Source of the DNA: a virus
Lineage: Duplodnaviria > Caudoviricetes
Reading direction: 5' to 3' (one strand)
Length of the DNA: 61,915 bases
Virus record (IMG/VR): IMGVR_UViG_3300030397_000458
Coordinates: 1-61,915 of that record
Shown here: positions 1 through 61,915 of the stretch, piece by piece
Numbering within the stretch: position 1 is the first letter of the stretch
How the letters are laid out: the number at the start of each line of letters is the position of its first letter
Program-made: the position numbers and the translations under genes
The notes under the pieces: model-generated
The model's database searches: none
What the model was told of the DNA's origin: nothing
The model's input: the letters and a program-made list of their open reading frames with translations, nothing else

Positions 1-17
1 GTTTCCCAGTCACGATC
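1..17 (+). other. Amplification primer/adapter (artefact)
   Basis: GTTTCCCAGTCACGATC is the M13-derived random-amplification (SISPA round A/B) primer; its reverse complement is at the other end. Confidence 0.92.
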
Positions 18-89
18 GGCGGTTGTATGTTATGTGTTATACTAAGTACATGCTTGATCAACATTCACACAAAAAAAGGTATAAGACAA

Positions 90-836
90 ATGCCAAAAAA
101 GACAGTTCCTGAATACCCCTACGACGTGTGGCTATCAAAGAAAAGGATAACACTCAAACGTGGAGTAGACTTTGACGAAATGCTCCACCCTCGCAGCGTA
201 GCACAGACTATAAGAAACTACTTGAACAGAAAACGCGCAGAAGTAAGAAAAGGAATGTCAGTCAGTATTCCAGACAATAATACGCTGCACATCAACTTCT
301 TCAACATTGAGATCCGTGGCGCAGATTCTGAATCCAAATTCGACGAAGACACTATCAACTGGTTTATCGGCATCGACCCTGGCAGGTCAGGCGGAATCGC
401 AATAGTGAATAGATCAGGAACATCACTTATTGCACATAAGATGCCAGAGACAGAGAAAGACGTGCTCAGCGTGATGGAGAATCACAGTCAAAATTCTCGC
501 GCATACATAGAGAGAGTCAGCGCCATGCCAACAGACGGGGTAGTGAGCTCTTTCAAATTCGGCTACTCTTACGGCTCACTCGTCATGGCTCTAACTGCCT
601 GCAAGATATCTTTCGCGATCATCCAGCCTACTCTCTGGCAAAAATCAGTAGGTATGAGAAAAAGAAAGAATCTTAGGTCAAAAGAGAAGGAGAGCAAGAC
701 GAGCTGGAAGAACAGACTCAAACAAAAGGCACAACAGCTCTATCCTAAAACAAAAATCACATTAGCAACAGCAGACGCTGTGCTGATTGCCGAATCGTGT
801 AGGTTGGAATATCACTCTCTTTCAGGAGAAAAGTAA
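90..836 (+). CDS. RuvC-like Holliday junction resolvase with extra N-terminal domain
   Basis: FIGIDPGRSGG, YIERVSAMP..GVVSSFKFG, P..WQK and ADAVLIA motifs of phage RuvC; ATG at 90 preferred over 27. Confidence 0.8.
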   Translation: MPKKTVPEYPYDVWLSKKRITLKRGVDFDEMLHPRSVAQTIRNYLNRKRAEVRKGMSVSIPDNNTLHINFFNIEIRGADSESKFDEDTINWFIGIDPGRSGGIAIVNRSGTSLIAHKMPETEKDVLSVMENHSQNSRAYIERVSAMPTDGVVSSFKFGYSYGSLVMALTACKISFAIIQPTLWQKSVGMRKRKNLRSKEKESKTSWKNRLKQKAQQLYPKTKITLATADAVLIAESCRLEYHSLSGEK

Positions 837-1495
837 TGTCATCGAAAAAGCAGCAACAAAAGTCAGTCAAGACAAAGACAACAAAATATTCACTGCACGT
901 CGAAAAGTGGAAAGACTGCCAAGCATGCTCATGTGCTCAAGGGCGCAACAGAGTAGTACTGGCAAGAGGCGACGTGCCTTGTAAAGTGTTATTTATAGGT
1001 GAAGCTCCAGGCGAGTCAGAGGATACGCTGGGCAGTCCTTTTGTCGGTGTTGCCGGGCACTTGTTAGAGCAGAAAATCATCAGAAACGTATTCTGTGATA
1101 AGCTCTCAGGCATGACTCGCGCATTCACAAACATTCTGGCCTGTATTCCAAGGGAGGACACAGAAGACAGAAAAAGAGGAAGCAAGTTAGCTGAGCCAGA
1201 GCATGAACAGGTAGATGCTTGCCAGCCGAGACTCGCAGAATTTATTAAGATCTGTAACCCAAAGCTCATCATCTGTCTAGGTAAGCACGCACGAGAATGG
1301 GTAGGAGGCGACTTCAAATTCAGCTTGAAAGTGAACGTCCCTTGTATCCCTGTTATCCACCCCTCAGCTATCAACAGAATGCCTCTCGCGAAAAAGAGCC
1401 TGGAATGCCAACGAGCAGTAGTTATCATCCAAGACGCTATTGATAAGTACATCACAAACAACGCGCCTTACGTCAACGAAGAGCCACCATTCTAG
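836..1495 (+). CDS. udg: Uracil-DNA glycosylase family 4
   Basis: CxxC Fe-S ligands, IGEAPG, G.PFVG.AG, TN...C.P and HPS motifs. Confidence 0.88.
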   Translation: MSSKKQQQKSVKTKTTKYSLHVEKWKDCQACSCAQGRNRVVLARGDVPCKVLFIGEAPGESEDTLGSPFVGVAGHLLEQKIIRNVFCDKLSGMTRAFTNILACIPREDTEDRKRGSKLAEPEHEQVDACQPRLAEFIKICNPKLIICLGKHAREWVGGDFKFSLKVNVPCIPVIHPSAINRMPLAKKSLECQRAVVIIQDAIDKYITNNAPYVNEEPPF

Positions 1496-1545
1496 CTCTC
1501 TCTCTCTCACAAAGATATAAGAAAAAAGGGAAGACAAAAAGTAAC

Positions 1546-2685
1546 ATGAGCAAATTTACAGACAAACTGAAAGAGCTTGGCATCGACGACCACTATGTAA
1601 CCAATCCTAAAAAAAGAGAAATGCTCTGGCGAGGACCACAGGTGGATGGAATTACTTACAGCTTACTATCACGGTTTATGGTCTGTCCTGAGAGGTTCTT
1701 CTGGCTCGTCTACCAAGGACTGAAGCCGACACCGAAATTCAACCACAGGATGGAGTACGGCAACTTATGGCACACTTGCGAAGAGCACGCACATAAAGGA
1801 GAGAAGGCATGGAAGTCAGAGCTCAAAAAGTATTCTGATTCTCTATTGAGCACCTACCCTCTGGATCGCGAGCAAATTAGAAAATGGACTACTCTCTGCG
1901 CCTTACAGTTCCCACACTATCTGAAATATTGGGATCAACAATCAGAATTTGAATCCAAAAATAAGAAAGAAGAGAGGGAGGTAGTCATAGGAACAGAGCT
2001 TGAATTCAACGTCAGATATCCTACTACCTTCCTTCCAGGAGAGAGTGTGCGACTTCGCGGGAAGTTGGATAAGGTATTCACTCATCAAGGCATGTGCTGG
2101 CATCAAGAGAACAAAACGAAGTCGAGCATAGACGAATTTGAGCTACAGACGCGCCTTACTTGTGACATGCAAAGTATGATCTACTTAATCGCTCTTTACC
2201 TCTCAGATATCATTAAGGAGGATCAGGAAACAGCCGGAGTAAGGTATAATGTCGTGCGCCGTCCACTATCGGGAGGGAAAGGCACAATCAGGCAGAAACA
2301 GCCAACAAAGAGCAATCCCTCAGGCGAGTCACTGGAAGACTACTACGACAGGGTAGAGAGTTACTTCGACAACTACCCTGAAGAATTCTTTATGCGTTGG
2401 GATGTGATCGTAACAAAACAAGAGGGACTGGCGTTCGCTCAAAAAGTCTTGACACCTGTTCTCACTCGCCTGACTAACTGGTATCGATGGGTAAAGCACT
2501 GCGTTACAATAGGCGACGTTGAGCTACGTTGGCTGGCACCAGGAGGGATACACTACCAGCATCCATACGGTATCTATAATCCATTACTGGAAGGAGGAGC
2601 GAGCGACTTAGACAATCTCATCAACACAGGAAGTGAAGTAGGATTGTCACGCACAGATACACTGTTTCCAGAGTTATCACAGTAA
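1546..2685 (+). CDS. PD-(D/E)XK exonuclease (RecB/Cas4-like)
   Basis: YS.LSRF..CP, GNLWH, RGKLD...ENKT and Q...Y motifs. Confidence 0.75.
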   Translation: MSKFTDKLKELGIDDHYVTNPKKREMLWRGPQVDGITYSLLSRFMVCPERFFWLVYQGLKPTPKFNHRMEYGNLWHTCEEHAHKGEKAWKSELKKYSDSLLSTYPLDREQIRKWTTLCALQFPHYLKYWDQQSEFESKNKKEEREVVIGTELEFNVRYPTTFLPGESVRLRGKLDKVFTHQGMCWHQENKTKSSIDEFELQTRLTCDMQSMIYLIALYLSDIIKEDQETAGVRYNVVRRPLSGGKGTIRQKQPTKSNPSGESLEDYYDRVESYFDNYPEEFFMRWDVIVTKQEGLAFAQKVLTPVLTRLTNWYRWVKHCVTIGDVELRWLAPGGIHYQHPYGIYNPLLEGGASDLDNLINTGSEVGLSRTDTLFPELSQ

Positions 2686-2702
2686 AAAGAAAGCGAGCAA
2701 CG

Positions 2703-3539
2703 ATGCCAAGAGTCAACAAACTACGAAAAAACACAGCCAAGTCAAAGAGAGAAGTATCAGAAAGTAGTATCTTCTCGCAAGTTACTTCTGTAGGCGACGT
2801 ACCAGACAGAGGAATCAAGCTGAATCTATATGGGAGGAACGGAACTGGAAAGACAACTCTCGCTTGCACTTTCCCTAAGCCTCTACTATTAGTAGGATTT
2901 GAGGATGGTACACGATCAGTCAGACGTGTAGAAGGTGTTGACTTTATATATCTCAAGTCAACAGAGCATATTCGAGAGCTCACAGAGGGAGCAGTCGAGC
3001 AGGGATATAAGACTCTCGTTCTCGACACAGCAACGAGTCTTCAGGATTTGATTCTATGCGAAATCATGAAATGGGACGACCAACCTGTACAAATGAGCTT
3101 CGGGACAGTATCACGTAATCAGTATAGGCAACGCGCAGAGAAGACGAAAGAGATCCTCCGATTGTTCCTTGAATTGCCTATAAATGTTATTGTGCTGGCA
3201 CAAGAGAAGAACCACACTAACCTGGATGAAGAGAGTAGTGATAGTGACGTAATTGCACCATTCATCGCGTCTGCGTTAGGCGCTTCAACAACGGGATGGC
3301 TTCAGGACTGTTGTGACTTTATCTGCCAGACGTTCACACGAGAGCGAAGCGAAGTAAAAAAGACAAAGGTAGGAGACAAGGAGATATCAACATCAGTCAA
3401 GACAGGGCAAATCGAATTCTGCTTGAGAACGCAGCGAGGCAACCCGACCTACGCAGCGAAGATCAGAGCAGACAGAAACGAAAATATACCTGATTTTATC
3501 GTTGATCCGACTTACGAAAAGCTGGCGAAATACCTCTGA
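2703..3539 (+). CDS. Sak4-like AAA ATPase (recombination)
   Basis: Walker A YGRNGTGKTT and LVLDT Walker B; lies between exonuclease and SSB-like gene. Confidence 0.8.
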   Translation: MPRVNKLRKNTAKSKREVSESSIFSQVTSVGDVPDRGIKLNLYGRNGTGKTTLACTFPKPLLLVGFEDGTRSVRRVEGVDFIYLKSTEHIRELTEGAVEQGYKTLVLDTATSLQDLILCEIMKWDDQPVQMSFGTVSRNQYRQRAEKTKEILRLFLELPINVIVLAQEKNHTNLDEESSDSDVIAPFIASALGASTTGWLQDCCDFICQTFTRERSEVKKTKVGDKEISTSVKTGQIEFCLRTQRGNPTYAAKIRADRNENIPDFIVDPTYEKLAKYL

Positions 3540-3646
3540 TTCGCTTCTGATCAACTAAGCTTCTATCAACCAAAAAGTATGTTATACTAACCTACTTATA
3601 CAACACAAAAGTATCAGTTTTTCTTTTTCTCAAATGGAGTGACACA

Positions 3647-4771
3647 ATGGCACGACAATCAAAGCAATCAGCGTTTCTGGCAAAGCTCGGAGCCAAAGGT
3701 ATCAAGGCACACGAGGAGCATAAGTCATCAGAGGTCGAATTCGATACATTCGGCGACCTTCCACCAGGGATCAATGGAGGTGTGGCGCAGCTCAAAGAAT
3801 GCAAGCTCGACACGTACAGCAAAGGAGATATGGCAGGGGAGTACTACTTTCTCGCACGAGGAGTAGTAGTCTCACCTGTCGAGCACGAAGGTCTCCACGT
3901 ACAGGGACTATCAACAATGATCATGGAGCCCATCTGCGAGACACCAGGCAGATCAAGAGAGTCAGTGAGCGATCATCTGAAACAAGTGTACAACGAGCTG
4001 AAAAAGCTGGGCCTTGAGATTCCTGACGACATCGAAAATCTGGAGCCCGCACTGGAAGCACTGAAAGAGGTACAACCTTACTTCACATTCCGCACCTGGC
4101 AGGGTGCAGCAACAGAGGAATTCCCGAATCCAAGAGTCAACCATTCATGGTCTGGGGCTATCAACTACAACGGAGAGACAGAGAGCAGTCAAGGAGTCAA
4201 TGATACTCTTGGCGATATTGAAGATGATGACGAACAGGAGGAGGAGGAGGAGGAAGAGGAAGAGGAAAAGGAGGAGCAAGTAAGATCTGAATCCAAAAAG
4301 CCGACTAAGAAGCGAGCAACCAGAAAAAAGAAGGAACCAGAGCCAGAATTTGATGAATTCAATGACTTGTACAGTATCGCTGAGAAAGCAGAAGATCAAG
4401 ACGAAGAGGCGCAAGAAAAGCTGGAGAATCTGGCAAAAGAGGCAGGAATCCCACAGACAGAAATCGACGATGCCGACACATGGAAAGACCTGGTTGATAT
4501 GATCCAGCTCTCAATGCAGACAGAAAGTGAAAGCACAGAAGACGACAATGACGATTCGGAAAACGAAGAAGAAGAATTCGAGCCACAGGTCGAAGACGTG
4601 TACAACTTCCGACCACCAAACAGCAAGGGCGTTTTCTCAAAGAGGACCAAACCTATTGAGGTCGAAGTCATCAAAGTGAACAAACGAAAGAGGACGTGCG
4701 ACGTGCGAGACTTGTCAGATTTGAGCAATGTATTCAAAGGACTACCGTGGAGCCGACTCGAAACAGCATAG
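3647..4771 (+). CDS. Putative ssDNA-binding protein with long acidic region
   Basis: Position after Sak4, LPPG N-terminal motif, Glu-rich tract. Confidence 0.5.
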   Translation: MARQSKQSAFLAKLGAKGIKAHEEHKSSEVEFDTFGDLPPGINGGVAQLKECKLDTYSKGDMAGEYYFLARGVVVSPVEHEGLHVQGLSTMIMEPICETPGRSRESVSDHLKQVYNELKKLGLEIPDDIENLEPALEALKEVQPYFTFRTWQGAATEEFPNPRVNHSWSGAINYNGETESSQGVNDTLGDIEDDDEQEEEEEEEEEEKEEQVRSESKKPTKKRATRKKKEPEPEFDEFNDLYSIAEKAEDQDEEAQEKLENLAKEAGIPQTEIDDADTWKDLVDMIQLSMQTESESTEDDNDDSENEEEEFEPQVEDVYNFRPPNSKGVFSKRTKPIEVEVIKVNKRKRTCDVRDLSDLSNVFKGLPWSRLETA

Positions 4772-4856
4772 GCAATTTGGTGTTACAAAAGAGAGCCGAC
4801 GATACTAATGTGGAGCCGTCTCTCTTCACTTCTCTATAATTATCTTTCAGGAAAAA

Positions 4857-5173
4857 TGATGCCAAAACTCCCAAATTATAGCCAGCTTGTTGTTTATTTG
4901 ACTAAAATCTGCAAATCAGAAGGAGAGACACCCTATCCATGTTGTCAAGCTTGGAGAGTCGAAAGTGTAAACGAAGCGTATTCTATTATTGGTTGTCTCA
5001 AAGACGCATACCCGCAGTGTCAGTGGAGGAAAATGGGACCGACTGATTGGATAGGAGATTTGAGAAAAGGTTTAAAGACAGTGATCTCTTACAGATCATG
5101 TCTATCAAACCCCACAGGATTAAGCGATAGTATCTTACATTTTGTAAAAATTGATAGGAGAAAATATCCATGA
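4857..5173 (+). CDS. Hypothetical protein
   Basis: ORF with AGGA upstream, overlaps polA start (ATGA). Confidence 0.55.
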
Positions 5174-7278
5174 AAACTATCGCAATCGATACAGAGACAA
5201 CAGGTCTCGACTTGAGACACTCTTGCAAGCCTTACTTTGTTTCTATCTGTGAAGAAGGAGGAGAACAGAAATACTGGCACTGGCAAGTAAACCCTCTGAC
5301 ACGCCAGCCTATTATCCCAAAGTCAGACCTGATCGAGATACAAGACGAGATCAACATCCGACACCGTTACAGCAGGAAGGTATTCCACAACAGCAAATTC
5401 GATGTGCTTGCTCTCCAGTCAATCGGATTCGGTAAATGGGACTGGTCGCGAACAGATGACACTCTGATTGCAGGTCACTTGCTCGCAAGTAACAGACCTC
5501 ACAATCTAACCTCTATGGTTCTTGAATATCTGCAAACCAATATCCAGCCTTACGATGACGCACTACAAAAATCGTGCAACGCTGCGAGACGTACAGCCCG
5601 GAAGCACTTTCCTGAATGGAAGATAACCACAAAACTCATGGAAGGCTTACCATCAGCTTCTCAGAAGCTGTGGAAGTGTGACACCTGGCTACCTGGTCAA
5701 ATCGCTGACGCACTTGAATATGAAGATGACCACGAATGGCGTACCGTGCTAGAAGAATATGCGAACGTAGATAGTGCAGTGACTCTGGTGCTCTGGCAGA
5801 ACTTATATAAGCTCATGCAAGACAGAGGACTGCTCAAGATCTACGAATCGCGAAAGAAAGATATGCAAATCGCACTTGAAATCGAAGACAGAGGCGTGAC
5901 AATCTCACAAGAGAGGACAGAGGAGAAGCTATTGGAATATAAAGAAGAAGTAGAACGGATAGAGAAGGTGTGCAAAGGGATTGCGCAGACGTTTGGATAT
6001 GACTTGACTCTACCAAAAAGCGGTACAAATCACTCTCTTGTGAAATTCATTTATGGAGAAAAAAAAGACAGTAGCACATGGCTCGATCCTGAGTTTGAGC
6101 ATAAAAACCTGGGGATCAAGCCAGTGCTGTGGACGAAAACAGGCAACCCGTCACTAGCAAAAGATGCTATTGATATATACAAGCTGACACTGAACGCACG
6201 AACAAAGCAGTACTTGTTCATCAAAAAAATCTCAGAGAGGAGCAAGCGAGCAACAGCTCTTTCTTACATGGAATCTTATCAACGTTTTTGGATTCAAAAT
6301 AAAGGAGAAAGGTGGTCGCGACTCTACCCGAATCTAAACCCTACAGGTACAGTCACTCTGAGGATGAGCTCCAGTAATCCCAACGAGCAGAACATATCAA
6401 AGAAAGAAGACTTCAACCTCCGTTACATCTTTGGTCCAGCACCAGGAAGAGAATGGTATTCGATTGATGCAAAGAATATAGAGCTGCGCATACCAGCATA
6501 CGAGTCAGAGGAAGAGAGCTTGATCCAATTATTTGAGAGACCTGACGACCCACCATATTACGGGAGCAATCACCTGCTTTGCTGCCATATCTTGCATCCA
6601 GAAAAATTCGATCAATGCCTATCTGATGGCGAATCATTCAAGGACAAGTATAAGTCAACATGGTATCAATGGACAAAAAACGGCAACTTCGCCGTGCAGT
6701 ACGGAGCAATTGAGTCATCAGGAACAGCAGATAGGGCTTATCACTTAGAGGGCGCACAGAGGATAATCCAGAGCAAATTCACAAAGTTAGCCAAGCTGAA
6801 TCAGGCACAAATCGCCTTTGCTGAGAGAAACGGATACGTTGAAACTATGCCCGATAAGACAGTCGATCCGAGAAGAGGCTACCCTCTGCAATGCACGCGC
6901 ACAGAGCACGGAAGGATCAAACCTACAGTACCTCTCAACTACCATGTACAAGGTACAGCTATGTGGTGGATGCACAAAGCTATGATCAGGTGTCACGAAT
7001 TTCTGAGCCAGAGGTACAACGCGAATCATCAGCCAGAGAACCACGCCTATATGATCATGCAGGTACATGATGAAATCGTATTTGATCTTCCATCTGGCGT
7101 GCGTAAAGATCACAAACCAGACGACTGGGAGCACAACACAAACAGAGCAGTCATCAAGCAACTGAAAGTATTAATGGAGAGAGGAGGAGATGATATTGGA
7201 ATCCCTACTCCGTGTGACGTGGAATGGCATCCACGCAGCTGGAGTGAGGGAATCAACGTATCAGCTTACTGTGATTAA
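5170..7278 (+). CDS. polA: DNA polymerase family A with 3'-5' exonuclease
   Basis: IDTETTG, HNSKFD, TGT.T.RMSSSNPN.QNI, motif A DAKNIELR, motif B KNGNFAVQYG, motif C QVHDE. Confidence 0.95.
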   Translation: MKTIAIDTETTGLDLRHSCKPYFVSICEEGGEQKYWHWQVNPLTRQPIIPKSDLIEIQDEINIRHRYSRKVFHNSKFDVLALQSIGFGKWDWSRTDDTLIAGHLLASNRPHNLTSMVLEYLQTNIQPYDDALQKSCNAARRTARKHFPEWKITTKLMEGLPSASQKLWKCDTWLPGQIADALEYEDDHEWRTVLEEYANVDSAVTLVLWQNLYKLMQDRGLLKIYESRKKDMQIALEIEDRGVTISQERTEEKLLEYKEEVERIEKVCKGIAQTFGYDLTLPKSGTNHSLVKFIYGEKKDSSTWLDPEFEHKNLGIKPVLWTKTGNPSLAKDAIDIYKLTLNARTKQYLFIKKISERSKRATALSYMESYQRFWIQNKGERWSRLYPNLNPTGTVTLRMSSSNPNEQNISKKEDFNLRYIFGPAPGREWYSIDAKNIELRIPAYESEEESLIQLFERPDDPPYYGSNHLLCCHILHPEKFDQCLSDGESFKDKYKSTWYQWTKNGNFAVQYGAIESSGTADRAYHLEGAQRIIQSKFTKLAKLNQAQIAFAERNGYVETMPDKTVDPRRGYPLQCTRTEHGRIKPTVPLNYHVQGTAMWWMHKAMIRCHEFLSQRYNANHQPENHAYMIMQVHDEIVFDLPSGVRKDHKPDDWEHNTNRAVIKQLKVLMERGGDDIGIPTPCDVEWHPRSWSEGINVSAYCD

Positions 7279-7610
7279 TCTCTTGCAGCGTTTAAGAGCA
7301 GACGACCACGGGGAGTTATTGCAAAGACATACCTGCGTCCGTCTTCCTCATGGTCGAAGTACATCTCAGTAACCAGTCCTTTTGTAGAAAGAGAGTTTTT
7401 ATGGATTTTTCCTTTCCGAGACTCAGATCTGAGGTTCTCACTCAGATTCTGCCAGTACCCCGTCCGCTCGTAAATCTCTTCGTAGCAGAGCTCACGACCT
7501 GCCTTTTTGAGAGCAAAGAGTATGCGGTATTGAGTGACTGATAAACCTATCTTGTGCGCCTTCGCTCTCTCCCACTTTTGGGCTTTTGGTGGTGTCTTTT
7601 TGTTAATCAT
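7275..7610 (-). CDS. Putative winged-helix DNA-binding protein
   Basis: LSVTQYRIL..L, ELCYEEI, GLV and ITPRGR wing pattern; only counter-strand gene in the left arm. Confidence 0.6.
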   Translation of the reverse strand: MINKKTPPKAQKWERAKAHKIGLSVTQYRILFALKKAGRELCYEEIYERTGYWQNLSENLRSESRKGKIHKNSLSTKGLVTEMYFDHEEDGRRYVFAITPRGRLLLNAARD

Positions 7611-7702
7611 AATAACCTCCGTTCATCAATGAAATCTGAATCCAAATTCATTGTACCACAAACGTTTTTGGATTCAAACTCGGTAGCAAAAAGGAAAAAG
7701 AA

Positions 7703-8119
7703 ATGACAGAAAACAAGCAAGAACGAGTCTACATCGCGGGACCAATGCGAGGCCATGACGATTGGAATTTTCCTGCATTCGACGAAGCGCAAAAGAGACT
7801 GGAGCAAACAGGTTATACAGTCATCTCACCCGCAAACCTCTGTAGACAGTACAATGACACACCAGACCTATGGGATACCTACACAGAGGAAGAGAAGAAG
7901 AAGAAATTAAGAAGTATTGCAAAGATAGACTTAGATGCTCTCGCGACCTGCGATACAATAGCCCTGCTCCCTGGTTGGCAAAAGTCAACAGGCACGACAA
8001 TGGAGCTGGCATACGCGCTGTTTGTACATCTGAGAATAATATCAGCAGATACTTTGGAAGATCTACCTCTTCCAAAGCAACCGTGGCACTGGCTGGCTGC
8101 TCTTGAGAATATAATCTAG
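7703..8119 (+). CDS. DUF4406 / nucleoside deoxyribosyltransferase-like protein
   Basis: VYIAGPMRG...NFPAF and CD.IALLPGWQKS.G...E motifs. Confidence 0.8.
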   Translation: MTENKQERVYIAGPMRGHDDWNFPAFDEAQKRLEQTGYTVISPANLCRQYNDTPDLWDTYTEEEKKKKLRSIAKIDLDALATCDTIALLPGWQKSTGTTMELAYALFVHLRIISADTLEDLPLPKQPWHWLAALENII

Positions 8120-8142
8120 TCAAACATCAAAAAGGATATCAA

Positions 8143-8406
8143 ATGAATGAGCAAGCAAACGATAGACAGGTCGGAGGTACACACTACAAAGATTTAATTA
8201 TCGATCCCTGGGATTACATCCACAAAAATGGAATAGGATTCCTCGCAGGATCAGCCATCAAGTACCTATCGAGGTACAAAGAAAAAGACGGCATCAAAGA
8301 CCTACAGAAAGCCATACATTTCATAGAAAAGTTGATTGAAGAAGAGTATGGCGTAGTGATAGACGAGACGAAACAGAGAATCGATGTGATTGGGGAGGAA
8401 GTTTAA
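8143..8406 (+). CDS. DUF3310 (SaV-like) protein
   Basis: QVGGTHY, F..G.AIKY..RY..K.G..DL.KA motifs. Confidence 0.85.
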   Translation: MNEQANDRQVGGTHYKDLIIDPWDYIHKNGIGFLAGSAIKYLSRYKEKDGIKDLQKAIHFIEKLIEEEYGVVIDETKQRIDVIGEEV

Positions 8407-8675
8407 TGACTCTTACAGTAGGCAGTTTATTCACAGGGATAGGAGGGATTGACTTAGGACTGGAACGCGCAGGAATGTCACCTTCCAATCAATCCGATTA
8501 TTGGAAACAAGATGAATCCATGCTTCGTCGAATGGATGATGGGCCTACCGATCAATTGGACGCGCCCAGAATACACACAGAGAGGTGTAAGTCTCTGGGG
8601 AATGCGGTAGTTCCTCAGATATCAGAATGGATAGGAAAGTTGGTAATTTCACATCACGAAAGAAGGATTACATGA
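8406..8675 (+). pseudogene. Internally deleted C5-cytosine DNA methyltransferase remnant
   Basis: Motif I (SLFTGIGGIDLGLERAG) joined to motif X region (LGNAVVPQ) in 89 aa; catalytic PCQ and ENV motifs absent. Confidence 0.8.
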
Positions 8676-9052
8676 CACCAAAAGAGTATCAAGAGCAAGC
8701 AGAGAGAACAGAAGCACATCCTCTACCTGCTTTCAAGAGGCAAGGACTCAAAAACTGTAGAATAGATCATGGAATCGTAGGACTGATAAGCGAAGTAGGT
8801 GAGCTCGCCACACTTTACAAGAAGCTCATCTTCTATGGAAAGGGTGAAGTTTCGCTAAAAGAAGACATGGCTGACGAGCTGGGAGATTGTCTGTGGTATA
8901 TTGCTCTAATCGCGAATGCTCTTAATCTCGACTTAGATCAGGTTATGAAAGCCAACATCGCCAAGCTGAAAGTAAGATTTCCAGACAAGTTCGACTCTGA
9001 TCTGACTGGCGATGCGCGAGACAAAAACAAAGAACGAGAAGCACAGCAATAA
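8672..9052 (+). CDS. mazG: MazG-like nucleotide pyrophosphohydrolase
   Basis: GLISEVGE, DELGDCLWY and NIAKLKVRFP motifs. Confidence 0.85.
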   Translation: MTPKEYQEQAERTEAHPLPAFKRQGLKNCRIDHGIVGLISEVGELATLYKKLIFYGKGEVSLKEDMADELGDCLWYIALIANALNLDLDQVMKANIAKLKVRFPDKFDSDLTGDARDKNKEREAQQ

Positions 9053-9079
9053 CTCACCAGCACAAAAGAAGAAAAAGAT

Positions 9080-11392
9080 ATGCCAAAAAGAGACAATACG
9101 CCAATTGCTTTGCGTCCCTATGAATTTCATGGATTGGATCTTGAGTGGGGAGAGAGAAATGCAGAAGCAACGTCGACTTGTCCTTTTTGTCATTCTGAAT
9201 CCAAATTCAGTATCAACATCGAATCAAGCAAATTCAAATGCTTCAAATGTGCCGAATCAGGCAACGCCACAAGCTTCTTATCAAAGATCTATCGAGAATG
9301 CGAGATACAGGAAGGCTCCGCGAAGTCTCTCCTGAAAGAGAGAGGATTGAGATACTTATCAACGATTGAAGCATGGGGCTTGAAATGGTCACACTTACAG
9401 AATGAATGGATCGTGCCCGGATTCTCGACACCAAAAAAGCTACACCAGCTCTACCGGTATGTGAGGATCAAGAACAAGAAAACAGGAAAATGGTCGCGTG
9501 TGCTGCTCCCTACACCAAGCACGCAAGAAAGGAAGAGAGAGCAAGGAGAGAGCAGTCACGGCATATTTGGATTGAATTTATGGGACGACAAAAAGCAGGT
9601 AGTCTACATCACAGAGGGAGTATGGGACGGGATGGTGTTGTATGAATCACTACGATTCCTCCGAGTGGATGAAAATGGCAAGTTGATCAGCACAAGCAAC
9701 GTCAAAAAGAGCTTGTACAACGAAGTGAATATCATCTCTATTGCAGGTGTGCATGGTCTGAGCTCGAAGCTTGCACGACTACTTGCAGGCAAAGACGTAA
9801 CAATTCTATTCGATAATGACTATCCAAAAACAGTTAAAGTAGGGAGTAGAGAGAAGGTACTGGAGCCAGCAGGTTACCGTGGCGCAAGGGAAGTGACAGA
9901 GACACTTGTTAGTTGTGGAGAGCCACCAGAGAGGATTAGCTATCTGAATTGGGGAGAAGGAGGGTACACAAAAGACCTGCCAGACGGAACAGATTTACGC
10001 GACGTGCTTACCTCTGATATTGCATCATCCTCTCTTTCAGGAAGAGCAAGGGCGTTGACTTCAGTCCTGGAGAGAATCGAGCCAGTCAAAGACGATTGGA
10101 TATCAACAGCAAAGAACAGCAAAACAAAGCCAGGCACTGTCGAGATAGAGCTACTACCATGCCAGAAGTGGGTGGCACTTATCAATGCGTGGCGTAAACC
10201 AATGAAATGGACAGATGGACTAAACAGAGCACTTGCAGCAATGCTTGCATCTGTTGTATCCACAAAGACATTAGGAGATCAGCTCTGGCTAAAAATCATA
10301 GGTCCAGCGAGCTGCGGGAAATCAACGCTGTGCGAAGCGATAAGCACAAACAAAAAGTATATCGTCGCAAAGTCAACCATAAGAGGCTTTCACTCAGGAT
10401 TCAAAACAGACGGAGCAGGAGAAGAAGACAACTCGCTGATCGCACAATTATACGACAAAACGCTGATTACAAAAGATGGCGATACGCTGTTGCAATCCCC
10501 AAACTTAGGCCAGATACTCGCAGAAGCAAGAGATATATATGATTGCACTTCTCGCACGCACTACAGAAACAAGACATCTCGGAGCTACGAAGGTGTCAGA
10601 ATGACATGGCTTTTATGCGGTACAAGCTCACTGCGAAGCATCGACACAAGCGAGCTTGGAGAGAGATTTCTCGATTGCGTTATCATGGACGGTATTGATT
10701 CAGACCTTGAAGAAGACATACTCTGGCGAGTAGCAAACAGAGCTGACAGGTCAACAAACTATGAAGCAAATGGGAAACCAGAGTCAAATCAAGATCCAGA
10801 GATGTCAAAGGCGATGCAGCTCACAGGAGGGTACGTCTCTTATTTGCGTGAGAACGCGAAAGATCTGCTCGAAAAAGTAGTGACAGGTAAGCAGTCACTC
10901 AGAAAGATTATGAAATTCGGGAAATTCGTAGCCTACTTACGCGCCAGACCATCAATGCGACAAGAAGAGAACGCAGAGCGAGAATTTGCTGCACGTCTGG
11001 TGAGCCAGCACGTCAAGCTCGCAAAGTGTCTTGCAGTTGTCCTGAATAAAGAGACACTGGATAAAGAAGTGCTTGCTATGGTCAGAGCTATATCAATCGA
11101 CACTGCGAGAGGTAGAACGCTCGACATTTTGAGAGAAATGCGCAAAGAGCGAGCAAAGGGATTGCCTGTCAAATCTATATCAATAAGGATCAACGAAGCT
11201 GAAAACTCTGTCAGAAAGCTTCTCCGTTTCATGCAGAAAATCGGTATTGTAGAACGAGTAGAAGAGACGACACATAGGACAAGAGGAGTCAGAGCAGTAA
11301 CGCACTGGCGTATGACCGAAGAAATGTATGACCTCTACTTGTTCGTAATTGAATCCAAATTGAGGAGAAAACGTGCCAATACGAGCAGCTAA
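9080..11392 (+). CDS. Primase-helicase (Zn finger + TOPRIM + P-loop ATPase)
   Basis: CPFC..CFKC, ITEGVWDG, FDND, GPASCGKSTL. Confidence 0.85.
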   Translation: MPKRDNTPIALRPYEFHGLDLEWGERNAEATSTCPFCHSESKFSINIESSKFKCFKCAESGNATSFLSKIYRECEIQEGSAKSLLKERGLRYLSTIEAWGLKWSHLQNEWIVPGFSTPKKLHQLYRYVRIKNKKTGKWSRVLLPTPSTQERKREQGESSHGIFGLNLWDDKKQVVYITEGVWDGMVLYESLRFLRVDENGKLISTSNVKKSLYNEVNIISIAGVHGLSSKLARLLAGKDVTILFDNDYPKTVKVGSREKVLEPAGYRGAREVTETLVSCGEPPERISYLNWGEGGYTKDLPDGTDLRDVLTSDIASSSLSGRARALTSVLERIEPVKDDWISTAKNSKTKPGTVEIELLPCQKWVALINAWRKPMKWTDGLNRALAAMLASVVSTKTLGDQLWLKIIGPASCGKSTLCEAISTNKKYIVAKSTIRGFHSGFKTDGAGEEDNSLIAQLYDKTLITKDGDTLLQSPNLGQILAEARDIYDCTSRTHYRNKTSRSYEGVRMTWLLCGTSSLRSIDTSELGERFLDCVIMDGIDSDLEEDILWRVANRADRSTNYEANGKPESNQDPEMSKAMQLTGGYVSYLRENAKDLLEKVVTGKQSLRKIMKFGKFVAYLRARPSMRQEENAEREFAARLVSQHVKLAKCLAVVLNKETLDKEVLAMVRAISIDTARGRTLDILREMRKERAKGLPVKSISIRINEAENSVRKLLRFMQKIGIVERVEETTHRTRGVRAVTHWRMTEEMYDLYLFVIESKLRRKRANTSS

Positions 11393-12743
11393 ACCAACAT
11401 GGCAGACGAACGATCACAAGACAGTCAAAATCTATCAAGGAGACGTGAGAGACGTAGTAAAGAGGCTCCCGTCAAAGTCTGTACAGTGTATTGTCACCAG
11501 TCCTCCATACTGGGCATTGAGAGACTACGGAGCAGAAGGTCAGATAGGGAGCGAGCCAATAGCTGACTGCTACGGGTGGACAAAACAGGACTATTGTGAT
11601 GAATGCCACGTTTGTGTAATGACTACTCTCTTTCAGGAGATAAGTAGAGTACTACGAGACGATGGGACATTGTAGCTGAACTACGGAGATACGTACGCAA
11701 CAAAGACTTATCAAGAGAAGAGGACAAAAGAAACTGTCAGCGATGCAGTCAAAGGCGTTGATAGAGATTATCAACGCAAAGTAGGTAGGCAGTCAGCAGA
11801 AGGACAATTCAGAGTTAAGACAAGACACAACTTACCTTCAGGGAATTTAGTAGGTATCCCATAGCGCGTAGCTCTTGCGCTACAAGCATCAGAAAAATGG
11901 GTATTAAGGCAAGACATAATTTGGTATAAAGTTTCGCCAATGCCTGAGAGCGTGCGCAATCGTTGTACAAAGGCACATGAATACATTTTCTTATTCACAA
12001 AACAGGCATCAGGTTACTACTACGATGCCGAGAGGATCAGAGAGAAGACGGATACTGTAACCCTCTGGGGAAATGAAAACAGCGACGACTATTATAAGAG
12101 AAGTGTTGCTCGAAAGAGAGGTGGTATTATATCTGATCCAAGAAAAGGGACTATTAAGAAGATATTACCCGAAGAAGGGAGCAGAAACAAGAGATCAGTC
12201 TGGAAGGTAGCAACGCAAGCATACTCCGGCGCACACTTCGCGACGTTCCCTGAGAAGCTTATCACTCCTTATATCCAAGCAGGCACAAGCGAGAAAGGCG
12301 CGTGCATTGAATGTGGTGCTCCCTGGATTCGTGTGGTCGAGAGAGACAGACAGGCAACACGGCCAGGAGAGACGAGCAAGGTTAATGCGTTCAGAATTTC
12401 TGAACGATATATAGAAGGACAGTCAAAGCTCAACGGAAAAGACGTAGGAAATAGAGATCTTGAGAGACATATAACGACAACGAAAACTATAGGGTGGGAG
12501 CCACAGTGTGACTGTGAAGCAGAAACTACTCCTTGTCTTGTCCTTGATCCTTTCATCGGTTCAGGCACAACAGCAAAAGTTGCGATAGAGAGTAATGCAG
12601 CATGTTGGGTAATCGAGCTGAACGAAGAGTATATCAAAAACAATATCATTCCGAGAGTGAGAGGATGTATACTGGATATACCATCTCTGTCGTGGTTAGT
12701 GACGAATAAGCCCAAAAAGATCATAGGAGGAGAGAAGTTATGA
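11373..12743 (+). pseudogene. N4-C/N6-A DNA methyltransferase interrupted by two in-frame TAG codons
   Basis: VTSPPY, GTL*LNYGD, GIP*RVALAL, HFATFP and VLDPFIGSGTT all in one frame; TAG at 11673 and 11862. Confidence 0.85.
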
Positions 12744-13048
12744 GCGAGCACAAAAATGAGCATATGCTGAAGCTTATGAAGAAGTGCGAGAAGTGCGGTA
12801 ATAAAGCATGGCGCACCTATGATGACTACTGCTTGAGCTGTAACGCGAAGAGGATCGGAGAGACTCCCAAAAGTCAGAGGAAGAAGGGAAGGTATAAAGG
12901 ACAGGGAAGAAACAGTCACAGAAAGCCGACAAAACGCCCGACTCTCTACCTGCCTGGAACAGAAGGTAAAATACGTGTACTGACTGAGAGAGCCAAAAGA
13001 GGGGAGCATCTGTTTCATGCGCAAGACGCGACGACCAACGAAAGCTAA
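12740..13048 (+). CDS. Hypothetical Zn-finger protein
   Basis: CxxC...CxxC; C-terminal PT...PGTEGKIRVLTERA..GE.LFH motif that I recall from planctomycete proteins. Confidence 0.6.
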   Translation: MSEHKNEHMLKLMKKCEKCGNKAWRTYDDYCLSCNAKRIGETPKSQRKKGRYKGQGRNSHRKPTKRPTLYLPGTEGKIRVLTERAKRGEHLFHAQDATTNES

Positions 13049-13928
13049 ATCTGAATCCAAAAACGTGAAGAAACCCTACAACGTCGAGGATCACGTTGCA
13101 CCTGAAATCATAAAATTTCTTCGCGAGCAGGAAGAGGTGCTCCTCTCTTTCTCGGGAGGAAAAGACAGCCTCTGTACATGGTGTGTGCTGCGTGACTTAG
13201 GTATCAGAGTCTTACCCTTCTACATGGAGATAATCCCAGGTCTCAAATTCGTGAACAATTACCTTGAATACCTCGAAGGAGTATTTGGCGTAGAGATCTT
13301 ACGTGTGCGTCATGCTGAATTTTACAACATGATGCGCACGTACACTTCACAACCACCACACAGAAAGCACTGGATCGACTTACTCAACTTCCAGAAAACG
13401 CAGTATGCGTATATCACAGATGCTGTGAGGAGTCACTACAAAGCAGGAGACCTCTGGTGCATCGTCGGCACACGCGCTACTGACTCACCAGCAAGGAGAG
13501 CGAGCTTTAAACGGAATGGCTGGGCCTACGCAGAGAAAAAGTTATGTTACCCATTATGGGACGTAAACAAGGATGCACTGGTTCACATTCTCAAACATCA
13601 CAGAGTCAAGGTGTCACCTGACTACAAGATGTATGGATTATCTATGGATGGTTTACATTTTCGGTACACGTCGCACTTGAAAAAACACTACCCAGAAGAC
13701 TATGAAACCATTAAATTCTGGTTCCCGTTCGTCGAAGCGGAGGAATACAGGGTAAAATGGGCAATCAAGCACGGCGTTGGAGAAGTCGTAGGATCGTTGG
13801 CGAGAGATTTTAGTCAAGAAGAAAAAAAGAAGGAGAGTATCAATGTTTCAAGAGTCAAGCAAGGGACCAATAAAAAAGAAGGGAAAGAGAAGCGCGACAA
13901 AAAGCAGTCGAGAAAGAGGAAAAAATGA
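13017..13928 (+). CDS. PP-loop / PAPS-reductase-like protein
   Basis: LLSFSGGKDS PP-loop, GTRATDSPARR and YPLWD motifs. Confidence 0.8.
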   Translation: MRKTRRPTKAKSESKNVKKPYNVEDHVAPEIIKFLREQEEVLLSFSGGKDSLCTWCVLRDLGIRVLPFYMEIIPGLKFVNNYLEYLEGVFGVEILRVRHAEFYNMMRTYTSQPPHRKHWIDLLNFQKTQYAYITDAVRSHYKAGDLWCIVGTRATDSPARRASFKRNGWAYAEKKLCYPLWDVNKDALVHILKHHRVKVSPDYKMYGLSMDGLHFRYTSHLKKHYPEDYETIKFWFPFVEAEEYRVKWAIKHGVGEVVGSLARDFSQEEKKKESINVSRVKQGTNKKEGKEKRDKKQSRKRKK

Positions 13929-14532
13929 GAAGCACAAAGTTGAAAAGTCGTGTGTGCCTTATGACCCCAGTATGCCTGAAGTCAACCCCGTAAAGCAGGA
14001 GAAGTATTCAGGACACTTAGAAGAGGATGACATTAAAGAGGCAAAGGTAATCCACGCTACTCTTGACCTGGCAGACAGAAAAGAAGAAGCTGCTCGCGAC
14101 TACAACGAGCAGGACAAAAACGACGGATCGCAAGAAGATGAGAAGCTCAGAAAATTCAAGGAAGCCGTCAAACGGCAAAGAGCAGAGGTCAAAGACCTGA
14201 CGAGCAACGGATTCTGGACGTGCCTGGTATTCCCGAGTGAAGAGGTGTGCTACGAATTCCTGGAAAAAACAGGTTGGATAGAATTCGCGGAACGGTATAA
14301 TGCATATGTAGATGGGTTGTCAGTCGCAGAGCAAATGGGTATAGAGCTCGAATCTCTCAGACTTATCAGATTCCGCACTGGTGGACCTGACAAGAGACTC
14401 GTCAATGAGGTAGGAGTCTATGACAGCGAGACAGATGAAGCACCAGATTTGTTGGAAGACCTGGAAGATGAGGATATTGAATTGACACCTGAAGAGCTCG
14501 CACTACTGGAGGACGAAGGCGACGAAGAGTAA
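13843..14532 (+). CDS. Acidic partner protein of the PAPS-reductase-like gene
   Basis: FWTCLVF.SEE...EFL...GW....YVDG...A..MGI motif; overlaps upstream gene. Confidence 0.6.
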   Translation: MFQESSKGPIKKKGKRSATKSSRERGKNEKHKVEKSCVPYDPSMPEVNPVKQEKYSGHLEEDDIKEAKVIHATLDLADRKEEAARDYNEQDKNDGSQEDEKLRKFKEAVKRQRAEVKDLTSNGFWTCLVFPSEEVCYEFLEKTGWIEFAERYNAYVDGLSVAEQMGIELESLRLIRFRTGGPDKRLVNEVGVYDSETDEAPDLLEDLEDEDIELTPEELALLEDEGDEE

Positions 14533-14570
14533 TAAATTTTAACACAACAAAAACGAAAGAAAGAAAAATT

Positions 14571-14828
14571 ATGACACTAACTCTGATCTTTCTTGCAATT
14601 GGTGCGATACTATTATTCACTCTACCTGTTCAGCCTGATGGCAGCGGTCGCGGACTAGGTAAAGGTGGTATGTCAGCACTTAGAGCATTCCAGAGACTCT
14701 CAGGAAATAATACACCACTATTAGGCAGAAGAGCAGCAGCACCTAACACTCCTGATAGTCCGAGAGGACCGAGATCTGAAACCGGTTCAACAAGAGGGCC
14801 AGGCACGGGTGGAGTATCGCCAAGTTAA
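14571..14828 (+). CDS. Small hydrophobic-leader Gly/Pro-rich peptide, copy 1
   Basis: 85 aa, paralogue of the next ORF with synonymous divergence. Confidence 0.75.
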   Translation: MTLTLIFLAIGAILLFTLPVQPDGSGRGLGKGGMSALRAFQRLSGNNTPLLGRRAAAPNTPDSPRGPRSETGSTRGPGTGGVSPS

Positions 14829-14853
14829 CGACAAAACGAAGGGAGCAAAAACT

Positions 14854-15105
14854 ATGACACTAACTCTGATCCTTCTTGCAATTGGATTAATCCTCCTCTT
14901 CACGTTACCAGTACAACCCGATGGTAGCGGTCGCGGTTCTGGTAAGGGTGGTATGTCGGCAATCAGGGCACAGGAACGACGATCCGGAGGAATCACTCCT
15001 ACGAATCTATCACCAGCAGCACCTAACACATTCATATCTCCCAGAGGTGCAGGAGAAGGCACCTCTGCCGGAGGAGGAGGGGTGAGAGGCCCAGGTGGTA
15101 TCTAA
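14854..15105 (+). CDS. Small hydrophobic-leader Gly/Pro-rich peptide, copy 2
   Basis: 83 aa from ATG 14854, GGGAG RBS, paralogue of 14571-14828. Confidence 0.75.
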   Translation: MTLTLILLAIGLILLFTLPVQPDGSGRGSGKGGMSAIRAQERRSGGITPTNLSPAAPNTFISPRGAGEGTSAGGGGVRGPGGI

Positions 15106-15195
15106 TGGAGCTGGTAGTGGATTTAGTAGTAATCTTGTTCTTCATCTCTCTATGTGATTTGAAAGATTGAGCAAGAGCACAAAAAGCAACAACGC

Positions 15196-15451
15196 GCAAC
15201 TGCCTTGACATAAGAAGGTCACTCGTTGAGAGTATCAGTTACAAGTTGTCTCTCACACTGGTCCTGTGTTAAAGTAACTGGTGCTTTGTACGATCAATGA
15301 GTGAATAGGTGCAATCCCTATCAGTTGCAATGAGGGAGAAGTGATGACTCTCCCTCAGTTTCGCATGTTTCTTGACGAGTATCATGGAACGCGAGACTTC
15401 TCTAAGGTGGCGAGTCTGTGAGGTAGAGATATCTTGCAGACTCGTTTTTTT
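15196..15451 (+). ncRNA. Structured ncRNA with tRNA-like cloverleaf domain, extra hairpins and terminator
   Basis: GCAACTG/CAGTTGC acceptor-like stem, CCTT/AAGG D-like arm, long extended arm, ATAGG-TGCAATC-CCTAT T-arm, then three hairpins. Confidence 0.6.
15411..15451 (+). terminator. Intrinsic terminator
   Basis: CGAGTCTGTGAGGTA/TATCTTGCAGACTCG stem followed by T7. Confidence 0.7.
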
Positions 15452-15479
15452 GCTTAAATTTTCAAATTTGGATTCAAAA

Positions 15480-16154
15480 ATGAGCACGCGACCGAAAAAA
15501 CCGACTAATCCAGAACCTATCAAAGACCCAAAGACGAACAGGACAGTAACTGAAAAGCAGATGAATTTTGTTCATGAATACCTGGCTTCAATGGACGCGA
15601 AGAAAGCAGCGCAGCGAGCCGGTTACTCTGAGCAAAAAGCACCGATTGTAGCGAAGGCATTCATGGACCCTGAGCGTTACCCTCTTATCAATAAGCTCAT
15701 TCAAAACGGGTTGCGATTGCGAAGAGAGGCACTGAAAGTAGACTCCGACAAAATCATACAGGAGCTCGCTTGCATTGGCTTTCTCAATCCTCTTGATCTA
15801 TTCCACAAAGATGGACAACCTAAGAAATTCCTTGAAATGACGAGAGAGACAGCAGCGGCAGTCAAGTCTATCAATATCTCATACAAAGAAGACATCGATG
15901 AGGAAGGCGAATTCAGGACAATCAAGCACGTTAATATGCAATTCCACGATAAGCTGAAAGCATTGGAGCAACTGGCAAAAATGCTAGGTGCCATACAAGA
16001 GCTACAACTAACGCAGCACAATACTCAGGTGAACATTATCGATTGGGATAAGATGTTCTCAAAGCCGGAGATGATTGAAGATCCGATCGAGAAAGAAATC
16101 TTATCTGTATCATCTTCCTTTCAGGAAAACGGGAACAGCAACGGAGCGCAATAG
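15480..16154 (+). CDS. terS: Terminase small subunit
   Basis: TEKQMNFVHEYL...A.KAAQRAGYS HTH, DKLKALEQLAK; directly upstream of terL. Confidence 0.9.
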   Translation: MSTRPKKPTNPEPIKDPKTNRTVTEKQMNFVHEYLASMDAKKAAQRAGYSEQKAPIVAKAFMDPERYPLINKLIQNGLRLRREALKVDSDKIIQELACIGFLNPLDLFHKDGQPKKFLEMTRETAAAVKSINISYKEDIDEEGEFRTIKHVNMQFHDKLKALEQLAKMLGAIQELQLTQHNTQVNIIDWDKMFSKPEMIEDPIEKEILSVSSSFQENGNSNGAQ

Positions 16155-16771
16155 TGTTTTTCAAATCTGATAAAGTCATTGACCCGCTCCGCATGGCTGA
16201 AGTGCTCTGGCCACACATCACTTTCTATGATAAGCAGCGAGAAATTATCTACTCTGTCCTTGAAAATGACGAGACGTTCGTTCCGGCAGGAAACATGCTG
16301 GGCAAAGACTTCGTATCAGGATTCATTACTCTATGGTTCTTCCTTTCTCGCAATCCAGTGCGAATCCTCACAACAAGTGCCGACTACTCGCAGCTCGAAT
16401 CTGTCTTATGGGGAGAGATCAGGCGATTTATACAAGAGGCGCACAGTCCATTGACACACGACAAAGGTGGTCCTATCGTCCTGAATCATCTACATATGAG
16501 AAAAGTAGTGAAAGGCGAGCTGTGCGGACTAAGCTATTGCTTGGGACGTGTGGCAGCAAAAGGCGAGGGATTGTTAGGCCACCACATCGCAGCAGAGTCA
16601 GATGGTATACCACGCACGTTATTCATCGCTGACGAAGCATCAGGAGTAGAGGATATTTCTTACGAGAGAGCCGACACCTGGGCACGCCGGAAGCTTATAA
16701 TAGGAAACCCCTACACATGCAACAACTTCTTCCAGCGCGGAGTTGAAGAAGGTGACCTGGTTGCAGAGTAA
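16154..16771 (+). CDS. terL: Terminase large subunit, N-terminal ATPase part
   Basis: Walker A-like PAGNMLGKDF, Walker B FIADEASG, coupling motif IGNP. Confidence 0.85.
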   Translation: MFFKSDKVIDPLRMAEVLWPHITFYDKQREIIYSVLENDETFVPAGNMLGKDFVSGFITLWFFLSRNPVRILTTSADYSQLESVLWGEIRRFIQEAHSPLTHDKGGPIVLNHLHMRKVVKGELCGLSYCLGRVAAKGEGLLGHHIAAESDGIPRTLFIADEASGVEDISYERADTWARRKLIIGNPYTCNNFFQRGVEEGDLVAE

Positions 16772-16786
16772 CTATAGAGCGATAAT

Positions 16787-16987
16787 ATGGGATTCTCAGG
16801 ATACGTTCACGTCGAGGTAGACATAAAAGCAGAGTCAGATAAGGCATTTCTTATAGTCTACAACGAGAGAGAAATCTGGCTCCCGAAGTCACAGATAGCT
16901 GACAGCGACGACTATAGCAAAGGGGATACAGAGGTGAGCATCGCTATCACTGACTGGATCGCCGAGCAGAACGGGATCACCAGCTAA
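16787..16987 (+). CDS. Small protein inserted within terL
   Basis: 66 aa with ESDKAFLI...WLPKSQI motif. Confidence 0.65.
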   Translation: MGFSGYVHVEVDIKAESDKAFLIVYNEREIWLPKSQIADSDDYSKGDTEVSIAITDWIAEQNGITS

Positions 16988-17017
16988 CACTCCTTCTTTT
17001 TTGCCTCACGATGGACA

Positions 17018-17968
17018 GTGTCCATGACAAACTACTATCGAAAAATCATAAGGATCACAGCAGAAGACTCACCGAATGTACGCTATGGATTAGCTGAAGA
17101 GCAAGCAGGACTGGAACCGTCAAACAAGATCATCATCCCTGGCGTGCTTCCTTACGCCGACTACAAAAAGAGAAGAAAAGTCTGGGACGAGATGAGGCAG
17201 TGCATAGGTCTTGACGCTCTCTTTTATGAGGGAGCAGAAATCATGTTTTTTCCTCGCGAATGGCTCTTACTCTCTGAGCGTAACGCAGTCTTATTAGAGA
17301 ACAGGCAAAGAAAAGCTCGCACAATCGGAATAGATCCAGCAGAAGGCGGAGACTACACAGCATACTGTATTGTTGATGATTATGGTATCATTGATCTGAT
17401 CAGGAAGAAAACACCAGATACTAATGCGATTTTCGAGGATGTGACGACATATATGCACTATTACGGTGTGCGCGCTCATGATGTCTACATCGACAGAGGA
17501 GGAGGAGGAAAGCAGCACGCTGACAGACTCAGAGCATCAGGGTATAAAGTGAAGACTGTCGCGTTTGGGGAACCGGCAACAAGAGAAATGCGTACAGGTA
17601 TGACTCCTCTGGATCAACGTATACATGAGAGAGAGGAGTCATATGTCTACGCTTCGAGACGAGTTGAAATGTATGCTATACTCAGAGAGCTGCTCAATCC
17701 TGCATTCGGTCATAACTTCGCGATACCAAAGAGGTTAATGGATCTCTATCTAAGACAGGAATTAAAGCCTGTCCCGTTCACCTATGGTCCAGAGGGTCGA
17801 TTGATTCTACCACCAAAGAGGAATTTATCAAAAGATGCGAAGAATCCTTCTTTGATTGACCTAATTGGACACAGCCCAGATTGCTCAGACGCATTAGTGC
17901 TCGCCACTTACGGTATGATGAAACGACGATACAAAGCAACAGCAGGTGTGACTTTTTCAAAGTCTTAG
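17018..17968 (+). CDS. terL: Terminase large subunit, C-terminal part (lid + RNase H-like nuclease)
   Basis: EDSPNV, IGIDPAEGGD, IDRGGGG, SPDCSDAL. Confidence 0.85.
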   Translation: MSMTNYYRKIIRITAEDSPNVRYGLAEEQAGLEPSNKIIIPGVLPYADYKKRRKVWDEMRQCIGLDALFYEGAEIMFFPREWLLLSERNAVLLENRQRKARTIGIDPAEGGDYTAYCIVDDYGIIDLIRKKTPDTNAIFEDVTTYMHYYGVRAHDVYIDRGGGGKQHADRLRASGYKVKTVAFGEPATREMRTGMTPLDQRIHEREESYVYASRRVEMYAILRELLNPAFGHNFAIPKRLMDLYLRQELKPVPFTYGPEGRLILPPKRNLSKDAKNPSLIDLIGHSPDCSDALVLATYGMMKRRYKATAGVTFSKS

Positions 17969-18030
17969 CTATAAACGAATAGCAAGATTTTTATTCTTCA
18001 AATTTGGATTCAAAAACAGGAATCAAGCAC

Positions 18031-21000
18031 ATGGCGGCAATCACACTCGCAGAAACAAACCCAGCACAGTCGTACTTCGCACGGACAATCACACAGCACA
18101 AATATGCTCACACCAAGCAGGGAGGTAACAAAGAATCATGGGAAGAGATCGCAAGCAGGGTAGCTCACAGTGTCATGGATCACTATACACACTCAAGAAA
18201 CACAAACCACGTAGAGAGCTTGATCAAGGACAGGAAGCTGATGCCTGGAGGTAGATACCTCTATGCGTCAGGAAGGAAGTATCACCAGATCAACAACTGC
18301 CTGGGTGGTGAAGAGAAGATCATCACAATCAGAGGAGTCAGAACGCTGAAGGAGCTGGCTGAAGATGGCAAGAGATTTATGGTCTTGAACCGTTTCGGTG
18401 TGTGGAATCACGCAACAGCAGGCTGCTTTGGAAAGCAGAAGCTATGGAGAATAAAGCTCAGTAATGGAGATGTAATCAGGGCCACAGCAGCTCACAGATG
18501 GTGGCAAGCAGACGGGACGCGAGTCACAACGGAAGAAGTAAAGAAGATCCCTCTATGTGAAATGACTGTGCCAGGTGTATACTTAGACGAAGAAGGAATA
18601 AAGCACGGTATATGTTACGGAGACGGGACAACACAAAGACACACGAAGACTGACAGACTGGTGCTCGCGCAGCACAAAGAAGAACTGTCTTCATACTTCG
18701 ATGAAAGCAGACAGTTAAAACAAGGGTTGACTATCTCAAAGCTACCCAAAAAATACAAGTCACTACCTGATGATCGAGTATGTAGCGTTGAGTATGCGAG
18801 AGGCTTCATCGCGGGACTGATAGCAACAGATGGATCGACAAAGACATCAATGATCACTATCTCTCTTTCAGGAGAAAAGGAAGAAGCCGAGCAAGTACGC
18901 AGGCTAGCTGTGCTGGGAGGTTGTGTCGTCAACGGGATATGGAAAGATAAGTCAGAAGAGACGAACTACGGTAAACGGTCTACTCCTCTCTACATTATCA
19001 GCATCAAGCCATTCTCAGCACCTCTGATCCGCAGCGACCAAATTCAAGATGTTCATTCAAAAGAGCTACGCAAAACAAAAATGTATCTGACTGTCGAGAA
19101 CATCACAGAAGAGGAGACAGAGGAAGATGTCTACTGCTGTGTTGTGCCTGGAAGCGAATCGTTTACTCTCGCGAATGGTCTTATCACTTCAAATTGCTTT
19201 TTGTTCCGCGCTGACGACTCGCGAGAAGGCTGGGCAAAGATCATGCACGACACGACGAACGCTCTCATGACAGGTGGTGGCGTTGGTGTAGTGTACTCAG
19301 ATATCAGAGGATCAGAGACTCTTGTAGAAGGAATGGGAGGAACATGCTCAGGACCACTGGCATTAATGCGTATGGTGAATGAAGCAGGACGCGAGATCAT
19401 GCAAGGAGGAAGTAGGCGAGCAGCAATCTGGGCAGGTCTGAGATGGGATCACCCAGACATAAAAAACTTCGTCTATATGAAAGACTGGCCCCTTGATCTG
19501 CAAGAGATGAGAACGAAGAATTTCAACTTTCCCTGTCCGATGGATGGCACAAATATCAGTGTAATACTGGATACACAGTTCTTCAAAGCGTACCGCGACA
19601 AGTCACACGAGAAGCATAAGCTCGCACAAAAGGTATACTGGTCTACTGTCCGGCAAATGCTCAAGACAGGAGAACCGGGCTTCAGCGTAGATATCGGAGA
19701 AAATGAGGGTGAGAACAACAGAAATGCTCCTGTACATGGAGACACAAGAGTCCTAACTATACAAGGATATCGTCGCGCTTACGAGCTGACAGAAGGGAGT
19801 CATACAGTCTGGACTGGTAACCAATGGGCACACAATATCACATTCAAACGCACTGCTGAGAATACAAAAACAGTGCGAGTCAAGATGACAGGTGGTAGAG
19901 AGATTGTATGTGATCCATCGCATCCATTCATCGTACAGCGATTCAGTGGGAAGGGATCACACAGAAAATTGGACAGTGAAGAACGTATACCAGCCGGACA
20001 ATTAGAAGAAGGCGACACAATCAGAGTCTCGCTTCCTGTCTCGTCAGGATCACAGCAAATCCAGTCAGATCAGGCTTATACAATGGGCTTCATTTGGGGG
20101 GACGGGAGCCTGGTAGGAAAGAGTAGAGCAGAAGTAGCTATCTGCCATGAATCGAAAAAACCGTGCGCAGAGAGATTCGCCGGGATTTCCTCAAAGACAG
20201 TAGACTCAAGAGGTTACGACAGATATTATTTCAACCAGAACCCTCTCTACTTCAATCAGTCCAAAGAGCGAATACCAGACGTTCTCAAAACAAATCGCTA
20301 CGAATGGGTAGCAGAATTCCTCGCAGGACTGTTCGACGCGGATGGGAATGTAGACCAGGCACAGCACAGAATCCGACTCTCTTCGTCCAAGCTCCTCTTT
20401 CTCCAAGAATGCCAGCGACTGCTTGAAACACTCGGAGTCTTATCTTCCATCAATAAAGGATCGGCATCAGGTTACACTGGTAATCCAACATGGATGCTCG
20501 TTGTGTCAGCATCGTATGTTAAACAATTCCTGAACGTGGTTCCCACCGTTCGGCTTAAGATGAAAACAGACGACTGGGAGCCGTACAGAGAGTCAACTAT
20601 CAAAGTCATTTCTGTCACACCAGATCAAGACGCAGATGTCTACTGTTGTGACGTAAAGGTAGACGAGCATACGTTTTGCGCTGAGGGAGTTATCATTTCA
20701 AACTGCTGCGAAGTAACTTCCCGGTTCAATGGTGATATGTGTAATCTGTCGAGCTTAAATCTTGCCAGGTACGCGACAATTGAGGAATTCTCTGAAGCTG
20801 TACGCATGGGAACGCTACTCTTGCTGTGTGGAACAATGTACAGCAAGCTTCCAATAGAGTATATGTACGGAGTGAGAGAGAAGACAAGAAGACTCGGACT
20901 GGGATTGATGGGCGTGCATGAATGGTTATTAAGACGTGGTTACAAGTATGAGGCAGGTAATGAAGAGCTGGCTTTATGGATGGACGAATACAAGAAGTCA

Positions 21001-21573
21001 ACACAGCACGCGATAGACTGGGCTGACAGTATGGGGATCAGCCGACCTGTAGCCACGAGGAGCATTGCGCCAACAGGAACGATATCAATCGTAGCTGAGA
21101 CAACATCAGGGATTGAGCCAATTTTCGCAGTCGCGTACAAGAGACGATACCTCAAAAAGAATGACTGGTACTATCAGCATGTGATAGACGCGACTGCGCA
21201 ACGTCTTATACAGTCGGGAGTTAATCCAGATCTGATTGAAGATTCGTACACTCTGAGTGAGGACGTGGAAAGGCGAATCAAGTTTCAGAGATGGATGCAA
21301 GAGCGAGTGGACCACGGTATTTCGAGCACTATCAACTTACCGAAATGGGGCAGCACACTCAACAGCGAGCATACAGTCAAATCATTTGGTGAGAAGCTAT
21401 TACAAGACTTGCCGGGACTGAGAGGGATGACGACATACCCTGATGGCGCACGTCCTGGACAGCCAATAGTACCAATGAGATACACAGAAGCTGTGAAGCA
21501 TATATCGAGAGGAGAAGTGGAAGTAAAGGAAACAGGTGACGAGTCGTGCAAAGGTGGCTTTTGTAATTCCTGA
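18031..21573 (+). CDS. nrdJ: Class II (adenosylcobalamin) ribonucleotide reductase with two inteins
   Basis: PGGRYL, GGGVG, QGGSRR.A, CNL, LGLG.MG, IAPTGTIS, SGIEP, ISSTINLP; no beta subunit in window. Confidence 0.9.
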   Translation: MAAITLAETNPAQSYFARTITQHKYAHTKQGGNKESWEEIASRVAHSVMDHYTHSRNTNHVESLIKDRKLMPGGRYLYASGRKYHQINNCLGGEEKIITIRGVRTLKELAEDGKRFMVLNRFGVWNHATAGCFGKQKLWRIKLSNGDVIRATAAHRWWQADGTRVTTEEVKKIPLCEMTVPGVYLDEEGIKHGICYGDGTTQRHTKTDRLVLAQHKEELSSYFDESRQLKQGLTISKLPKKYKSLPDDRVCSVEYARGFIAGLIATDGSTKTSMITISLSGEKEEAEQVRRLAVLGGCVVNGIWKDKSEETNYGKRSTPLYIISIKPFSAPLIRSDQIQDVHSKELRKTKMYLTVENITEEETEEDVYCCVVPGSESFTLANGLITSNCFLFRADDSREGWAKIMHDTTNALMTGGGVGVVYSDIRGSETLVEGMGGTCSGPLALMRMVNEAGREIMQGGSRRAAIWAGLRWDHPDIKNFVYMKDWPLDLQEMRTKNFNFPCPMDGTNISVILDTQFFKAYRDKSHEKHKLAQKVYWSTVRQMLKTGEPGFSVDIGENEGENNRNAPVHGDTRVLTIQGYRRAYELTEGSHTVWTGNQWAHNITFKRTAENTKTVRVKMTGGREIVCDPSHPFIVQRFSGKGSHRKLDSEERIPAGQLEEGDTIRVSLPVSSGSQQIQSDQAYTMGFIWGDGSLVGKSRAEVAICHESKKPCAERFAGISSKTVDSRGYDRYYFNQNPLYFNQSKERIPDVLKTNRYEWVAEFLAGLFDADGNVDQAQHRIRLSSSKLLFLQECQRLLETLGVLSSINKGSASGYTGNPTWMLVVSASYVKQFLNVVPTVRLKMKTDDWEPYRESTIKVISVTPDQDADVYCCDVKVDEHTFCAEGVIISNCCEVTSRFNGDMCNLSSLNLARYATIEEFSEAVRMGTLLLLCGTMYSKLPIEYMYGVREKTRRLGLGLMGVHEWLLRRGYKYEAGNEELALWMDEYKKSTQHAIDWADSMGISRPVATRSIAPTGTISIVAETTSGIEPIFAVAYKRRYLKKNDWYYQHVIDATAQRLIQSGVNPDLIEDSYTLSEDVERRIKFQRWMQERVDHGISSTINLPKWGSTLNSEHTVKSFGEKLLQDLPGLRGMTTYPDGARPGQPIVPMRYTEAVKHISRGEVEVKETGDESCKGGFCNS
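18298..19194 (+). mobile_element. Intein 1 with LAGLIDADG homing endonuclease
   Basis: NN|CLGGEE...ATAAHRW...FIAGLIATDG...VYC...NGLITSN|C. Confidence 0.9.
19729..20703 (+). mobile_element. Intein 2 (Pro1, non-canonical) with LAGLIDADG homing endonuclease
   Basis: RNA|PVHGDTRV...GFIWGDG...FLAGLFDADG...VYC...HTFCAEGVIISN|CCE. Confidence 0.88.
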
Positions 21574-21769
21574 AAAGAGAGTATATCAGAGAGAGCAGAG
21601 TAAGGTAAAAACGGATTGTTGGACGCGATCAACAGAGCAGAGTCACGAAAGAAAGCACGGACGCGAAAAGAGGATGGTCTAAAGGGGAGCTGTCTTTCTT
21701 TGGGAAGAGGAACAGAGAAGAGGTGTCTTTTGTACAGTAATACATATACTATTCTTTCAGGAAACTAAG

Positions 21770-23443
21770 ATGGTACAACGCAGATCTGAATCCAAAAATG
21801 GACCAGCGAGCAAGCAAAAAGCACGGAATTTGAATCCAAAAACAGTATCTAACGCTGATAAACAGGAGAATGGAGGGAAGAGAAGTAGTCAAGACGTGCA
21901 GAGATACGTCGCGAATGTGCAACGACAAACGGATCTGCTCAACAATCTGTGTGAGACGATTGAGAACCAGGCACAGAATGCGTTGATGCGAAGGCGAGAA
22001 TCTTACTCGGGTTTGATCGATCCCAGGAAAAATATTGACGATGAATGTGGCTACCCTCCGATACAGTCGCCGGTGAATGAGGAGCTGTATCAGCAACTGT
22101 ACGACAGAATGGGGATTGCAACGAGAGTGATTGAGCTGTTTGCTGATGAGTCATGGCGCGTTCAGCCATCTGTGTACGAATCAGAGGATGAAGACGTTAC
22201 ACAGTTCGAGATGGCTTTCAACAAAATAACGAGCAATTTGCAGGGGATGGACTCAGTATTTGAGGAGGAAGAGAATAACGCGATTTGGAGCTATTTGCAT
22301 AGAGCTGATGTGCAGTCAGGGATAGGGCAATACGGGGCTCTGTTGATGGGGATTGATGACGGTTTGGAGCTGAGTCAACCTGCTGTGATGAGTCGCAACA
22401 AAGTCACTACTGATCAACCGCCATCGTCAAAAAAAGGTAGGAGAGAAGCAGGCATTACTCAACAGAGAGAGCTTATTTACTTGCGCACGTTGCCTCATTC
22501 ACTGGTCAGAATCAACACGTTTGAGACGGATAGGAACAACCCCAGATACTCGCTTCCGACGACGTACAGGGTATCTTTTGAGGAGAGCAGAAGCCGTGAA
22601 GCTAGCGTAATGGGAGAGAATTTCAGGACAGAGGATGTGCACTGGTCGAGGATCATTCATATTACAGACAACATCACGAGCAATGAAGTCTACGGTGTGC
22701 CGAGACTCAAACCAGTGCTCAATTGGATTCTTGACCTCTATAAGACATACGCAGCAAGTGCAGAGGGATACTGGAATCAGGCATTCCCAGGGTTAGCACT
22801 TGAGACTATTCCAGCCTTGGGTGGTGACGTTGAAGTAGACGAGAGTGACCTGAAAGACCAGATGGAGAATTACTCGACTTCACTTCAGAGATTTTTGATA
22901 CTGTCAGGCATCACAGCAAAGACTATTTCGCCAGTCGTGAGTGATGCAACAGGTGAAATCATGGCAAAGCTCCAAGCAATAGCGATCAGGCTAGGTGTGC
23001 CAATGCGTATTCTGATGGGTAGTGAAAGAGGAGAGCTGAGCTCAGGACAAGATGCAAGTGCATGGGATGACAGAGTGAATCATCGGAGGAAATTCCAGGT
23101 CTCAACTCACATCATCAAGCCTTTTGTAGATAGGAGTATCCAGCTAGGTGTGCTACCACGACCAGCAAAAGCAGTATGTAAATGGCCAGATCTGAAAGAG
23201 GACAGCAAGCAGGATAAGGCTACAATAGCTGAGAGTGTGACTCGCTCGCTCTCGCAGTACGTGACTTCCGACATTGAGTCAATCATGCCTGTTGGAACGT
23301 ATTTGACGAAGATCCAGGGAATGGATCAGACAGAAGTAGATGCGATAATGGAAGACCTGGAGGAGGACAGACGCGAGCAGGACAAGCTCGAATCAAGTCT
23401 ATCTCTTGACGATGGGATTGAAGATGTCAATGAAAAAATCTAA
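21770..23443 (+). CDS. Portal protein (DUF1073-like)
   Basis: YDRMGIA.R.I, VHWSRIIH, YGVPRL, IP.RILMGSERG.L.S.QD pattern; position. Confidence 0.85.
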   Translation: MVQRRSESKNGPASKQKARNLNPKTVSNADKQENGGKRSSQDVQRYVANVQRQTDLLNNLCETIENQAQNALMRRRESYSGLIDPRKNIDDECGYPPIQSPVNEELYQQLYDRMGIATRVIELFADESWRVQPSVYESEDEDVTQFEMAFNKITSNLQGMDSVFEEEENNAIWSYLHRADVQSGIGQYGALLMGIDDGLELSQPAVMSRNKVTTDQPPSSKKGRREAGITQQRELIYLRTLPHSLVRINTFETDRNNPRYSLPTTYRVSFEESRSREASVMGENFRTEDVHWSRIIHITDNITSNEVYGVPRLKPVLNWILDLYKTYAASAEGYWNQAFPGLALETIPALGGDVEVDESDLKDQMENYSTSLQRFLILSGITAKTISPVVSDATGEIMAKLQAIAIRLGVPMRILMGSERGELSSGQDASAWDDRVNHRRKFQVSTHIIKPFVDRSIQLGVLPRPAKAVCKWPDLKEDSKQDKATIAESVTRSLSQYVTSDIESIMPVGTYLTKIQGMDQTEVDAIMEDLEEDRREQDKLESSLSLDDGIEDVNEKI

Positions 23444-24584
23444 ACAAAAAGTCAGAGTCAAGAGGCGATTCGATCCGTCACGCACAACGACACTGCGCCG
23501 ACAAATTGAGACTGAAGTAAGCAAGCGGTTCACTACTCTGCTCAAGTCTATTATATCTCTGGTAGTTGAAGATGATGCGTTTGGGTTGAGAGCGGACAAG
23601 TCAGAGAAGAGTAAGGTATCAAATTTGGATTCAAATTCAGAGATGATACTCAACACACGATGGCGATTTGAGAGCAGCGCAGCACAGTTGAGACTGTTTG
23701 AAGAATGGCTGAGATCACAGTCAACAGCAGTATCAAGAGACACAGATGCTGCATATAGACTGTTTCTCAGGAAAGGATTTGATAAGGGCGCGGGACGTGC
23801 ATTCACGGATACTCAGAGAGCAAGGAGACTGGCACAAGAAGGAGCTGATGATGCTATAGCAAGAGAGCAATTCCTTCGTTCTGCATTCGCACAACCTGTA
23901 GCGAAAGAAAAGGTCCAATTAGTCGCAAGCAGACTGTACTCACAGCTCAACGGTATTACACACGCAATGGGAGTGAGGATGGGACAGGTGCTGGCTGATG
24001 GACTGGTAACAGGATCGGGTCCAAAAGAGATAGCACGTAGCCTGGCGAGACACGTAGGGATTTCAAGGAACAGGGCAAAAGCTATAGCTCGCACAGAGAT
24101 ACTGAGGGCGCACAACGAAGGGCAGTTGATCGCGCTTGAAAGGCTAGGTGTCAAGAGTGTAGGTGTGATGGTCGAGATCAAAACAGTAGGTGATGAGAGA
24201 GTGTGTCAGTTATGCCTACCTCTTGAGGGAGTCGTGCTCAAGCTGAAAGAAGCAAAGGGAATACTCCCCAGACATATAAACTGCAGGTGTGTGTGGATTC
24301 CTGCAAACGTAGGCGAGTCACGCAAAAAGCAGACAAGAGGACAGAAGAAGATACAAGCATCATTTGATAAGAGTATCAGAGCTGAGAGAAGACAAGCAGA
24401 CAGAGTCGCAGTAGACAAGACGGACAGGAGCAAGCCTGACACGTCATGGATGGGAGCAGATACGAAGATTGATCCTATTCGTCCTGAGTCAGTTGTAGGG
24501 AACAAGACTTACGCGAGCAGAAGCAACGACGGTGACCCGTTAGTTGAGTTCAGCCGATTACTGAAATCTCTAGCTCAGAGATAG
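23430..24584 (+). CDS. Minor head protein (SPP1 gp7 / Mu F-like)
   Basis: DPSRTT.LR, RA..IARTE, D.RVC..C and P.H.NCRC motifs. Confidence 0.88.
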   Translation: MKKSKQKVRVKRRFDPSRTTTLRRQIETEVSKRFTTLLKSIISLVVEDDAFGLRADKSEKSKVSNLDSNSEMILNTRWRFESSAAQLRLFEEWLRSQSTAVSRDTDAAYRLFLRKGFDKGAGRAFTDTQRARRLAQEGADDAIAREQFLRSAFAQPVAKEKVQLVASRLYSQLNGITHAMGVRMGQVLADGLVTGSGPKEIARSLARHVGISRNRAKAIARTEILRAHNEGQLIALERLGVKSVGVMVEIKTVGDERVCQLCLPLEGVVLKLKEAKGILPRHINCRCVWIPANVGESRKKQTRGQKKIQASFDKSIRAERRQADRVAVDKTDRSKPDTSWMGADTKIDPIRPESVVGNKTYASRSNDGDPLVEFSRLLKSLAQR

Positions 24585-24614
24585 TTATAAGCACGAAAAA
24601 GAAAGAGTAACAAA

Positions 24615-24899
24615 ATGTCTCTCAAACAGCTCCAGTTAGATATTGATACTTTCACGCCAACACAACAGAGGATGCTCGACGTGCTGCATGACGGAATGCC
24701 TCATTCTGTAGACGAGCTCAAAGCATGCTTGCCTGGTGGAACAGGGAGGCACAGGCAGGTGATAGCCAACGTGTCAGTGCTGAGAAAAAGACTGGAATCA
24801 GAGGATAAGCATATATTACTTTTGTCAGTCTTCCATAACAGAAAACTGCACTACAGACTGGTACGAAAGTTAGCCAATCCGTATAACGGTAGGAGCTGA
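24615..24899 (+). CDS. Small HTH protein
   Basis: FTPTQQRML.VL.DG.PH...EL and VS.LRKRL pattern. Confidence 0.6.
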   Translation: MSLKQLQLDIDTFTPTQQRMLDVLHDGMPHSVDELKACLPGGTGRHRQVIANVSVLRKRLESEDKHILLLSVFHNRKLHYRLVRKLANPYNGRS

Positions 24900-25081
24900 A
24901 AGAGACAAAAGCACATAGATAAAAGCACAGAGACACAAACGCCCGCACTTCACAGAATCTAAATCCAAATTCAACACCAAATCCGCACATCATCTACCTA
25001 GCAGGTATTATTTAACGCATCATTACGATATACTCTCTTTCAGGAGTTGAACTGTAATGCGGGATTGCTTACACTGATTGT

Positions 25082-26608
25082 ATGGAAACACTAATTTCAA
25101 ATATTGGTAAGCCATCAAGACGTTGGCTCAAAGGGCGCGAATACATCGTTGCTCCTGTCACTATGTTGGTTGAAGGTGTTTTGAATGGGTCAAAGGGTCC
25201 GCTCTTCTACCCGATGGAAGAGATCTCTATGAATCCATCGCTCTGGAATCATATGCCGATCACTGTCAATCATCCAATCCCGACGAATGGCGCGAGCAAG
25301 TCAGCAAGAGACCCCGAGATACTCAACAATCAAGCAATCGGGTTGATCCTCAAATCACATATCGAAGGTAACAAGCTCAGAGGTGAAGCATGGATTGACG
25401 TGCTTGACGCTGAGAGAGTAGATAACAGGATTATTCTCGCTCTCGAGAAAGGGGAGAGTCTCGAAGTCAGCACAGGCTTATTTACGCAAAACGAGAAGGC
25501 ACAGGAAGGCGCGACATTCAACGGCAAATCTTATGCTTTCATTGCAAGAGGCTATCAGCCAGACCATCTTGCAATCCTCCTCGATGAAGCAGGTGCGTGT
25601 AGTGTCAAGGATGGCTGTGGCGTGAATAACTCAAATTTGAATCCAGATTCAAGCACACAGACACACAATGAGCTATCCCACAGTGATTTAAATCGCAGTC
25701 TCGAAAAGCAGGTAGACGAACGATTCGGGAGCCAGCTACTCGATTCGCGACTACATGACATGACTTTTATTCTCGACATCTTCGATAAGACAGTCATATT
25801 CAAGAGCAAAGGCAAAACATGGGAGCTCGGATACACAAAGAGCAACAGAAAGAACGAAGCAATTCTATCAAGCGATAGTCCGCGTGAGGTTACAAGGGTA
25901 ACGACTTTCAAGCCAGTCAAGAACGAGTCATCGACACCAACAACCACAAATGGAGATACAAAAGATATGAGCAAACAAGAAATTATAACTTACCTGGTAA
26001 GCAACTGCGACTGCTGGAAAGGGCAAGAAGAGACACTCAATCAGCTCTCTGATGAACGGTTGACGTATCTCAAAGAACATGCAGAGAAGCAAGCACAACA
26101 TGAAGCTGTAGCCAATGCAGCGCGTGAGGGATACGAAACAATTCACGGTAAGAAGCCGACTGACGCAGATCTTGCTGAGTTTCTGAAAAAGAAGACTGAG
26201 AATCCCGCGCCACAACAAACCAAGTCACAACAGACTACAAACAAAGAGACCTCACAACCAGCACAACAAGACAAGTTACCTGCTGTTGACTTGAAACAGT
26301 GGCTCGAAAGTATGCCTGCTGAAGCTCGCAGTGTGTGGAATAACGCTGTGAGAATCGAGCAACAAGAGAGAGATTCACTCATTACATCTATCACGGAGAA
26401 TGCTGAGAATCCATTCAGCAAAGAGCAGCTTCAACAGATGGACCTGGGCTTGCTCCGCGACTTGTCGAAACTGGCAGGGAGGAAGGAAGACGAGAAAGCA
26501 CTGCTCCCACCAGTCTACGGAGGTCAGGGATCAGTCCAGAACAGGAGCAGCAGTGAAGAGGATATTCTTCCTCTTCCTTCTATGGATCTCTCAGAAGCAG
26601 TGAGCTAA
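25082..26608 (+). CDS. Capsid maturation protease / scaffold (DUF2213-like)
   Basis: P.TVNHP, EVSTG, PDHLAIL...GACS..DGCG motifs. Confidence 0.82.
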   Translation: METLISNIGKPSRRWLKGREYIVAPVTMLVEGVLNGSKGPLFYPMEEISMNPSLWNHMPITVNHPIPTNGASKSARDPEILNNQAIGLILKSHIEGNKLRGEAWIDVLDAERVDNRIILALEKGESLEVSTGLFTQNEKAQEGATFNGKSYAFIARGYQPDHLAILLDEAGACSVKDGCGVNNSNLNPDSSTQTHNELSHSDLNRSLEKQVDERFGSQLLDSRLHDMTFILDIFDKTVIFKSKGKTWELGYTKSNRKNEAILSSDSPREVTRVTTFKPVKNESSTPTTTNGDTKDMSKQEIITYLVSNCDCWKGQEETLNQLSDERLTYLKEHAEKQAQHEAVANAAREGYETIHGKKPTDADLAEFLKKKTENPAPQQTKSQQTTNKETSQPAQQDKLPAVDLKQWLESMPAEARSVWNNAVRIEQQERDSLITSITENAENPFSKEQLQQMDLGLLRDLSKLAGRKEDEKALLPPVYGGQGSVQNRSSSEEDILPLPSMDLSEAVS

Positions 26609-26690
26609 GCCACTAACAGCAACACAAGACAACTACACGACACAAGACAAATTATACAACAGATACTCAATCTCAAAGGAGTAAAACAGT

Positions 26691-27167
26691 ATGGCGCTAG
26701 GGAACGAAATTGCATTAATCTGCAATGGTCGCAAGTTTGAAGCCATTATTTCAGGCACTGATAAGCCTGGAACTGTGATGCAGATCCAGGCTGGCACGGC
26801 GGCAGTCAACGGGAAATTCACTGTCGAAGCATATAATCGTGATGCCGATGGGAACCGCCCACAAGGTCCGCTGATCGTGCTCGACAATGACCACCATCAA
26901 GGCAAGACAAACGACGATGCTTATGTGACAGGAACAATCTGCCAGTGCATCATCCCCGCGATTGGTGACGAGCTGAACATGAGATTTCTTGACATCTCAG
27001 GAACAGGGGATGACTGGGCTATCGGTGATTTAGCTATCGTGAATGATGGCGATGGCAAGCTGATTGCAACAGCTGGCACACCTGAAAGCGAGCCATTTAT
27101 GGTCATGGAAGCAGCAACTGATCCAACAGCCGACCATCTGATGAGGTGCATTTACACAGGCTATTAA
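26691..27167 (+). CDS. Head decoration protein
   Basis: Position between protease and MCP; size; RBS AAGGAG. Confidence 0.6.
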   Translation: MALGNEIALICNGRKFEAIISGTDKPGTVMQIQAGTAAVNGKFTVEAYNRDADGNRPQGPLIVLDNDHHQGKTNDDAYVTGTICQCIIPAIGDELNMRFLDISGTGDDWAIGDLAIVNDGDGKLIATAGTPESEPFMVMEAATDPTADHLMRCIYTGY

Positions 27168-27256
27168 CAGACTTTTGAGCTACTACTCTCTTTCAGGAGA
27201 AGTGGGCGGGTTGCCGAATTTGAATCCAAATACGAAACAAGACAAAGGAGAACATA

Positions 27257-28438
27257 TTGTTCGCAAATACTGATTTCATTATGAATGGCAACGCTCACGG
27301 AGAAGTTGCTGAGAGACTGGGGAGCATTGATTTTGACCCTGGTTTGCTTCGTCCTTATTTCGATGAGCACGGAGAAAGGTGCGTCACTCTCAACACAGGG
27401 AGAGTCAAGAGAGACGATCAAGGAAGAATGAGCCCAATCTTCCATAAATTCTATGTCAGCGACCTGATGCACAGAGGAGTGTCAACTCCTGTGCTCAATG
27501 CCACGATGCTACGCAAAGACGACTGGCTGGAGATGGATCGAGTAGTCCTCCGAGCAGCTCGTCAACGACTGAGAGCATGGTCTGATCTATCAGCAAGGAA
27601 CAGTTTTGGCGGATTCAACGGAATGGCCAAAATGATTCTTGAGCACGAGACCATGAGTGATCCTGGTCAAGCTGTTGTCGATATGGACGCACTGACTGAG
27701 AGCACAACAGATGCGCCAAAATTCCAGCTCGAAGGTCTGCCTCTCCCGATCACTCACTCTGACTTTCATTTCAGTGAGAGACGGTTGAGAGTATCGAGGA
27801 ATTCAGGCACACCATTGGATCTGACACAAGCAGAAGCTGCTGGCAGACGAGTAGGCGAGCTGATTGAAAAGACGCTGATCGGCACGCAGACAGGAGTGAC
27901 TTACGGAGGTAACTCTACACTGGTCGGTGGATACTCCAACGCGTCGAAAGTATGGGGTTACACAAACTTTACTGATCGACTTACTTATACGAGCTTGACG
28001 ACTCCAACAGGGACGAATCCGAATTCGACGGTCAACGATGTGCTAGCCATGAGGGAGCTGCTTTACGACGACTTCTTCTATGGACCGTTCATGATCTACC
28101 ACTCTACGGACTGGGATCAATATCTGGATAATGATTACTACGTGACAAGCACAGGTGCGCCATACCAGACACTGCGAGATAGACTTAGGACTATCGAAGG
28201 TATCGAGGACGTGCGACGGTTGGATTTCCTTACAGCAAGCACGAATCCGTACACGATGATCATGGTCCAAATGACTCCAGACGTTGCGCGAGCCGTGAAC
28301 GGTATGAATATCACGACTGTGCAATGGGAGTCGATGGGAGGTCTCAGGCAGAATTTCAAAGTCATGGCTATTCAAGTGCCTCAATTGAGGAGTGAATTTT
28401 CTGGAAAGTGTGGACTGTTGCACGCGACAACGAGCTAA
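27257..28438 (+). CDS. Major capsid protein (HK97 fold, encapsulin-like family)
   Basis: PLPITHSDF...R.L..SR..G.PLD...A..AGR.V.E..E, YGPF..Y, FKVMAI.VP motifs; TTG start with AAGGAG. Confidence 0.85.
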   Translation: MFANTDFIMNGNAHGEVAERLGSIDFDPGLLRPYFDEHGERCVTLNTGRVKRDDQGRMSPIFHKFYVSDLMHRGVSTPVLNATMLRKDDWLEMDRVVLRAARQRLRAWSDLSARNSFGGFNGMAKMILEHETMSDPGQAVVDMDALTESTTDAPKFQLEGLPLPITHSDFHFSERRLRVSRNSGTPLDLTQAEAAGRRVGELIEKTLIGTQTGVTYGGNSTLVGGYSNASKVWGYTNFTDRLTYTSLTTPTGTNPNSTVNDVLAMRELLYDDFFYGPFMIYHSTDWDQYLDNDYYVTSTGAPYQTLRDRLRTIEGIEDVRRLDFLTASTNPYTMIMVQMTPDVARAVNGMNITTVQWESMGGLRQNFKVMAIQVPQLRSEFSGKCGLLHATTS

Positions 28439-28476
28439 CTTTTCAAGCTCACTCACTCTACTAATTGTGGTGTTTT

Positions 28477-28833
28477 ATGGCTTTCGCAGAGTTCTCCTCT
28501 CTGATCCCTGAATGGGTCTCTCTAATCTCGCAAGTAGGTGTCGGCTCAATAGCTATTGTGCTCTGCTGGTATCTCATCAGCAAGTACATCCCCGCGACGG
28601 AGCGAAGACACGCTGATGAGAGACGGGAAGAGAGGATAGCTTTTTTCCAGCACTTGCAATTGAGAGACAAACAAGCAGAGGATCAGGTAATACGACTGGA
28701 AAAAGTTATCAAGGATAACAGTGAGGCAATTGTGGCAATGCGCATCGATTCAACGATACTGAGGGAGCTGATCGAGCAGTTACAAAGTCTCAACAGCACA
28801 AAGAATCTATCTAAAAAAGACGAGAGCAAATGA
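28477..28833 (+). CDS. Holin-like membrane protein
   Basis: Single TM segment followed by coiled coil. Confidence 0.5.
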   Translation: MAFAEFSSLIPEWVSLISQVGVGSIAIVLCWYLISKYIPATERRHADERREERIAFFQHLQLRDKQAEDQVIRLEKVIKDNSEAIVAMRIDSTILRELIEQLQSLNSTKNLSKKDESK

Positions 28834-29093
28834 CTACTCCATTACCTCCTCCTCCTCTTCCTCCTCCTACGGAACCTATGATCAATGACTTGATTATTAA
28901 ATCAAATCACAGATTCCAAACAGTGCTTGCAACGATTCTGACGGTCTTACTGATTACGTCAATCGTCGCCGCAACAATGATCGGTCGGAGCGTTTCTTCA
29001 TCGATAGACGAGACGAGATCTATTGCAACGAAAGTCGATAGAAATATCACTTCTCTGAGCGAAGATGTGAACAATAATCGAGCATTCCGATGA
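28830..29093 (+). CDS. Small membrane protein
   Basis: Pro-rich N-terminus and one TM helix; ATGA overlap. Confidence 0.5.
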   Translation: MTTPLPPPPLPPPTEPMINDLIIKSNHRFQTVLATILTVLLITSIVAATMIGRSVSSSIDETRSIATKVDRNITSLSEDVNNNRAFR

Positions 29094-29441
29094 GGCATTT
29101 ATAGTAGTCGATTACAGAGGGATCATACAAGTATGGAGCGATGGGGCTGAAAAGTTATTCGGGTATTCTCAAAAAGAAGTAATGGGATACGGTCTTGCTC
29201 TTATTATTGATCCTGAGATCAGAGCACGGCATATTGAAGGATTCAACAGGATAATGCTACTGAAGGAGGACAAAATACGGTATAAAATTCTTGAGAGCAT
29301 GGCTGTAAATTCCAAACTGGAGAAAATCCCCGTACAGATACAGACATGGACCATTCCAGGTAAATTCGCTATTGCAAAGATAAAAAAGAAAAAGTGAATT
29401 TTGAATCCAAAAAAGAAAAATCAAAAAAAAGGAGCAACAAT

Positions 29442-29987
29442 ATGCAGTTCCGAGTAATCAGAGGTAGGCACGCACAAGCAGAGCCAGTCATCGACAAGCA
29501 TGGCAATCAGGTAATGGTTATCGACAATACCGATCCTGAAAGAAAGAGGAAAGTAGTCGCAAGGAAAAATGTGGTCTACAGTCCTGGGGATGTAGTCGAG
29601 ACAAACATCAACCTGGAGAAGAAATTCAACCAACCAGGATCTATCAAATTCGAGAGAATCCACCGATACTCTGACGATGATAGTCAAGAAGAGAGAACGC
29701 AAAGAAGGCGACGTAGACCACAAGCACAACAGCCACAGGCACAGCTTGAAGATATTGAAGAATCACACTCTCAAGATCCTGAAAGTGTCTCGGATCAGCA
29801 AGACGTTGACGAATCACTATCACCACCACAAGAAGAAAAAGAAGACGCGACGACAAAGAACCTCCGCAGAGCCCTGGGTAAGATGTCGAAGAAGTCACTG
29901 CTTGATATCGCGTCAGAGGAAGAAATTGATATAGGTGCTGCGACGACGAAAGAAGAGCTTATCGAAGTGCTCCTTAAAGGAATGTAA
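29442..29987 (+). CDS. Hypothetical head-region protein with C-terminal Rho-N/HeH-like helices
   Basis: L.KMSKKSL.DIA......TKEELIE.L; RBS GGAG. Confidence 0.55.
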   Translation: MQFRVIRGRHAQAEPVIDKHGNQVMVIDNTDPERKRKVVARKNVVYSPGDVVETNINLEKKFNQPGSIKFERIHRYSDDDSQEERTQRRRRRPQAQQPQAQLEDIEESHSQDPESVSDQQDVDESLSPPQEEKEDATTKNLRRALGKMSKKSLLDIASEEEIDIGAATTKEELIEVLLKGM

Positions 29988-29990
29988 CGG

Positions 29991-30419
29991 ATGGCAAGAA
30001 CAGATTCCGATGAAGTTATCGCGCTGCTGACACCTGGGAAAGATTACGATACAGTCAGTACGCCCAGTCTTACCCCGTTCATCAATGCGGCAACTGCAAT
30101 GGTGGATAGGGTAGCGACGTGCGCGACAACGAGAGGCATCACACTGACAGACGCTGAGCTGACAATAGTAGAGGCATGGTTAGCAGCACACCTCTACTGT
30201 ATGTCAGATCAAACATACGCGAGCAAGTCAACAGGAGGTGCATCAGGTAGCTTTCATGGTCAGACAGGTATGAATATTGACGCGACAAAGTACGGACAGA
30301 CAGCGCAAGACTTAGATCATTCAGGTTGCCTTTCTATGATCATGAAGAGGAGCAGAGCAAGAATCAAATGGCTAGGAAAGCCACAGAGCGAGAAGATTGA
30401 CTATGAGAGCAGAGACTAG
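29991..30419 (+). CDS. Head-tail adaptor
   Basis: FI.AA...V, E.WLAAH, T.YGQ.A..LD.SG motifs. Confidence 0.75.
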   Translation: MARTDSDEVIALLTPGKDYDTVSTPSLTPFINAATAMVDRVATCATTRGITLTDAELTIVEAWLAAHLYCMSDQTYASKSTGGASGSFHGQTGMNIDATKYGQTAQDLDHSGCLSMIMKRSRARIKWLGKPQSEKIDYESRD

Positions 30420-30458
30420 CCACAAAGAATGCTGAGTAAGTAAGCGAGTAAACAACAA

Positions 30459-31268
30459 ATGATAAAATTTGAATCCAAAAACGAGATTGATTACAGCTTA
30501 CTTTATGAATCAGCTCTGACGTGCCGTAGATCATATGACCACCACACTATCCACACAATCAGAAGAGGAACAGTCGAAGCACTGGTAGATGAAAAGCAAG
30601 AATATACGATCATCGCCATTAGAGGTACAGAGAATCTGACTGAATGGGCGCGTAACTGTTGGGCTCAAAAAGTCTCTCTACCCGAAGCACCTGATCTTAA
30701 GGTTCACAGAGGATTTTACGAGTCATCAGAGCAGATCATATTTGAGATAGCGAAAGTGATCAGAGGGCTGAAGCAACGATCAGAAGAGGGTAGATATAAC
30801 TCTCTTTCAGGAAAGAAAATGCCAGTGTACCTGGCTGGACATTCAGCAGGAGCTGCAATCGCTTCCATTCTCGGATTGAGACTGGGAGAAGATATATCGG
30901 GTATCCACTCATTTGGCAGTCCCAGGTGGTGCGACGGGGCTACAGCAAATCGAGCAGACGAGCTGCTCACAGACGACACTTTTCTGCGAGTAGTGAACAA
31001 GTGCGACCCTGTCCCTGGTGTGCCTTTCATGATAGCCGGATACAGGCATTGTGGGAAGAGGCTCTACATCAATTTGAGTAATCAGATATGCGACAAATGG
31101 CCACTGTTGGCGAGGATCTGGGACAGACTTAAGTACGTTTTGCTCAATTTCAAAAGTACGGGATTCTGGCAAGATTTGTATAACTTCCACAATATCGAGG
31201 AGTACGTTGTGGCTCTCTCAAATCGTGTGTGGCAGTCACAGCAAGAGAGCAGAGGAGCAGAGCTGTAA
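30459..31268 (+). CDS. Lipase class 3
   Basis: IRGTE, VHRGF, GHSAG nucleophile elbow, FGSPR, DPVP, YRH. Confidence 0.9.
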   Translation: MIKFESKNEIDYSLLYESALTCRRSYDHHTIHTIRRGTVEALVDEKQEYTIIAIRGTENLTEWARNCWAQKVSLPEAPDLKVHRGFYESSEQIIFEIAKVIRGLKQRSEEGRYNSLSGKKMPVYLAGHSAGAAIASILGLRLGEDISGIHSFGSPRWCDGATANRADELLTDDTFLRVVNKCDPVPGVPFMIAGYRHCGKRLYINLSNQICDKWPLLARIWDRLKYVLLNFKSTGFWQDLYNFHNIEEYVVALSNRVWQSQQESRGAEL

Positions 31269-31642
31269 TGCCGCCACTAGAACACGACAACTTGTGTCAA
31301 ACCGCTATTAAGTGGAGCAAAACAGGCTATGATAAGTTTGGCAACGAGACTGTAGGCGCATACTCAGAGCTGGCTGTTAGATGGGAATACGTACAGTCAG
31401 AGGCTCTCGACAAACAAGGAAACACTATCTCACTGGATGCCACAGTAGTAACGAGAGAAGAGGTCAACATAGGCGATCAGATGTGGTTAGGGACAAGTGA
31501 GGACTGGCTCGGGACAGGGAGTGAGGGCAACGAATCAAATGTTATGTATGTAGTAACACAAAACGTTGTCCCAGACCTGAAAAACAGGAATACAAGATAC
31601 AACTTAGGTCTGAAATTTTTCATGGACACACCAGCAACATGA
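31268..31642 (+). CDS. Head closure protein
   Basis: Position; GYDKFG and VRWE motifs. Confidence 0.6.
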   Translation: MPPLEHDNLCQTAIKWSKTGYDKFGNETVGAYSELAVRWEYVQSEALDKQGNTISLDATVVTREEVNIGDQMWLGTSEDWLGTGSEGNESNVMYVVTQNVVPDLKNRNTRYNLGLKFFMDTPAT

Positions 31643-32007
31643 TTGGTATCAAGATCGAAGGACTGAAAGACGTTAGTAGGGCTCTTGGTTCAGCCTCAAG
31701 GAAATACGGAGGAAGGTCTGGTAATCCGAGTGTGATAGTCGGCTTCACACAAAAGTATGCGTTGAAAGTACATGAAGACTTGAAAACACCTCACAGAGTA
31801 GGGCAAGCAAAGTACTTGGAGCAACCCGCACGCGAGCTGGAAAAAGAGCTGAGACAACTGATAGCTGCGGCTATGAAAGCCAAAGCAACACTATCAAAAG
31901 CATTACTCGTTGCAGGGCTAAGAATCCAACGAGAAGCACAGTTGCTTGTCCCTGTCGATACGGGGGCATTGAGGGCCAGCGCGTTCACAAGATATGAGAA
32001 AAAGTGA
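31639..32007 (+). CDS. HK97 gp10-like neck / tail completion protein
   Basis: YA..VHE, GQAKYLE.P and VPVDTG.LR.S motifs. Confidence 0.8.
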   Translation: MIGIKIEGLKDVSRALGSASRKYGGRSGNPSVIVGFTQKYALKVHEDLKTPHRVGQAKYLEQPARELEKELRQLIAAAMKAKATLSKALLVAGLRIQREAQLLVPVDTGALRASAFTRYEKK

Positions 32008-32014
32008 GCAAACA

Positions 32015-32905
32015 ATGAATCACATTTATGACAACAATAGAAGACGAGAGGACAACGAGCCGACATTAATGCAGATGCTGGCAAAAGCTACAATTTACTA
32101 CGTTGTGCTGATCGTTGTCGTCTATGTTCTGGTATCTCTCTTTCTTTCAGGAAAAGCTCAAGGAGGATACAGACCATCACTAGCTGTCATTCGTGTTCAG
32201 TCACACGGAGCAAGTGCTGTTTGCATCGCGTCGAATAAGCAAGAGAGCTGGCTTCTATCCTGTGCGCATATGTTTGCATACCCACCTGATGGCAGACCAG
32301 GCATCATGAGTTTGAATCCAAATTTGACTCGCAAGCCGATAGTCACTCACTCTGTTCCGCAAAAATATGCAATTAATAGACGAGCTACAGCTACTCTGGT
32401 AGCTGTGTCGGCGCGTGATGACTTGTCTCTCATCAAGATCAACAACGGAACGTATTATTACTGCTCTGTTGCTCCTGTTGGGTTCAGCTACAGCACAAGT
32501 GTCTACTCGTCAGGCTACGACAAAATGAGATGGCCAGTCACAGTTGACAAGACGTTTATTGTGCAAGATGAAACAAGAGGATTCACGTACACGAGAGGGA
32601 GACCAGTACCAGGTAGGTCAGGAGGAGGTCTGTTTGACAGTCGCACAGGCTACGTTGTCGGGATCGTTAAAGGATTCGAGCTGACGAACGGAAGAAGAGG
32701 TATCTACTTGAGTCATGACAGGATCATCAACTTTCTGATCAGAGTAAAGCCAGATTTAGTGCCTGGTTACAGACGCGCACAACAACGCATTAGTACACCA
32801 CAGCAACAATACTACGCACAACCAAAAGCGTATTCTCCGATAGCAAGACGTGCTCCGTTGCCAACATCGCCGATTTCTACGCCACAACCTCCGCCACCAT
32901 GCTGA
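32015..32905 (+). CDS. Membrane-anchored trypsin-like serine protease
   Basis: TM helix, LSCAH, DLSLI and PGRSGGGLF catalytic triad. Confidence 0.85.
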   Translation: MNHIYDNNRRREDNEPTLMQMLAKATIYYVVLIVVVYVLVSLFLSGKAQGGYRPSLAVIRVQSHGASAVCIASNKQESWLLSCAHMFAYPPDGRPGIMSLNPNLTRKPIVTHSVPQKYAINRRATATLVAVSARDDLSLIKINNGTYYYCSVAPVGFSYSTSVYSSGYDKMRWPVTVDKTFIVQDETRGFTYTRGRPVPGRSGGGLFDSRTGYVVGIVKGFELTNGRRGIYLSHDRIINFLIRVKPDLVPGYRRAQQRISTPQQQYYAQPKAYSPIARRAPLPTSPISTPQPPPPC

Positions 32906-32990
32906 AGTGTCGTATCTTACAGAATCGGTCGATTTTACCACACACTGTATAAAAAGTAACAAGACATTCAGAGGAAGAAACGAGCCAACA

Positions 32991-33503
32991 ATGAAAAAGC
33001 TATTATTGTTTCTAGTTCTCGCGACAATCGCAGCTCCACTGACTGCGCAAGTCAAGAATGAGACAACACCAGTCAAAAATTCGTGCTTCTTTTGGAGAGG
33101 GAGGACAGACAGACGTATCCGAGACCTGGAAGAACAGTTGAGGCAAGAGAGACTGCGGAGAGAGGTACAGCCACGGCAAGTAATTCCAGCACCTCCGCCA
33201 CAAGTAATCATCATTCCGCCACGATATCAGCCCAGGGTGGAAGGTAATCCTCGTGTGACTCCACCAGTCGAAGGCAACCCCAGAGTAATGCCACCTGTAG
33301 AAGGTAATCCACGTATCACACCACCCATAGAGGGTAGTCCCAGAATAACTCCGCCAACAGAAGGCAGTCCTCGCATCACACCTACGCCGAGAATTGAGGG
33401 GAGCCCAGGAGTAACGCCAGACGTTGGTGGTGTGCCTTTTATCCGTCTTAGCTCTCCTCCTTATCAGCGACTGACTGTGATCAGGAATGCTTTGTACAGG
33501 TAA
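32991..33503 (+). CDS. Secreted Pro-rich repeat protein
   Basis: MKKLLLFLVLATIAAPLTA signal peptide; repeats of P(V/I/T)EG(N/S)PR.TP. Confidence 0.65.
   Translation: MKKLLLFLVLATIAAPLTAQVKNETTPVKNSCFFWRGRTDRRIRDLEEQLRQERLRREVQPRQVIPAPPPQVIIIPPRYQPRVEGNPRVTPPVEGNPRVMPPVEGNPRITPPIEGSPRITPPTEGSPRITPTPRIEGSPGVTPDVGGVPFIRLSSPPYQRLTVIRNALYR
33235..33420 (+). repeat. About six degenerate 30-nt coding tandem repeats
   Basis: VEGNPRVTPP-type 10-aa units. Confidence 0.8.
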
Positions 33504-33559
33504 CGCACACACGCACAATAACGAATTTGGATTCAAAATCAGAAAAAAGGAGCAAAAGT

Positions 33560-34165
33560 ATGAACAAAGAACAAAGAGTCACAAACCATTCAAAGTGGGC
33601 GATCTTCACTGTGGCCATGTTTCTTATCTTCTATCTCTTTCTTTCAGGAAAGACGTGGGCGCAAAGAGTAATCGAACCCTGGGTAAAGCCTACAGACGTG
33701 AGGAACTTGTACGTTATTGGTGATACCTACCGATTCACGGGTAGCGACGGGAAACCAGCACTGGGATTTGCACTGCTCAAGCACTCGATTGTAGAGGGAT
33801 CAGTTGAGGCAATTGATATGCAAGCATTCAGATGGGTAGACAGAAAGGGTGAACCGCACGTCATCAAAGTGCCGTCTTCAAAAATAGGCCTTCTATCAGA
33901 GACTCCCTTGATCCTCTATCCATGTACAGAAGGCGAGTGTAAGGGATGGACATTCGTGAAGCCACCATTTAACGGAGTAACGGTACTATCTCCTACACCG
34001 AAAGCTCCTGATCCTGCACCAGCTCCTCCTGAGCCACGACCAGTACCAGCTCCTCCTGTAGCGAGACCGCCGAGCGTAATTGATACATCGGACATCAAGA
34101 ATTCTATCTACAGAAGAGAAGACACAAAAGCGTACAACAGGAATAAGAAAAGAGGAGGGAGGTAA
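33560..34165 (+). CDS. Hypothetical exported/membrane protein
   Basis: N-terminal TM/signal segment, Pro-rich linker; RBS AAGGAG. Confidence 0.6.
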   Translation: MNKEQRVTNHSKWAIFTVAMFLIFYLFLSGKTWAQRVIEPWVKPTDVRNLYVIGDTYRFTGSDGKPALGFALLKHSIVEGSVEAIDMQAFRWVDRKGEPHVIKVPSSKIGLLSETPLILYPCTEGECKGWTFVKPPFNGVTVLSPTPKAPDPAPAPPEPRPVPAPPVARPPSVIDTSDIKNSIYRREDTKAYNRNKKRGGR

Positions 34166-34167
34166 AA

Positions 34168-34524
34168 ATGTCACTAGAAGGACAACTATACAACGCTGCT
34201 GTAGGATTGACTGCTGACTTGATGAGCAAAGTCAAAGTAGACCTACCTCTCAATATGGAGATCGAGAAAGAAAAGGTAATCGTTGATTACATCAACATGA
34301 CTGCCGAGGTGCTACGAGCGTATTTCCACTATCTGGTTGCTTGTGAGAAATCCCCAGCATGGCCAGAGCCAACAGACACGACAGAGAATCTTGCAGCCCG
34401 CATTGAGAGCTTATTGAAAGCATCGACATCGGGAGCAGCTACAGAGATCGGTCAGAAAATTACGTCTCCTGTGCTTGGCGCGTTAGCTGAATCTATGAAA
34501 AGTAACCTGACAGGGAACAAGTAG
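34168..34524 (+). CDS. Hypothetical protein
   Basis: ORF with GGAGG RBS. Confidence 0.6.
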   Translation: MSLEGQLYNAAVGLTADLMSKVKVDLPLNMEIEKEKVIVDYINMTAEVLRAYFHYLVACEKSPAWPEPTDTTENLAARIESLLKASTSGAATEIGQKITSPVLGALAESMKSNLTGNK

Positions 34525-34549
34525 CGAAACAAGAAGGGAGAACAAGGAG

Positions 34550-35002
34550 ATGCCGGGACTGCTAACAAATCCTATTGATGAGATTGTGGGGCAGCTCATC
34601 ATAGATTTAGGTCTCGGTACTCTCCCCTCTACTCCTCCTTCTGTGTGGCCAGTGTACACGAGTCAAGAGCCACCTAATCCCGACAATTGTATTACTGTTT
34701 TTATTACGTCGCACAAAGATCATGGGAAATTCATGAAAGGAGGGCAACGTCAGAATCACTACGGAGCACAGGTGCGAGTGAGAGCAACGGATCACATTAC
34801 AGGCTGGCAGAAGATTAACAATATCGCGATCTCACTTGATGAGTCGGTTGCAAATGAAACAGTAGGAATCGACGCAAACCGTTACGTAATCCCCGCAGTC
34901 ACAATTGCATCAGGACCATTGAATATAGGACAAGAGACACCAGAAAGCAAACGAGTCATATTTACACTTAATGTGCTCGCTTCAATACGACAGACAGCAT
35001 AA
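34550..35002 (+). CDS. Tail terminator protein
   Basis: Position before major tail; EP..PD.CIT and QVRVR motifs. Confidence 0.7.
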   Translation: MPGLLTNPIDEIVGQLIIDLGLGTLPSTPPSVWPVYTSQEPPNPDNCITVFITSHKDHGKFMKGGQRQNHYGAQVRVRATDHITGWQKINNIAISLDESVANETVGIDANRYVIPAVTIASGPLNIGQETPESKRVIFTLNVLASIRQTA

Positions 35003-35057
35003 AAGACAGTACATCAAGCTACGAAATTTGAATCCAAATTCAGAATAGAGGAGAAAA

Positions 35058-35537
35058 ATGGCAAATCCTACAACCACAGCACTATCTACCCCGTCAGGAA
35101 TTGCTCTGCACGATGGGTTTTCATGTGCAATCGCGTTCGAGAGAGACCCCGATGTTTCACTATGGGAGAAGTCAGTTAAGCCACCAGGATTAGATGGCGG
35201 TGATCCAATCGAAACAACGACTATGCGCAACACAGCATGGCGGACAATGCGGAGCAGATCGCTCAAGACTTTGACACCTGTCACACTAACCGTTGCCTAC
35301 GACCCAAACGTTGCCAACAATATTGACAATAATCTCATTAATCAAGAGGGCTCCATCACGATACACTACCCAGACGGATCAACTTACGATTTCTTCGGAT
35401 ACTTACAGCTATTCGATCCAAGTGATCTGACAGAAGGTGAGCAACCCGAAGCGAGCGTAACAATCCAACCGACGAATTGGGATCCAGATAACGATGTTGA
35501 GGCTGGACCTGTGCTGACTGAGGTATCAGGAACATAG
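35058..35537 (+). CDS. Major tail protein
   Basis: PPG.DGG.PI.TT.M.N..WRT, YDP, FFGYL pattern; position. Confidence 0.75.
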   Translation: MANPTTTALSTPSGIALHDGFSCAIAFERDPDVSLWEKSVKPPGLDGGDPIETTTMRNTAWRTMRSRSLKTLTPVTLTVAYDPNVANNIDNNLINQEGSITIHYPDGSTYDFFGYLQLFDPSDLTEGEQPEASVTIQPTNWDPDNDVEAGPVLTEVSGT

Positions 35538-35600
35538 TCAGTTTTTTCTTTTTGCTAACCAGGAAATTCTCACACAAGATATTACGAAAGAGTAGCAACA

Positions 35601-35957
35601 ATGTTCAATTTCTCAAAGACACTCAAGACAATTTCAGCAATCATTGACGACGAGAAATATACACTCACAGAAGCATCTGCAAACGTAGTGCGACTCTACG
35701 AAAACAAACGCGCTGATTGTACTGTCCTGAAAGAAGGGAAAGTCATAGGTATTAAAGACCTGTCAATTCTCGACACATTCCTCCTCTCTCTGTGCATAAC
35801 GCACGACGAAACAAGCAAGCACGTAGACGTAGATACATTGCTCGCATGGCCGAACCGCATTGTAGAACCTATGGTCAAATGGGTTAAGGATAACAGCTTG
35901 ATCGACAGCAACGAGGAAGATGAGAAGGCGCATGAGGAAGAGGTAAAAAACGAGTAA
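35601..35957 (+). CDS. Tail assembly chaperone (G)
   Basis: Between major tail and tape measure; ends in ...KN slippery site. Confidence 0.75.
   Translation: MFNFSKTLKTISAIIDDEKYTLTEASANVVRLYENKRADCTVLKEGKVIGIKDLSILDTFLLSLCITHDETSKHVDVDTLLAWPNRIVEPMVKWVKDNSLIDSNEEDEKAHEEEVKNE
35945..35951 (+). promoter_or_regulatory. -1 programmed frameshift slippery site A-AAA-AAC
   Basis: The -1 frame is open (CGA GTA AGC TCG TTG...) and continues into ORF 35963-36373. Confidence 0.8.
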
Positions 35958-35962
35958 GCTCG

Positions 35963-36373
35963 TTGGAGCTGTTATTTGTTATCCAACGAGAATACTTTCA
36001 AGGGTTGACAATCTGGGAGATGATTGACAAACTCTCACACGTTGATTTGCTTATGTACATCGAGCACTACGGTAGGAGATTCGAGGAAGTCTCAAGAGAT
36101 AATCTGTACAGTGCTCAGATAGCGTGTGAAGTGAGTCGCGTTTTGTCTACAAAGCCAAACGAAATTAAGGTCTCAGACTTTATATTCTCTTTCAGGAAAA
36201 AAACTGGCGAATCGTCGGATTCTGAATCCAAAAACAAGATGCTGGCAAGCACACCACACCGACGCAGAGCCCATCAACGAGCGATAGGTACGCCAGCCGT
36301 GAGGAAGACTCGCAAGCCAGAAGACATCTCACCTGTCATCAAAGAGATTATGAAGAAAGAGAATGAGGAGTAA
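35963..36373 (+). CDS. Tail assembly chaperone frameshift extension (GT)
   Basis: In the -1 frame of the upstream ORF; no RBS or ATG. Confidence 0.72.
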   Translation: MELLFVIQREYFQGLTIWEMIDKLSHVDLLMYIEHYGRRFEEVSRDNLYSAQIACEVSRVLSTKPNEIKVSDFIFSFRKKTGESSDSESKNKMLASTPHRRRAHQRAIGTPAVRKTRKPEDISPVIKEIMKKENEE

Positions 36374-36375
36374 TC

Positions 36376-38928
36376 ATGGCGCAAGACATCGGAAAGCTCC
36401 TGATCAGAATTCAAGGTAACGCCGATCAATTCAAAAAGACTATAAGTCAGGTAGAGGAGCAATTCACTGCGTCAGTCAAGAAGATAGAAGACGAGGGCAA
36501 ATCTCTATTCAAGAAAATCACTCTTCCTCTCATTGCCTTTGGTGCATTAGGTGTCAAAGCGTTCTCTGACTTTGATAGTGCGATGACTAATTCGCTATCA
36601 ATCATGAAAACGACAGCAGATCAGCAGAAGAGGATGACTGATCAAGCACTTGAGCTCTCTACCAAAATGCCTCAATCAGCTCGTGAGCTAGCAGAGTCTT
36701 TCTTCTTCCTCGCATCAGCGGGTAAGGACGCTGAGCAAGCTATGGCATTGCTTCCAAGAGTTGCCGAGTTTGCGACTGCTGGTAACTTCAGCATGACAGA
36801 AGCCACAGACTTATTGACTGACGCACAGTCCGCATTAGGTTTGAGCTCAAAGAACGCTGCTGAAGATATGGAGAACATGATCAGACTCTCTGACGCGCTA
36901 GTTGAGGCAAACATGCTCGCTAACGCATCAGTAAGACAATTCGCACAAGCACTGACAGCAGATGCGGCTACAGCAGGTCGCGAGTTTGGCCAAGAGCTTG
37001 AGGAGATCGTGGTCGTCCTCGCAGCTTATGCGGACAAAGGAAAGAAAGCTGCTGAAGCTGGCAACCTGTACGGTCGCGCAACAAGACTCCTGCTAAAGTC
37101 AGCGAGAACGAATAAAGCAGAATTCGAGTCACTAGGTATTAAGCTTGTTGACGCACAAGGTAACTTCCGTAAGCTCAGGCACATCGTAAAAGATATGGAA
37201 GTCGCTTTCAAGGATATGACTAAGCCACAGCGAGTAGCTGCACTTGACTTGCTCGGATTCCAGACACTGGCACAAAAATCTATCCTTCCTTTGATCGGCA
37301 CATCTGACGCGATGACAGAATACGCTCTGAAAATGCAGTTGATGTCTAACACAACGAAGAAGGTATCAGAATTCCAGATGAAGAGCTTCGCCAATCAGAT
37401 GAAGCTCCTAAAAGAAGATATCACAAATGTCTTCATCGCAATTGGCCAACAACTTGCGCCGATACTTGGAGTACTGGCGAAAGGTCTTCAATCGGTCATC
37501 GCTGGATACAAGAATCTGAGCCCCACAATAAAATCTGTTATTGGTTTCATCGTTGGTTTAGCTGCTGCAATTGGTCCTCTCTTGCTCGCGTTCGTAGCCC
37601 TGAGAAAAGTTATCTTCGCGCTACAGATTGGTGCATTTGCTGCGAAGATGAACACAGCAGGTGGGGCAGTCACAAAATGGGGATTGAGACTAGGTGCTGT
37701 TGCGTTAGCAGTAACGCTCTTTCGAGACCATATTCTCGGGGCTGCAAAAGCGGCAAACAGATTGAACGAATCCCTTAAAGAGACAACGAATCTCACAGAT
37801 CAGATGATCAAATCTTATGATAAAGGCACACTCAAAGCTATTGAAGCATCGAACGCAGAAGATGACTTCGCAAAGAAAAAAGATATTCTCAATAAGGAGA
37901 TGAAAAAACGTAATAATATGCTTGAAGCACGGAACAGAGAGATCAACAAGCATAAAGAGAAAATAGCAGACCAGAATTTCATCGGCGATGTTGGCAGAAA
38001 TATAGGTAATTTCTTTGGTGGTGGCGATGCTCAAGGAGATGAAAAAGCAAGGATCAAGCAGCACACGCGAGAAGCACAAGCACACCGCGACGCACTGAAC
38101 AGTATCAAGGAAGAGCTAAAGAAGATCGAAGAGCAAGAGAAGAAAGTCACGAAAGCCCGCGAAGATCGAACGCACATCAAAGTGCAGACTGACAAGCTTA
38201 TCTCTGACTTGAAAAGATATACTGACACGCTTGGAATGTCAGGTTTTGAGAAAGATATCTTCAAAATCAAAAGTGCAGGTGCGACAAAGAAAGAGCTGGC
38301 AGAAGTCACAAAGGCACTGGAGAAATATAAGAAAGCTCGCAAAGCATTAGAAGACAAAGAAGCTGCACAGCAAAAGGCGCGTCGAATTGAGAGTGATAAG
38401 AAGAGAGAAGGAGAATTTCTCAAACAGAGATTTATGGACCCAGCAAAGAAAGCCCAGATAGAGAAAACTCGCATTACTCAGCTCTTCGATGAGGGTCATA
38501 TTGATGCTGAGACATACAAAAAAGCTGTGAAAGAAGTTGAGGACAGTATCAAAGACGTTGGACGTGCAGCAGACGATACGCGCAACAGACTAAAAGGAAT
38601 GACTGGCGTAGGATTCAACAGCGCAGAAGCACAAGCACGTATCAGGCAGTACAGAGACTCGGCAGGACTGGCTCAGAAGAGCATGAGCAAGAGGAAAGAT
38701 ATGCCTTTCGTTCCGCCGGTTAATCCGTTTGCACCTCAAGACTTCAATGCGTTAGGCAACGGAGGAGTGAATACAGGGACTATTAGTGCTGGTGGATTAC
38801 GCGCAGCATTCGCAGATGTAGGACCAGGGAAGAAGAATACTGAGCTACTTGATGCTATCAGGCAGCACCTCAAAGATATCGCAGAAGGAAAGAGCACAGG
38901 TGGAACGGTCATAGGTGTAGGTCTATAA
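36376..38928 (+). CDS. Tape measure protein (TP901 family)
   Basis: 850 aa Ala-rich helical protein; FD.AM and A.ELA....LASAG motifs. Confidence 0.92.
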   Translation: MAQDIGKLLIRIQGNADQFKKTISQVEEQFTASVKKIEDEGKSLFKKITLPLIAFGALGVKAFSDFDSAMTNSLSIMKTTADQQKRMTDQALELSTKMPQSARELAESFFFLASAGKDAEQAMALLPRVAEFATAGNFSMTEATDLLTDAQSALGLSSKNAAEDMENMIRLSDALVEANMLANASVRQFAQALTADAATAGREFGQELEEIVVVLAAYADKGKKAAEAGNLYGRATRLLLKSARTNKAEFESLGIKLVDAQGNFRKLRHIVKDMEVAFKDMTKPQRVAALDLLGFQTLAQKSILPLIGTSDAMTEYALKMQLMSNTTKKVSEFQMKSFANQMKLLKEDITNVFIAIGQQLAPILGVLAKGLQSVIAGYKNLSPTIKSVIGFIVGLAAAIGPLLLAFVALRKVIFALQIGAFAAKMNTAGGAVTKWGLRLGAVALAVTLFRDHILGAAKAANRLNESLKETTNLTDQMIKSYDKGTLKAIEASNAEDDFAKKKDILNKEMKKRNNMLEARNREINKHKEKIADQNFIGDVGRNIGNFFGGGDAQGDEKARIKQHTREAQAHRDALNSIKEELKKIEEQEKKVTKAREDRTHIKVQTDKLISDLKRYTDTLGMSGFEKDIFKIKSAGATKKELAEVTKALEKYKKARKALEDKEAAQQKARRIESDKKREGEFLKQRFMDPAKKAQIEKTRITQLFDEGHIDAETYKKAVKEVEDSIKDVGRAADDTRNRLKGMTGVGFNSAEAQARIRQYRDSAGLAQKSMSKRKDMPFVPPVNPFAPQDFNALGNGGVNTGTISAGGLRAAFADVGPGKKNTELLDAIRQHLKDIAEGKSTGGTVIGVGL

Positions 38929-38969
38929 CGAGGATCACATAAAGATAGCGAAAAAGAGGTAGCAACATC

Positions 38970-39941
38970 ATGGTAATGACCTACGTAGGCGAGCTTGATT
39001 GGGATTGCTCGCGAGACAGTGAGGGACACAGAGAGTATAAGCTCAAAAGCCTGGTCAAAGGTAGCTCATTAGACGGTCCAGCTAACGCACTACAGACTCC
39101 TGGCCTCCCTGTTCCCGGTTCTCTCTGGTCAGTCAAGAGTGATATCGATACACTCGCTTACTGTCGTCTTCAAGCATCAGTGAGACCTTATAAGGTGCTT
39201 ACAGGGAGCGAGTCATCCTCTACAGGGAATTACTTTGAGGTTGAGAATACATTCAGCACGAAGCCTATGCCTGATTGTCGCGATCAACAGATTGATAATC
39301 CTCTCTTACAACCTCAGAGATTATCAGGAGGATTCACCAAATTCACAGAGGAAGCCTACGAAGATAGGAATGGTGATCCTATCGCAAACTCTGCACATGA
39401 AGCATTCCGAGGGCCACAAGTAGAATTCGACGCGAACAGACCTACAGTCACAATTGAGCAGCACGTCGCAGACCTTGAGCTATTCACGCTAACGAGCTTG
39501 CAAGACACGGTCAACAACCATGTGCTGTGGGGATACTCTGAGCGAACTATCAAGTTGACTAACATTCAATGGTCATCAGAGTTCTACGGGAACTGTCTTG
39601 TGTACTACAAACGGATATTCACATTCGAGCTGAATATTGACACATGGGACAGAGATCTGCTCGACGAAGGCACGAAAGTACTGCACGGACACTGGGGTAC
39701 AGACGGATCATGGACACTCGACAATATTGATGGTTCTCCTCCAGACGCTGACAACCCGCAGCACTTTGATAGATATCTTGACAGGCAAGGTAATCCTGCA
39801 AACGTCGTGCTTAATGGTTCAGGACTACCAGCAGATGTAGCTATCGGAACAGGAAGCACTGGACCTGTAGCAAAAATCACAGTCGAGAAATACGCAGGAG
39901 CCGACTTCCTACAGCTTGGCATTCCAACAACTATTGGGTAA
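38970..39941 (+). CDS. Tail tip / baseplate protein
   Basis: Position after TMP; D.NG.PI.NSA motif. Confidence 0.55.
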   Translation: MVMTYVGELDWDCSRDSEGHREYKLKSLVKGSSLDGPANALQTPGLPVPGSLWSVKSDIDTLAYCRLQASVRPYKVLTGSESSSTGNYFEVENTFSTKPMPDCRDQQIDNPLLQPQRLSGGFTKFTEEAYEDRNGDPIANSAHEAFRGPQVEFDANRPTVTIEQHVADLELFTLTSLQDTVNNHVLWGYSERTIKLTNIQWSSEFYGNCLVYYKRIFTFELNIDTWDRDLLDEGTKVLHGHWGTDGSWTLDNIDGSPPDADNPQHFDRYLDRQGNPANVVLNGSGLPADVAIGTGSTGPVAKITVEKYAGADFLQLGIPTTIG

Positions 39942-39977
39942 GTCAGAGATAGAGAAGAAAGAAAAAGAGGGCGCAAC

Positions 39978-40403
39978 ATGGCCGACGAAATTCAAATCAC
40001 AAGTAACCTGGTTATCAATCAGAGCAATCTGAAGTACAGAAGTGCGACGAACGCATACAGAGCAGATATGGCAGGAGCAAAGGGACCATCACCAGGTGCG
40101 ATCACAGCAACAGTCGATGGCACAGAGGTAGATTTCAGTGAGCTAACTACTCCTGGAATCTGCGAGATCATTAACATTGATGAGACAAACTATGTCGAAT
40201 ACGGTATCTGGGATGCTGGCGCGTCGATCTTCTACCCACTTGGCGAGCTACTTCCTGGCGAGAGCTATATCATCAGACTCTCAAAGAACATTCAAGAAGA
40301 GTACGCTGGCACAGGCACGGGCACAAGTGCATCAGATAACAAGCTTATGTTCAAAGCAAACACAGCCAGTGTAGTCGTCGTCGTCAATGCATTCGAGGTG
40401 TGA
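39978..40403 (+). CDS. Virion structural protein
   Basis: Position; beta-rich composition. Confidence 0.5.
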   Translation: MADEIQITSNLVINQSNLKYRSATNAYRADMAGAKGPSPGAITATVDGTEVDFSELTTPGICEIINIDETNYVEYGIWDAGASIFYPLGELLPGESYIIRLSKNIQEEYAGTGTGTSASDNKLMFKANTASVVVVVNAFEV

Positions 40404-40449
40404 GACAGCAAAATTTGAATCCAAAAACTCGACAAAGAGAGCAACAATA

Positions 40450-40878
40450 ATGAGCAACTCAGATTCAAAGATAACAATCGTACAGCAATTCTATTATCAG
40501 ATACATGGGCGCAACCCTAATCAGGTGACATCGAAGTTTGACAGACAGCTCAAGACGAAAGAGCAGTTCTATACTCGTTGGAAAATAGTAGGAGAAGAGG
40601 CGCAGGAGCTTGATACAGGATGGATAGATGATCCTGAGATGATCATTATCCAGAACGTCGAAGGTAAAGACCTGAACAGGATTCCAACAGAGGAAGAGCG
40701 AGAGAAGATAGCGAACAGAATACTCCAAGTTTGTATAAAATCACCCCATCAGCTCGCTTATCTTCCAATACTCAAAGTGCGACCTGGCGAAGATGTGACA
40801 TTCACGCCAGTACAGGGACAAGCATATTATCTCAGATGCCAGAAAGAGACAGCATCGAGCATCATACACGCAATATGA
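40450..40878 (+). CDS. Virion structural protein
   Basis: Position in tail module. Confidence 0.45.
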   Translation: MSNSDSKITIVQQFYYQIHGRNPNQVTSKFDRQLKTKEQFYTRWKIVGEEAQELDTGWIDDPEMIIIQNVEGKDLNRIPTEEEREKIANRILQVCIKSPHQLAYLPILKVRPGEDVTFTPVQGQAYYLRCQKETASSIIHAI

Positions 40879-40910
40879 TCACATAGATATACTCTCTTTC
40901 AGGAGAAAAC

Positions 40911-42824
40911 ATGGCGGGAAGGTACTTACTCTCTGAAGATGATATCCGCGTTCTCAAGCAAGTAGTCAACGCATGGCGAGACACAATAGGGAATACACAG
41001 CTCAGAGGACAGATATCTGATCAGTCAATGCAAACGCCTGATGTTTACGTTGCTCGCACGCCATCGGGAGGAATCAGCGCAGTCACAGAAGAGACAGGCA
41101 CAGCTATTGAAGATCATCCTGGTAGTGCAGACTGTGACCTGTACAGGATCGTAGAGACTGGTGGCGATGTTAATTTGATTCCTCTGCAAACAACAACGCG
41201 AACAGTATACAACTTAGGAAATTCATCAATTGATGGGGACGAATGGATACTTGTGCAGAAAGATCCGTTTGGTTATTGGTTCACAAGTGGTGTGATATCG
41301 GGTGGATCGTCAGAGAGCGGGCTAGGAATAACGGTCACAGACGATGACACGGAATCACCTTCTTATGCAAACACAACTAAAATCCGACTAGATGAGTCAC
41401 AAGGTCTATCATACAGTCAATCATCTTCTAATGTTGTTGATATCACAATTGAAGATGCGTCTACTATACAAAATGGGGTCGTGAATCAGACATCACAGAT
41501 TCTTACAGGACACAAAACATTTGAATCAGGTCTAACAGCGAAAACAGAATCGTATTTAGTCCCTGGTTCCGGTATTACCAGTGTAGAGAGCTATAACTCA
41601 TATTGGCCTGATGAATCCGTGGTTATAGCAGACGGAAGTTATACAGGGACACCAGCACACGCAAGAGTATTCTTTGCTGAGGGGCCAGCAGAGACAGGTG
41701 CTAGTGGAGGAGCATTAACCCTAGCCGTCTCTGTGTCAGAACCAGTAATAACAGCAGCTATCTATCTTGTGGCTGGTACAGCAGATGGTTCTCAATTAGT
41801 GTTAGATGTTTCTGAAATATACGTCACTGATGACTCCGCAGGTAATAAAGGAGATACCGGAACCTATGCCAGTCCGAGTAGTGTCACAGTTAAAAAAGGA
41901 CTGGTTACCAGTGTCACTGCTGGTAGTGGTACAGTTGATCATGGCACTACAACAGGTAAAGGCGACGACGACCACACACAATACCTATTACTCGCAGGTA
42001 GATCTGGAGGACAGGTAGCGATAGGCGGCACTGATTCAGGCGACGACTTGGAGCTACAGTCAACGAGTGATGCAACAAAGGGATCAATCTATATCAACGG
42101 CTCCCTCAAGCTCAAAGAAAACCAGACATCGAGCAGCATTACACTCGATCAAGACGACAACGTTGTTTTATGTGACAGTGGCAGCGATCTCACAATCACT
42201 CTCCCGGCAGCATCAGGCAATACAGGACTGACTTACTATATCGCAAAAACGTCAACAGGTTCCAGTCTAGTAACCATTGATCCCGATGGCGCAGAGACCA
42301 TCGATGATGAATCTTCTATGATTCTTTACCTTCCTTACGACGCTGTGAGGATCTACTGTGATGGCTCTGAGTGGTATACAATCGCGGACCATCGACAACC
42401 TCATTCCTGCTTACTTAGACGAAATACTGCGCGTTCAGTGCCTCATGCAACGACAACAAACGCTTTACTGAATGAAGAAGTCTATGACAAAGGAGGTATC
42501 GGAGATCCAACAACTAACAACAGAATTGATATTAAAAGAGATGGGATCTACCATATCCAAGGAGGATGGTATCTCTCCAACGCTCTGGATGCTGGCGAGG
42601 AATTGTGGGTAGGGATCGACGTAAATGGTTCGACACCTAAATGGTTCCTGCTCAACTCTGGCACGACTAACGGCAATGTCCATGCTGACGTTAGTTATTT
42701 CATAGAGTTGTCAGCAGGAGATACAGTCGCGCTTCTGCTCTATCAGACAGAAGGAAGCACCCACAACACAGAAACAAGCTCACCTTGGATGTATCCTTAC
42801 CTTGGCTTACACGAGATCAGATAA
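40911..42824 (+). CDS. Tail fibre / receptor-binding protein
   Basis: S/T/G-rich; DDDHTQYL, T.TLPAA...G..Y.I.K domain, C1q-like C-terminus. Confidence 0.75.
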   Translation: MAGRYLLSEDDIRVLKQVVNAWRDTIGNTQLRGQISDQSMQTPDVYVARTPSGGISAVTEETGTAIEDHPGSADCDLYRIVETGGDVNLIPLQTTTRTVYNLGNSSIDGDEWILVQKDPFGYWFTSGVISGGSSESGLGITVTDDDTESPSYANTTKIRLDESQGLSYSQSSSNVVDITIEDASTIQNGVVNQTSQILTGHKTFESGLTAKTESYLVPGSGITSVESYNSYWPDESVVIADGSYTGTPAHARVFFAEGPAETGASGGALTLAVSVSEPVITAAIYLVAGTADGSQLVLDVSEIYVTDDSAGNKGDTGTYASPSSVTVKKGLVTSVTAGSGTVDHGTTTGKGDDDHTQYLLLAGRSGGQVAIGGTDSGDDLELQSTSDATKGSIYINGSLKLKENQTSSSITLDQDDNVVLCDSGSDLTITLPAASGNTGLTYYIAKTSTGSSLVTIDPDGAETIDDESSMILYLPYDAVRIYCDGSEWYTIADHRQPHSCLLRRNTARSVPHATTTNALLNEEVYDKGGIGDPTTNNRIDIKRDGIYHIQGGWYLSNALDAGEELWVGIDVNGSTPKWFLLNSGTTNGNVHADVSYFIELSAGDTVALLLYQTEGSTHNTETSSPWMYPYLGLHEIR

Positions 42825-43229
42825 ATGGAAAATATGGCAGCAGTTATCGAATATATGTATCCTGACACGATACCTCTAATCGACTGGGAAGTGAGAGACA
42901 ACGGTAATGGTTCGTTTATAAAAATGTGGAATATAGACAGACTAGGACAACCACCGACATTGGAGGAGATCCAAGCAAAAGAGCCTGAATACCTTGCGTA
43001 CAAGGATATGCAAGGCAAGAAAGAACAGAGGCAGTCTCAGTACAAGTCCGTCGAAGAAGAGATGAATATCCTGTTCAAAATATTGGCTTACCTGAAGTCG
43101 AACGGGTTAGACATTGGCCCAGATGGTGACGCATGGCTCGTTTACAGAAAAGATATTGATGACAGTATCCCCCTTCCAGATACGAGTGTGATTGAGAATC
43201 CGCTAGATGATATTGAAGTCAATCCCTGA
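42825..43229 (+). CDS. Tail fibre assembly protein (XkdW-like)
   Basis: W.V.D.G.G.FI..W.....PT..EI motif after fibre gene. Confidence 0.6.
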   Translation: MENMAAVIEYMYPDTIPLIDWEVRDNGNGSFIKMWNIDRLGQPPTLEEIQAKEPEYLAYKDMQGKKEQRQSQYKSVEEEMNILFKILAYLKSNGLDIGPDGDAWLVYRKDIDDSIPLPDTSVIENPLDDIEVNP

Positions 43230-43256
43230 GATCTGAATCCAAAAACGAGAGCAACA

Positions 43257-43973
43257 ATGAGCAAGCTACGATGGACCTATGCCGTGACAACTGTTCCTGA
43301 AAGGAGAGATAATCTCCTACCGCGTACGCTCGAATCGTTGAGGCTTGCAGGATTCGACAAGCCGATACTATCAGTTGACGATTGCAGTGATCCCACTCTA
43401 TACGCTGAATTTGGATTCAAAACATGGTGTCGTGGGGAGAGAATCAGGACATTCGGGCACTGGTATTTGACAGCTCTTGAGATGTACATTAGAGAGCCAG
43501 GATCAGACAGATATGCTATCTTTCAGGACGACTTTGTGACTTATAAGAACCTCCGCGACTACCTCGATTCGTGCGAATTCCCAGATAAGGGATACTGGAA
43601 CTTATTCACTTTTCGGAGTAATCTGACTGTCTGCCCACAAGGACACAAGGGCTGGTACAAGTCAAATCAATCGGGTAGAGGAGCTGTAGCGTTAATCTTC
43701 AACCGCGATTCACTTATTACTCTCCTTTCAGGAAAGCACATGGTGGAACGCCCGCAGCATCCAACGAGAGGACATAAGGCAGTAGATGGCGGAATCGTAG
43801 AAACTATGAAGAAGGCAGGGTATACTGAATACGTGCATAATCCCTCTCTGACACAGCATACAGGCGAGAAAAGCACTATGCAAAACCCGAAGCACAACCC
43901 CAGTCCATGCTTTGAGGGAGAAGGATTTGATGCACACAACATGATCGGCGCAATGAAAACACTCTACGTTTGA
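43257..43973 (+). CDS. Glycosyltransferase (GT-A fold)
   Basis: VTTVPER, FQDD (DxD-like), PSL.QH.G..ST. Confidence 0.7.
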   Translation: MSKLRWTYAVTTVPERRDNLLPRTLESLRLAGFDKPILSVDDCSDPTLYAEFGFKTWCRGERIRTFGHWYLTALEMYIREPGSDRYAIFQDDFVTYKNLRDYLDSCEFPDKGYWNLFTFRSNLTVCPQGHKGWYKSNQSGRGAVALIFNRDSLITLLSGKHMVERPQHPTRGHKAVDGGIVETMKKAGYTEYVHNPSLTQHTGEKSTMQNPKHNPSPCFEGEGFDAHNMIGAMKTLYV

Positions 43974-45046
43974 AAGCAACAACTATGAAAAAAGCGATTC
44001 TGCAAGTAGCGGACACAGGACCAGTCAACAGCTTAGTCACAATGCTGGAAGCAGTAGGCTATCAATGTTATACACTCTCGGACAGCATGCAGTACCATCT
44101 AATGAGAGAGGGCCATACATTCGTTTTATCGAACAAGTTTTTACAACGGAGCATGCACTACGCTCCGCACGTCAACTTACCTGAAATTAAAGACAGCAAA
44201 GAGATTGACAAAGATTGTATCTTCTTCGACATTAAAGCACACAAGCATTACAGCGATATCCTCAAAGCATGGCCACAGCTCGAAAACAGAGTAGCGTGGT
44301 ACAGGATCAATGGTGGTGCGCCAGAGCATGTGATCAACGAGAGAGGCGACCACGGAGACGAGCTCAATCCTCCTTGTCCAGTCATCACACCAAATCAATG
44401 CTATCTGAGGGAGTCAGTCCCTCTTGAGACTCGCAATAAGACATACGTTTTCTGGCCGCATTTCCCAGGTTTTGATTCATTCACAGATAATTATGAGAAG
44501 AGAGAAGTACTTGAATCAATTCAGACTTTTGACGCGCCAGTTTGCCTGATCCACGGAGTGAATGGCTGGGGATACCAGGATATCGTCAAAAAAGTCAGAA
44601 AGCTCGGAGTCAAGATCTACGGGACAGGAAGCCCAGATGGGATAATCCACCAGAAAGACGTGATCAAGAGATTATCGACAGCAAAATCGTTAGTGCATCT
44701 CAAGTCAAACGACGCACCAGGATACGCGTTGCTTGAAGCAATCGCTGCCAAATGTCCTATCATCTGCTCAAAGAGACTCATCTGGCGTTGCGACATGCAG
44801 GAGCTGTTTGAACCGGGCGTTACTTGCTTGACGTTTGACAGAGAGACAGAAGATCCACTATCAAGTGAAGACGCTGTAAAGTGCGTAGAAGAGATTAAAA
44901 ATCACTTGAAAACACTCGAGAGCGTAGAGAAGAATGAGGAAATCAGTCATAATGCTTATGATCGCTATTCAGCTCTGAGCTGGTCGCCAAACAAGACAAG
45001 ATGCCTCTTCTCATTCAGAGACTGGCTGAGCAGGAATTTCAAATAA
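43970..45046 (+). CDS. Glycosyltransferase (GT-B fold)
   Basis: DAPGYALLEAIA..CPII motif. Confidence 0.65.
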   Translation: MKATTMKKAILQVADTGPVNSLVTMLEAVGYQCYTLSDSMQYHLMREGHTFVLSNKFLQRSMHYAPHVNLPEIKDSKEIDKDCIFFDIKAHKHYSDILKAWPQLENRVAWYRINGGAPEHVINERGDHGDELNPPCPVITPNQCYLRESVPLETRNKTYVFWPHFPGFDSFTDNYEKREVLESIQTFDAPVCLIHGVNGWGYQDIVKKVRKLGVKIYGTGSPDGIIHQKDVIKRLSTAKSLVHLKSNDAPGYALLEAIAAKCPIICSKRLIWRCDMQELFEPGVTCLTFDRETEDPLSSEDAVKCVEEIKNHLKTLESVEKNEEISHNAYDRYSALSWSPNKTRCLFSFRDWLSRNFK

Positions 45047-45075
45047 TTATTACTACAAAGAAAGTAGCAACAACA

Positions 45076-45891
45076 ATGGCAGTTGAATCTATCAAATCAA
45101 TCGGGATTGTGGGGAACGGCGTAGTCGGCCATGCAACAGCACGTACATACGTAGAGCATTACGACGTGCGAGTATACGACATCATCTCTGAGAAAAGCCC
45201 GGACAACTTACAGACAGTTATGGGTTGTGACCTGATCTTCGTCTGTCTCCCGACACCACAGAGAGAAGGCCACAACTACACAGATACATCAGCTCTTTAT
45301 GGATTCTTCGACGCGATAGGCGAAAACGAAGCACACCTCGTGCTCAAGTCAACAGTAGCTGTAGGAACCACAGCCCATATTGCAAAGACCAGAAAGCTCC
45401 CAAATCTCATTCACTCTCCCGAATTCCTCACAGCTCGTTGTGCAGTCACTGATGCACATCTACCAACGCGCAACATTGTAGGAGGAAGTCACACAGAGAC
45501 AGGTATTCTATTACGAGATCTCTATCAAGACAGATTTCCTGGCATTCCTGTGATCATGTGCTCACGTCGAGAAAGTGAATGTATCAAGTTAATGCAAAAT
45601 GCTTTCTTCGCAACAAAGATATCGTTCTTCAACGAGATGTACCAATTCGCTATGACTCACGGTCTGTCATGGGATCTGATCCTGGAAGGTCTGTTGCTCG
45701 ATGGTCGTATTGCACACTCGCATACACAGGTGCCAGGTCCAGATGGCAAATTCGGATTCGGTGGAGAGTGCTTGCCAAAAGATCTAGCCAACCTGATAGC
45801 CTGTTTGAATCATAACCTGGTCAGTTGCGATATCCTCGAAGCTGTGCAAAACAGGAACAAGCAAGACAGGAAAAGAGAGGAGCAGGAATGA
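45076..45891 (+). CDS. ugd: UDP-glucose/GDP-mannose dehydrogenase (short form)
   Basis: GNGVVG, VCLPTP, KSTV, PEFL, K...N.F.ATKISFFNE, GFGGECLPKD. Confidence 0.88.
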   Translation: MAVESIKSIGIVGNGVVGHATARTYVEHYDVRVYDIISEKSPDNLQTVMGCDLIFVCLPTPQREGHNYTDTSALYGFFDAIGENEAHLVLKSTVAVGTTAHIAKTRKLPNLIHSPEFLTARCAVTDAHLPTRNIVGGSHTETGILLRDLYQDRFPGIPVIMCSRRESECIKLMQNAFFATKISFFNEMYQFAMTHGLSWDLILEGLLLDGRIAHSHTQVPGPDGKFGFGGECLPKDLANLIACLNHNLVSCDILEAVQNRNKQDRKREEQE

Positions 45892-46217
45892 TTATTGAAC
45901 AAGGGATTATCACAAGTGAATCAAACCAGAATACGATTGAATGGTCAGTGAAAAGCGGAGGGATTATAGAAATTGATGAGATCCTCGTGAGCAGCGAAAG
46001 AAGGGAAGGTAAGGGAACGCGACTGCTTAGAGAAATGATTGAAAAGATCAATAGAGATTGTGATCTGGACAGCTACTCAGTCATCGTCTTCACTCGTGCT
46101 GAGAACAGGATAGCTCATCTCTTCTATAAAGCCAATGGGTTTGAGGATGTAGGTACTATCAAACAATTCTACCCAGACAGCGATGCGAGGTTATTCATTT
46201 TGCGTGTCGTCAGGTAG
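45888..46217 (+). CDS. GNAT acetyltransferase
   Basis: RREGKGT.LL and N..A..FY...GF motifs. Confidence 0.85.
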   Translation: MIIEQGIITSESNQNTIEWSVKSGGIIEIDEILVSSERREGKGTRLLREMIEKINRDCDLDSYSVIVFTRAENRIAHLFYKANGFEDVGTIKQFYPDSDARLFILRVVR

Positions 46218-46246
46218 AAGAGTAAACAACGAAAAGAGGAACAACA

Positions 46247-47317
46247 ATGAGCAGCTTCTCAGAGAAAAAACTATCTACCAAAGTAGGTTCTCTGGTCTAC
46301 GCGACGAATCAAGGACTGGGAATTCTCGCAAAGTCATTCTTCGACAATGGCTTGATTATACATCCGATCATCGTCAAGCACACAAGCACTTACAGGCACA
46401 CGCACGTAGAATGGTATCCGCAAGGAACAACGATAGTCACATGGAAACAGTTGAAACAGCGTAGGATAAATAAGGTCAAAAGTATCTTCAGCCAATGCGA
46501 TGTGCTCCTCTTTTTTGAGACTCCTTTTGACTGGAACCTGATCAAGTGGGCAAGGCGAGAGGGAATCAAGACTATCATAATGCCGATGTATGAATGTATG
46601 CCTAAGCAGATACCCGCTACACCTGACTTATGGATCAATCCATCTGCACTGGATCAGCAATACTTCCCCGATGGAAAGCAAGTCACGGTTCCGGCTGACT
46701 CAGAAATTAAGTGGTACCAACGCACTACAGCAAAAGTATTTGTCCATAATGCAGGTAATGGCGGACTGCACGGAAGAAATGGGACGAATAACCTGATTGA
46801 GGCTATGAAGTATGTACAGTCTCCAATCAAGCTAATCATCAGAAGCCAGCGACCTCTTGAAGTAGGCACAGATCACGATTCACGTATCGAAGTCAGAGTA
46901 GGGAATCACTCAAAAAGCGAGCTGTGGGCCACAACAGAGGATGGAGGAGGGGATGTCTTTGTCTTCCCTGACAGGTTCAATGGACTATCACTTCCTCTAC
47001 AAGAAGCCTACACAGCAGGTATGTGTGTAATGGCTACAAATCGATTCCCCGCGAATACCTGGCTGCCTACAAGTCCACTGATCCCAGTGTCTTCTGTAAG
47101 AAAGAATGCTATTAGTGGTGCATACAAAGAATTTGATGAGAGCATAGTCTCGCCTGAGTCAATCGCAGAGAAAATCGACGAATACTATGCTCAAGATATA
47201 ACGACTATCTCGACGTTAGGGAAAATGTGGGCGCAGCAAAGCTCATGGGAAATAATTAAACCAGAATACGTTTCTATCATTGAGAATTTGTGTAATTTGA
47301 ATCCAAAAACAGAGTGA
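46247..47317 (+). CDS. Glycosyltransferase family 4-like
   Basis: DVFVFP..F.GL.LP..EA...G..V motif. Confidence 0.8.
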   Translation: MSSFSEKKLSTKVGSLVYATNQGLGILAKSFFDNGLIIHPIIVKHTSTYRHTHVEWYPQGTTIVTWKQLKQRRINKVKSIFSQCDVLLFFETPFDWNLIKWARREGIKTIIMPMYECMPKQIPATPDLWINPSALDQQYFPDGKQVTVPADSEIKWYQRTTAKVFVHNAGNGGLHGRNGTNNLIEAMKYVQSPIKLIIRSQRPLEVGTDHDSRIEVRVGNHSKSELWATTEDGGGDVFVFPDRFNGLSLPLQEAYTAGMCVMATNRFPANTWLPTSPLIPVSSVRKNAISGAYKEFDESIVSPESIAEKIDEYYAQDITTISTLGKMWAQQSSWEIIKPEYVSIIENLCNLNPKTE

Positions 47318-47320
47318 CGA

Positions 47321-48223
47321 ATGAGAATCTTATACGTAGCAAACTTCGATGCTGGTGGAAACCGTGACGAGCAAGCGATCTCATGGGCATTTCATGAGCT
47401 GGGGTATGATGTAATCGAACTCAGAGAGAGGGACGCGAGAAAGGCACCAAAAATTAAGGCAGACATGCTCTTGTTTCATAAGTGGTCAGATAGTGATACT
47501 CTATCCTCTCTTTCAGGAAAAATGACTCGTGTTTGCTGGTACTTCGACTTAGTTGATTACTCATCTGATCCTACACTGCGTGCGAGATGTAATAACAGAA
47601 AGCTATGGATGCAACGGATGACACCGCACATTGATCATCTATTTTGCACAGATGGTGACTGGGTAGATCAGTTATCAAAGACAAGGACAAACGTTTACAA
47701 GCTCTCGCAGGGCGCAGACTCTCAGATCATAGGACGATGGGAGGATAACTGGACTGTCAACCAAAATGGACCTATCTTATTTGCAGGGATCAGAAAGGGA
47801 GGTCAAGGTAGGCAAGCTTTCGTTTCTGAGATGAAAAAGGTCTATGGTAATCGATTCCTGCACGTAGAGAGAGACCTATACAGAGAAGATTTGAAAGAGC
47901 TGGTCTCAAGGAGCTTGTGCGTTACCTGCCCGATTGAGCCGGTGACAAATAACTACTGGAGCAATCGGATCTACAATGCTGCGGGGTTTGGCGCACTTGT
48001 GCTCCACCCTCGATCATCGCAGTTGCGACACCATTATGATAAATCAGAAATTCTCTTTTATTCATCAATGGAGGATCTGCACAAACAGATTGAATCCATT
48101 CGGTCGCAACCAGCAGAGCACATTGATATCATGAAAAATGCTCTTGAGAGGACAGAGAAGGAGCATACATACTTTCACAGGTGCGAGACTCTGATCAAGC
48201 ACGTACAGAGAGAAGGTTATTAG
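47321..48223 (+). CDS. CgeB-like glycosyltransferase
   Basis: YWSNRIY...G.G and HTY.HR motifs. Confidence 0.75.
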   Translation: MRILYVANFDAGGNRDEQAISWAFHELGYDVIELRERDARKAPKIKADMLLFHKWSDSDTLSSLSGKMTRVCWYFDLVDYSSDPTLRARCNNRKLWMQRMTPHIDHLFCTDGDWVDQLSKTRTNVYKLSQGADSQIIGRWEDNWTVNQNGPILFAGIRKGGQGRQAFVSEMKKVYGNRFLHVERDLYREDLKELVSRSLCVTCPIEPVTNNYWSNRIYNAAGFGALVLHPRSSQLRHHYDKSEILFYSSMEDLHKQIESIRSQPAEHIDIMKNALERTEKEHTYFHRCETLIKHVQREGY

Positions 48224-48774
48224 TGAGCAAGCATAGACGCGATATATTCAATCCATCGTACTGGCGAGAGAGACACGCCAAATACAAGAGAGAACCACAC
48301 AAGAGGATATACAACTGTAAGCTCGAAACGTGGCAGGCGATAGAAAAAAAGCATAAAGACATACTTGCAGAAGTTATCCACAAAGAAACGTCAATACTCG
48401 ACATCGGTTGCGCGTGGGGCAGAATGCTCGACTTGATGCCTGCTAAATGGTGTGGCTTCTACACAGGAATTGACTTATGCGAAGAATTCGTAAAAGAGGC
48501 ACAAGATCTTCACCCTGAATTCTTCTTCAAAAATATGGACGTACGCAACATGACAGCAGTAACCTTAGAGAACAAATACGACGTTGGCTTGCTGGTTTCT
48601 ATCAAGCAGATGATCATCTCGAATGAGGGTCAAGAGGTCTGGTTGCAAATCTATAATAAGATCAAGACATTGTGCAAGTGCGTGCTCTACTTAGAGTATG
48701 ATCCTGCTGATATGGGCGTGATTGACTTGATTGACTTGATTGACGACAACCCAAAGATAAAGGGGATCTTATGA
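48223..48774 (+). CDS. Class I SAM-dependent methyltransferase
   Basis: ILDIGCAWG and YTGID motifs. Confidence 0.82.
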   Translation: MSKHRRDIFNPSYWRERHAKYKREPHKRIYNCKLETWQAIEKKHKDILAEVIHKETSILDIGCAWGRMLDLMPAKWCGFYTGIDLCEEFVKEAQDLHPEFFFKNMDVRNMTAVTLENKYDVGLLVSIKQMIISNEGQEVWLQIYNKIKTLCKCVLYLEYDPADMGVIDLIDLIDDNPKIKGIL

Positions 48775-49178
48775 TCATTCCAACGCAAGAAATAAGAGGT
48801 GGACATGGTCAAGTGCTCGCTCTCATTGTCCGAGACATCGACATTCCGCCAAGCGCGACAGGCATTACTTTCATAACTGAATCCAAATTCAGCATGCAAG
48901 TTGGCTTTATGAGGAGACCGAAGAATCATAAGGTCCAGATGCACGAGCATGTAACACTCGACAGAGTCATTCCCGACATAGTCGAAGTACTGTTTATCAA
49001 GTCAGGACTGGTGGAAGTGCAGGTAACGGACGGCTGGGAGATACAGAGCGAGATACTGGAATCAGACGATATTTGTATCTTTCTTTCAGGAAAACATGGA
49101 CTGGTCTTCCATTCGGAATCAGAGATCTGGGAAGTGAAGCAGGGGCCGTACTCGGAGAAAGAGAAATCCTATGCGTAA
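48771..49178 (+). CDS. Cupin-fold sugar-pathway protein
   Basis: H.H...EVL...G, GKHG and EVKQGPY motifs. Confidence 0.75.
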   Translation: MIIPTQEIRGGHGQVLALIVRDIDIPPSATGITFITESKFSMQVGFMRRPKNHKVQMHEHVTLDRVIPDIVEVLFIKSGLVEVQVTDGWEIQSEILESDDICIFLSGKHGLVFHSESEIWEVKQGPYSEKEKSYA

Positions 49179-50175
49179 TGTAGTGCCCTACGAACGTCTT
49201 GAATCCGATTTCGCGTCGTTCAACGGATTACCAGAGCAGCGCATGGTATCCTGCTCGTCAGGAACCGCGGCACTTCACCTGGCGTTGGAGTCACTCCAAT
49301 TAGATCCTGGCTCAGTTGTTGCTATCCCAAACTATGCAATGATCTCTGTGGCCCGCGCAGTGTCCCTGGCTGGACTGCAACCCCTGCTCATCGGCTGCAA
49401 AAACGATGACCTTCTCATCAATCCTACAGCTCTCTCTACAGCATTCGAGCTGTACGGAGACCTGCTCCGCGCTGTCATCACTGTAGACACCTACGGACGT
49501 AGGGCGTGCTTGCCAACCATTCACAACATGATCCAGCGAGACAAGCGAGATTGTAAAGTTATTGAAGATTTGTCAGAAGCACATGGCGCTGTCCCTCACA
49601 AAGAATCAGATGCCGTGTGCTGGAGCTTCTACCAGAACAAAGTGATATCAGGAGAAGAAGGAGGAGCTGTCTACTTCAAGAATAAAGAGAACGCCAATCT
49701 GTGCCGACAGCTCAAAAACATCGGATTTTCTCCTGAGAGAGACTATACGCATATCGCGCGTGGACACAACTACAGACTCGCTAATACACTTGCACAGCTC
49801 ATCATTGATTCTCTTGAAACCTATGATGAGACAGAGTGGCGAGTCAATGAGGCTGAGCAAGAAAAAATGATTCCCGAGCAGTGGAGACAACCACCACGCA
49901 ACAGATACTGGATGACAGATATCAGAATCCCAGGCATGACACTCGAGCTACAGACAGAGGTAGTGAGGTCTCTGAGAGATTCAGGCATTGACAGCGTCAG
50001 ATTTGGATTCAAATTGATATCATCACAAGAGGAATACAGGGCTGCACAAGTCATAGACTGGGGAGAATGCTGGCGAGCTGTGTCAGAGGTGCTAAGCTTT
50101 CCTCTGCTCCCGGCTTACGAAATTCGACGTGCGATGATGAAGATACAAGAAATCATATCTAAGAAATTGACTTGA
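49171..50175 (+). CDS. DegT/DnrJ/EryC1/StrS sugar aminotransferase
   Basis: SSGTAALHLAL, IED.SEAHGA, SFYQNKVISGEEGG (PLP Lys), G.NYRL. Confidence 0.9.
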   Translation: MRNVVPYERLESDFASFNGLPEQRMVSCSSGTAALHLALESLQLDPGSVVAIPNYAMISVARAVSLAGLQPLLIGCKNDDLLINPTALSTAFELYGDLLRAVITVDTYGRRACLPTIHNMIQRDKRDCKVIEDLSEAHGAVPHKESDAVCWSFYQNKVISGEEGGAVYFKNKENANLCRQLKNIGFSPERDYTHIARGHNYRLANTLAQLIIDSLETYDETEWRVNEAEQEKMIPEQWRQPPRNRYWMTDIRIPGMTLELQTEVVRSLRDSGIDSVRFGFKLISSQEEYRAAQVIDWGECWRAVSEVLSFPLLPAYEIRRAMMKIQEIISKKLT

Positions 50176-50186
50176 CTTCCAAGCAA

Positions 50187-50262
50187 ACAGCGCCTTGCGA
50201 GCTCGAGCATAGGTTTTTTGTTGTTGCTCTTCCTATGCTTCGATAACTCGCAAGGTTGCTGT
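50187..50262. terminator. Long imperfect hairpin at the convergence of the two arms
   Basis: ACAGC-GCCTTGCGAG..TCGA-GCATAGG pairs with CCTATGC-TCGA..CTCGCAAGGT-GCTGT. Confidence 0.6.
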
Positions 50263-50263
50263 G

Positions 50264-50809
50264 TTATGCCTTTACTTTTTTGTCTTTCACCTCGACAGCT
50301 TCGACGCACCAGCCTTTTTCACGCCACAGTCGAGACTGGTAGTCAGCGACCTCATGGGAGAAATGGCCTGCCTGTCTCTTGTCAATAGTCTGATCGAGCC
50401 GACTTGAGAGGAAGTAGAGGATGTCCTCATCTCCGTTATCAAGAGGATGCTGACATCGACTCTGCGTGATCTCCAGGATATAGCGAGTCTTGTCAATTTT
50501 AGCGTTCATCATAGCGTAAGCCTTTCCTATTTGAGAATCAATCATATCACAAGTTTCTTTGTCCAGCTCATCAATAGTGAATAGCGAGACGAGAGCTGAA
50601 GATACAGAACAATCAGAATAGCGGTTGACGCGAATCTGACACTTCAGATTCCTTGCGCCAGCTCGCAGATATTCCGTTATTCTCCGCAAAAAGCAATCGA
50701 GCAGCACATCCGCTGCGAGTGTGCCAGATTCTCCGAACGATTCTGAGTGATGTATCACCCATCTGTTCTCATCCGTTTGGTAGTCAACGTAGAAGATATA
50801 CTGTCTCAT
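50264..50809 (-). CDS. Hypothetical protein
   Basis: ORF with RBS AAGGA. Confidence 0.6.
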   Translation of the reverse strand: MRQYIFYVDYQTDENRWVIHHSESFGESGTLAADVLLDCFLRRITEYLRAGARNLKCQIRVNRYSDCSVSSALVSLFTIDELDKETCDMIDSQIGKAYAMMNAKIDKTRYILEITQSRCQHPLDNGDEDILYFLSSRLDQTIDKRQAGHFSHEVADYQSRLWREKGWCVEAVEVKDKKVKA

Positions 50810-50924
50810 TGGTTCTTATCCTTCTCATTTTGGGGCTGAACTGGTGGGACAAAGGTGGTAGAGCCACCAAATGCGTGGCCCACCAAAGTCAGGACAAACG
50901 TAATGAGGAAGCAAACGAATCGGA

Positions 50925-51719
50925 TCATGAAAAAACCCTTTCCAGTAAGAAGACAATATTAGCCAGATCGCCTGGCGTTCCCTCTGGGGGAGCTGTCTCA
51001 GCCGGAGATTTACGGCTGCCCCAACAAGCGAGGAATCCCGCCGGATGAATGAACCAACCAGGCAAGTGGTCGGCCAGGAGTCTCAGATCCGGCTCGTCTC
51101 GACCTGGGTATCGAGTCACTCCCAGATTCAATCCGTCGCGGTAGACAGCCCCACAGCATCCCTGCTCATTAAGAGTGACTCCAAGCTGAGGTGTGGCCTG
51201 TACACCATTCAGCACAGCGAAAGTGTGGCCTGCTGGCGTGGTGATGCGTGTGATCTGCTCAGCCTCTTTCTCAGCTCGGATCTTATCCCTCTCTGACTGA
51301 GCCAAAGCCTGAACGATAGGAGCCATGATTTCATACTTGCGACGGTCAACATCTTCCCTATTCGGCTCCTTATCACGGAGCCAGCTTCCCAGGGCTGCCA
51401 CAATCTCCTGTAGCGAAAACCTGGGGTTGATCACTCTACCTGTGCTGTCTGCCTCATCAATCTCTGCTGTGAGCCGAGAATCAACCAGGTCTGCTGTCTC
51501 AGGGAGTGATGCAAATGCGCTGTGCTGCTTGCCATCGTCATCCAAGATGCCTTTCTCCCCTAGAGGATGATCGACCATCCTTAGCCCATCTGGTGCCTGG
51601 TCTGCTCCTGCGGGGATCAGCTCTATATCGATCCAGTCTGCTCCGAGTGCTGACAATGACGCGATTGCGTCAAGATCCAGATTCGGATGTGTGCCGTACT
51701 TTTTCATATTAATCTCCAA
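50925..51719 (-). CDS. Hypothetical protein (DHH-like motifs)
   Basis: THPNLDLDAIAS, VDH and WFIHP.GFL; true start probably the internal ATG (MKKY). Confidence 0.55.
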   Translation of the reverse strand: MEINMKKYGTHPNLDLDAIASLSALGADWIDIELIPAGADQAPDGLRMVDHPLGEKGILDDDGKQHSAFASLPETADLVDSRLTAEIDEADSTGRVINPRFSLQEIVAALGSWLRDKEPNREDVDRRKYEIMAPIVQALAQSERDKIRAEKEAEQITRITTPAGHTFAVLNGVQATPQLGVTLNEQGCCGAVYRDGLNLGVTRYPGRDEPDLRLLADHLPGWFIHPAGFLACWGSRKSPAETAPPEGTPGDLANIVFLLERVFS

Positions 51720-51804
51720 AGTGTGAAAAATTGCTTCCCAGACGTGACAGGAATCGCTGCCCTGTCACGTTTCGCTTCTTGCCAGGAGCTCATCAGTGGG
51801 TGGA

Positions 51805-52014
51805 CTAATCGGTCACGTAGCAGTCAGTAGGTATCCCGTATACCTCAGTTGTGATGACTCCTGCCCCTCCGTCTGTCTCTGATGCCTCGATGCTGGCTTC
51901 TCGCTCTTCTTCTGTTGCATTGCGAAGTGCCTGCCCTGTGTTGTACGAGTACAACACAGCTGCAGACCAGTCGATCATGGTGACGTTTGTTTTTGTAGGT
52001 TGTGTCATGGTCAT
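51805..52014 (-). CDS. Hypothetical protein
   Basis: RBS GGAG, directly behind a promoter. Confidence 0.6.
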   Translation of the reverse strand: MTMTQPTKTNVTMIDWSAAVLYSYNTGQALRNATEEEREASIEASETDGGAGVITTEVYGIPTDCYVTD

Positions 52015-52033
52015 GGCTCCAAAGTGTGAAAAA

Positions 52034-52094
52034 AGAAAACTGCTTGCGTCTCTGATAGTAATACTAGCACAGTCAGAGACGCAAGCAGTTTTCT
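52034..52094 (-). promoter_or_regulatory. Early promoter element inside a perfect 22-bp inverted repeat
   Basis: Arms 52034-52055 and 52073-52094; loop contains TGCTAGTATTAC on the - strand. Confidence 0.65.
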
Positions 52095-52142
52095 CCGATT
52101 TTCAAAAAGTTTTTTGGATTCAAATTTCAGACAAGACCAGGA

Positions 52143-53609
52143 CTATTCGAGGTCTTCGTCTTCGTACTCGTCGTCGTATTCTTCATCGTCAAGCTCTTCG
52201 TCTTCAAAATCATCCTCCTCATCCTCGTCTGGATCATCAACGACAGGAGCAGAGTTAACTGACTGCTTGGCTTTGAGCTTCTTTGCTATCTTCTTGACCT
52301 CCTCTTTGGCTTCTCTCTCTTCCCTGAGCTGCTCCGCCTGGTCATAGATTTCATCCTCTGTGGGATCATCTTCTGAGTCAGTCATATCAGTCGTTTTCTT
52401 CGCTGCCTTCTCTGACTGCTCTTTCGCTGAGATATCCCCGAAGTCGATTCCACCAGCATCAATGTACGCCGATGGGGCTAAGAAACGATGACCGTCCTGA
52501 TCATCTTCATATTCGAGCTTGAGTCTCTTCTCTGTGAGATTCCTATCCTGGCTCACATGGTTCCACGCAGTGATTAAGAGTAATACTCGCTCGGAGAAGG
52601 AAATCTCAAGCCGTCCAGTCTCAGGGTGGACGTAGCTCGCGTAGACTTTGCGCAATGGCTTCATTTGTGGCGTATCCTGAGCGATGTTAGCCCAGAAGTC
52701 TGCTGCAGCATCCCATGCTGAAAAGTCAAGATATTTTTCAGAAGGTGTGCTTGCTTGCCAGTATTCGTCACCGTCTGACTTACAGCTCGCGAACAAATAC
52801 ATCAGTCCAGCAGCATAGCCTGGTGCGATGTACTCGCTGATACCTTTCTGATCATTCTTTGTCAGTATATGAGAGACACACTCAAGCAGTCTACTGTGTC
52901 GAGCCAGGAAATCGAGACTCTCACTGTGTGTCCTACGTGGAGCAAACGCACTATCACCTGCCCCCGTGCGCGACCACAACAAGCGAATCGCATGATCTGT
53001 CATGGCCGATGCAACTTTACGCTCTGAGCTCTTCATGTGTGAGAAGTATTCGCTGCGATAGATTACGTCCATCAAGGAACGTGGCTTGCACGTATCCATC
53101 GTGTTTACTACTTCGTCCGATTCTTCGACCCCGTACACAACGAGCTTCTCCATTGTGAGAGGTTTCTTGTGCATCTTCTTATAGAATGCACGTCTCTCAG
53201 GATCACGGGTAAGTCTTTCCTGATCGGCCAGAATCAGGCTTATTAGCTGGTGCTGTCCATTGAGTATTAACCCTGTTTCGCCAATGATGATGGGCTCAGC
53301 ATTGAACCGCCATTTCTTGCGAAGGTGCTCCTGAATCAGAGTGTCGATGGTGCCAGAGTAAAGAGGGCGATTGGTCACGTTGTTGGCCAGCCTGACCTTC
53401 GTTCCCTCTCTATCCTTGAGAGCGAAGTCAGACCCGAATGAGACTTCCTCTGTCTCCTCCTCCCAGCCAAGCAGATCAGAGCACTGCTCTACTGTCAGCG
53501 CGTCAGCACCAATGTGCTTGACCACCTCGATCTCTTTGTAGACGATTGGCCGCGAGAGCTGAGTATGAGTAGTCGTCTTTTTCTTCTTTGCTGCTCTTGT
53601 TTTCGGCAT
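52143..53609 (-). CDS. ParB/DGQHR-like domain protein with acidic tail
   Basis: NRPL...W..N.EPIII...G.ILNGQHQL, and D....R motif. Confidence 0.55.
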   Translation of the reverse strand: MPKTRAAKKKKTTTHTQLSRPIVYKEIEVVKHIGADALTVEQCSDLLGWEEETEEVSFGSDFALKDREGTKVRLANNVTNRPLYSGTIDTLIQEHLRKKWRFNAEPIIIGETGLILNGQHQLISLILADQERLTRDPERRAFYKKMHKKPLTMEKLVVYGVEESDEVVNTMDTCKPRSLMDVIYRSEYFSHMKSSERKVASAMTDHAIRLLWSRTGAGDSAFAPRRTHSESLDFLARHSRLLECVSHILTKNDQKGISEYIAPGYAAGLMYLFASCKSDGDEYWQASTPSEKYLDFSAWDAAADFWANIAQDTPQMKPLRKVYASYVHPETGRLEISFSERVLLLITAWNHVSQDRNLTEKRLKLEYEDDQDGHRFLAPSAYIDAGGIDFGDISAKEQSEKAAKKTTDMTDSEDDPTEDEIYDQAEQLREEREAKEEVKKIAKKLKAKQSVNSAPVVDDPDEDEEDDFEDEELDDEEYDDEYEDEDLE

Positions 53610-53730
53610 AGTACATATCCTTCTTTTTGTTGAGCCAGTATGTACTGGCTGAAGTGTGAGTGAGGCCCAGCGACAATGCCAGGCCTCAAGTAATCGTAGG
53701 CGGATCTGAATCCAAATTCAAGGTGCGTTG

Positions 53731-54060
53731 CTAAAAGTGCACCTCTTGATTCCTCATCTCTCTCTCAAATTCTTCTCTATCGAGCCCTACAACCTTATCT
53801 GATAAAGAGTCATAGAAGAGAGGAGTCAAACCCTTTGTATCAGAGGGATTATCTGAGATAACAAGAACCTTACCATTTTTCAGAGCCCCGATACGCCAGG
53901 GCTGGTCACCATGAGGCGAATCAAACTGAAAGATGGTGTACTCTGTGGCAGGGTAATGGAAGATCTGAAGCACATGGCGAATGCGAGACAGGTCAAGAGG
54001 AGTCATGACCAGGTCAGGTTGGAAATCAAATGAAAAGTCGGTTCTAGGTCGGGTAATCAT
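53731..54060 (-). CDS. Hypothetical protein
   Basis: ORF in early arm. Confidence 0.55.
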   Translation of the reverse strand: MITRPRTDFSFDFQPDLVMTPLDLSRIRHVLQIFHYPATEYTIFQFDSPHGDQPWRIGALKNGKVLVISDNPSDTKGLTPLFYDSLSDKVVGLDREEFEREMRNQEVHF

Positions 54061-54141
54061 ATTACTCTCTTTCAGGAAAAGGAAGACGGGAAGGCGAAAA
54101 AAGAGCCACTAGCACAACACCAGTGACTCAGAGTCTCACTC

Positions 54142-54606
54142 TCAGTTGATCCTGTTGCCGTTGAGGAGCAGAGGAGCCTGCTCACTCGCGATGCGCTGAA
54201 CCTGAGCTGTCAGAACCTTCAGATGCTTATTCGCTGTCTGTGGTGTCATGTCGCACCTGGTCGTCAACGTCTGTTTCAAATCTGACTCCAGTTCTTCTGC
54301 TTCCATCTCCAAGAAATCAAGCTCAAACTGATCCCGCCTCTGCTCTGCGAGACTCTTCAAGATCTCAATCTGAGCCCTCTGTTTCGAGAAGGCTCGCAAC
54401 ACGACCATGCGCGTCTGCCGCTGAATCGTGGTCTCGGCAATAGCTAGAATTGCTTTCGTGCCTGACAGCATCGTGTCAAGTGTGTTGCCAAGAGTCTCGT
54501 TGACGACATCAAGAACCTGATCGACTGTTGCGTTGACTTTCTCCTGGCTGTTCTGCGCAGCCTGGATCTGCTCGTTTGTGAGGTGTTGTGACATATCTTT
54601 CTCCAT
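54142..54606 (-). CDS. Hypothetical coiled-coil protein
   Basis: ORF in early arm; start uncertain. Confidence 0.55.
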   Translation of the reverse strand: MEKDMSQHLTNEQIQAAQNSQEKVNATVDQVLDVVNETLGNTLDTMLSGTKAILAIAETTIQRQTRMVVLRAFSKQRAQIEILKSLAEQRRDQFELDFLEMEAEELESDLKQTLTTRCDMTPQTANKHLKVLTAQVQRIASEQAPLLLNGNRIN

Positions 54607-54665
54607 AGTAGTGTAAACTGAATCCAAAAACAGAGGGAGAGCGTTTCTCCCTCTCTAGTGAAACG

Positions 54666-55208
54666 TTAGTTATCTGCGTCCTCTTCTATCTCTCTAACAA
54701 AATCGTTAAGAAGATCCATACCCTTAGTTGAGCTGCGACTATATGCTTTGTAAGCTGTCTCCAACCCGGATGGAATCTCTTGACCTAGCGATAGGTAGAG
54801 ATTCCTTACGGCCACCAATAATGCGCGGAATGTGTGGTAGTCTCTGTTAGCTTTTTCGCTCTTGCTCACCCTTTTCTGTGTCGATCTCATAGTTAGACCT
54901 ACGGTCTTGCATGCGTTCCTGAGGGTACAAGAAGACACGTCAATACCCATTGAAGCGATGACCTCTCCGAGCACTTTTTGTATCCCAAACTTCTTTTCTA
55001 TAAACTCCTCCTTTCGCTCCTTGAGGAGCTCGCACAATTGGTAAAACTGTTCATGTGTCAATGCTCTACTTCGTCTCTCGCTCATCACATATCCCTCTGA
55101 TAAGGTTGAATGTTGTGGCTCCAACAACTGGAACCACATTCCGCCGATCTCTCTCCCTACTCCGATTCTGGCTGGTCTGCCTCTGACTGGCTCTGAGTCA
55201 ATGTACAC
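54666..55208 (-). CDS. Hypothetical protein
   Basis: ORF; true start probably internal (MSERR). Confidence 0.5.
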   Translation of the reverse strand: MYIDSEPVRGRPARIGVGREIGGMWFQLLEPQHSTLSEGYVMSERRSRALTHEQFYQLCELLKERKEEFIEKKFGIQKVLGEVIASMGIDVSSCTLRNACKTVGLTMRSTQKRVSKSEKANRDYHTFRALLVAVRNLYLSLGQEIPSGLETAYKAYSRSSTKGMDLLNDFVREIEEDADN

Positions 55209-56113
55209 TTTGTCGGACGCTTGAAGAATCCGAAGTTGTCGCCTGGATTCTTGACAGAGATTCGAGCTGTCAATACAACTCTGTCACCTTTGGACGGTCC
55301 AGCATCATCTTCTGTCGTGTAATCTAGTCCAGTCAGAGCCGAGCTGGGCAACGTGCCCCAGACCAGGAAACCACGATCATCCTTGATCGTGACCTTGCAG
55401 GCATACTCGTCATAGTACGCCAGTCCCACAACTCGCCAGTCTACCTTGATGATGGTGCCTTCAATGCGATGTCGTCCATCCAGCAGCTCTTCTGGAACCG
55501 CTACGGTCTCGGGCTTAGCTGGCTCAGAGCTTCCACCAATCAGCCTCTCTGTGAATCGCTTCGCGAGCGAAAGAAAGTAGCTCCTCTGATTGGTGGACCA
55601 CTTACCAAATTTCATCATTTTGTCGTGGATGTCGATCATGACTCCATCCATCGACGAAGTAGCCTGGTCACGATGCTCTTCGACGTAGTCCCAAGCTATT
55701 GCCAGTTCTTCATCTTCTGACATCTGATTAATGAACGCTTCTGAAGCTCGCTTCTTCCAGCCGTCGATCCTGGCCAGGTGTGTGCCTCTCTTCTCTGCGC
55801 GAGCTCGGAGCATCTCGGCTCGTGAGGTGTAAGAGAAAGTTGATGCAGCACACTGGTGGCCAATGATGTAATGCAGTCCCGTTTCAGCGTGCTGATAGAT
55901 CACGCCATGTCCGAAAATTGCTCCGCAGTGGTCGCATTTGTTGCCCTGGACACCCTTTGAATGCCCATCTCTTGCTCTGAGCATAGACAGAAAATTCTCG
56001 TGAACGTCATCCATCTGGTTCGCGAGCTCAGCATAAGCTGCTCTGGTGAATGCATGGCGACCACAGTAGTAGATGCCGCGATACTGGAACAGGGCTGGAT
56101 TCGGGTTGTGCAT
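55157..56113 (-). CDS. Hypothetical Zn-binding / OB-fold protein
   Basis: CDHCG...GHQC; C-terminal OB-like region ending F.RPTK. Confidence 0.6.
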   Translation of the reverse strand: MHNPNPALFQYRGIYYCGRHAFTRAAYAELANQMDDVHENFLSMLRARDGHSKGVQGNKCDHCGAIFGHGVIYQHAETGLHYIIGHQCAASTFSYTSRAEMLRARAEKRGTHLARIDGWKKRASEAFINQMSEDEELAIAWDYVEEHRDQATSSMDGVMIDIHDKMMKFGKWSTNQRSYFLSLAKRFTERLIGGSSEPAKPETVAVPEELLDGRHRIEGTIIKVDWRVVGLAYYDEYACKVTIKDDRGFLVWGTLPSSALTGLDYTTEDDAGPSKGDRVVLTARISVKNPGDNFGFFKRPTKCTLTQSQSEADQPESE

Positions 56114-56152
56114 GGTTTTCCTTTGAGTAGGGGTTGTGTCTTACCTATGGTT

Positions 56153-56180
56153 ATACTAGCATGACCAGACACGATGTCAA
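56153..56180 (-). promoter_or_regulatory. Sigma70-like early promoter
   Basis: TTGACA-N16-TAGTAT with TG extension, AT-rich upstream element. Confidence 0.75.
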
Positions 56181-56199
56181 GCAAATTTTTGAGAATTTC

Positions 56200-56976
56200 T
56201 CAAAAAGTGACAAACCGAAAACCGATGTCGCTGAAACGGAAGGACGGAACGTTGCTGCCGCGGGACGCGCAGCAACAGAAGCGAGGGTAGATGAGCCAAG
56301 AACCGCCACGGTATACTTGCAAAGACTCATCAGTGTGTGGATCGTGGCACCATTCCCAAACATTACCGATCATATCGTAGAGACCGTACTGATTTGACAT
56401 TTTCCTCCTGACGCTGTGTAACCTTCCTTGACTATTACCGCTATGCCAGGCAATGGCGTCTATATCATCATGGTATTGATCTCCTTCTGTCCCTCCTCTG
56501 CACGCGTATTCCCATTCTGCCTCTGTGGGAAGACGAAACTGGAGCTTTGGTTGTGGCTTGAAGATATTCATCGAATCACAGAAGTCAACGCATTCGTCAT
56601 ATGAGACCTGAGTAACCGGGCTGTCATCCCATGAATCTTGTAAGTGACCGAGACCCCTTACGTTATTCCATTGGAGGACCGTGCAAGGGGTCTCATCCAT
56701 CCAGAAACCCTGGTGAGAATCAGTCTCCAGAGGAACCCACCTCAGACTGATCATCATCTGGTTGATTCTGTAACAGGCCCACAGGCCATAACTATCTCTT
56801 CCCCATACGTCAGCCCACAGAGCTGCTGTGCCTGGAAGAAATCGGAATTTGTCAGCTTCTGCTGGTTGGTCATGGTCGTCCAACCAATCAGCGTACACCA
56901 GACGATGCACGTCGTCGCCTGGCTCTTCTCGAATTCTTTGTTTGAATAAATCGTGAGACATATCATATTCCCTCAC
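56200..56976 (-). CDS. TIGR02996-domain + FGE-sulfatase (CLec) protein
   Basis: IREEPGDDVHRLVYADWLDD; RLPTEAEWEYACRGG, GLYDMIGNVWEW, RGGSW, GFR. Confidence 0.88.
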   Translation of the reverse strand: MREYDMSHDLFKQRIREEPGDDVHRLVYADWLDDHDQPAEADKFRFLPGTAALWADVWGRDSYGLWACYRINQMMISLRWVPLETDSHQGFWMDETPCTVLQWNNVRGLGHLQDSWDDSPVTQVSYDECVDFCDSMNIFKPQPKLQFRLPTEAEWEYACRGGTEGDQYHDDIDAIAWHSGNSQGRLHSVRRKMSNQYGLYDMIGNVWEWCHDPHTDESLQVYRGGSWLIYPRFCCCASRGSNVPSFRFSDIGFRFVTF

Positions 56977-57226
56977 TAATCAGAGACTCCAGATCGGAAA
57001 GCCATGCATTATGATCATAAGTGTAGATTTTGTTCTTCAGACGGAAGTATGCTTCTGTTAGGAGGTCAAGCCCTCTGGTGGCGCGAGACTCCCAATCTTT
57101 CGACGTGAAACTGTAGACCTTCCTCATCGTACCATCCTCTCGGACAGTGAGGCGAGCCGACCAGTGCTCTGATTCGAGCTTGAACATGACTCGGCTCTCA
57201 TCTGTTTTCACTACGATATTGAACAT
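56963..57226 (-). CDS. Hypothetical protein
   Basis: RBS GAGGAG. Confidence 0.6.
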   Translation of the reverse strand: MFNIVVKTDESRVMFKLESEHWSARLTVREDGTMRKVYSFTSKDWESRATRGLDLLTEAYFRLKNKIYTYDHNAWLSDLESLISEGI

Positions 57227-57322
57227 GAAACTCCTCTTGAATTTGAATCCAAAAACGGAACGTAGAATTGAGCGAATGAGAAAGTAAGGGCGACTAACGA
57301 GGGCGCGGGCTGACTACCTCAA

Positions 57323-57505
57323 TCAATAAGCCTCATCAAGCCAGGGATACTCGCGAGACTCTGTGCAGTGGTCGAGAGCTCCGTCATTGTACGCTTCCCA
57401 TTCATCCGAACCATATTCATATGGATTCAGCTCCATTCCGTCCTGAGAATCCTCTGCGCCTTGTTGGTAAGCTCGCACCAGGTTGATGTTTGGCTGTCGT
57501 GACAT
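57323..57505 (-). CDS. Small protein with NPY...W..G motif
   Basis: AYQQG...NPYEYGSDEWEAYNDG; RBS GAGGAG. Confidence 0.6.
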   Translation of the reverse strand: MSRQPNINLVRAYQQGAEDSQDGMELNPYEYGSDEWEAYNDGALDHCTESREYPWLDEAY

Positions 57506-57555
57506 ATCTAACTCCTCTAAAATGAAAATAGGTGTAAGGCGAAAAACAGGCTACT

Positions 57556-57666
57556 CTAACCGTCGATCCAGTCATTCAGTTTCGAGGCGATCCACTTAAC
57601 TGTGCGAGTCTCGCAAACCAGGGAAACGACTACTGCGCCGATGAAAGGAAGAAGAACGTAGAGCAT
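57556..57666 (-). CDS. Small membrane peptide (36 aa)
   Basis: MLYVLLPFIGAVVVSLVC..., read manually. Confidence 0.45.
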   Translation of the reverse strand: MLYVLLPFIGAVVVSLVCETRTVKWIASKLNDWIDG

Positions 57667-57735
57667 GTGATACCCCAAAAAGTAGGTAGAGAGAAAGAAG
57701 ACTGCTGGCAACAGCTCAGCAGTCACTGAATCGCG

Positions 57736-57828
57736 CTAATTCGTGCTGATCCATCCCCAGGCAACCAGCCTGTCAACGATGATTCCTGACGTGGTGACGA
57801 TTGCGACGATGGAAAGAACTGTGAACAT
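57736..57828 (-). CDS. Small membrane peptide (30 aa)
   Basis: MFTVLSIVAIVTTSGII..., RBS AAGGGAG, directly behind a promoter. Confidence 0.5.
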   Translation of the reverse strand: MFTVLSIVAIVTTSGIIVDRLVAWGWISTN

Positions 57829-57877
57829 GCGATGCTCCCTTGTGAGTAAGGAATTTTTGTTGTCTCTACTTTTTAAT

Positions 57878-57904
57878 AGTATAACTAACCGAGAAGGAAG
57901 TCAA
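57878..57904 (-). promoter_or_regulatory. Sigma70-like early promoter (variant)
   Basis: TTGACT-N15-TATACT with the same AT-rich upstream tract. Confidence 0.5.
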
Positions 57905-57924
57905 GCGAATTTTCAAAAAAAAAA

Positions 57925-58722
57925 TTAAGTAAGGCAGACAAGGCGAAAGCCCAGGATGAGGCACCTGTACGACGGGTTGAGGCTGATGCGGTACGCCGCT
58001 CGACAGAACAGGCCGCTGCTGAACCAGCTCCCGCCCCGGCTCACACGCTCGGTTCCGGTCGGCTCCACAGGATCTACCTGATTCTCGTTTGTATATTCTC
58101 TCTGCCCATCATGACACCATTCCCACACATTGCCCAACATGTCAAACAATCCCCATTCATTCGGTTTCTTCTGCTTGACTGGATGTGTCTCTCCGCCACT
58201 GTTCCCACCATGCCAGGCAATGGCATCCAAATTATCCGAATATCTCGCTCCTTCTGTCCCTGTTCGACACGCATACTCCCACTGGGCTTCTGTTGGCAAC
58301 TGAAGATCGAGTTCTGGTATTACCTGATTCACCTTGGTCAGAAATACCTGACAATCCTCCCAGCTCACACTCTCGACTGGCCGATCTTTTCCTTTGAAGT
58401 GGCTGGGATTCTCACCCATTACGGCTTCCCAAAGCTCCTGCGTACACTGACTGTCAAACATCCAGAAACCTTGAGTGATTTGCACCTGATGCCGTGGCCC
58501 TTCATCTGCGTCACGTCCTTCTTCATCCTCAGGTGAGCCCATCCAGAATGTGCCAGGCTGAATCCGACGCATTCGCTGCTTGACTCCATCTATCAAAAAG
58601 TCAGCCCAAACTCCGTACTGGTCAACACCAACCTTATCTGACCAGTACGGAGGATTGTCTTGTATCCAGTCTATGAAAACAGACTGGGACACAGGATCAT
58701 CTGCTGTTACTCGGAATTTCAT
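57925..58722 (-). CDS. FGE-sulfatase (CLec) protein
   Basis: PGTFWMGS, PVESVSW, LPTEAQWEYACR, GLFDMLGNVWEW, RGGSW, GFRL; start ATG 58722 with AAGGAG. Confidence 0.9.
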   Translation of the reverse strand: MKFRVTADDPVSQSVFIDWIQDNPPYWSDKVGVDQYGVWADFLIDGVKQRMRRIQPGTFWMGSPEDEEGRDADEGPRHQVQITQGFWMFDSQCTQELWEAVMGENPSHFKGKDRPVESVSWEDCQVFLTKVNQVIPELDLQLPTEAQWEYACRTGTEGARYSDNLDAIAWHGGNSGGETHPVKQKKPNEWGLFDMLGNVWEWCHDGQREYTNENQVDPVEPTGTERVSRGGSWFSSGLFCRAAYRISLNPSYRCLILGFRLVCLT

Positions 58723-58726
58723 CTTT

Positions 58727-59101
58727 TTACTCCTTATCGAATGTGAACTCTCTATGATCCACCCAGAAAAAATATCGGTAGTCATCCTCCTGCCAGCCAC
58801 AAGTCTTAGCGGGATTCCCCGCATGGGCAGAGGGGAGACGACGGAAGACCAAGCACGTCTTCTCTCTATCTTGATAAATCTCACAGCAGAAGGGCCACGA
58901 GCTCTTCTCCGTGTCCTGACACTCAATCAAGACATCGAACGTATCAGCATCAACGTCTCTCACATGAAATACAGTGCAGAGAGTCTGAGCGCTAAGTTGA
59001 ACCTGGGCACTGGTGACGCGCAAGTAAGGGAGCATCTGCTCCATTAGCTCGACAGAGACACGATGACGATAGACTGGCTTTTCTCTTACAAGACTTCTCA
59101 T
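58727..59101 (-). CDS. Hypothetical protein
   Basis: Coupled to neighbouring ORFs. Confidence 0.55.
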   Translation of the reverse strand: MRSLVREKPVYRHRVSVELMEQMLPYLRVTSAQVQLSAQTLCTVFHVRDVDADTFDVLIECQDTEKSSWPFCCEIYQDREKTCLVFRRLPSAHAGNPAKTCGWQEDDYRYFFWVDHREFTFDKE

Positions 59102-59343
59102 TATTTATTCTTCCTATTCTTCAATTTGAATCCAAATTTGATCAATGCGACTGGTGCCGCGACAACGAGACAGGACACTGAAAGGCAAGGGCCAGGTGTG
59201 AACCAGTCGATAATCGAGCAGGCAGTAAACGCTGCCTTCTCGGCTCGTTCACCGAATGCAACTCCGACAACCTTTGATGAGATCAGAGGAACAGTGTTGA
59301 TGATTTTGTAAGCTTGCTTGGCTCGACTGGTGAATTTCGACAT
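59101..59343 (-). CDS. Small membrane protein
   Basis: Hydrophobic C-terminal half; directly behind a promoter. Confidence 0.55.
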   Translation of the reverse strand: MSKFTSRAKQAYKIINTVPLISSKVVGVAFGERAEKAAFTACSIIDWFTPGPCLSVSCLVVAAPVALIKFGFKLKNRKNK

Positions 59344-59393
59344 TGCCTGGCTTCCTTGTGAGTAAGGAAAAAACGTTGATCTCTCTGATGGTT

Positions 59394-59422
59394 ATACTAG
59401 CATCATCAGAGAGCAACGTCAA
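59394..59422 (-). promoter_or_regulatory. Sigma70-like early promoter within inverted repeat
   Basis: TTGACG-N17-TAGTAT; arms CTCTCTGATG/CATCAGAGAG. Confidence 0.75.
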
Positions 59423-59785
59423 GGGAAATTTTCAAAAAATCAATCAGCACCATCGGATAAAGGAGGAGATGGTGACGAGCTTACCTCGATCATCTCGCCT
59501 GGCTGTGTAACCATCGTCGATAGTGACAACAATTGGCTGAGGCTGGCACCCTGATCTCAAGATCTGCGCAACCTCTCTTGACACGATGACGACGTCTCCT
59601 GGATCAACCTCCTCTGGAATCCCCGTGACGTCCCGTTGAATCGGGACAACGGTCTCGAATCGTCCATGAACCGTGACAAGAGGTGGCCTGATCTGTACAA
59701 AGGTGTTGACGCTGGCAGTGCCAACAGACCTCCACTGGTACCTCGTCCGTCCGTCATCATAGTTGACATCCGATCCAGTGAGGTT

Positions 59786-60002
59786 CTAGACCTCAGGGAC
59801 AGGGACGATCTCCATAGACCAGCCATTGGAATGACTGTAGTCGTCAGAAGAGGCCATCTCTACAGCATCCTCCCTGGTGTCGAACTGGCGAGCATCCTCC
59901 CAATCTGGCGAAACGCTCCCGATGTCTGTCAGATAACCGCTCATGTCGCCGATCTCAGGATTAGGTTCCAGGTCGGTTAACTTTACTTGATACTTCATCA
60001 TA
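59786..60002 (-). CDS. Hypothetical protein
   Basis: MMKYQVK start behind GGAG RBS; start approximate. Confidence 0.5.
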
Positions 60003-60119
60003 TTCTCCAAAAAACGTGTGAATCTGAATCCAAATTTGAAACGTAGAACAGAAGAAAAAGTAGGGTAAGGTGTGCCTCTCGTGCACTGTTCCCTACTTTC
60101 TCTCTCTTTCAGGAAAAAA

Positions 60120-60413
60120 TCACTCGTTAACCGACACTTCAGGGATCTCCATGTCACGGGCAAAGTCGATGACTTTTCGCAACATCGTCCAGGCAGCGAG
60201 CTGCTCGGTCATCGTGTCGATAACTTCGTCAACGTAGAGCTCCTCTCCGCAATTCGAGCATTCGACCAGGCAGTCCGTAGCAGTCAAGTCATACATAAGG
60301 TGAGTAGTCTCGTCTCTACATGATGGGCACTGGATGCTAGTGTGATTCAGCATGGTGGTCTCCGTGTTGTGAGGAACAAAAAATCGAAACAAAAAAGACA
60401 AGGGCAAGGGCAA
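60120..60413 (-). CDS. Zn-ribbon protein
   Basis: CPSC...CSNC; true start probably internal (MLNH). Confidence 0.6.
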   Translation of the reverse strand: MPLPLSFLFRFFVPHNTETTMLNHTSIQCPSCRDETTHLMYDLTATDCLVECSNCGEELYVDEVIDTMTEQLAAWTMLRKVIDFARDMEIPEVSVNE

Positions 60414-60431
60414 GGACTCTTTCTTTCTTTC

Positions 60432-60734
60432 TTACTTTCTGGCCACCATCTCGTTGGCCAAGCCCATCAATCTCTTGCTCTGGATCAGTGTCCCTAAGGA
60501 CATCAAAAACAGTGCTGTGTTGATCTCTCGTTGTCTCGTCAGCTTCTCGGATCCACTGATCCTTGAGCTAATGGCAATCAAGACTGCAAACAAGATCGAC
60601 AAGGGCAGACAGACGAGTGCAGCGGTAATCTCAAGAATCCCTCTGACGATGTGATAGCCGATTGGCCGATCTGATGCTGTCAGTGCCTGTGCATCTGCGA
60701 TTGCGTTGGTGTGGATTCGATTGAACTGGCTCAT
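60432..60734 (-). CDS. Membrane protein
   Basis: TM helices; RBS GGAG; directly behind a promoter. Confidence 0.6.
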   Translation of the reverse strand: MSQFNRIHTNAIADAQALTASDRPIGYHIVRGILEITAALVCLPLSILFAVLIAISSRISGSEKLTRQREINTALFLMSLGTLIQSKRLMGLANEMVARK

Positions 60735-60776
60735 GTTTTTCTCCGTTTTGAGGAACGTTGTTTCTGATCTATAGTT

Positions 60777-60804
60777 ATACTAGCACAGATCAGAACAGAG
60801 TCAA
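60777..60804 (-). promoter_or_regulatory. Sigma70-like early promoter within inverted repeat
   Basis: TTGACT-N16-TAGTAT; arms TTCTGATCT/AGATCAGAA. Confidence 0.75.
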
Positions 60805-61130
60805 GAGAAATTTTCAAAAAAAGAAAAATTTTTTCTGGGCTAACTGTGGACCCCATCCTGGTCGGAAAAATGGAGTCTCAACATCTTCTCTCGAGCTACG
60901 CCTGGCTCGCAAGCAGGACGATCAGGATACACGGCCAGATGCTTGACCAGGTAGTACGTCGCGATAAGGCAAGTGACAAGAGTGATCATGTGCGACTCCT
61001 CAATTTTGAATCCAAAAACGAAACGTAGAATTGAGAGCAATTCCAGGTAAGGTACTGCTCTCAATTGAAAGTGAGCTGGCAGACTGATACCTCGCGTGCA
61101 TCGTCGTCTGCCAGCTCACTCAGAGAATCA

Positions 61131-61650
61131 TCACGCTGTATAGAGAGTCAACTCGTTGATCTCTGGCAATTCGTCGATCATCTCTTTCAGAGAAGTGAAA
61201 CAATAAACAAGTCCGTCAATCTCAAGACCGATCAGAGCTGACGAATCACCAGCGGCTGTACAGAGGTGACTCTCGCCATCGTAGTTGATCTCCAGCCTGC
61301 CGTATCTGTAGCAGTTTTTTGCCTGACCTGGAAACGACAGTCGAGCTTCACGGTCGGAAGTAACACAATGGTTACTCAGTCCGGGAATGTAACCCGCGAC
61401 TGTCTCCAAAAAAGCTCGTCTCTGATCGACTCGGCGATAATGCTCAAGAATAGCCTCTGTGTACATCAGCTCTCGAGCAAAATCCTCCTGATTACTCTTG
61501 TTGAGCTTGCTTCTTCCTAGAATTCCCTCCTCACGTAAGAGCTGACGGAGCTCTGTGAGAGGGCATCGGGTCAGATAATCAAGGCAGCCCTGTCGGGTAC
61601 TACATCTGTCCATGCCGGTCAGATGAGAGATAGTCATTCGTGTGGTCATG
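61131..61650 (-). CDS. Hypothetical protein
   Basis: Start MTTRM behind AGGAG RBS; start approximate. Confidence 0.55.
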
Positions 61651-61705
61651 TGTGTCTCCTGTGAGAAGGAAGAAAAAAGAAAAACTCGTTTCGTGTCTGT
61701 TAGTA

Positions 61706-61733
61706 ATACTAGCATAATCTCGATTCGTGTCAA
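61706..61733 (-). promoter_or_regulatory. Sigma70-like early promoter
   Basis: TTGACA-N16-TAGTAT. Confidence 0.75.
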
Positions 61734-61899
61734 GCGGAGAAAAACTTTTTTAGCGAAAAACCTGGATTCCAGGCAGCTCACATATGCGTTTAACCCTTGT
61801 TTTTGGCCTTAAAGTCGATGTCAAAGTTTTTTCGAGAATCTCTCTTGAAACCTGAAAATCAAGCTGAATTCGAGACTTGGCGCACTGCACTACTCTCCG

Positions 61900-61915
61900 G
61901 ATCGTGACTGGGAAA
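61900..61915 (-). other. Amplification primer/adapter (artefact)
   Basis: GATCGTGACTGGGAAA is the reverse complement of the primer at position 1. Confidence 0.92.

Follow-up and report, generated by a model that had tools for sequence, protein, structure and literature searches.

A stretch of phage DNA 61,915 nt in length (the window) carries many scattered copies of one short word, M1, with the core TGAATCCAAA, and the question is what reads a word that lies both between genes and inside them. The initial annotation had counted 34 exact copies, and a recount over the whole window bore this out, with 25 copies on the + strand and 9 on the - strand; dinucleotide shuffles gave an expectation of 0.21 and a maximum of 3 in any of 100 shuffles. 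The 12-mer TTTGRATYCAAA is present 21 times against 0.01 expected. There are almost no degenerate copies, one-mismatch versions of M1 numbering 6 where 5.65 are expected. Non-coding DNA makes up 8.6% of the window, yet holds 19 of the 34 copies. The codon-aware enrichment check that had been proposed was also run, and the 15 copies within CDS, a count that rests on our own called CDS, compare with a mean of 0.58 and a maximum of 4 in 300 synonymous-codon shuffles. The recurring ESK, LNPN and GFK peptides noticed earlier inside ORFs were seen again, and 9 of 13 ESK tripeptides are encoded as T-GAATCCAAA. The enrichment, the few mismatched copies and the CDS excess together indicate strong selection on the DNA and sharp specificity.

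M1 is a pseudo-palindrome of 12-16 bp that is found in both orientations, independent of transcription direction, and its extended form tends towards AATTTGAATCCAAAWW. The part of M1 that never varies is not symmetric, and at the right flank the copies divide equally between AA and TT. The strand ratio agrees with base composition (expected ratio 2.37, P=0.85). This agreement and the use of both orientations point to a protein that binds duplex DNA, and not to a promoter or an RNA signal; M1 as a promoter was rejected on its orientations. M1 contains no G+C-rich hairpin. A second word, M2, is a one-strand word with copies at 21753, 27189 and 36188, each 32-35 nt before an M1 copy. The sites are as follows (exact M1 copies unless stated; wHTH is the winged-helix gene described below).

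329-338, +: within ORF 27-836, reads SESK
1950-1959, +: PD-(D/E)XK nuclease ORF 1546-2685, in a loop missing from relatives G001 and G003
4288-4297, +: ORF 3647-4771, low-complexity linker, SESK
6287-6296, -: DNA polymerase A ORF 5170-7278, loop with indels versus relatives
7637-7646, +: around +1, just downstream of the wHTH -10; 26 nt before the wHTH start
7667-7676, -: includes the -35 hexamer of the wHTH promoter; 26 nt before start 7703
9196-9205, +: primase zinc finger (CPFCHSESKFS)
11350-11359, +: 3' end of the primase-helicase ORF, 13 nt before GTG 11373
13052-13061, +: directly past the stop at 13048
15467-15476, -: 20 nt past strong terminator 15409-15446; 3 nt before ATG 15480 (small terminase)
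18003-18012, -: 27 nt before nrdJ start 18040
21787-21796, +: 5' end of the portal ORF; 34 nt after M2 at 21753
21831-21840, +: direct partner of 21787, 44 nt further on
23624-23633, -: 9 nt before in-frame ATG 23643 (head morphogenesis gene)
24960-24969, +: one-mismatch copy TAAATCCAAA, M1-like flanks, in a 3.6-kb gap
25638-25647, +: one-mismatch copy TGAATCCAGA, M1-like flanks, in the 3.6-kb gap
27221-27230, +: 26 nt before major capsid protein start 27257; 32 nt after M2 at 27189
29402-29411, +: 30 nt before ATG 29442
30470-30479, +: codons 4-7 of ORF 30459-31268
32313-32322, +: within ORF 31994-32905 (LNPN)
33526-33535, -: 24 nt before ATG 33560
35029-35038, +: 19 nt before ATG 35058 (tail gene)
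36223-36232, +: within ORF 36020-36373; 35 nt after M2 at 36188
40416-40425, +: 24 nt before ATG 40450
43234-43243, +: 13 nt before ATG 43257
43410-43419, -: within ORF 43257-43973 (FGFK)
47298-47307, +: end of ORF 46247-47317; 13 nt before ATG 47321
48878-48887, +: within ORF 48771-49178
50002-50011, -: within ORF 49171-50175 (FGFK)
52113-52122, -: intergenic; 104 nt before the start of reverse-strand gene 51805-52008
53707-53716, +: intergenic; 97 nt before the start of reverse-strand gene 52143-53609
54619-54628, +: overlaps the T-tract of reverse-strand terminator 54654-54632; 24 nt before start 54594
57244-57253, +: early operon; 17 nt before reverse-strand start 57226
59127-59136, +: early operon; 25 nt before reverse-strand start 59101
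60025-60034, +: early operon; 24 nt before reverse-strand start 60000
61007-61016, +: early operon; 17 nt before reverse-strand start 60989

When spacing was compared with chance, M1 proved far more even than random placement allows (gap CV 0.55 versus 0.96, P=5e-5), with 3 gaps of less than 800 bp against 11.8 expected, and the evenness stayed significant with 21 sites forced onto gene junctions (P=3e-4). The larger gaps that the initial annotation had described over the ribonucleotide reductase, the tape measure and part of the glycosylation cluster were seen, at 3784 bp (nrdJ), 4193 bp and 3888 bp (part of the glycosyltransferase cluster) respectively, and there is an additional one of 3597 bp at 23624-27221. 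The three largest overlap nrdJ, the tape measure and three genes at 43970-46217, all with no match in relatives. Many copies do sit just upstream of starts, as had been claimed: 19 of 34 are within 30 nt of a start codon, some of these starts being our own choice, and by the site listing and distances 8 are sense and 11 antisense relative to the downstream gene.

One small gene stands out by its position among these sites.

7275-7610, - strand: MarR-like winged-helix (wHTH) gene, 111 aa, candidate binder
7650-7677, - strand: sigma-70-like promoter of the wHTH gene from a promoter scan (TTGAAT, 16 nt, TACAAT; TG before the second hexamer)

It is the sole reverse-strand gene called within a + strand block, and two M1 copies, 7637 and 7667, lie 30 nt apart on opposite strands over its promoter. 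A profile of the 31-member family matches MarR chains in the PDB (best E=2.6e-4), and an Atlas model of the protein (pTM 0.79) aligns to MarR clusters with TM 0.66-0.70; Pfam matches are weak, with MarR_2 in 4 and PadR in 3 of the 31 members. The earlier statement that M1 is not an ordinary operator is true of the array taken together but not of the 7637/7667 pair, which has the layout of an ordinary autoregulatory operator.

Another phage, G006 (75,155 bp, 100% complete with terminal repeats), is distant from the window but syntenic with it, with protein identities of 39% for PolA, 41% for MCP and 46-58% for TerL; the two array phages have G+C contents of 46.5% (window) and 53% (G006). G006 encodes the closest traceable homologue of the window's wHTH (45% identity), which has the same location and runs on the other strand from PolA. 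It also carries 78 exact copies of TTTGATCAAA against 0.07 expected, and 1 one-mismatch copy. The extended G006 form, AATTTTGATCAAAATT, is a perfect palindrome and equals the extended form of M1 at 13 of 16 positions. Its copies too are evenly spaced (gap CV 0.56, with 0 of 5000 random placements as low), and 34 of the 78 are within called ORFs. In both phages a site copy overlaps the wHTH gene's own promoter; in G006 the palindrome begins at the last base of the -10 of a scan-called promoter at 2379-2407. Ten independent positions among the 34 M1 copies could be mapped onto G006, and a G006 site lies no more than 100 nt away from 6 of these (2.08 expected, P=0.010) and no more than 120 nt away from 7 (P=0.004). 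In the PD-(D/E)XK nuclease the palindromes of the two phages are at the same aligned codons, 9 nt apart. Part of this agreement may come from compact genomes having few spots that tolerate a site.

M1 is absent from five other relatives, G001-G005. The window's wHTH has no tblastn match in these five at E<=1e-3. Genes of the wHTH family are present at the same genomic place in seven further relatives (L022-L026, L031 and L028, the last being the same record as G003), and an eighth phage, L257, also encodes a member; no dispersed exact word was found in any of the eight. Membership of the family alone is therefore no predictor of an array, and the absence from G001-G005 counts only for close homologues. 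In a tree of 47 family rows, made by a quick search with SH-aLRT support and no bootstrap, the wHTH proteins of the two array phages are sisters with a support of 84, which is graded weak, and 6 of 8 proteins from array-less phages fall in another clade (support 92). The window and G006 also have in common an N6/N4 DNA methyltransferase for which G001-G005 gave no match, so covariation does not single out the wHTH.

We put at roughly 0.5 the probability that M1 forms an array of protein-binding sites that is bound by the autoregulated wHTH of 7275-7610; from the sequence comparison, this protein is the favoured candidate among the four binders named in the initial annotation. The reading proposed there, a site on the DNA for a probably dimeric protein, gains indirect support from the pseudo-palindrome, its two orientations, its forcing into ORFs, and the G006 palindrome array with the same wHTH. 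M1 would then be a predicted pseudo-palindromic site maintained in at least 34 copies, and its likeliest binder the phage's own small MarR-like wHTH, presumably acting as a dimer. With M1 over the -35 and +1 of its promoter, the wHTH would set its own level. The remaining copies would be spread such that no stretch of more than about 4 kb is without one, being placed in intergenic spacers where possible and otherwise forced into tolerant protein loops, and the bound protein may act on the DNA of the whole genome. The likeliest action would be to block or insulate against host RNA polymerase inside operons whichever way the site points, which in a seemingly virulent phage would resemble the effect of stoperators; the main alternative for the same binding would be an organising or protective coat. 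What we observe is how the sites are distributed and built, and that array and wHTH covary in two phages; that the protein binds, that it does so as a dimer, and every effect downstream of binding are what we infer. Why a transcription block should need copies in mid-ORF, or sites so evenly spaced, is not obvious. Genes for an integrase, a resolvase or a ParA-type ATPase were found neither in the window nor in the complete G006, which makes prophage silencing, the known use of stoperators, unlikely.

The array could instead be bound by the ParB-like ORF 52143-53609, the HTH protein 24615-24899, a small undetected protein or a host factor, which we regard as unlikely. What ties the wHTH to the sites is layout and the covariation seen in two phages, no relatives were detected for many of the small early ORFs, and Cluster O phages with a similar array are also described as encoding a protein with a ParB-like domain (PMC4351075). 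Against these candidates, the ParB-like ORF, a name for which no Pfam match at E<=0.01 was found, has 43%-identical homologues in the array-less G001 and G003, and the HTH protein has homologues in all five relatives without M1. The specificity of a host factor would have to differ between the hosts of phages with 46.5% and 53% G+C, and the copies over the wHTH promoter in both phages would be left unexplained. It is improbable that M1 serves as an epigenetic mark that the phage N6/N4 adenine methyltransferase (11373-12743) reads or writes at the GAATC centre of the window motif or the GATC centre of the G006 motif, with the function lying in the methylation state and not in a repressor, or with methylation modulating wHTH binding. 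Both motif centres look like targets of adenine methylases, and the enzyme is encoded in both array phages with no tblastn match in G001-G005 at E<=1e-4. Methylases, however, read 4-6 bp, which leaves a palindrome of 12-16 bp and its even spacing unexplained; neither GANTC (402 versus 383.7 expected) nor GATC (360 versus 382.7) is enriched in the window, and two tryptophan codons of the G006 gene correspond to in-frame TAG in the window gene.

We hold it just as improbable that the copies accumulated without cellular function by molecular drive, through biased recombination, repair or uptake. DNA uptake sequences are likewise described as exact, short, present in both orientations at about 1 per 1-2 kb and in unconstrained coding parts, with a steep fall from 0 to 1 mismatch (PMC1939737), and the genes unmatched in relatives under the three largest gaps would fit such a history. 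Uptake sequences are stated there, however, to have no particularly even spacing (PMC1939737), no other record rich in the M1 word was found, and both the copies over the wHTH promoter in the two phages and the positions common to them speak for a site that is read. A role as an RNA polymerase signal, whether as a terminator or as a promoter that a phage-modified polymerase would use, is very improbable. It would suit the start-proximal copies, the strong terminator followed by M1 alone and then the small terminase start, and the scan of 1-52 kb, where sigma-70-like sites are no more numerous than in shuffles and no + strand site has the form of the early promoters. It does not suit both orientations before genes of one direction, the copies in ORFs, or the perfect palindrome of G006; the early genes have separate clear promoters (TTGACx-16/17-TGnTAGTAT), a terminator would lack its G+C-rich hairpin, and there is no RNA polymerase gene or sigma factor among the ORFs scanned. 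Least probable is that M1 marks places where one strand is nicked site-specifically, the kind of break described in phages T5, tf and phiKMV. The nick motifs are exact 9-mers with 13-14 copies inside and outside genes and very few mismatched versions, but all those described are on one strand only (PMC3517423, PMC11780129), whereas M1 is on both. Moreover, the 7637/7667 pair is on opposite strands within 30 nt, and nicking the perfect palindrome of G006 would cut both strands. The one-strand word M2 suits this kind of motif better than M1 does.

Dispersed sites for one regulator have precedents. The KorB sites of plasmid RK2 and the C1 operators of phage P1 are operators of global repressors dispersed over a replicon of 60-95 kb, with a dozen or more near-identical sites, some far from promoters; their binders belong to protein families other than that of the wHTH candidate, and the sites are less dense than M1 and are not known to be evenly spaced. 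Nearest to M1 among known cases are the 17-bp dyad repeats of the Cluster O mycobacteriophages, Corndog and its relatives, with 34 copies in a siphovirus genome of ~70 kb (PMC4351075). As described there, the inverted-repeat arms are invariant, with just 3 one-mismatch sites, 14 copies are intergenic, 10 near gene 5' ends and 10-11 within genes, the central asymmetry is unlinked to transcription direction, and the phages have no integrase or parAB (PMC4351075). The likeness to M1 is in copy number, near-invariance, spread, asymmetry unlinked to transcription, lack of an integrase or parAB and presence of a ParB-like protein; the dyad sequence, TGTTCGGNNNCCGAACA, differs, and that array is denser at one genome end where M1 is evenly spaced. 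Its authors propose a dimeric binder and, in the account cited, single out no protein and assign no function (PMC4351075), whereas in the present case the array has one candidate that covaries with it in two phages. An array of such a kind was known earlier, without explanation, in other phages. The stoperators of Cluster A phages, bound by the L5 repressor, a phage protein, resemble M1 in recurring at ~1 per 2 kb (>20 copies of a 13-mer in a ~50-kb genome), in promoters and short intergenic spaces, where they stop elongating polymerase (PMC9283540). They are, however, asymmetric and bound by a monomer with HTH and 'stoperator' domains, work in one orientation to transcription only and serve prophage silencing (PMC9283540), whereas M1, a pseudo-palindrome, is free in its orientation and has 15 of its 34 copies in ORFs, and the search for lysogeny genes found none. 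The T1-like phage TLS has 21 copies of a 21-nt direct repeat, 18 of them intergenic, and like M1 the word is conserved upstream of start codons; unlike M1 the repeats are not palindromic and without exception point the way transcription runs, some 76 nt before the starts (PMC11447400). TLS encodes no RNA polymerase, and its authors liken the repeats to stoperators, the account assigning them no function (PMC11447400).

At the ends of the window, the first 17 bases and the last ~13 are an artefact that looks like an amplification primer, and one contig extends beyond 61902 into another copy of the M1 word.

The near-palindromic word TGAATCCAAA (M1) is the commonest 10-mer of the window genome, where it is present in 34 exact copies (25 on the + strand and 9 on the - strand) against 0.21 in dinucleotide shuffles, so the word enrichment pointed out in the initial annotation is upheld. 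The 12-mer TTTGRATYCAAA occurs 21 times in the window against 0.01 expected. The core is preceded by A (25/34), A/T, T (31/34) and T/C, and is followed by W, W, C/T and G/A. Copies with one mismatch number 6 against 5.65 expected and are thus at chance level, making M1 an all-or-none word; M1-like flanks accompany only two of these six (24960 and 25638), and the fully palindromic centre variants GAATTC and GGATCC are absent among them. The strand ratio of 25:9 fits base composition, which predicts 2.37 to 1 (P=0.85), and M1 contains no G+C-rich hairpin. When the proteins were held fixed in 300 synonymous-codon shuffles, 0.58 copies (maximum 4) were expected in coding sequence compared with the 15 present, a codon-aware result that bears out the earlier claim that the word is embedded in coding sequence. 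T-GAATCCAAA encodes nine of the 13 ESK tripeptides. Avoidance of a restriction site was considered as the cause of the asymmetric M1 centre and was rejected, as GAATTC shows no depletion (27 copies for 23.3 expected); GGATCC is scarce in the window (2 for 10.9 expected). A contig of a variant phage from sequencing run X4, covering 43175-43590, differs from the window at 33 of 416 letters. None of the 28 listed differences falls in M1 43234, M1 43410 or the second over-represented word at 43519 (M2, described below), a weak hint that the sites are conserved.

The rough evenness of M1 originally described also stands when tested against random placement, with a coefficient of variation (CV) of the gaps of 0.55 versus 0.96 (P=5e-5). 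Three gaps only are shorter than 800 bp (tight pairs of 30, 44 and 176 bp) against 11.8 expected, and once these pairs are merged the smallest gap is 898 bp. Even spacing holds with 21 of the 34 sites forced onto gene junctions (P=3e-4), and is therefore beyond what gene structure explains. As initially reported, the largest gaps lie over the ribonucleotide reductase gene nrdJ, the tape measure gene and part of the glycosyltransferase cluster; to these we add 23624-27221, in which the plausible degenerate copies at 24960 and 25638 both fall.

On our gene list (coding fraction 0.914, with a few start codons chosen by us), 19 of the 34 copies are intergenic and 15 are in ORFs. Nineteen copies lie no more than 30 nt upstream of a start codon, ahead of the ribosome-binding site where one is present, in agreement with the initial observation that many sit just upstream of starts. 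By our count 8 of these 19 are in sense and 11 in antisense orientation, so that orientation is independent of transcription. The 15 copies within ORFs occupy variable parts of proteins, such as an indel-rich loop of DNA polymerase A (PolA) and a low-complexity linker, and the copy in the PD-(D/E)XK nuclease gene lies within an 8-residue insertion relative to G001, a relative without M1. A placement of M1 at mosaic breakpoints was rejected, since junctions between conserved and unique genes are not enriched (8/27 versus 14/53, P=0.80). M1 is also separate from the five near-identical early promoters:

56153-56180, - strand, sigma-70-type early promoter
57876-57904, - strand, sigma-70-type early promoter
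59394-59422, - strand, sigma-70-type early promoter
60777-60804, - strand, sigma-70-type early promoter
61706-61733, - strand, sigma-70-type early promoter

These have the form TTGACx-16/17-(TG)-TAGTAT/TACTAT, with TGn before TAGTAT and a T/A-rich stretch in front; a TTTTTGAAAATTT-like stretch precedes four of the five, and each heads one small operon. Inside the early operons M1 is found at 61007, 60025, 59127 and 57244, where it directly precedes the ribosome-binding site of a promoter-distal gene.

One small protein is indicated as the candidate reader of M1, a MarR-like winged-helix protein (wHTH):

7275-7610, - strand, wHTH gene (111 amino acids), the only reverse-strand gene called inside the + block
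7677-7650, - strand, wHTH promoter predicted by promoter scan, TTGAAT-16-TACAAT with a TG

The predicted -35 element lies within M1 7667, and M1 7637 is at approximately +1; over this predicted promoter, the M1 pair is a classical autoregulatory layout. A search of 1.84 billion representative proteins gave 43 relatives at E<=0.001, and 31 of the 44 hits were aligned, the 13 excluded being mostly longer or multi-domain. When the resulting profile was compared with the PDB the top hits were MarR-family chains (best E=2.6e-4), and the ESM Atlas model (pTM 0.79) matched MarR clusters with TM scores of 0.66-0.70; Pfam hits were weak and below cut-off. The modelled fold is of the MarR-type winged-helix kind. 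With the window's own wHTH as query, no IMG/VR relative was found among the loci, and a word-indexed protein search returned only wHTH itself.

Ten of the 44 wHTH hits were looked up, and one of them, P0003 (45% identity), is encoded on a 75-kb IMG/VR contig of a distant syntenic phage, G006 (75,155 bp, direct terminal repeats, 100% complete). Synteny with the window is accompanied by identities of 39% for PolA, 41% for capsid and 46-58% for terminase, and the wHTH gene adjoins PolA on the opposite strand, as it does in the window. G006 carries 78 exact copies of its own palindrome, TTTGATCAAA, against 0.07 expected, and a single one-mismatch copy. Its extended consensus, AATTTTGATCAAAATT, equals extended M1 at 13 of 16 positions; the M1 dyad is imperfect and the G006 counterpart is a perfect 16-bp palindrome. 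The mean gap is 943 bp with a CV of 0.56, a value as low as which was reached in none of 5000 random placements, and 34 of the 78 copies (44%, the same as in the window) are inside called ORFs. In the predicted G006 wHTH promoter one copy begins on the final base of the -10 element, so that in both phages a palindromic operator lies over the reader's own predicted promoter.

Ten independent M1 positions of the 34 copies could be mapped to G006 through aligned orthologues, the others having no aligned counterpart. A G006 site lies within 100 nt of six of the ten (2.08 expected, P=0.010) and within 120 nt of seven (P=0.004). In the PD-(D/E)XK nuclease both palindromes are at the same aligned codons (...YWDQQSEFESKN... 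in the window, ...YWTQNFDQNS... in G006), in a loop that is missing from the relatives G001 and G003, and at this orthologous site one phage has AATTTGAATCCAAAAA where the other has AATTTTGATCAAAATT. From the shared positions the array appears to predate the divergence of the two phages, and a comparison of the two genomes suggests that the word changed in step across all copies. Individual sites thus persist at orthologous places while the word changes between phages, and two concrete candidate pairs emerge: M1 with the product of 7275-7610, and the G006 palindrome with the G006 homologue.

No close relative carrying M1 was found across GenBank phage, IMG/VR and metagenome searches. Megablast of 24 kb of the window against GenBank phages gave no match, and 24 IMG/VR loci around capsid or PolA homologues contained 0 or 1 M1 copy each. 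An IMG/VR scan with AATTTGAATCCAAA returned at least 117 stretches, with a single match in every one among the matches listed; a scan for paired copies returned 11 stretches, all of them chance hairpins, and the loci from these scans held no more than five M1 10-mers (in a record of 19% G+C). M2-spacer-M1 was matched by 69 metagenome stretches, in none of which M1 and M2 together exceeded four copies. With the G006 palindrome as query, the only IMG/VR records that showed arrays were G006 itself and two fragments matching it at 100% identity. Separately, the 13.5-kb locus of the relative G002, whose capsid is 58% identical, contains the 9-mer ATCCTCTAA 15 times, on both strands, against 0.12 expected; 13 of the 15 copies are inside long open frames and 13 further copies have one mismatch (3.2 expected). 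This may be another array with a different word.

The best explanation of M1 is an array of putative binding sites for the MarR-like protein. An autoregulated wHTH protein would bind M1 every 1-4 kb, acting as a dimer, and once bound would form an orientation-free block or insulator to the host polymerase. If true, such a block in either orientation would amount to a compact, portable, orientation-free transcription insulator. The bolder alternative to a polymerase block may be a coating or organising role for wHTH. M1 copies would then act as regularly spaced nucleation points: a phage 'chromatin' protein would land on them and spread, or bridge from one site to the next, until it covers the entire replicating genome and marks it as self, organising the DNA or shielding it from nucleases and host defences. 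We regard this as unlikely; if true, it would be a new form of viral chromatin. It requires every copy of the word to evolve in concert with the protein, as is hinted at by the orthologous nuclease site with its changed word, and homologues with basic tails in phages that have no array would achieve coverage without sequence-specific sites. Such homologues came from a whole-family search: seven relatives (L022-L026, L031 and L028, the last being the G003 record) have a wHTH gene at the corresponding position, and an eighth phage with a family member is that of locus L257. The wHTH proteins of all seven relatives have long lysine/alanine(/proline)-rich, linker-histone-like stretches before or after the winged-helix domain, and the L257 protein P0011 likewise has a lysine/alanine/proline-rich, linker-histone-like tail. 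One wHTH family member also matches Pfam HC2 (histone H1-like nucleoprotein).

The link between the array and wHTH as a binder of M1 has limits. tblastn of the window's own wHTH against the five relatives G001-G005 gave no match, and M1 is also absent from these records; no dispersed exact word was found in any of the eight phages that have a family member. A quickly built tree of 47 rows, made up of 40 hits shorter than 260 aa and 7 proteins read from loci, has the window and G006 proteins as sisters (SH-aLRT 84) and puts six of the eight proteins from phages with no array in another clade (SH-aLRT 92), which gives modest support to a grouping of the array phages. The N6/N4 methylase is also common to the window and G006 only; as it too covaries with the array, it stays a rival or partner of wHTH. 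The ParB-like ORF at 52143-53609, which the initial annotation had put forward as a candidate binder, does not covary: it has homologues in G001 and G003, both without the array, and gave no Pfam hit. In this M1 differs from arrays of the ParB-parS/KorB type, no covarying ParB-family binder having been found for it.

Among described systems, the closest case by comparison of array features is the 17-bp dyad repeat of the Cluster O mycobacteriophages. These genome-wide arrays of an exact short palindrome were reported in 2015 (PMC4351075) and left unexplained; the repeat has 34 copies without variation and three sites with one mismatch, about one third lie inside genes, placement is independent of transcription direction and lysogeny genes are given as absent. 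M1 resembles this repeat in having more than 30 near-invariant dyad copies genome-wide (34 exact, about two degenerate), both intergenic and within genes, and differs in sequence from the Cluster O consensus. An array of this type, compared by its features and with a differing consensus, is now seen in a presumably unrelated group of environmental phages. Cluster A stoperators (PMC9283540) and TLS repeats (PMC11447400) are oriented with transcription, unlike M1. Stoperators are moreover asymmetric 13-mers, whereas M1 is pseudo-palindromic and the G006 word a perfect palindrome, and their repressor, a monomer with an HTH and a stoperator domain, is set apart by description from the MarR-like candidate. 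They serve prophage silencing in temperate phages, whereas neither the window (87% complete) nor the complete G006 gave a match to PF00589, PF00239 or PF13614. With tyrosine integrase, resolvase and ParA-type ATPase all absent from these searches, both phages look virulent. The phage nick motifs described so far (PMC3517423, PMC11780129) are exact 9-mers on one strand only; unlike these motifs of the T5, tf and phiKMV types, M1 is on both strands and the G006 word is palindromic.

A one-strand habit is found in M2 (TCTTTCAGGA), whose 18 copies are all on the + strand, even in the region of reverse-strand genes.

Copies of M2 in the window (start coordinates, each +9)
818, 4843, 10033, 11629, 18864, 21753, 25036, 27189, 30803; + strand
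32143, 33640, 36188, 40895, 43519, 47509, 49082, 54068, 60105; + strand

M2 often stands as TATACTCTC-TCTTTCAGGA-GAAAA with a TATACT-like hexamer in front, and occurs in and outside ORFs, often directly before a start codon. Its spacing is even (CV 0.48, P=7.5e-4). M2 is also coupled in position to M1: within M1-M1 intervals 14 of the 18 copies are in the first 40% and 4 in the last 10% (KS P=0.007), and three copies are 32-35 nt upstream of an M1. The G006 counterpart, TATACT-CTTTC-TTCCAGAGAA, occurs 10 times on the sense strand and twice on the opposite one, and CCCCCCAGAGAAG-like words are the M2 counterparts in L257. Given its one-strand habit, M2 may serve as a late promoter whose start region is conserved, or else as a nick motif confined to one strand as in T5 and tf.

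The window record is linear (61,915 bp, estimated completeness 87%), with + strand genes from 1 to approximately 50.2 kb and - strand genes over the remainder. Its two ends carry the same word:

1-17, primer-like 17-mer
61903-61915, the same 17-mer in inverted orientation

This 17-mer resembles an amplification primer more than phage DNA; as it is also found at the loose ends of other contigs, it is probably an assembly artefact. A contig of sequencing run X1 extends beyond 61902 into another M1 copy, so the genome continues past the window. Family scans identified a uracil-DNA glycosylase superfamily protein, the PD-(D/E)XK nuclease, an AAA_24 ATPase, DNA polymerase A, a primase-helicase, a split N6/N4 DNA methylase, a PAPS-reductase-like protein, small and large terminase, portal, a head morphogenesis protein, glycosyltransferases and UDP-glucose dehydrogenase, and, among the reverse-strand genes, two FGE-sulfatase-domain proteins. 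An Rfam scan gave no RNA family at gathering thresholds, and a search for the capsid protein among genome contigs gave no relative. Two genes are interrupted:

11373-12743, N6/N4 DNA methylase, one frame save for two in-frame TAG codons
16154-16771 and 17018-17968, large terminase in two ORFs, with a 66-codon same-frame ORF (16787-16987) between

Both TAG codons of the methylase are tryptophan in the G006 homologue (TGG, one G-to-A change each), and the window gene may be a pseudogene or depend on suppression. Genome-wide stop-codon recoding was rejected, since few ORFs merge when TAG is taken as a sense codon and the window has no tRNA gene. The terminase halves are contiguous in G001, and no intron was found within the split gene by Rfam. 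The small neighbouring ORFs 14571-14828 and 14809-15105 are paralogues: each product has a hydrophobic N-terminus, continues with PVQPDGSGRG... and ends in a Gly/Pro-rich tail. An 89-codon ORF at 8406-8675 matches the first 38 positions only of a C-5 cytosine methylase model and looks like a gene remnant. The methylase region of G006 contains an inserted ORF at approximately 70700-71500 on the - strand, in which an HNH-like motif (…HHKDRNKLND…) was read by eye.

Follow-up and report, generated by a model that had tools for sequence, protein, structure and literature searches.

A PP-loop enzyme, a partner protein and tandem basic peptides beside phage terminase genes: a possible three-part module

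The window analysed here, positions 1 to 61,915 (61,915 nucleotides) of the virus record IMGVR_UViG_3300030397_000458 (Caudoviricetes), carries a PAPS-reductase-fold PP-loop enzyme, a partner protein and two tandem small peptides as one gene string that is ended by a single terminator and adjoins DNA methylase and terminase genes. By sequence comparison, the genes, the selection acting on them, the homology of enzyme and partner to a phage module found beside terminase genes and the recurrence of a peptide slot in that module are established. It is tentatively proposed, with not quite even confidence, that the locus is a version of this three-part module and that the peptide is the likely client of the enzyme; as regards the function of the module, the peptide would most likely serve the enzyme as substrate or carrier.

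The features of the locus are collected in Table 1. An SGGKDS enzyme, an overlapping acidic partner and two tandem paralogous peptides had been described in an earlier note on this DNA, made by a model from the letters and their open reading frames, and all of them were found where that note had placed them; its 21-aa ORF is likewise present in the ORF list. The strong terminator-like hairpin that closes the gene set 5' of the small terminase gene had gone unmentioned. As this terminator falls inside the longer ORF that begins at the TTG at 15372, the small terminase probably starts at 15480 instead.

Table 1. Features of the enzyme, partner and peptide locus and of its borders (positions in the window).
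Feature	Position	Strand	Description
Small ORF	12740-13048	+	102 aa, basic, two CxxC pairs; overlaps the enzyme start by 32 nt
PP-loop enzyme	13017-13928	+	303 aa; PAPS-reductase fold, ATP pyrophosphatase, phage family phrog_2302
PP-loop motif SGGKDS	13152-13169	+	Enzyme residues 46-51
Partner	13843-14532	+	229 aa; Lys-rich start, conserved core domain, acidic tail
Partner conserved core	14134-14352	+	Residues 98-170, equivalent of the phrog_9353 (ParB-like) C-terminal domain
Peptide A	14571-14828	+	85 aa; hydrophobic residues 1-20 (nt 14571-14630), then basic Gly/Ser/Ala/Arg/Pro-rich tail
Peptide B	14854-15105	+	83 aa; paralogue of A; ribosome-binding site GGGAG upstream
Hydrophobic ORF	15105-15170	+	21 aa; start overlaps the peptide B stop; candidate gene only, from the ORF list
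Terminator-like hairpin	15409-15456	+	17-pair stem at 15409-15446, then T run
Small terminase subunit (terS)	15480-16154	+	Pfam Terminase_2 E 8.4e-23; phrog_51

The scan of the window, a record that is 87% complete, covered 11 ORFs around the locus and, elsewhere, 68 ORFs with PHROGs and 62 with Pfam. The 102-aa ORF upstream of the enzyme gave no Pfam, PHROG, NCBIfam or PADLOC match and may be part of the gene set. The enzyme's nearest viral relative (L003) likewise has a small Cys-containing ORF directly upstream. A trypsin-like peptidase is encoded at 31994-32905, in the structural region and far from the locus. No tRNA was detected in the window, and an Rfam scan of positions 11000-18500 returned a single sub-threshold match.

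The assignment of the enzyme was based on family profiles and on its predicted structure. The match to phrog_2302 in PHROGs was clear (E 3.2e-21), whereas that to Pfam PAPS_reduct (PF01507) stayed below the cut-off (E 0.0042, 17.6 bits vs. 22.5 bits), and NCBIfam gave no DndC match. The AF2 model (pLDDT 86.7) has the PAPS-reductase/adenine-nucleotide alpha-hydrolase fold with its nucleotide-binding loop, and its top structural matches were the PAPS domain of FAD synthase (Z 13.6), APS reductase (12.4), CysD (12.1) and CysH (12.0; 6vpu, 189 residues aligned, rmsd 4.4). Foldseek against the PDB returned nothing but generic PP-loop enzymes, with a TM of about 0.4; TtuA headed the list and, of the solved structures, also gave the best match by sequence profile (E 1.2e-5). 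Residues S46, G47, G48, K49 and D50 of the loop are invariant in alignment A3 of the enzyme family, and a Lys-rich C-terminal extension (residues ~255-303) is absent from the relatives.

The cysteines of the family bear directly on the expected reaction. PAPS reductase requires a conserved C-terminal catalytic Cys, and, judged from the alignment, a catalytic residue of this CysH type is lacking in the enzyme family: no invariant or near-invariant Cys was found in 20 aligned sequences, and the four Cys of the window enzyme (53, 56, 148 and 177) are not conserved. In the explanation proposed here the enzyme would have no role in sulfur assimilation.

The partner gene overlaps that of the enzyme by 86 nt and encodes an acidic protein (pI 4.65; 58 D+E vs. 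36 K+R). A Shine-Dalgarno-like GAAGGAG precedes the ATG at 13843, for which reason this start was preferred and the internal ATG at 13972 was dropped. In phages Pm86 (32% identity), BigBern1 and VanLee, a homologue of the partner is encoded by the next gene after the enzyme, and hhalign aligned residues 98-161 of the window protein with the ParB-like partners of other phages (E 1.1e-4, probability 57%). The phrog_9353 profile matched at E 0.03 through its C-terminal part only (positions 150-237 of 245), and the ParB N-terminal domain (ParB_N) was absent from the partner and from every window ORF scanned. The AF2 model was of moderate confidence in the core (block means of 72-87) and poor elsewhere, and its mean pLDDT of 56.5 was too low for a fold search.

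Peptides A and B are 71% identical and lie on a direct DNA repeat (14550-14687 and 14833-14970, 78% identical). Over codons 1-40, the two genes show 18.7 synonymous and 9.3 non-synonymous differences (pS 0.57, pN 0.11), which gives a dN/dS of 0.11 and bears out the earlier remark that the differences are largely synonymous; per codon position, they are distributed 7/3/18. The remaining two forward frames of this region are full of stops. By these criteria of coding, peptides A and B are real, selected genes, and on the pattern of synonymous change a non-coding repeat (for instance a pac site or a set of terS-binding sites) was rejected.

The N-terminal segment of both peptides is, from its composition, membrane-anchor-like, with a maximum 18-residue Kyte-Doolittle mean of 2.6-2.7. 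The tails carry net charges of +6 (A) and +4 (B), with a pI of about 12 and 67-69% of Gly, Ser, Ala, Arg and Pro, these residues making up 67% of the tail of A vs. 31% of a proteome sample. An RGPG..G motif near the C-terminus is conserved between A and B, which end in -GGVSPS and -GPGGI, that is, with 1-4 extra residues beyond GG.

Searches with the peptides were negative. A word-indexed search of 5.8 billion proteins returned only the peptide itself and its paralogue, and a HMMER profile search of 1.84 billion representatives returned the paralogue and, besides it, only a repeat protein of 355 aa (P0023; four stretches, E 8e-6), which was rejected as a low-complexity match. In the ESM Atlas, nothing scored above 0.85 for peptide A or above 0.78 for the peptide of one relative, and Pfam, PHROGs, NCBIfam and PADLOC gave zero matches for the small peptides scanned, from the window or from relatives. 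When the enzyme and peptide A were each used as a single-protein query, IMG/VR yielded no relative, and at the DNA level the locus matched none of 50,697 phage records. A co-fold of the enzyme, the partner (95-229) and the peptide tail (21-85) scored 0.00, which speaks neither for nor against binding.

Comparison of related loci was more informative. In viral loci of the partner type, which were found with the partner alignment, a basic ORF of 24-53 aa separates the partner from the terminase genes in 12/12 cases. When 12 non-redundant gaps, that of the window included, were each shuffled 300 times by mononucleotide, such an ORF was expected in 2.0 of them vs. 12 observed; it arose in 28/300 shuffles of the window gap and in 215-247 of 300 for the two gaps of highest GC content. 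PHROGs confirmed the order enzyme, partner, peptide, terS-type protein and TerL. The terS families vary among these loci (1889, 57 and 645/5334; 51 in the window), as do those of TerL (2, 15, 38 and 979), so the peptide follows the enzyme pair and no single type of terminase. All eight cultured phages examined also have a small basic ORF.

In ParB-type loci, a basic ORF of 52-72 aa, mostly -GG-ended, was found by inspection directly upstream of the enzyme in 14/23 cases, the remaining 9 having no clear peptide; an automatic rule called a peptide in 15/23. Among small gap ORFs, the feature as defined by this rule was seen in 19 of the 174 close to the enzyme vs. 8 of the 249 distant ones (Fisher p 0.002). 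Relative to terS, the slot lies downstream in ParB-type loci and upstream in partner-type loci. The neighbourhood comparison that the earlier note had suggested, for small Gly-rich ORFs beside homologous PP-loop genes, was thus positive at the level of the class of peptide (12/12, 8/8 and 14/23).

The peptides of the relatives (n = 34; 24-72 aa) are strongly basic and rich in Gly, Ser, Ala and Arg, and most of them are unannotated; 8/17 partner-type peptides end in -SSGS and most ParB-type ones in -GG. Between Pm86 and the related locus L082, codons 1-18 of peptide b show 11 synonymous and 0 non-synonymous differences together with an in-frame indel, and AGGAG sites lie upstream, so that on this coding pattern the peptides of both are real genes. 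The pair is tandem in Pm86, L082 and L083, as in the window. Peptide genes beside the enzyme pair were named in none of the sources consulted, and no description of them was found in the main texts of the open-access literature searched.

The window tails match the class of the relatives in position and composition, not detectably in sequence. Their charge and composition fall within the range of the 34 peptides, none of which has a hydrophobic segment like that of A and B. With an HMM of 13 peptides from ParB-type loci, 191/300 and 176/300 composition-matched shuffles scored at least as high as the real tails, and with an HMM of 7 partner-type peptides this was so for 255/500 shuffles of A and for 14/500 of B, a marginal value; homology of the window tails to these peptides was rejected on these tests. 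The relatives themselves are weakly alike beyond composition (2-26 of 300 shuffles in leave-one-out tests).

The explanation proposed here has three parts that would recur directly beside terminase genes in many unrelated phages. The PP-loop ATP pyrophosphatase, of PAPS-reductase fold and without conserved Cys (phrog_2302), would be accompanied by a partner whose conserved domain of ~70 residues is fused behind a ParB N-terminal domain in many phages (phrog_9353) and stands alone in the window and in phages such as Pm86, BigBern1 and VanLee. The third part would be one or two small, very basic and probably disordered Gly/Ser/Ala/Arg-rich peptides with small residues at the C-terminus (-SSGS, -GG), represented in the window by the tandem paralogues, which are unique in having a hydrophobic anchor at the N-terminus; the positive-inside rule predicts that their basic tail stays in the cytoplasm, tethered at the membrane. 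Adenylation of an oxygen nucleophile is usual for PP-loop enzymes, and the enzyme would use ATP for such a reaction, most likely with the peptide tail as client, either as substrate or as activated carrier or adaptor, while the partner would hold or regulate the reaction. Because related phages nearly always have a small basic peptide gene in the same place, the enzyme probably works with peptides and not in sulfur metabolism. An extension of this scheme, which we regard as distinctly doubtful, is a minimal phage tagging system in which the enzyme, its PAPS-reductase fold standing in for an E1 or PafA, would activate the small-residue C-terminus of the peptide with ATP and join it to a target. 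The target might be DNA under packaging, whose ends or bases would receive a peptide cap, or else a protein of the phage or its host, and the membrane-anchored version of the window phage would tether the tagged target at the membrane.

An unlikely alternative, although the strongest of those weighed and one that the earlier note had named as DNA modification by the enzyme, is that enzyme and partner form a DNA-directed modification pair (a DndC/SspD-like enzyme with a DndB/ParB-like helper) that acts on phage DNA around packaging, the window peptides being unrelated membrane proteins, such as exclusion or host-takeover factors, at the end of the operon. The PADLOC SspD model, which lacks a curated cut-off, matched nearly the full length of the enzyme (E 8e-7, 27 bits, residues 42-286 on profile positions 3-245 of 277), and the place beside DNA methylase and terminase genes would suit such a pair, as would the missing homology between the window peptides and those of the relatives. 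The ParB N-terminal domain to which the partner domain is fused in relatives is also found elsewhere on DNA methyltransferases (phrog_498 and phrog_620), although the window partner is without it, and phage PAPS-reductase-like proteins are likened to DndC in a passage of PMC8092301. DndC, however, is described in the part of PMC10853773 cited here as holding a 4Fe-4S centre on three cysteines and a cysteine dyad, whereas the window family has no invariant Cys in its alignment. Moreover, the scanned ORFs of the 87% complete record yielded no cysteine desulfurase, DndD/E or SspA/B/C, and the small basic peptide gene that recurs beside the pair would be left unexplained. The same peptides could belong to packaging rather than to the enzyme, as DNA-condensing or terS-assisting factors tied to the terminase with the enzyme pair merely as a frequent neighbour. 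This is suggested by Cutibacterium phage CA1NRNZ, whose peptide lies on the terminase strand and is divergent from the enzyme, and by the hairpin with a T run seen by eye between partner and peptides in Pm86-like loci; the peptide always adjoins terS, and its extreme basic charge suits nucleic-acid binding. We nevertheless give this possibility a low probability: enzyme, partner and peptide stay together while the terS and TerL families change, the window terminator stands after the peptides and before terS, and a membrane anchor suits the condensing of DNA poorly. In the negative control, which consists of one phage group only, the Ralstonia phage Raharianne has a Pm86-like terS (39.5% identity) with neither the enzyme nor an upstream peptide.

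The earlier note had read the locus as resembling RiPP architecture, with modification of exported or virion peptides. In a canonical RiPP cluster the enzyme would recognise a conserved leader and the variable core would be modified, cleaved and exported or placed in the virion. PP-loop enzymes do occur in RiPP pathways, as in the lasso cyclases of asparagine-synthetase type, and the selected peptide genes, with a conserved N-terminal part and diverging tails, do lie in one string with an ATP-dependent enzyme and its partner; that much of the reading stood. Its leader/core architecture was not supported, as the supposed leader is the hydrophobic, anchor-like segment that the 34 peptides of the relatives, 24-72 aa in total and with nothing leader-like, do not have, and the conserved RGPG..G near the C-terminus means that the tail is no freely varying core. 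No peptidase, exporter, recognition domain or other RiPP gene was detected near the locus with Pfam and PHROGs, and a canonical RiPP cluster is very improbable; the explanation proposed here would not involve an exported RiPP. Hardly more credible is that A and B are a holin/antiholin-like or other lysis pair and the enzyme an auxiliary gene of sulfur metabolism. Lambdoid phages place lysis genes upstream of terS, where the window has two similar copies of a protein with one transmembrane-like segment and a charged C-terminal tail, and the label of auxiliary metabolic gene is one that phage PAPS reductases do receive. However, no endolysin or spanin was detected, adjacent or elsewhere, among the scanned ORFs of the 87% complete record, no holin PHROG matched, the genes lie in a replication/modification string before the terminator and not among late genes, and the enzyme family is without conserved Cys.

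Genes for a "PAPS reductase" are common in phages and are routinely entered as auxiliary genes of sulfur metabolism, as in the passages cited from PMC10434257 and PMC12323421. The lack of a conserved Cys, the place beside the terminase, the partner domain and the small basic peptide in most loci argue together for a different, peptide-linked function, which could be tested in cultured phages of Gordonia, Lactobacillus and Bifidobacterium; the peptide gene beside the enzyme is mostly missing from annotation. If the peptide is indeed a substrate or tag, a new protein or nucleic-acid modification chemistry would be added to phage biology and a widespread annotation in sulfur metabolism would be corrected.

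Among known systems, holins share with the window peptides a transmembrane-like segment and a charged tail, although the endolysin neighbour is absent, and RiPP clusters share small, duplicated, precursor-sized genes beside an ATP-dependent enzyme, whereas the window peptides start with a hydrophobic segment where a recognition leader would stand, no protease or exporter was found, and the relatives follow no leader/core logic. Cap9 (PDB 9nto; identified by the entry title) is a QueC-like PP-loop enzyme that modifies a protein (Z 9.6); it belongs to another PP-loop clade, matches less well than members of the PAPS-reductase clade do (Z 12-13.6) and stands in a context of defence, not packaging. 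The likeness to TtuA-TtuB, ubiquitin-like and Pup-like tagging lies in an adenylating enzyme with a small protein whose Gly-rich C-terminus is exposed. One listed TtuA structure holds the bound Gly-Gly-ended carrier TtuB, comparable to the -GG or -SSGS ends of the relatives' peptides, and Pup is small and disordered, as these peptides also appear to be. In contrast, the phage peptides are basic and of low complexity and have no beta-grasp fold, a distinct E1-like enzyme activates the TtuB C-terminus in the TtuA system, the window enzyme is without Fe-S cysteines, and where tags of the ubiquitin or Pup type have a free Gly-Gly (or Gly-Gly-Glx) end, the window peptides end in GGVSPS and GPGGI. 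DNA phosphorothioation by DndC/SspD with DndB likewise combines a PP-loop enzyme resembling PAPS reductase with a helper of the ParB superfamily; the window family differs in having no conserved Cys and, as far as found, no desulfurase, DndD/E or SspB/C, and it has peptides where Dnd/Ssp, in the part of PMC10853773 cited, is described without a peptide component. The phage pairs of PAPS reductase and ParB-like protein (phrog_2302 with phrog_9353; IbrA/IbrB type) have the same enzyme family, partner domain and terminase-side place; the ParB N domain is present there, whereas the window partner has the C-terminal domain only, and the window locus is further set apart from these pairs by the membrane anchor and the duplication of its peptide.

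The window derives from a tailed phage, and its 61,915-base record was estimated to be 87% complete. The plus strand carries the replication genes (recombination, DNA polymerase and primase), then the locus, and after it the genes for terminase, portal, head and tail. Every ORF named in the earlier note, which had proposed a peptide-modification module, was found in the ORF list of the window. The string of enzyme, partner and peptide genes is closed by a terminator-like hairpin and, as this hairpin falls within the longer TTG-started ORF of the small terminase gene (terS), the latter probably starts at 15480.

Positions of the features of the locus, of other parts of the window and of related loci
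Feature	Position	Strand	Remarks
Enzyme (PP-loop ATP pyrophosphatase)	13017-13928	+	303 aa; SGGKDS at residues 46-51
Partner	13843-14532	+	229 aa, pI 4.65; 86-nt overlap with enzyme; Shine-Dalgarno-like site 5' of ATG
Peptide A	14571-14828	+	85 aa; 71% identity to peptide B
Peptide B	14854-15105	+	83 aa
21-aa ORF	15105-15170		
Region between peptides and terminator	15171-15408		~240 nt without convincing ORF; no Rfam match; 8-bp inverted repeat near 15333-15357
Terminator-like hairpin	15409-15446		17 pairs, then T run
C5 cytosine methylase fragment	8406-8675		89 aa; matches only the start of the methylase
N6/N4 DNA methylase, split	11373-11675 and 11940-12743		264-nt gap
Large terminase, first ORF	16154-16771		205 aa, no family match
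ORF between large-terminase ORFs	16787-16987		66 aa, phrog_8389
Large terminase, second ORF	17018-17968		316 aa, Terminase_6C / phrog_2
Ribonucleotide reductase ORF	18004-21573		1189 aa; PHROG families match in two to three separate stretches
Class-3 lipase	30459-31268		In structural gene block
Trypsin-like peptidase	31994-32905		In structural gene block
Sugar-chemistry cluster	43970-50175		After tail genes; two glycosyltransferase-like proteins, UDP-glucose dehydrogenase, GNAT, methyltransferase, DegT-type aminotransferase
Paralogous FGE-sulfatase-domain proteins	56200-56976 and 57925-58926	-	phrog_18508 (labelled kinase); leftward-transcribed block
Pm86 (L065), basic peptide ORFs	4643-4747 and 4760-4858		Tandem pair, unannotated in GenBank
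Pm86 (L065), GC-rich hairpin and T run	~4590-4640		Between partner and first peptide; also in contigs L082/L083 (alignment A9); by eye
BigBern1 (L066), basic peptide ORF	2219-2320		Unannotated in GenBank
VanLee (L067), basic peptide ORF	5007-5117		Unannotated in GenBank
L010 (form A locus), two -GG-ended basic ORFs	4792-4950 and 5629-5847		One before enzyme, second between enzyme and ParB gene

Elsewhere in the window, the large terminase is a split gene or carries an insertion, and no intron was detected there with Rfam. The ribonucleotide reductase ORF may contain inserted sequence, for example an intein.

The two window peptides are coding sequence under selection. A direct DNA repeat of 138 nt (78% identical) underlies them, and over codons 1-40 the comparison of A with B gave a pS of 0.57, a pN of 0.11 and a dN/dS of 0.11, bearing out the earlier remark that their differences were largely synonymous. 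The differences at codon positions 1, 2 and 3 were 7, 3 and 18, respectively, and the other forward frames of the region are closed.

When these peptides were compared with 5.8 billion proteins by word index, only the two paralogues came up, and a full profile search with HMMER among 1.84 billion representatives returned the same two plus a repeat protein, the sole other match in these searches, which was rejected as a homologue; nothing was found for them in Atlas, Pfam, PHROGs, NCBIfam or PADLOC. Their tails (residue 23 to the end) have net charges of +6 and +4, a pI of about 12 and a Gly+Ser+Ala+Arg+Pro content of 67-69%, compared to 31% in a sample of window proteins and 39-80% across 34 peptides of relatives. 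An RGPG..G motif near the C-terminus is common to both paralogues, and the middle has diverged. The hydrophobic segment is confined to the window peptides (maximum 18-residue hydropathy of 2.6-2.7 vs. at most 1.06 in the others); as no charge precedes it and a basic tail follows, the positive-inside rule predicts an external N-terminus and a cytoplasmic tail.

The window partner had no match in Pfam or PHROG at default thresholds. Relatives retrieved with the enzyme alignment have, 3' of the enzyme, a gene for an acidic phrog_9353 protein of ~230 aa with a ParB N-terminal domain. A profile of ten such ParB-like partners matched residues 98-161 of the window partner (hhalign E 1.1e-4, probability 57%), and phrog_9353 itself matched the same stretch with E 0.03 through its C-terminal positions 150-237 (profile length 245). 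The post-enzyme genes of Bifidobacterium phage BigBern1 and Gordonia phage VanLee also align with the window partner over its conserved core, as does that of Pasteurella phage Pm86, with 32% identity in this last case, and the BigBern1 partner matches the C-terminal part of phrog_9353. We regard these alignments with cultured phages as the decisive support for partner homology. The module thus has two forms, enzyme plus a ParB_N-core fusion (form A) and enzyme plus a core-only partner (form B, that of the window). The AF2 model of the partner was too poor for fold identification. The pair of enzyme and partner domain is conserved beside terminase genes.

Genes for small basic peptides that end in small residues recur beside this pair and are under selection. 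The search with the partner alignment yielded 12 viral loci of form B (L076, L077 and L078 being near-identical, as are L082 and L083), and in all 12 a basic ORF of 24-53 aa separates the partner from the packaging genes. By PHROGs, their gene order is enzyme (phrog_2302), partner, peptide, terS-type gene and TerL, with TerL coming next directly in L081 and L082; the families of terS (phrog_1889, 57, 645/5334) and TerL (phrog_2, 15, 38, 979) vary between loci. When non-redundant gaps were counted, window included, the basic ORF was present in 12/12 vs. 2.0 predicted by mononucleotide shuffles, the bulk of this expectation being contributed by two high-GC loci. Ten distinct cultured phages were matched by the enzyme, and the basic ORF was found in 8/8 examined (Aleemily and ObLaDi left out). 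Morgana (a Gordonia phage, in which the trio is gp171-173), Cafasso and CA1NRNZ have it annotated as a hypothetical protein; in the Lactobacillus phages JNU_P7 and LR1 the proteins are longer (123 and 141 aa) and have a tail of the same kind. The form B peptides had no PHROG matches, and 8 of the 17 tabulated end in -SSGS. The window peptides occupy this slot exactly, as a tandem pair like that of Pm86.

The peptides of the relatives are genuine genes. When Pm86 is compared with the related viral contig L082, codons 1-18 of peptide b show 11 synonymous and 0 non-synonymous differences, an indel of one codon keeps the frame, and AGGAG-type sites lie upstream; the Pm86 pair is kept in contigs L082 and L083 with mostly synonymous changes.

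For form A, 23 loci with a near-full-length enzyme match were considered, leaving out L012 (a duplicate of L011), the distant or partial matches L016-L019 and archaeal matches to the N-terminus only. A strongly basic ORF of 52-72 aa, which ends at most ~85 nt before the enzyme start or overlaps it, was found in 14 of them; its C-terminus is -GG in 11 cases and -SG, -EG and -GA in the other three, and the pattern [RK]S.GG.GG is frequent at these ends. An automatic rule (two or more Gly among the six C-terminal residues, a net basic charge and a position outside large ORFs) was positive in 15/23 loci, although some matches in the high-GC loci L015, L027 and L031 were not trusted and L008 was missed. 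Among small gap ORFs, the feature was detected in 19/174 near the enzyme vs. 8/249 farther off (Fisher p 0.002). In public data, the form A peptides (20 clusters) are called as genes for a 'hypothetical protein' without Pfam domains. In locus L010, too, the peptide component is duplicated.

Beyond composition, the peptides of the relatives are only weakly alike (leave-one-out, 2-26 of 300 shuffles). When window tails were scored, composition-matched shuffles equalled or exceeded them in 191/300 and 176/300 cases with the HMM of ParB-type peptides, and in 255/500 (peptide A) and 14/500 (peptide B) with that of partner-type peptides. The tails thus did no better than shuffled sequence with either HMM, the last value being marginal, which speaks against placing the window peptides in the class by sequence.

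The enzyme matched phrog_2302 (annotated as phosphoadenosine phosphosulfate reductase) with E 3.2e-21, and Pfam PAPS_reduct scored under its cut-off. Its nearest relatives among 5.8 billion proteins have 22-37% identity and a length of only ~235 aa, so the Lys-rich C-terminal 50 residues are peculiar to the window phage. Its AF2 model was good (pLDDT 86.7) and, in a full comparison against 48,161 solved chains, the PAPS-reductase clade topped the list (FAD synthase PAPS domain, Z 13.6; APS reductase, Z 12.4; CysD, Z 12.1; CysH, Z 12.0), with TilS, NcsA, LarE and GMP synthetase close after; TtuA-type enzymes headed the Foldseek and sequence-profile lists, but weakly. Invariance in a 20-sequence alignment was confined to the PP-loop, a G..DS..R motif and, towards the C-terminus, D and P residues; no cysteine was conserved. 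The PAPS reductase reaction needs a cysteine. The cysteines of DndC-like Fe-S sulfur transferases are described in PMC10853773. The missing conserved cysteine argues against both a PAPS reductase and a DndC-like sulfur transferase.

PP-loop enzymes adenylate a substrate oxygen, releasing pyrophosphate. Because there is no cysteine to relay sulfur, the simplest chemistry would be adenylation of a client by the enzyme, after which an amine or hydroxyl attacks; the peptide, as the sole conserved candidate client in the module, would be the substrate or an activated carrier. A single module, with a functional link for the window peptides, is our tentative reading, at slightly under an even chance; a direct substrate role for the peptide, as a part of it, is less likely than the reading as a whole. 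Unlikely is the alternative, close to one already raised in the earlier note, that enzyme and partner form a DNA-directed Dnd/Ssp-like pair to which the membrane peptides are unrelated: the likeness to SspD is consistent with it, and the missing cysteine speaks against DndC-like chemistry.

The peptides could instead be tied to packaging and have no tie to the enzyme, as suggested by the CA1NRNZ peptide lying on the terS strand and by the hairpin and T run, seen by eye, that separate partner and peptides in Pm86-like loci, where peptide and terminase genes may share a transcript. A negative control from one phage group, Ralstonia phage Raharianne, has a Pm86-like terS (39.5% identity) but lacks the enzyme, and no such peptide lies upstream. 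We consider this packaging role decidedly improbable. A canonical RiPP, to which the earlier note had likened the leader/core architecture, has only a very slight chance, and the same is true for a lysis pair accompanied by a metabolic enzyme; phage PAPS-reductase-like genes are treated as auxiliary metabolic genes in PMC10434257 and PMC12323421.

As annotations, these genes and their ParB neighbours are already known. An accompanying small peptide found no mention in the literature searched (main texts of open-access papers), and this third component of the module appears to have been overlooked so far; to the module, the window adds a membrane-anchored, duplicated peptide. PMC8092301 likens phage PAPS-reductase-like proteins to DndC. 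Since the PADLOC model of SspD matches the window enzyme with E 8e-7, DNA-phosphorothioation enzymes would remain its nearest named relatives: the window family differs from DndC/SspD in having no conserved cysteine, whereas the likeness to SspD extends over most of the enzyme length.

What the first reader, a model, noticed from the sequence alone, without database searches (positions are those of the whole stretch)
56200..58050. Two CLec/FGE genes with DGR-style variable regions but no RT or template in the window
Seen: the last 35-40 codons of both genes (about 56200-56316 and 57925-58044) are GC-richer than their surroundings. Codons at the usual variable positions are NNC: TGG-CTC-ATC-TAC...TTC...TCC-CGC-GGC-AGC-AAC...TTC-CGT-TTC-AGC-GAC and TGG-TTC-AGC-AGC...TTC...TAC-CGC-ATC-AGC-CTC-AAC...TAC-AGG-TGC-CTC-ATC. 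Established: DGR adenine mutagenesis of AAC codons gives NNC in CLec VRs. The invariant codons differ between the two genes, implying different templates. They are early non-structural genes rather than tail fibres, and I found no RT, Avd or TR. Inference: targets diversified in trans by a host DGR, captured relics, or a DGR in the missing segment.
Basis: partly seen in the sequence, partly recalled or inferred. Interest (0 to 1): 0.76.

Follow-up and report, generated by a model that had tools for sequence, protein, structure and literature searches.

The report
Orphan DGR-written lectin genes in phage
Two early genes of this phage encode lectin-like binding proteins whose tips carry the clear footprint of a reverse-transcriptase mutator (a DGR) that the assembled phage genome does not contain, a pattern that recurs in other, complete phage genomes.

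Summary
Genes g1 (56200-56961, minus strand) and g2 (57925-58722, minus strand) are TvpA-like FGE/C-type-lectin-fold proteins. At the 13 codons that are AAC in real templates of this family, g1 has 12 of 13 and g2 has 13 of 13 NNC codons (P = 1e-6 and 6e-11 against their own gene bodies). The two blocks are the two most extreme of 16,372 codon windows in the phage.

The whole 61.9-kb record (CheckV 87% complete) has no RT, Avd or template. The two variable regions cannot share one template.

No matching template turned up in 243 related loci, in scaffold-motif scans of IMG/VR (both genes) or JGI contigs (g2), or in 401 Planctomycetota genomes.

New context: 0 of 32 large viral records that encode homologues have an RT. 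Fifteen of those are at least 90% complete, and 5 of the 15 carry blocks with 10 or more NNC codons. The complete GenBank phage MW202622.1 also has no RT.

So the engine is probably not phage-borne. The best guess (about 0.4) is writing in trans by a DGR resident in the host cell. The rivals are frozen relics (about 0.3) and a DGR in the unassembled 13% (about 0.2). Only assembled contigs could be laid, so whether the regions are being rewritten now could not be tested.

This scan has reported orphan DGR-written phage genes before, on other DNA.

The parts
56200..56961 (-). g1: 253-aa protein with an N-terminal TIGR02996 domain and an FGE/C-type-lectin fold that lacks about 25 residues at its start; the C-terminal end is the variable region
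   Evidence: ORF. This exact 253-aa product is in the protein collection as a one-member cluster seen on 3 contigs. PF03781 E = 3.8e-34, profile positions 74-254 of 255. Best solved relative is TvpA, 2Y3C, at 1.8e-20. 37% identical to g2, with an internal gap.
56851..56955 (-). g1 residues 3-37: TIGR02996 'repeat-companion' domain
   Evidence: NCBIfam TIGR02996.1, 44.6 bits against a cut-off of 29.05. The family is over its cut-off in 3 of 151 sampled Planctomycetota genomes and in 0 of 14 control genomes.
56215..56307 (-). g1 variable-region core: the 31-codon block from GGSW to GFR
   Evidence: 12 of 13 canonical sites are NNC. Adenine fraction is 0.09-0.10. The block ranks 1 of 16,372 windows.
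57925..58722 (-). g2: 265-aa protein with a full FGE/C-type-lectin fold; the C-terminal end is the variable region
   Evidence: ORF. The 265-aa product is in the protein collection. PF03781 E = 2.2e-39. A profile of its family matches TvpA, 2Y3C, at 7e-49; the next best is an FGE at 3e-30.
57940..58068 (-). g2 variable region: a GC3-rich, A-poor patch of about 130 nt; the 31-codon core is 57943-58035
   Evidence: 13 of 13 canonical sites are NNC. Scaffold GC3 is 15 of 18 against 0.48 in the gene body (p = 0.006). The sliding profile rises at about codon 220 and falls after GFR.
56153..56180 (-). sigma-70-like promoter directly downstream of g1 (TTGACA, 16 nt, TAGTAT, with TG), preceded by a 10-bp AT-rich inverted repeat across the g1 stop codon
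   Evidence: Promoter scan, 10 of 12 matches. Fold. It is not a GC-rich DGR-type hairpin.
57876..57904 (-). sigma-70-like promoter directly downstream of g2, a member of a repeated T-tract plus TTGAC early-promoter family
   Evidence: Promoter scan, 9 of 12 matches. Repeat family D10 has copies at 57892-57921, 59410-59439 and 60792-60821.

Best explanation
What the genes are. g1 and g2 are paralogous, cytoplasmic, TvpA-like lectin-fold binding proteins with no signal peptide visible in the sequence. They are transcribed from the phage's leftward early block.

How the tips were written. Their last 100-130 nt are variable regions written by DGR mutagenic retrohoming. A cDNA copied from a template repeat, with random bases placed opposite template adenines, replaced the 3' end of each gene and turned AAC codons into NNC. 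The two genes were written from two different templates.

Where the engine is. The engine (RT, accessory protein, templates) is not on the phage. The regions are orphan or remote targets, served, now or until recently, in trans by one or more DGRs resident in the infected cell, either in its chromosome or in a co-resident prophage.

Shown: the DGR footprint, the fold, the need for two templates, and the absence of any engine from the record and from complete phages with homologues.

Inferred: that the engine is cellular, and that it acts across genomes.

My odds: the regions are DGR-written, about 0.93. The engine is not encoded by this phage, about 0.75. The full statement including trans writing, about 0.4.
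For: Footprint:
- 12 of 13 and 13 of 13 NNC codons at sites defined from real templates. Scaffold codons are nearly free of adenine. The two blocks rank 1 and 2 in the phage.

Family:
- The best solved relative of both genes is the DGR variable protein TvpA.
- Homologues are hypervariable at exactly these columns. The median share of NNC is 0.77 in 83 bacterial blocks and 0.92 in 66 viral blocks, against a body C3 of about 0.28-0.31.
- The nearest viral homologues of g2 (L077 and L078, 49% identical) sit in a true cassette with an RT, one template and three variable regions.

Engine absent from the phage:
- No RT, Avd or template in the 61.9-kb record.
- 0 of 32 viral records of 41 kb or more that encode homologues have a PF00078 match. 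Fifteen are at least 90% complete. Five of those 15 carry blocks with 10 or more of 13 NNC codons, for example L149 and L110 with 13 of 13.
- The same search does find the RT in the L077 and L094 records.
- The complete circular phage MW202622.1 has a 49%-identical gene in its early region with 11 of 13 NNC codons. It has no RT, and its best template candidate has 33 misfits of 117.
- Complete Microcystis phage Ma-LMM01 also has such a gene and no RT.

Recent writing rather than old relics:
- The gene bodies are at most 46% (g1) and 64% (g2) identical to any of 5.8 billion clustered proteins.
- Yet the C-ending state has not drifted toward the bodies' own C-versus-T usage (P = 1.3e-3 and 3e-6).

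Writing without a nearby engine happens in relatives:
- Four viral contigs (L084, L087, L089, L103) have near-identical gene bodies but four different variable-region alleles.
- There is no RT in any of the four records, and no template in the two 21-22-kb contigs (L084, L087), which were the only ones scanned.
- Their variable regions fit the template of another viral cassette (L094) with only 2-3 non-adenine misfits in the core.

Trans action is established within one genome and from a plasmid:
- PMC10907252 and PMC5758913, passages read.
Against: - No template fitting either variable region was found anywhere I looked:
  - 243 related loci; the best real template has 17-18 non-adenine misfits of 96.
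  - Scaffold-motif scans of IMG/VR and, for g2, of JGI metagenome contigs.
  - 401 sampled Planctomycetota genomes for each region; the best match is 71% over 103 nt, which is generic family likeness.
- The host is unknown. The only hint is g1's TIGR02996 domain.
- No variation was seen. The contigs of run X1 show no other letters (X1 may be the source sample). A contig of run X7, from another study in 2025, covers 57937-58128 with 0 differences.
- No GC-rich inverted repeat follows either region. Such repeats are reported for only 127 of 372 DGRs (PMC5758913).
- Writing across genomes, from a cell's DGR onto a phage gene, has not been demonstrated in anything I read.
- The record is incomplete, so the phage's own DGR is not excluded.
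Confidence: 0.4

Rival explanations
1. Frozen relics. The two genes were taken from DGR-bearing genomes, or the phage lineage lost its DGR. The variable regions are now ordinary fixed sequence that still encodes two useful binding specificities.
For: - No engine and no template were found anywhere.
- The g2 region is identical in a contig of an independent 2025 run (X7).
- All sampled words of the stretch are present in three samples of the 2016 study.
- MW202622.1 and MW202658.1 differ at 1 of 3816 bases around their homologue, and not in its variable region.
- In 40 of 46 pairs of near-identical viral genes the variable region is identical.
- Targets that persist without RT or TR are documented in Treponema denticola isolates (PMC4891356, passages read).
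Against: - Identity across samples is weak evidence. Cassettes with RT and template (L094-L097, L077/L078) are also identical across metagenomes, and contigs hide minor variants.
- Both regions are pristine, with 12 of 13 and 13 of 13 NNC codons and 0 and 1 adenines at 18 scaffold third positions. Yet the gene bodies are far from every known homologue. This reading therefore needs two recent captures from unsampled donors, or a very recent loss of two templates.
Confidence: 0.3
2. The phage has its own DGR, with two templates or two cassettes, in the roughly 13% of the genome that is not in the record. It serves g1 and g2 as non-adjacent targets.
For: - CheckV estimates 87% completeness.
- Both contig ends are the same 17-nt non-phage sequence in inverted orientation, so the ends are artificial.
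- A contig of run X1 runs on 79 letters past position 61902.
- Non-adjacent targets within 50 kb are described for phage-associated DGRs (PMC5758913, passage read).
- Viral cassettes with homologous targets exist (L077, L094).
Against: - 0 of 32 large viral records with homologues, including 15 that are at least 90% complete, and 2 of 2 complete GenBank phages tested, have any RT.
- Two different templates would have to fit into about 9 kb.
- No third, tail-fibre-type target exists in the window.
- The window already holds replication, packaging, head and tail modules.
Confidence: 0.2
3. Not DGR-related. The codon pattern comes from composition or selection on an ordinary FGE-family binding site.
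For: FGE-family C-termini are rich in Arg, Gly, Ala and Pro, which raises GC by itself. g1's scaffold GC3 is not above its gene body.
Against: - The excess is specific to C at the third position of exactly the 13 template-AAC sites. It is significant against scaffold codons in the same block (Fisher p = 0.003 and 0.0001).
- It is also significant against body NNY usage.
- The two blocks are the top two outliers in the genome.
- The family's closest solved structure is a DGR variable protein.
Confidence: 0.04

Closest known systems
Treponema denticola DGR and its variable protein TvpA (PDB 2Y3C), with remote targets and isolates that keep targets but lack RT and TR (PMC4891356)
   Same: TvpA is the best solved relative of both genes. 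It has the same FGE-type C-type-lectin fold with a C-terminal variable region. That species also has targets far from the cassette, and 'target genes' in isolates without RT or template (passages read).
   Different: Those are bacterial lipoproteins. Here the proteins have no signal peptide and sit in a phage's early gene block. For T. denticola the template is known from sister isolates; here no template is known at all.
Bordetella phage BPP-1 DGR (mtd, avd, TR, brt)
   Same: A phage-borne gene with a C-type-lectin-fold C-terminus rewritten at template adenines. The description comes from PMC5758913, introduction passages.
   Different: BPP-1 diversifies a tail-fibre protein from a cassette directly beside it, and has an IMH followed by a GC-rich inverted repeat. 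Here the genes are non-structural, the record holds no cassette, no such repeat follows the regions, and two templates are required.
Viral DGR cassettes in IMG/VR contigs behind loci L077/L078 and L094-L097
   Same: They are among the closer viral homologues of g2 (49% for L077/L078, 47% for L094-L097), with the same block layout. Each has an RT and a template. L077 has three targets on one template.
   Different: Those have the engine within 2 kb of the target. Their templates misfit the window's regions at 18 or more of 96 non-adenine positions.
Trans-acting DGRs of Thiohalocapsa PB-PSB1 (PMC10907252)
   Same: Incomplete loci and remote targets whose variable regions fit a template elsewhere and are diversified in nature. 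The targets are FGE/CLec sensor domains of conflict systems (passages read). Purple sulfur bacteria are among the sources of g2's bacterial homologues.
   Different: There the engine and the targets share one genome. Here the target is on a virus and the engine would be in another replicon.
Orphan homologues in complete phages: MW202622.1 (Manatee Spring, 44.6 kb, circular), Microcystis phage Ma-LMM01 gp062, and IMG/VR records behind L110, L120, L124, L126 and L149
   Same: Small FGE-fold genes with NNC-type C-termini in phage genomes that have no RT. In MW202622.1 the gene also sits among small early genes.
   Different: They are at most 49% identical to g2, and their variable-region scaffolds are unrelated. 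Most carry one such gene where this window has two. Their own records annotate them only as hypothetical protein or 'kinase'.

Membership tests
DGR target (variable protein) of the FGE-type C-type-lectin class | C-terminal FGE/C-type-lectin-fold domain | tested here: met
   PF03781 at 3.8e-34 (g1) and 2.2e-39 (g2). The best PDB relative is TvpA, 2Y3C, at 1.8e-20 for g1 and 7e-49 for the g2-family profile. A structure model could not be obtained.
DGR target (variable protein) of the FGE-type C-type-lectin class | Variable region at the 3' end whose variable codons are NNC at the sites that are AAC in templates, with adenine-poor scaffold | tested here: met
   12 of 13 and 13 of 13 NNC codons. 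P = 1e-6 and 6e-11 against body C3. Ranks 1 and 2 of 16,372 windows.
DGR target (variable protein) of the FGE-type C-type-lectin class | A cognate template repeat that differs from the variable region only at template adenines | tested here: not met
   None in the record: the best candidates have 38 misfits of 131 and of 136. None in 243 related loci. No hit in IMG/VR (both genes) or JGI contigs (g2) with scaffold motifs. None in 401 Planctomycetota genomes per region. The source samples' full assemblies and the host genome could not be searched.
Complete DGR cassette | DGR-type reverse transcriptase in the same replicon | tested here: not met
   PF00078 gives 0 matches in the 61,915-nt record. 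The same search finds the RT in the L077 and L094 records. The record is about 87% complete.
Complete DGR cassette | Accessory gene (Avd or equivalent) | tested here: not met
   PF05635 gives 0 matches. No such domain in 20 ORFs of the early block and the window start.
Complete DGR cassette | IMH at the end of the variable region, and a GC-rich inverted repeat downstream | tested here: inconclusive
   IMH cannot be delimited without a template. No GC-rich hairpin lies within about 80 nt downstream. There is only an AT-rich 10-bp repeat and a promoter after g1. The repeat is reported for only 127 of 372 DGRs (PMC5758913).
Active DGR target | Population-level hypervariation confined to the template-adenine positions | tested here: inconclusive
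   Only assembled contigs of four runs could be laid. No variants appear in X1, and X7 is identical over the g2 region. Contigs drop minor variants, and RT-bearing cassettes also look invariant in assemblies.
TIGR02996 domain-containing proteins | Match to the TIGR02996 model above its curated cut-off | tested here: met
   g1 residues 3-37 score 44.6 bits against a cut-off of 29.05. g2 does not reach the threshold.
Catalytic formylglycine-generating enzyme (SUMF1/FGE) | Active-site cysteine pair and copper or substrate site | not tested
   Only relative scores are available. True FGEs score far below TvpA (3e-30 against 7e-49; 2.3e-9 against 1.8e-20). No residue-level check was made.

The most novel reading that the evidence does not exclude
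Phages of several lineages carry small, early-expressed, intracellular lectin-fold binders whose binding tips are rewritten not by the phage but by DGRs of the cells they infect. That would be retrohoming across genomes. The virus would then borrow the host's own hypermutation engine, the same engine that diversifies the FGE-type sensor domains of bacterial conflict systems. It could use it to keep evolving binders or decoys against host targets. This window would be a case with two such genes served by two templates.
Probability: 0.3. Interest if true: 0.85.

Novelty: new variant of a known kind. Interest (0 to 1): 0.56.

Why it matters
DGRs are the only known natural system of targeted protein hypermutation in prokaryotes and their viruses. 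In the large survey I read in passages (PMC8144416), phage targets are mostly tail proteins. By its authors' own statement, that survey could not detect targets away from the RT.

Here the footprint sits on two early, non-structural, cytoplasmic proteins of a phage that shows no engine. The same state holds in every large viral record with a homologue that I could test (0 of 32 with an RT).

If the tips are still being written, a mobile virus is using a mutator encoded by another genome. That would widen what DGRs are thought to act on, and it would bear on phage-host conflict.

If the tips are frozen, phages are collecting ready-made binding specificities produced by cellular DGRs.

Either way these genes are candidates for phage proteins that bind host factors early in infection. 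The Ma-LMM01/Microcystis pair offers a cultured system in which to test this.

My searches of the paper library found no paper describing RT-less phages with DGR-written early genes. Supplementary tables of PMC5758913 and PMC8144416 were not seen and may list such cases.

Tried and rejected
Closing the gap:
- The last gene of the window, searched in JGI metagenome contigs, found no relative.
- The exonuclease gene found no relative in IMG/VR.
- A 17-nt phage motif gave 16 single hits in IMG/VR, about what chance gives, and I did not compare them with the window.
- The portal protein's best match among cultured phages is 33% identical, to a haloarchaeal virus, so no close cultured relative exists.

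Reads:
- Only Logan contigs were served, so the test for minor alleles could not be made.
- For run X5, a 98%-alike contig spans g1. The list of its differences between 53257 and 58431 was cut from the output, so the state of g1's variable region there is unknown.
- X5 has little or no cover over g2, and X6 has none over 53000-56277. I draw nothing from these gaps.

Arguments considered and dropped:
- 'A GC-rich patch proves a GC-rich foreign template.' Adenine avoidance alone explains g1, and g2 is only marginal (and a hand calculation).
- 'Identity of the variable region across samples proves inactivity.' Cassettes that carry an RT behave the same way.
- Host assignment from TIGR02996. The domain is over its cut-off in only 3 of 151 Planctomycetota sampled, and other phyla were not tested. 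The TIGR02996 genes I fetched from one such genome carry long non-FGE C-terminal parts (leucine-rich by eye, no domain scan made).

First-pass screens:
- The first regex screen for VR/TR pairs found pairs in only 4 of 150 viral loci and 7 of 77 bacterial loci. The RT regex is a crude motif recalled from memory, and no conclusion rests on it.

Structure prediction:
No model, fold search or surface mapping was made.
- No complex prediction was attempted.
Full report
THE WINDOW

The window is one whole IMG/VR virus record of 61,915 bases. It is linear, with CheckV completeness 87%.

PHROG matches give a tailed-phage layout:
- On the plus strand: a replication module (resolvase, exonuclease, Sak4-like annealing protein, DNA polymerase, primase), then small and large terminase, portal, head and tail genes with a tape-measure protein, and sugar-modifying enzymes.
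- From about 50.2 kb to the end: a leftward block of small genes with almost no family matches.

The two genes of the finding lie in that leftward block. g1 is 56200-56961 and g2 is 57925-58722, both on the minus strand. Each is followed directly by a sigma-70-like promoter for the next gene, and these promoters belong to a repeated T-tract/TTGAC family (family D10). 'Early, non-structural' is therefore a reasonable reading, but it is inferred from position and promoters, not measured.

Both proteins match PF03781 (3.8e-34 and 2.2e-39). The last 35-45 codons are GC-richer and strongly adenine-poor.

To test 'the usual variable positions' without relying on memory, I took real templates from related viral cassettes found here (L094 and L032). 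They read GGSW-NNN-xx-N-xxxx-N-x-NNNN-P-x-N-x-NNN-xGFR, with AAC at 13 sites.

At those 13 sites:
- g1 has 12 NNC codons and g2 has 13.
- Their own gene bodies have C at the third position in 26% and 16% of codons (P = 1e-6 and 6e-11).
- The excess also holds against the bodies' C-versus-T choice at NNY codons (P = 1.3e-3 and 3e-6).
- It holds against the scaffold codons inside the same block (Fisher p = 0.003 and 0.0001).

Among 16,372 windows of 31 codons in 69 ORFs, the two blocks rank first and second for high C3 with low A. No third such region exists, for example in tail genes.

THE FAMILY

A profile of g2's homologues, and g1 alone, both find the Treponema denticola DGR variable protein TvpA (2Y3C) as best solved relative (7e-49 and 1.8e-20). 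This is well ahead of true formylglycine-generating enzymes.

The homologues (4,816 and 7,858 proteins at E <= 0.001) are conserved throughout, except at exactly the canonical columns, where no residue reaches a majority. Their codons there are NNC in a median of 77% (83 bacterial blocks), 92% (66 viral blocks from the g2 search) and 85% (20 viral blocks from the g1 search), against about 28-31% C3 in their bodies.

The closest viral relatives of g2 (L077 and L078, 49% identical) sit in a real cassette with three variable regions, one template and an RT.

g1 and g2 are paralogues (37% identity). g1 lacks about 25 residues at the start of the fold. It carries an N-terminal TIGR02996 domain (44.6 bits, cut-off 29.05), as does its nearest relative P0002.

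NO ENGINE IN THE RECORD

- No RT.
- No Avd.
- No RT or Avd domain in 20 neighbouring ORFs.
- No repeat family touching the regions.
- No sequence that fits either region under the rule 'same base or A'. The best non-self candidates have 38 misfits of 131 and of 136.

The two regions differ at 43 of 105 aligned bases. Of these, 26 lie outside the canonical variable bases, and 13 of those 26 are third positions. One template cannot have written both.

LOOKING FOR THE ENGINE ELSEWHERE

- None of 243 loci fetched by homology holds a fitting template. The best real templates have 17-18 non-adenine misfits of 96.
- Scaffold motifs of both regions have 0 hits in IMG/VR. The g2 motif has 0 hits in JGI metagenome contigs.
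- BLAST of each region against 401 sampled Planctomycetota genomes gave only generic family likeness for g2 (best 71% over 103 nt) and nothing for g1.
- These searches can see about 70% matches, so a true template would probably have been seen in the genomes searched.
- The host is unknown, and the tools may leave out records close to the window's own.
- Attempts to find the missing part of the genome failed.
- Both contig ends are the same 17 letters in inverted orientation. From recall, this is a random-amplification primer. A contig of run X1 continues 79 letters past 61,902. So the record is truncated artificially.

READS

Only assembled contigs were served.
- Run X1 may be the source sample and shows no other letters.
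- A contig of run X7 (another study, 2025) covers 57937-58128, which includes g2's variable region, with 0 differences.
- A contig of run X5 spans g1 with 89 differences in 4,489 bases, but the positions between 53257 and 58431 were not listed.
- This looks like stasis, but it is weak evidence. Among 46 pairs of near-identical homologous genes from different viral contigs, the variable region is identical in 40, and these include the cassettes that do carry an RT and a template (L094-L097, L077/L078).

BASE RATES, THE MAIN NEW RESULT

I took every viral record of 41 kb or more among the 150 viral loci (32 records) and searched each whole record for PF00078. None has a match. Fifteen of the 32 are at least 90% complete, and four have terminal repeats. 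The same search finds the RT in the L077 and L094 records.

Of the 32 records:
- 20 have a block of canonical length.
- 11 have at least one block with 10 or more of 13 NNC codons.
- Among the 15 near-complete records, 9 have a canonical block and 5 have one with 10 or more NNC codons. These are the records behind L110 and L149 (13 of 13), L124 and L126 (two genes each), and L120.

In GenBank:
- The complete circular phage MW202622.1 has a 49%-identical gene among its small early genes with 11 of 13 NNC codons, no RT, and no template (best candidate 33 misfits of 117).
- Complete Microcystis phage Ma-LMM01 has gp062 with a similar end and no RT.

So RT-less phages carrying DGR-type lectin genes are common, and a hidden cassette need not be invoked here.

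IS WRITING STILL GOING ON?

Two points speak for recent writing.

First, the gene bodies are far from everything known. g1 is at most 46% identical by alignment (40% by BLAST), and g2 at most 64%. Yet the synonymous C-ending state is intact, and scaffold third positions hold 0 and 1 adenines of 18, where 23-25% would be expected.

Second, one related group of viral contigs (L084, L087, L089, L103) shows what active writing without a nearby engine looks like:
- The gene bodies differ at 2 to 27 of about 400 bases, but there are four different variable-region alleles.
- There is no RT in any of the four records. There is no template in the two 21-22-kb contigs (L084, L087), the only ones scanned for one.
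- All four records are fragments (2-34% complete), so their engine could still be phage-borne.
- Their variable regions fit the template of another viral cassette (L094) with 24-27 adenine-type changes and only 2-3 other misfits in the core.

VERDICT ON MECHANISM

I am confident (about 0.93) that both regions were written by a DGR, from two templates. I think it likely (about 0.75) that the engine is not encoded by this phage.

Between writing in trans by a DGR of the infected cell (about 0.4) and frozen relics (about 0.3) the evidence does not decide. A phage-borne DGR in the missing segment keeps about 0.2.

Trans action within a genome and from a plasmid is documented (PMC10907252 and PMC5758913, passages). 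Targets that outlive their engine are documented in T. denticola (PMC4891356, passages). Writing across genomes onto a virus is not, in the papers I searched.

COMPARISON WITH THE KNOWN

The genes work like, and by fold and footprint belong with, FGE-type DGR variable proteins (TvpA class). They fail the tests for a complete DGR locus, because RT, accessory gene and template are absent from the record.

[quoted passage not shown] They are early and cytoplasmic, there are two of them with different templates, and they have no engine.

This scan has reported the same kind of thing on other DNA (e1-6015444, e1-6159175, e1-5839014). Those are unchecked notes, and I did not use them as evidence.

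I rate this a new variant of a known kind, of moderate to good interest.

Noticed in passing
window 1-17 and 61899-61915: Both ends of the record are the same 17-letter sequence in inverted orientation. From recall it is a random-amplification (round A/B type) primer, so the contig ends are artificial and should be trimmed. A contig of run X1 continues 79 letters past 61902 with phage-like sequence.
   Followed up: partly
window, 22 sites on both strands (e.g. 21830, 27220, 30469, 40415, 47297, 57243, 61006): The 11-mer TTGAATCCAAA occurs 22 times against 0.06 expected by chance. It is often a few bases upstream of a ribosome-binding site and start codon. It may be a phage-specific regulatory or processing site.
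   Followed up: partly
window 53000-53256, inside the 488-aa gene 52143-53609 (minus strand): The contig of run X5 that is otherwise about 98-99% alike shows 31 differences in these 257 bases. This is a locally hypervariable or recombined stretch in an unannotated early gene.
   Followed up: no
window 57489-58576: Relatives differ in the g2 region. A contig of run X6 is nearly identical over 58576-61899 (5 other letters, 1 gap) but leaves the window inside g2's 5' part. Another X6 contig matches only conserved pieces of g2, with many changes. The g1-g2 region may be a swap hot spot among related phages.
   Followed up: no
window 16154-21573: Only the ORF 17018-17968 matches large terminase, and only profile positions 453-600 of 807. 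It is preceded by an unassigned 205-aa ORF and followed by an unusually long (1189 aa) ribonucleotide reductase. The terminase may be split, or there may be inserted elements.
   Followed up: no
window 33237-33356: A 30-nt unit repeats about four times (three overlapping 60-nt copies) inside ORF 32850-33503 of the tail region (family D6).
   Followed up: no
loci L084, L087, L089, L103 and L094-L097 (IMG/VR contigs): Four contigs from four metagenomes carry one gene with four different variable-region alleles. None of the four records has an RT, and neither of the two 21-22-kb contigs scanned holds a template. The alleles fit the template of a cassette on other viral contigs with only 2-3 non-adenine misfits in the core.
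   Followed up: partly
NC_008562.1 41679-42509 (locus L259 3932-4762): gp062 of the cultured Microcystis phage Ma-LMM01, annotated 'kinase', is an FGE-fold protein with a DGR-like C-terminal block. The complete 162-kb genome has no RT. No paper in the library holds both 'Ma-LMM01' and 'diversity-generating'.
   Followed up: partly
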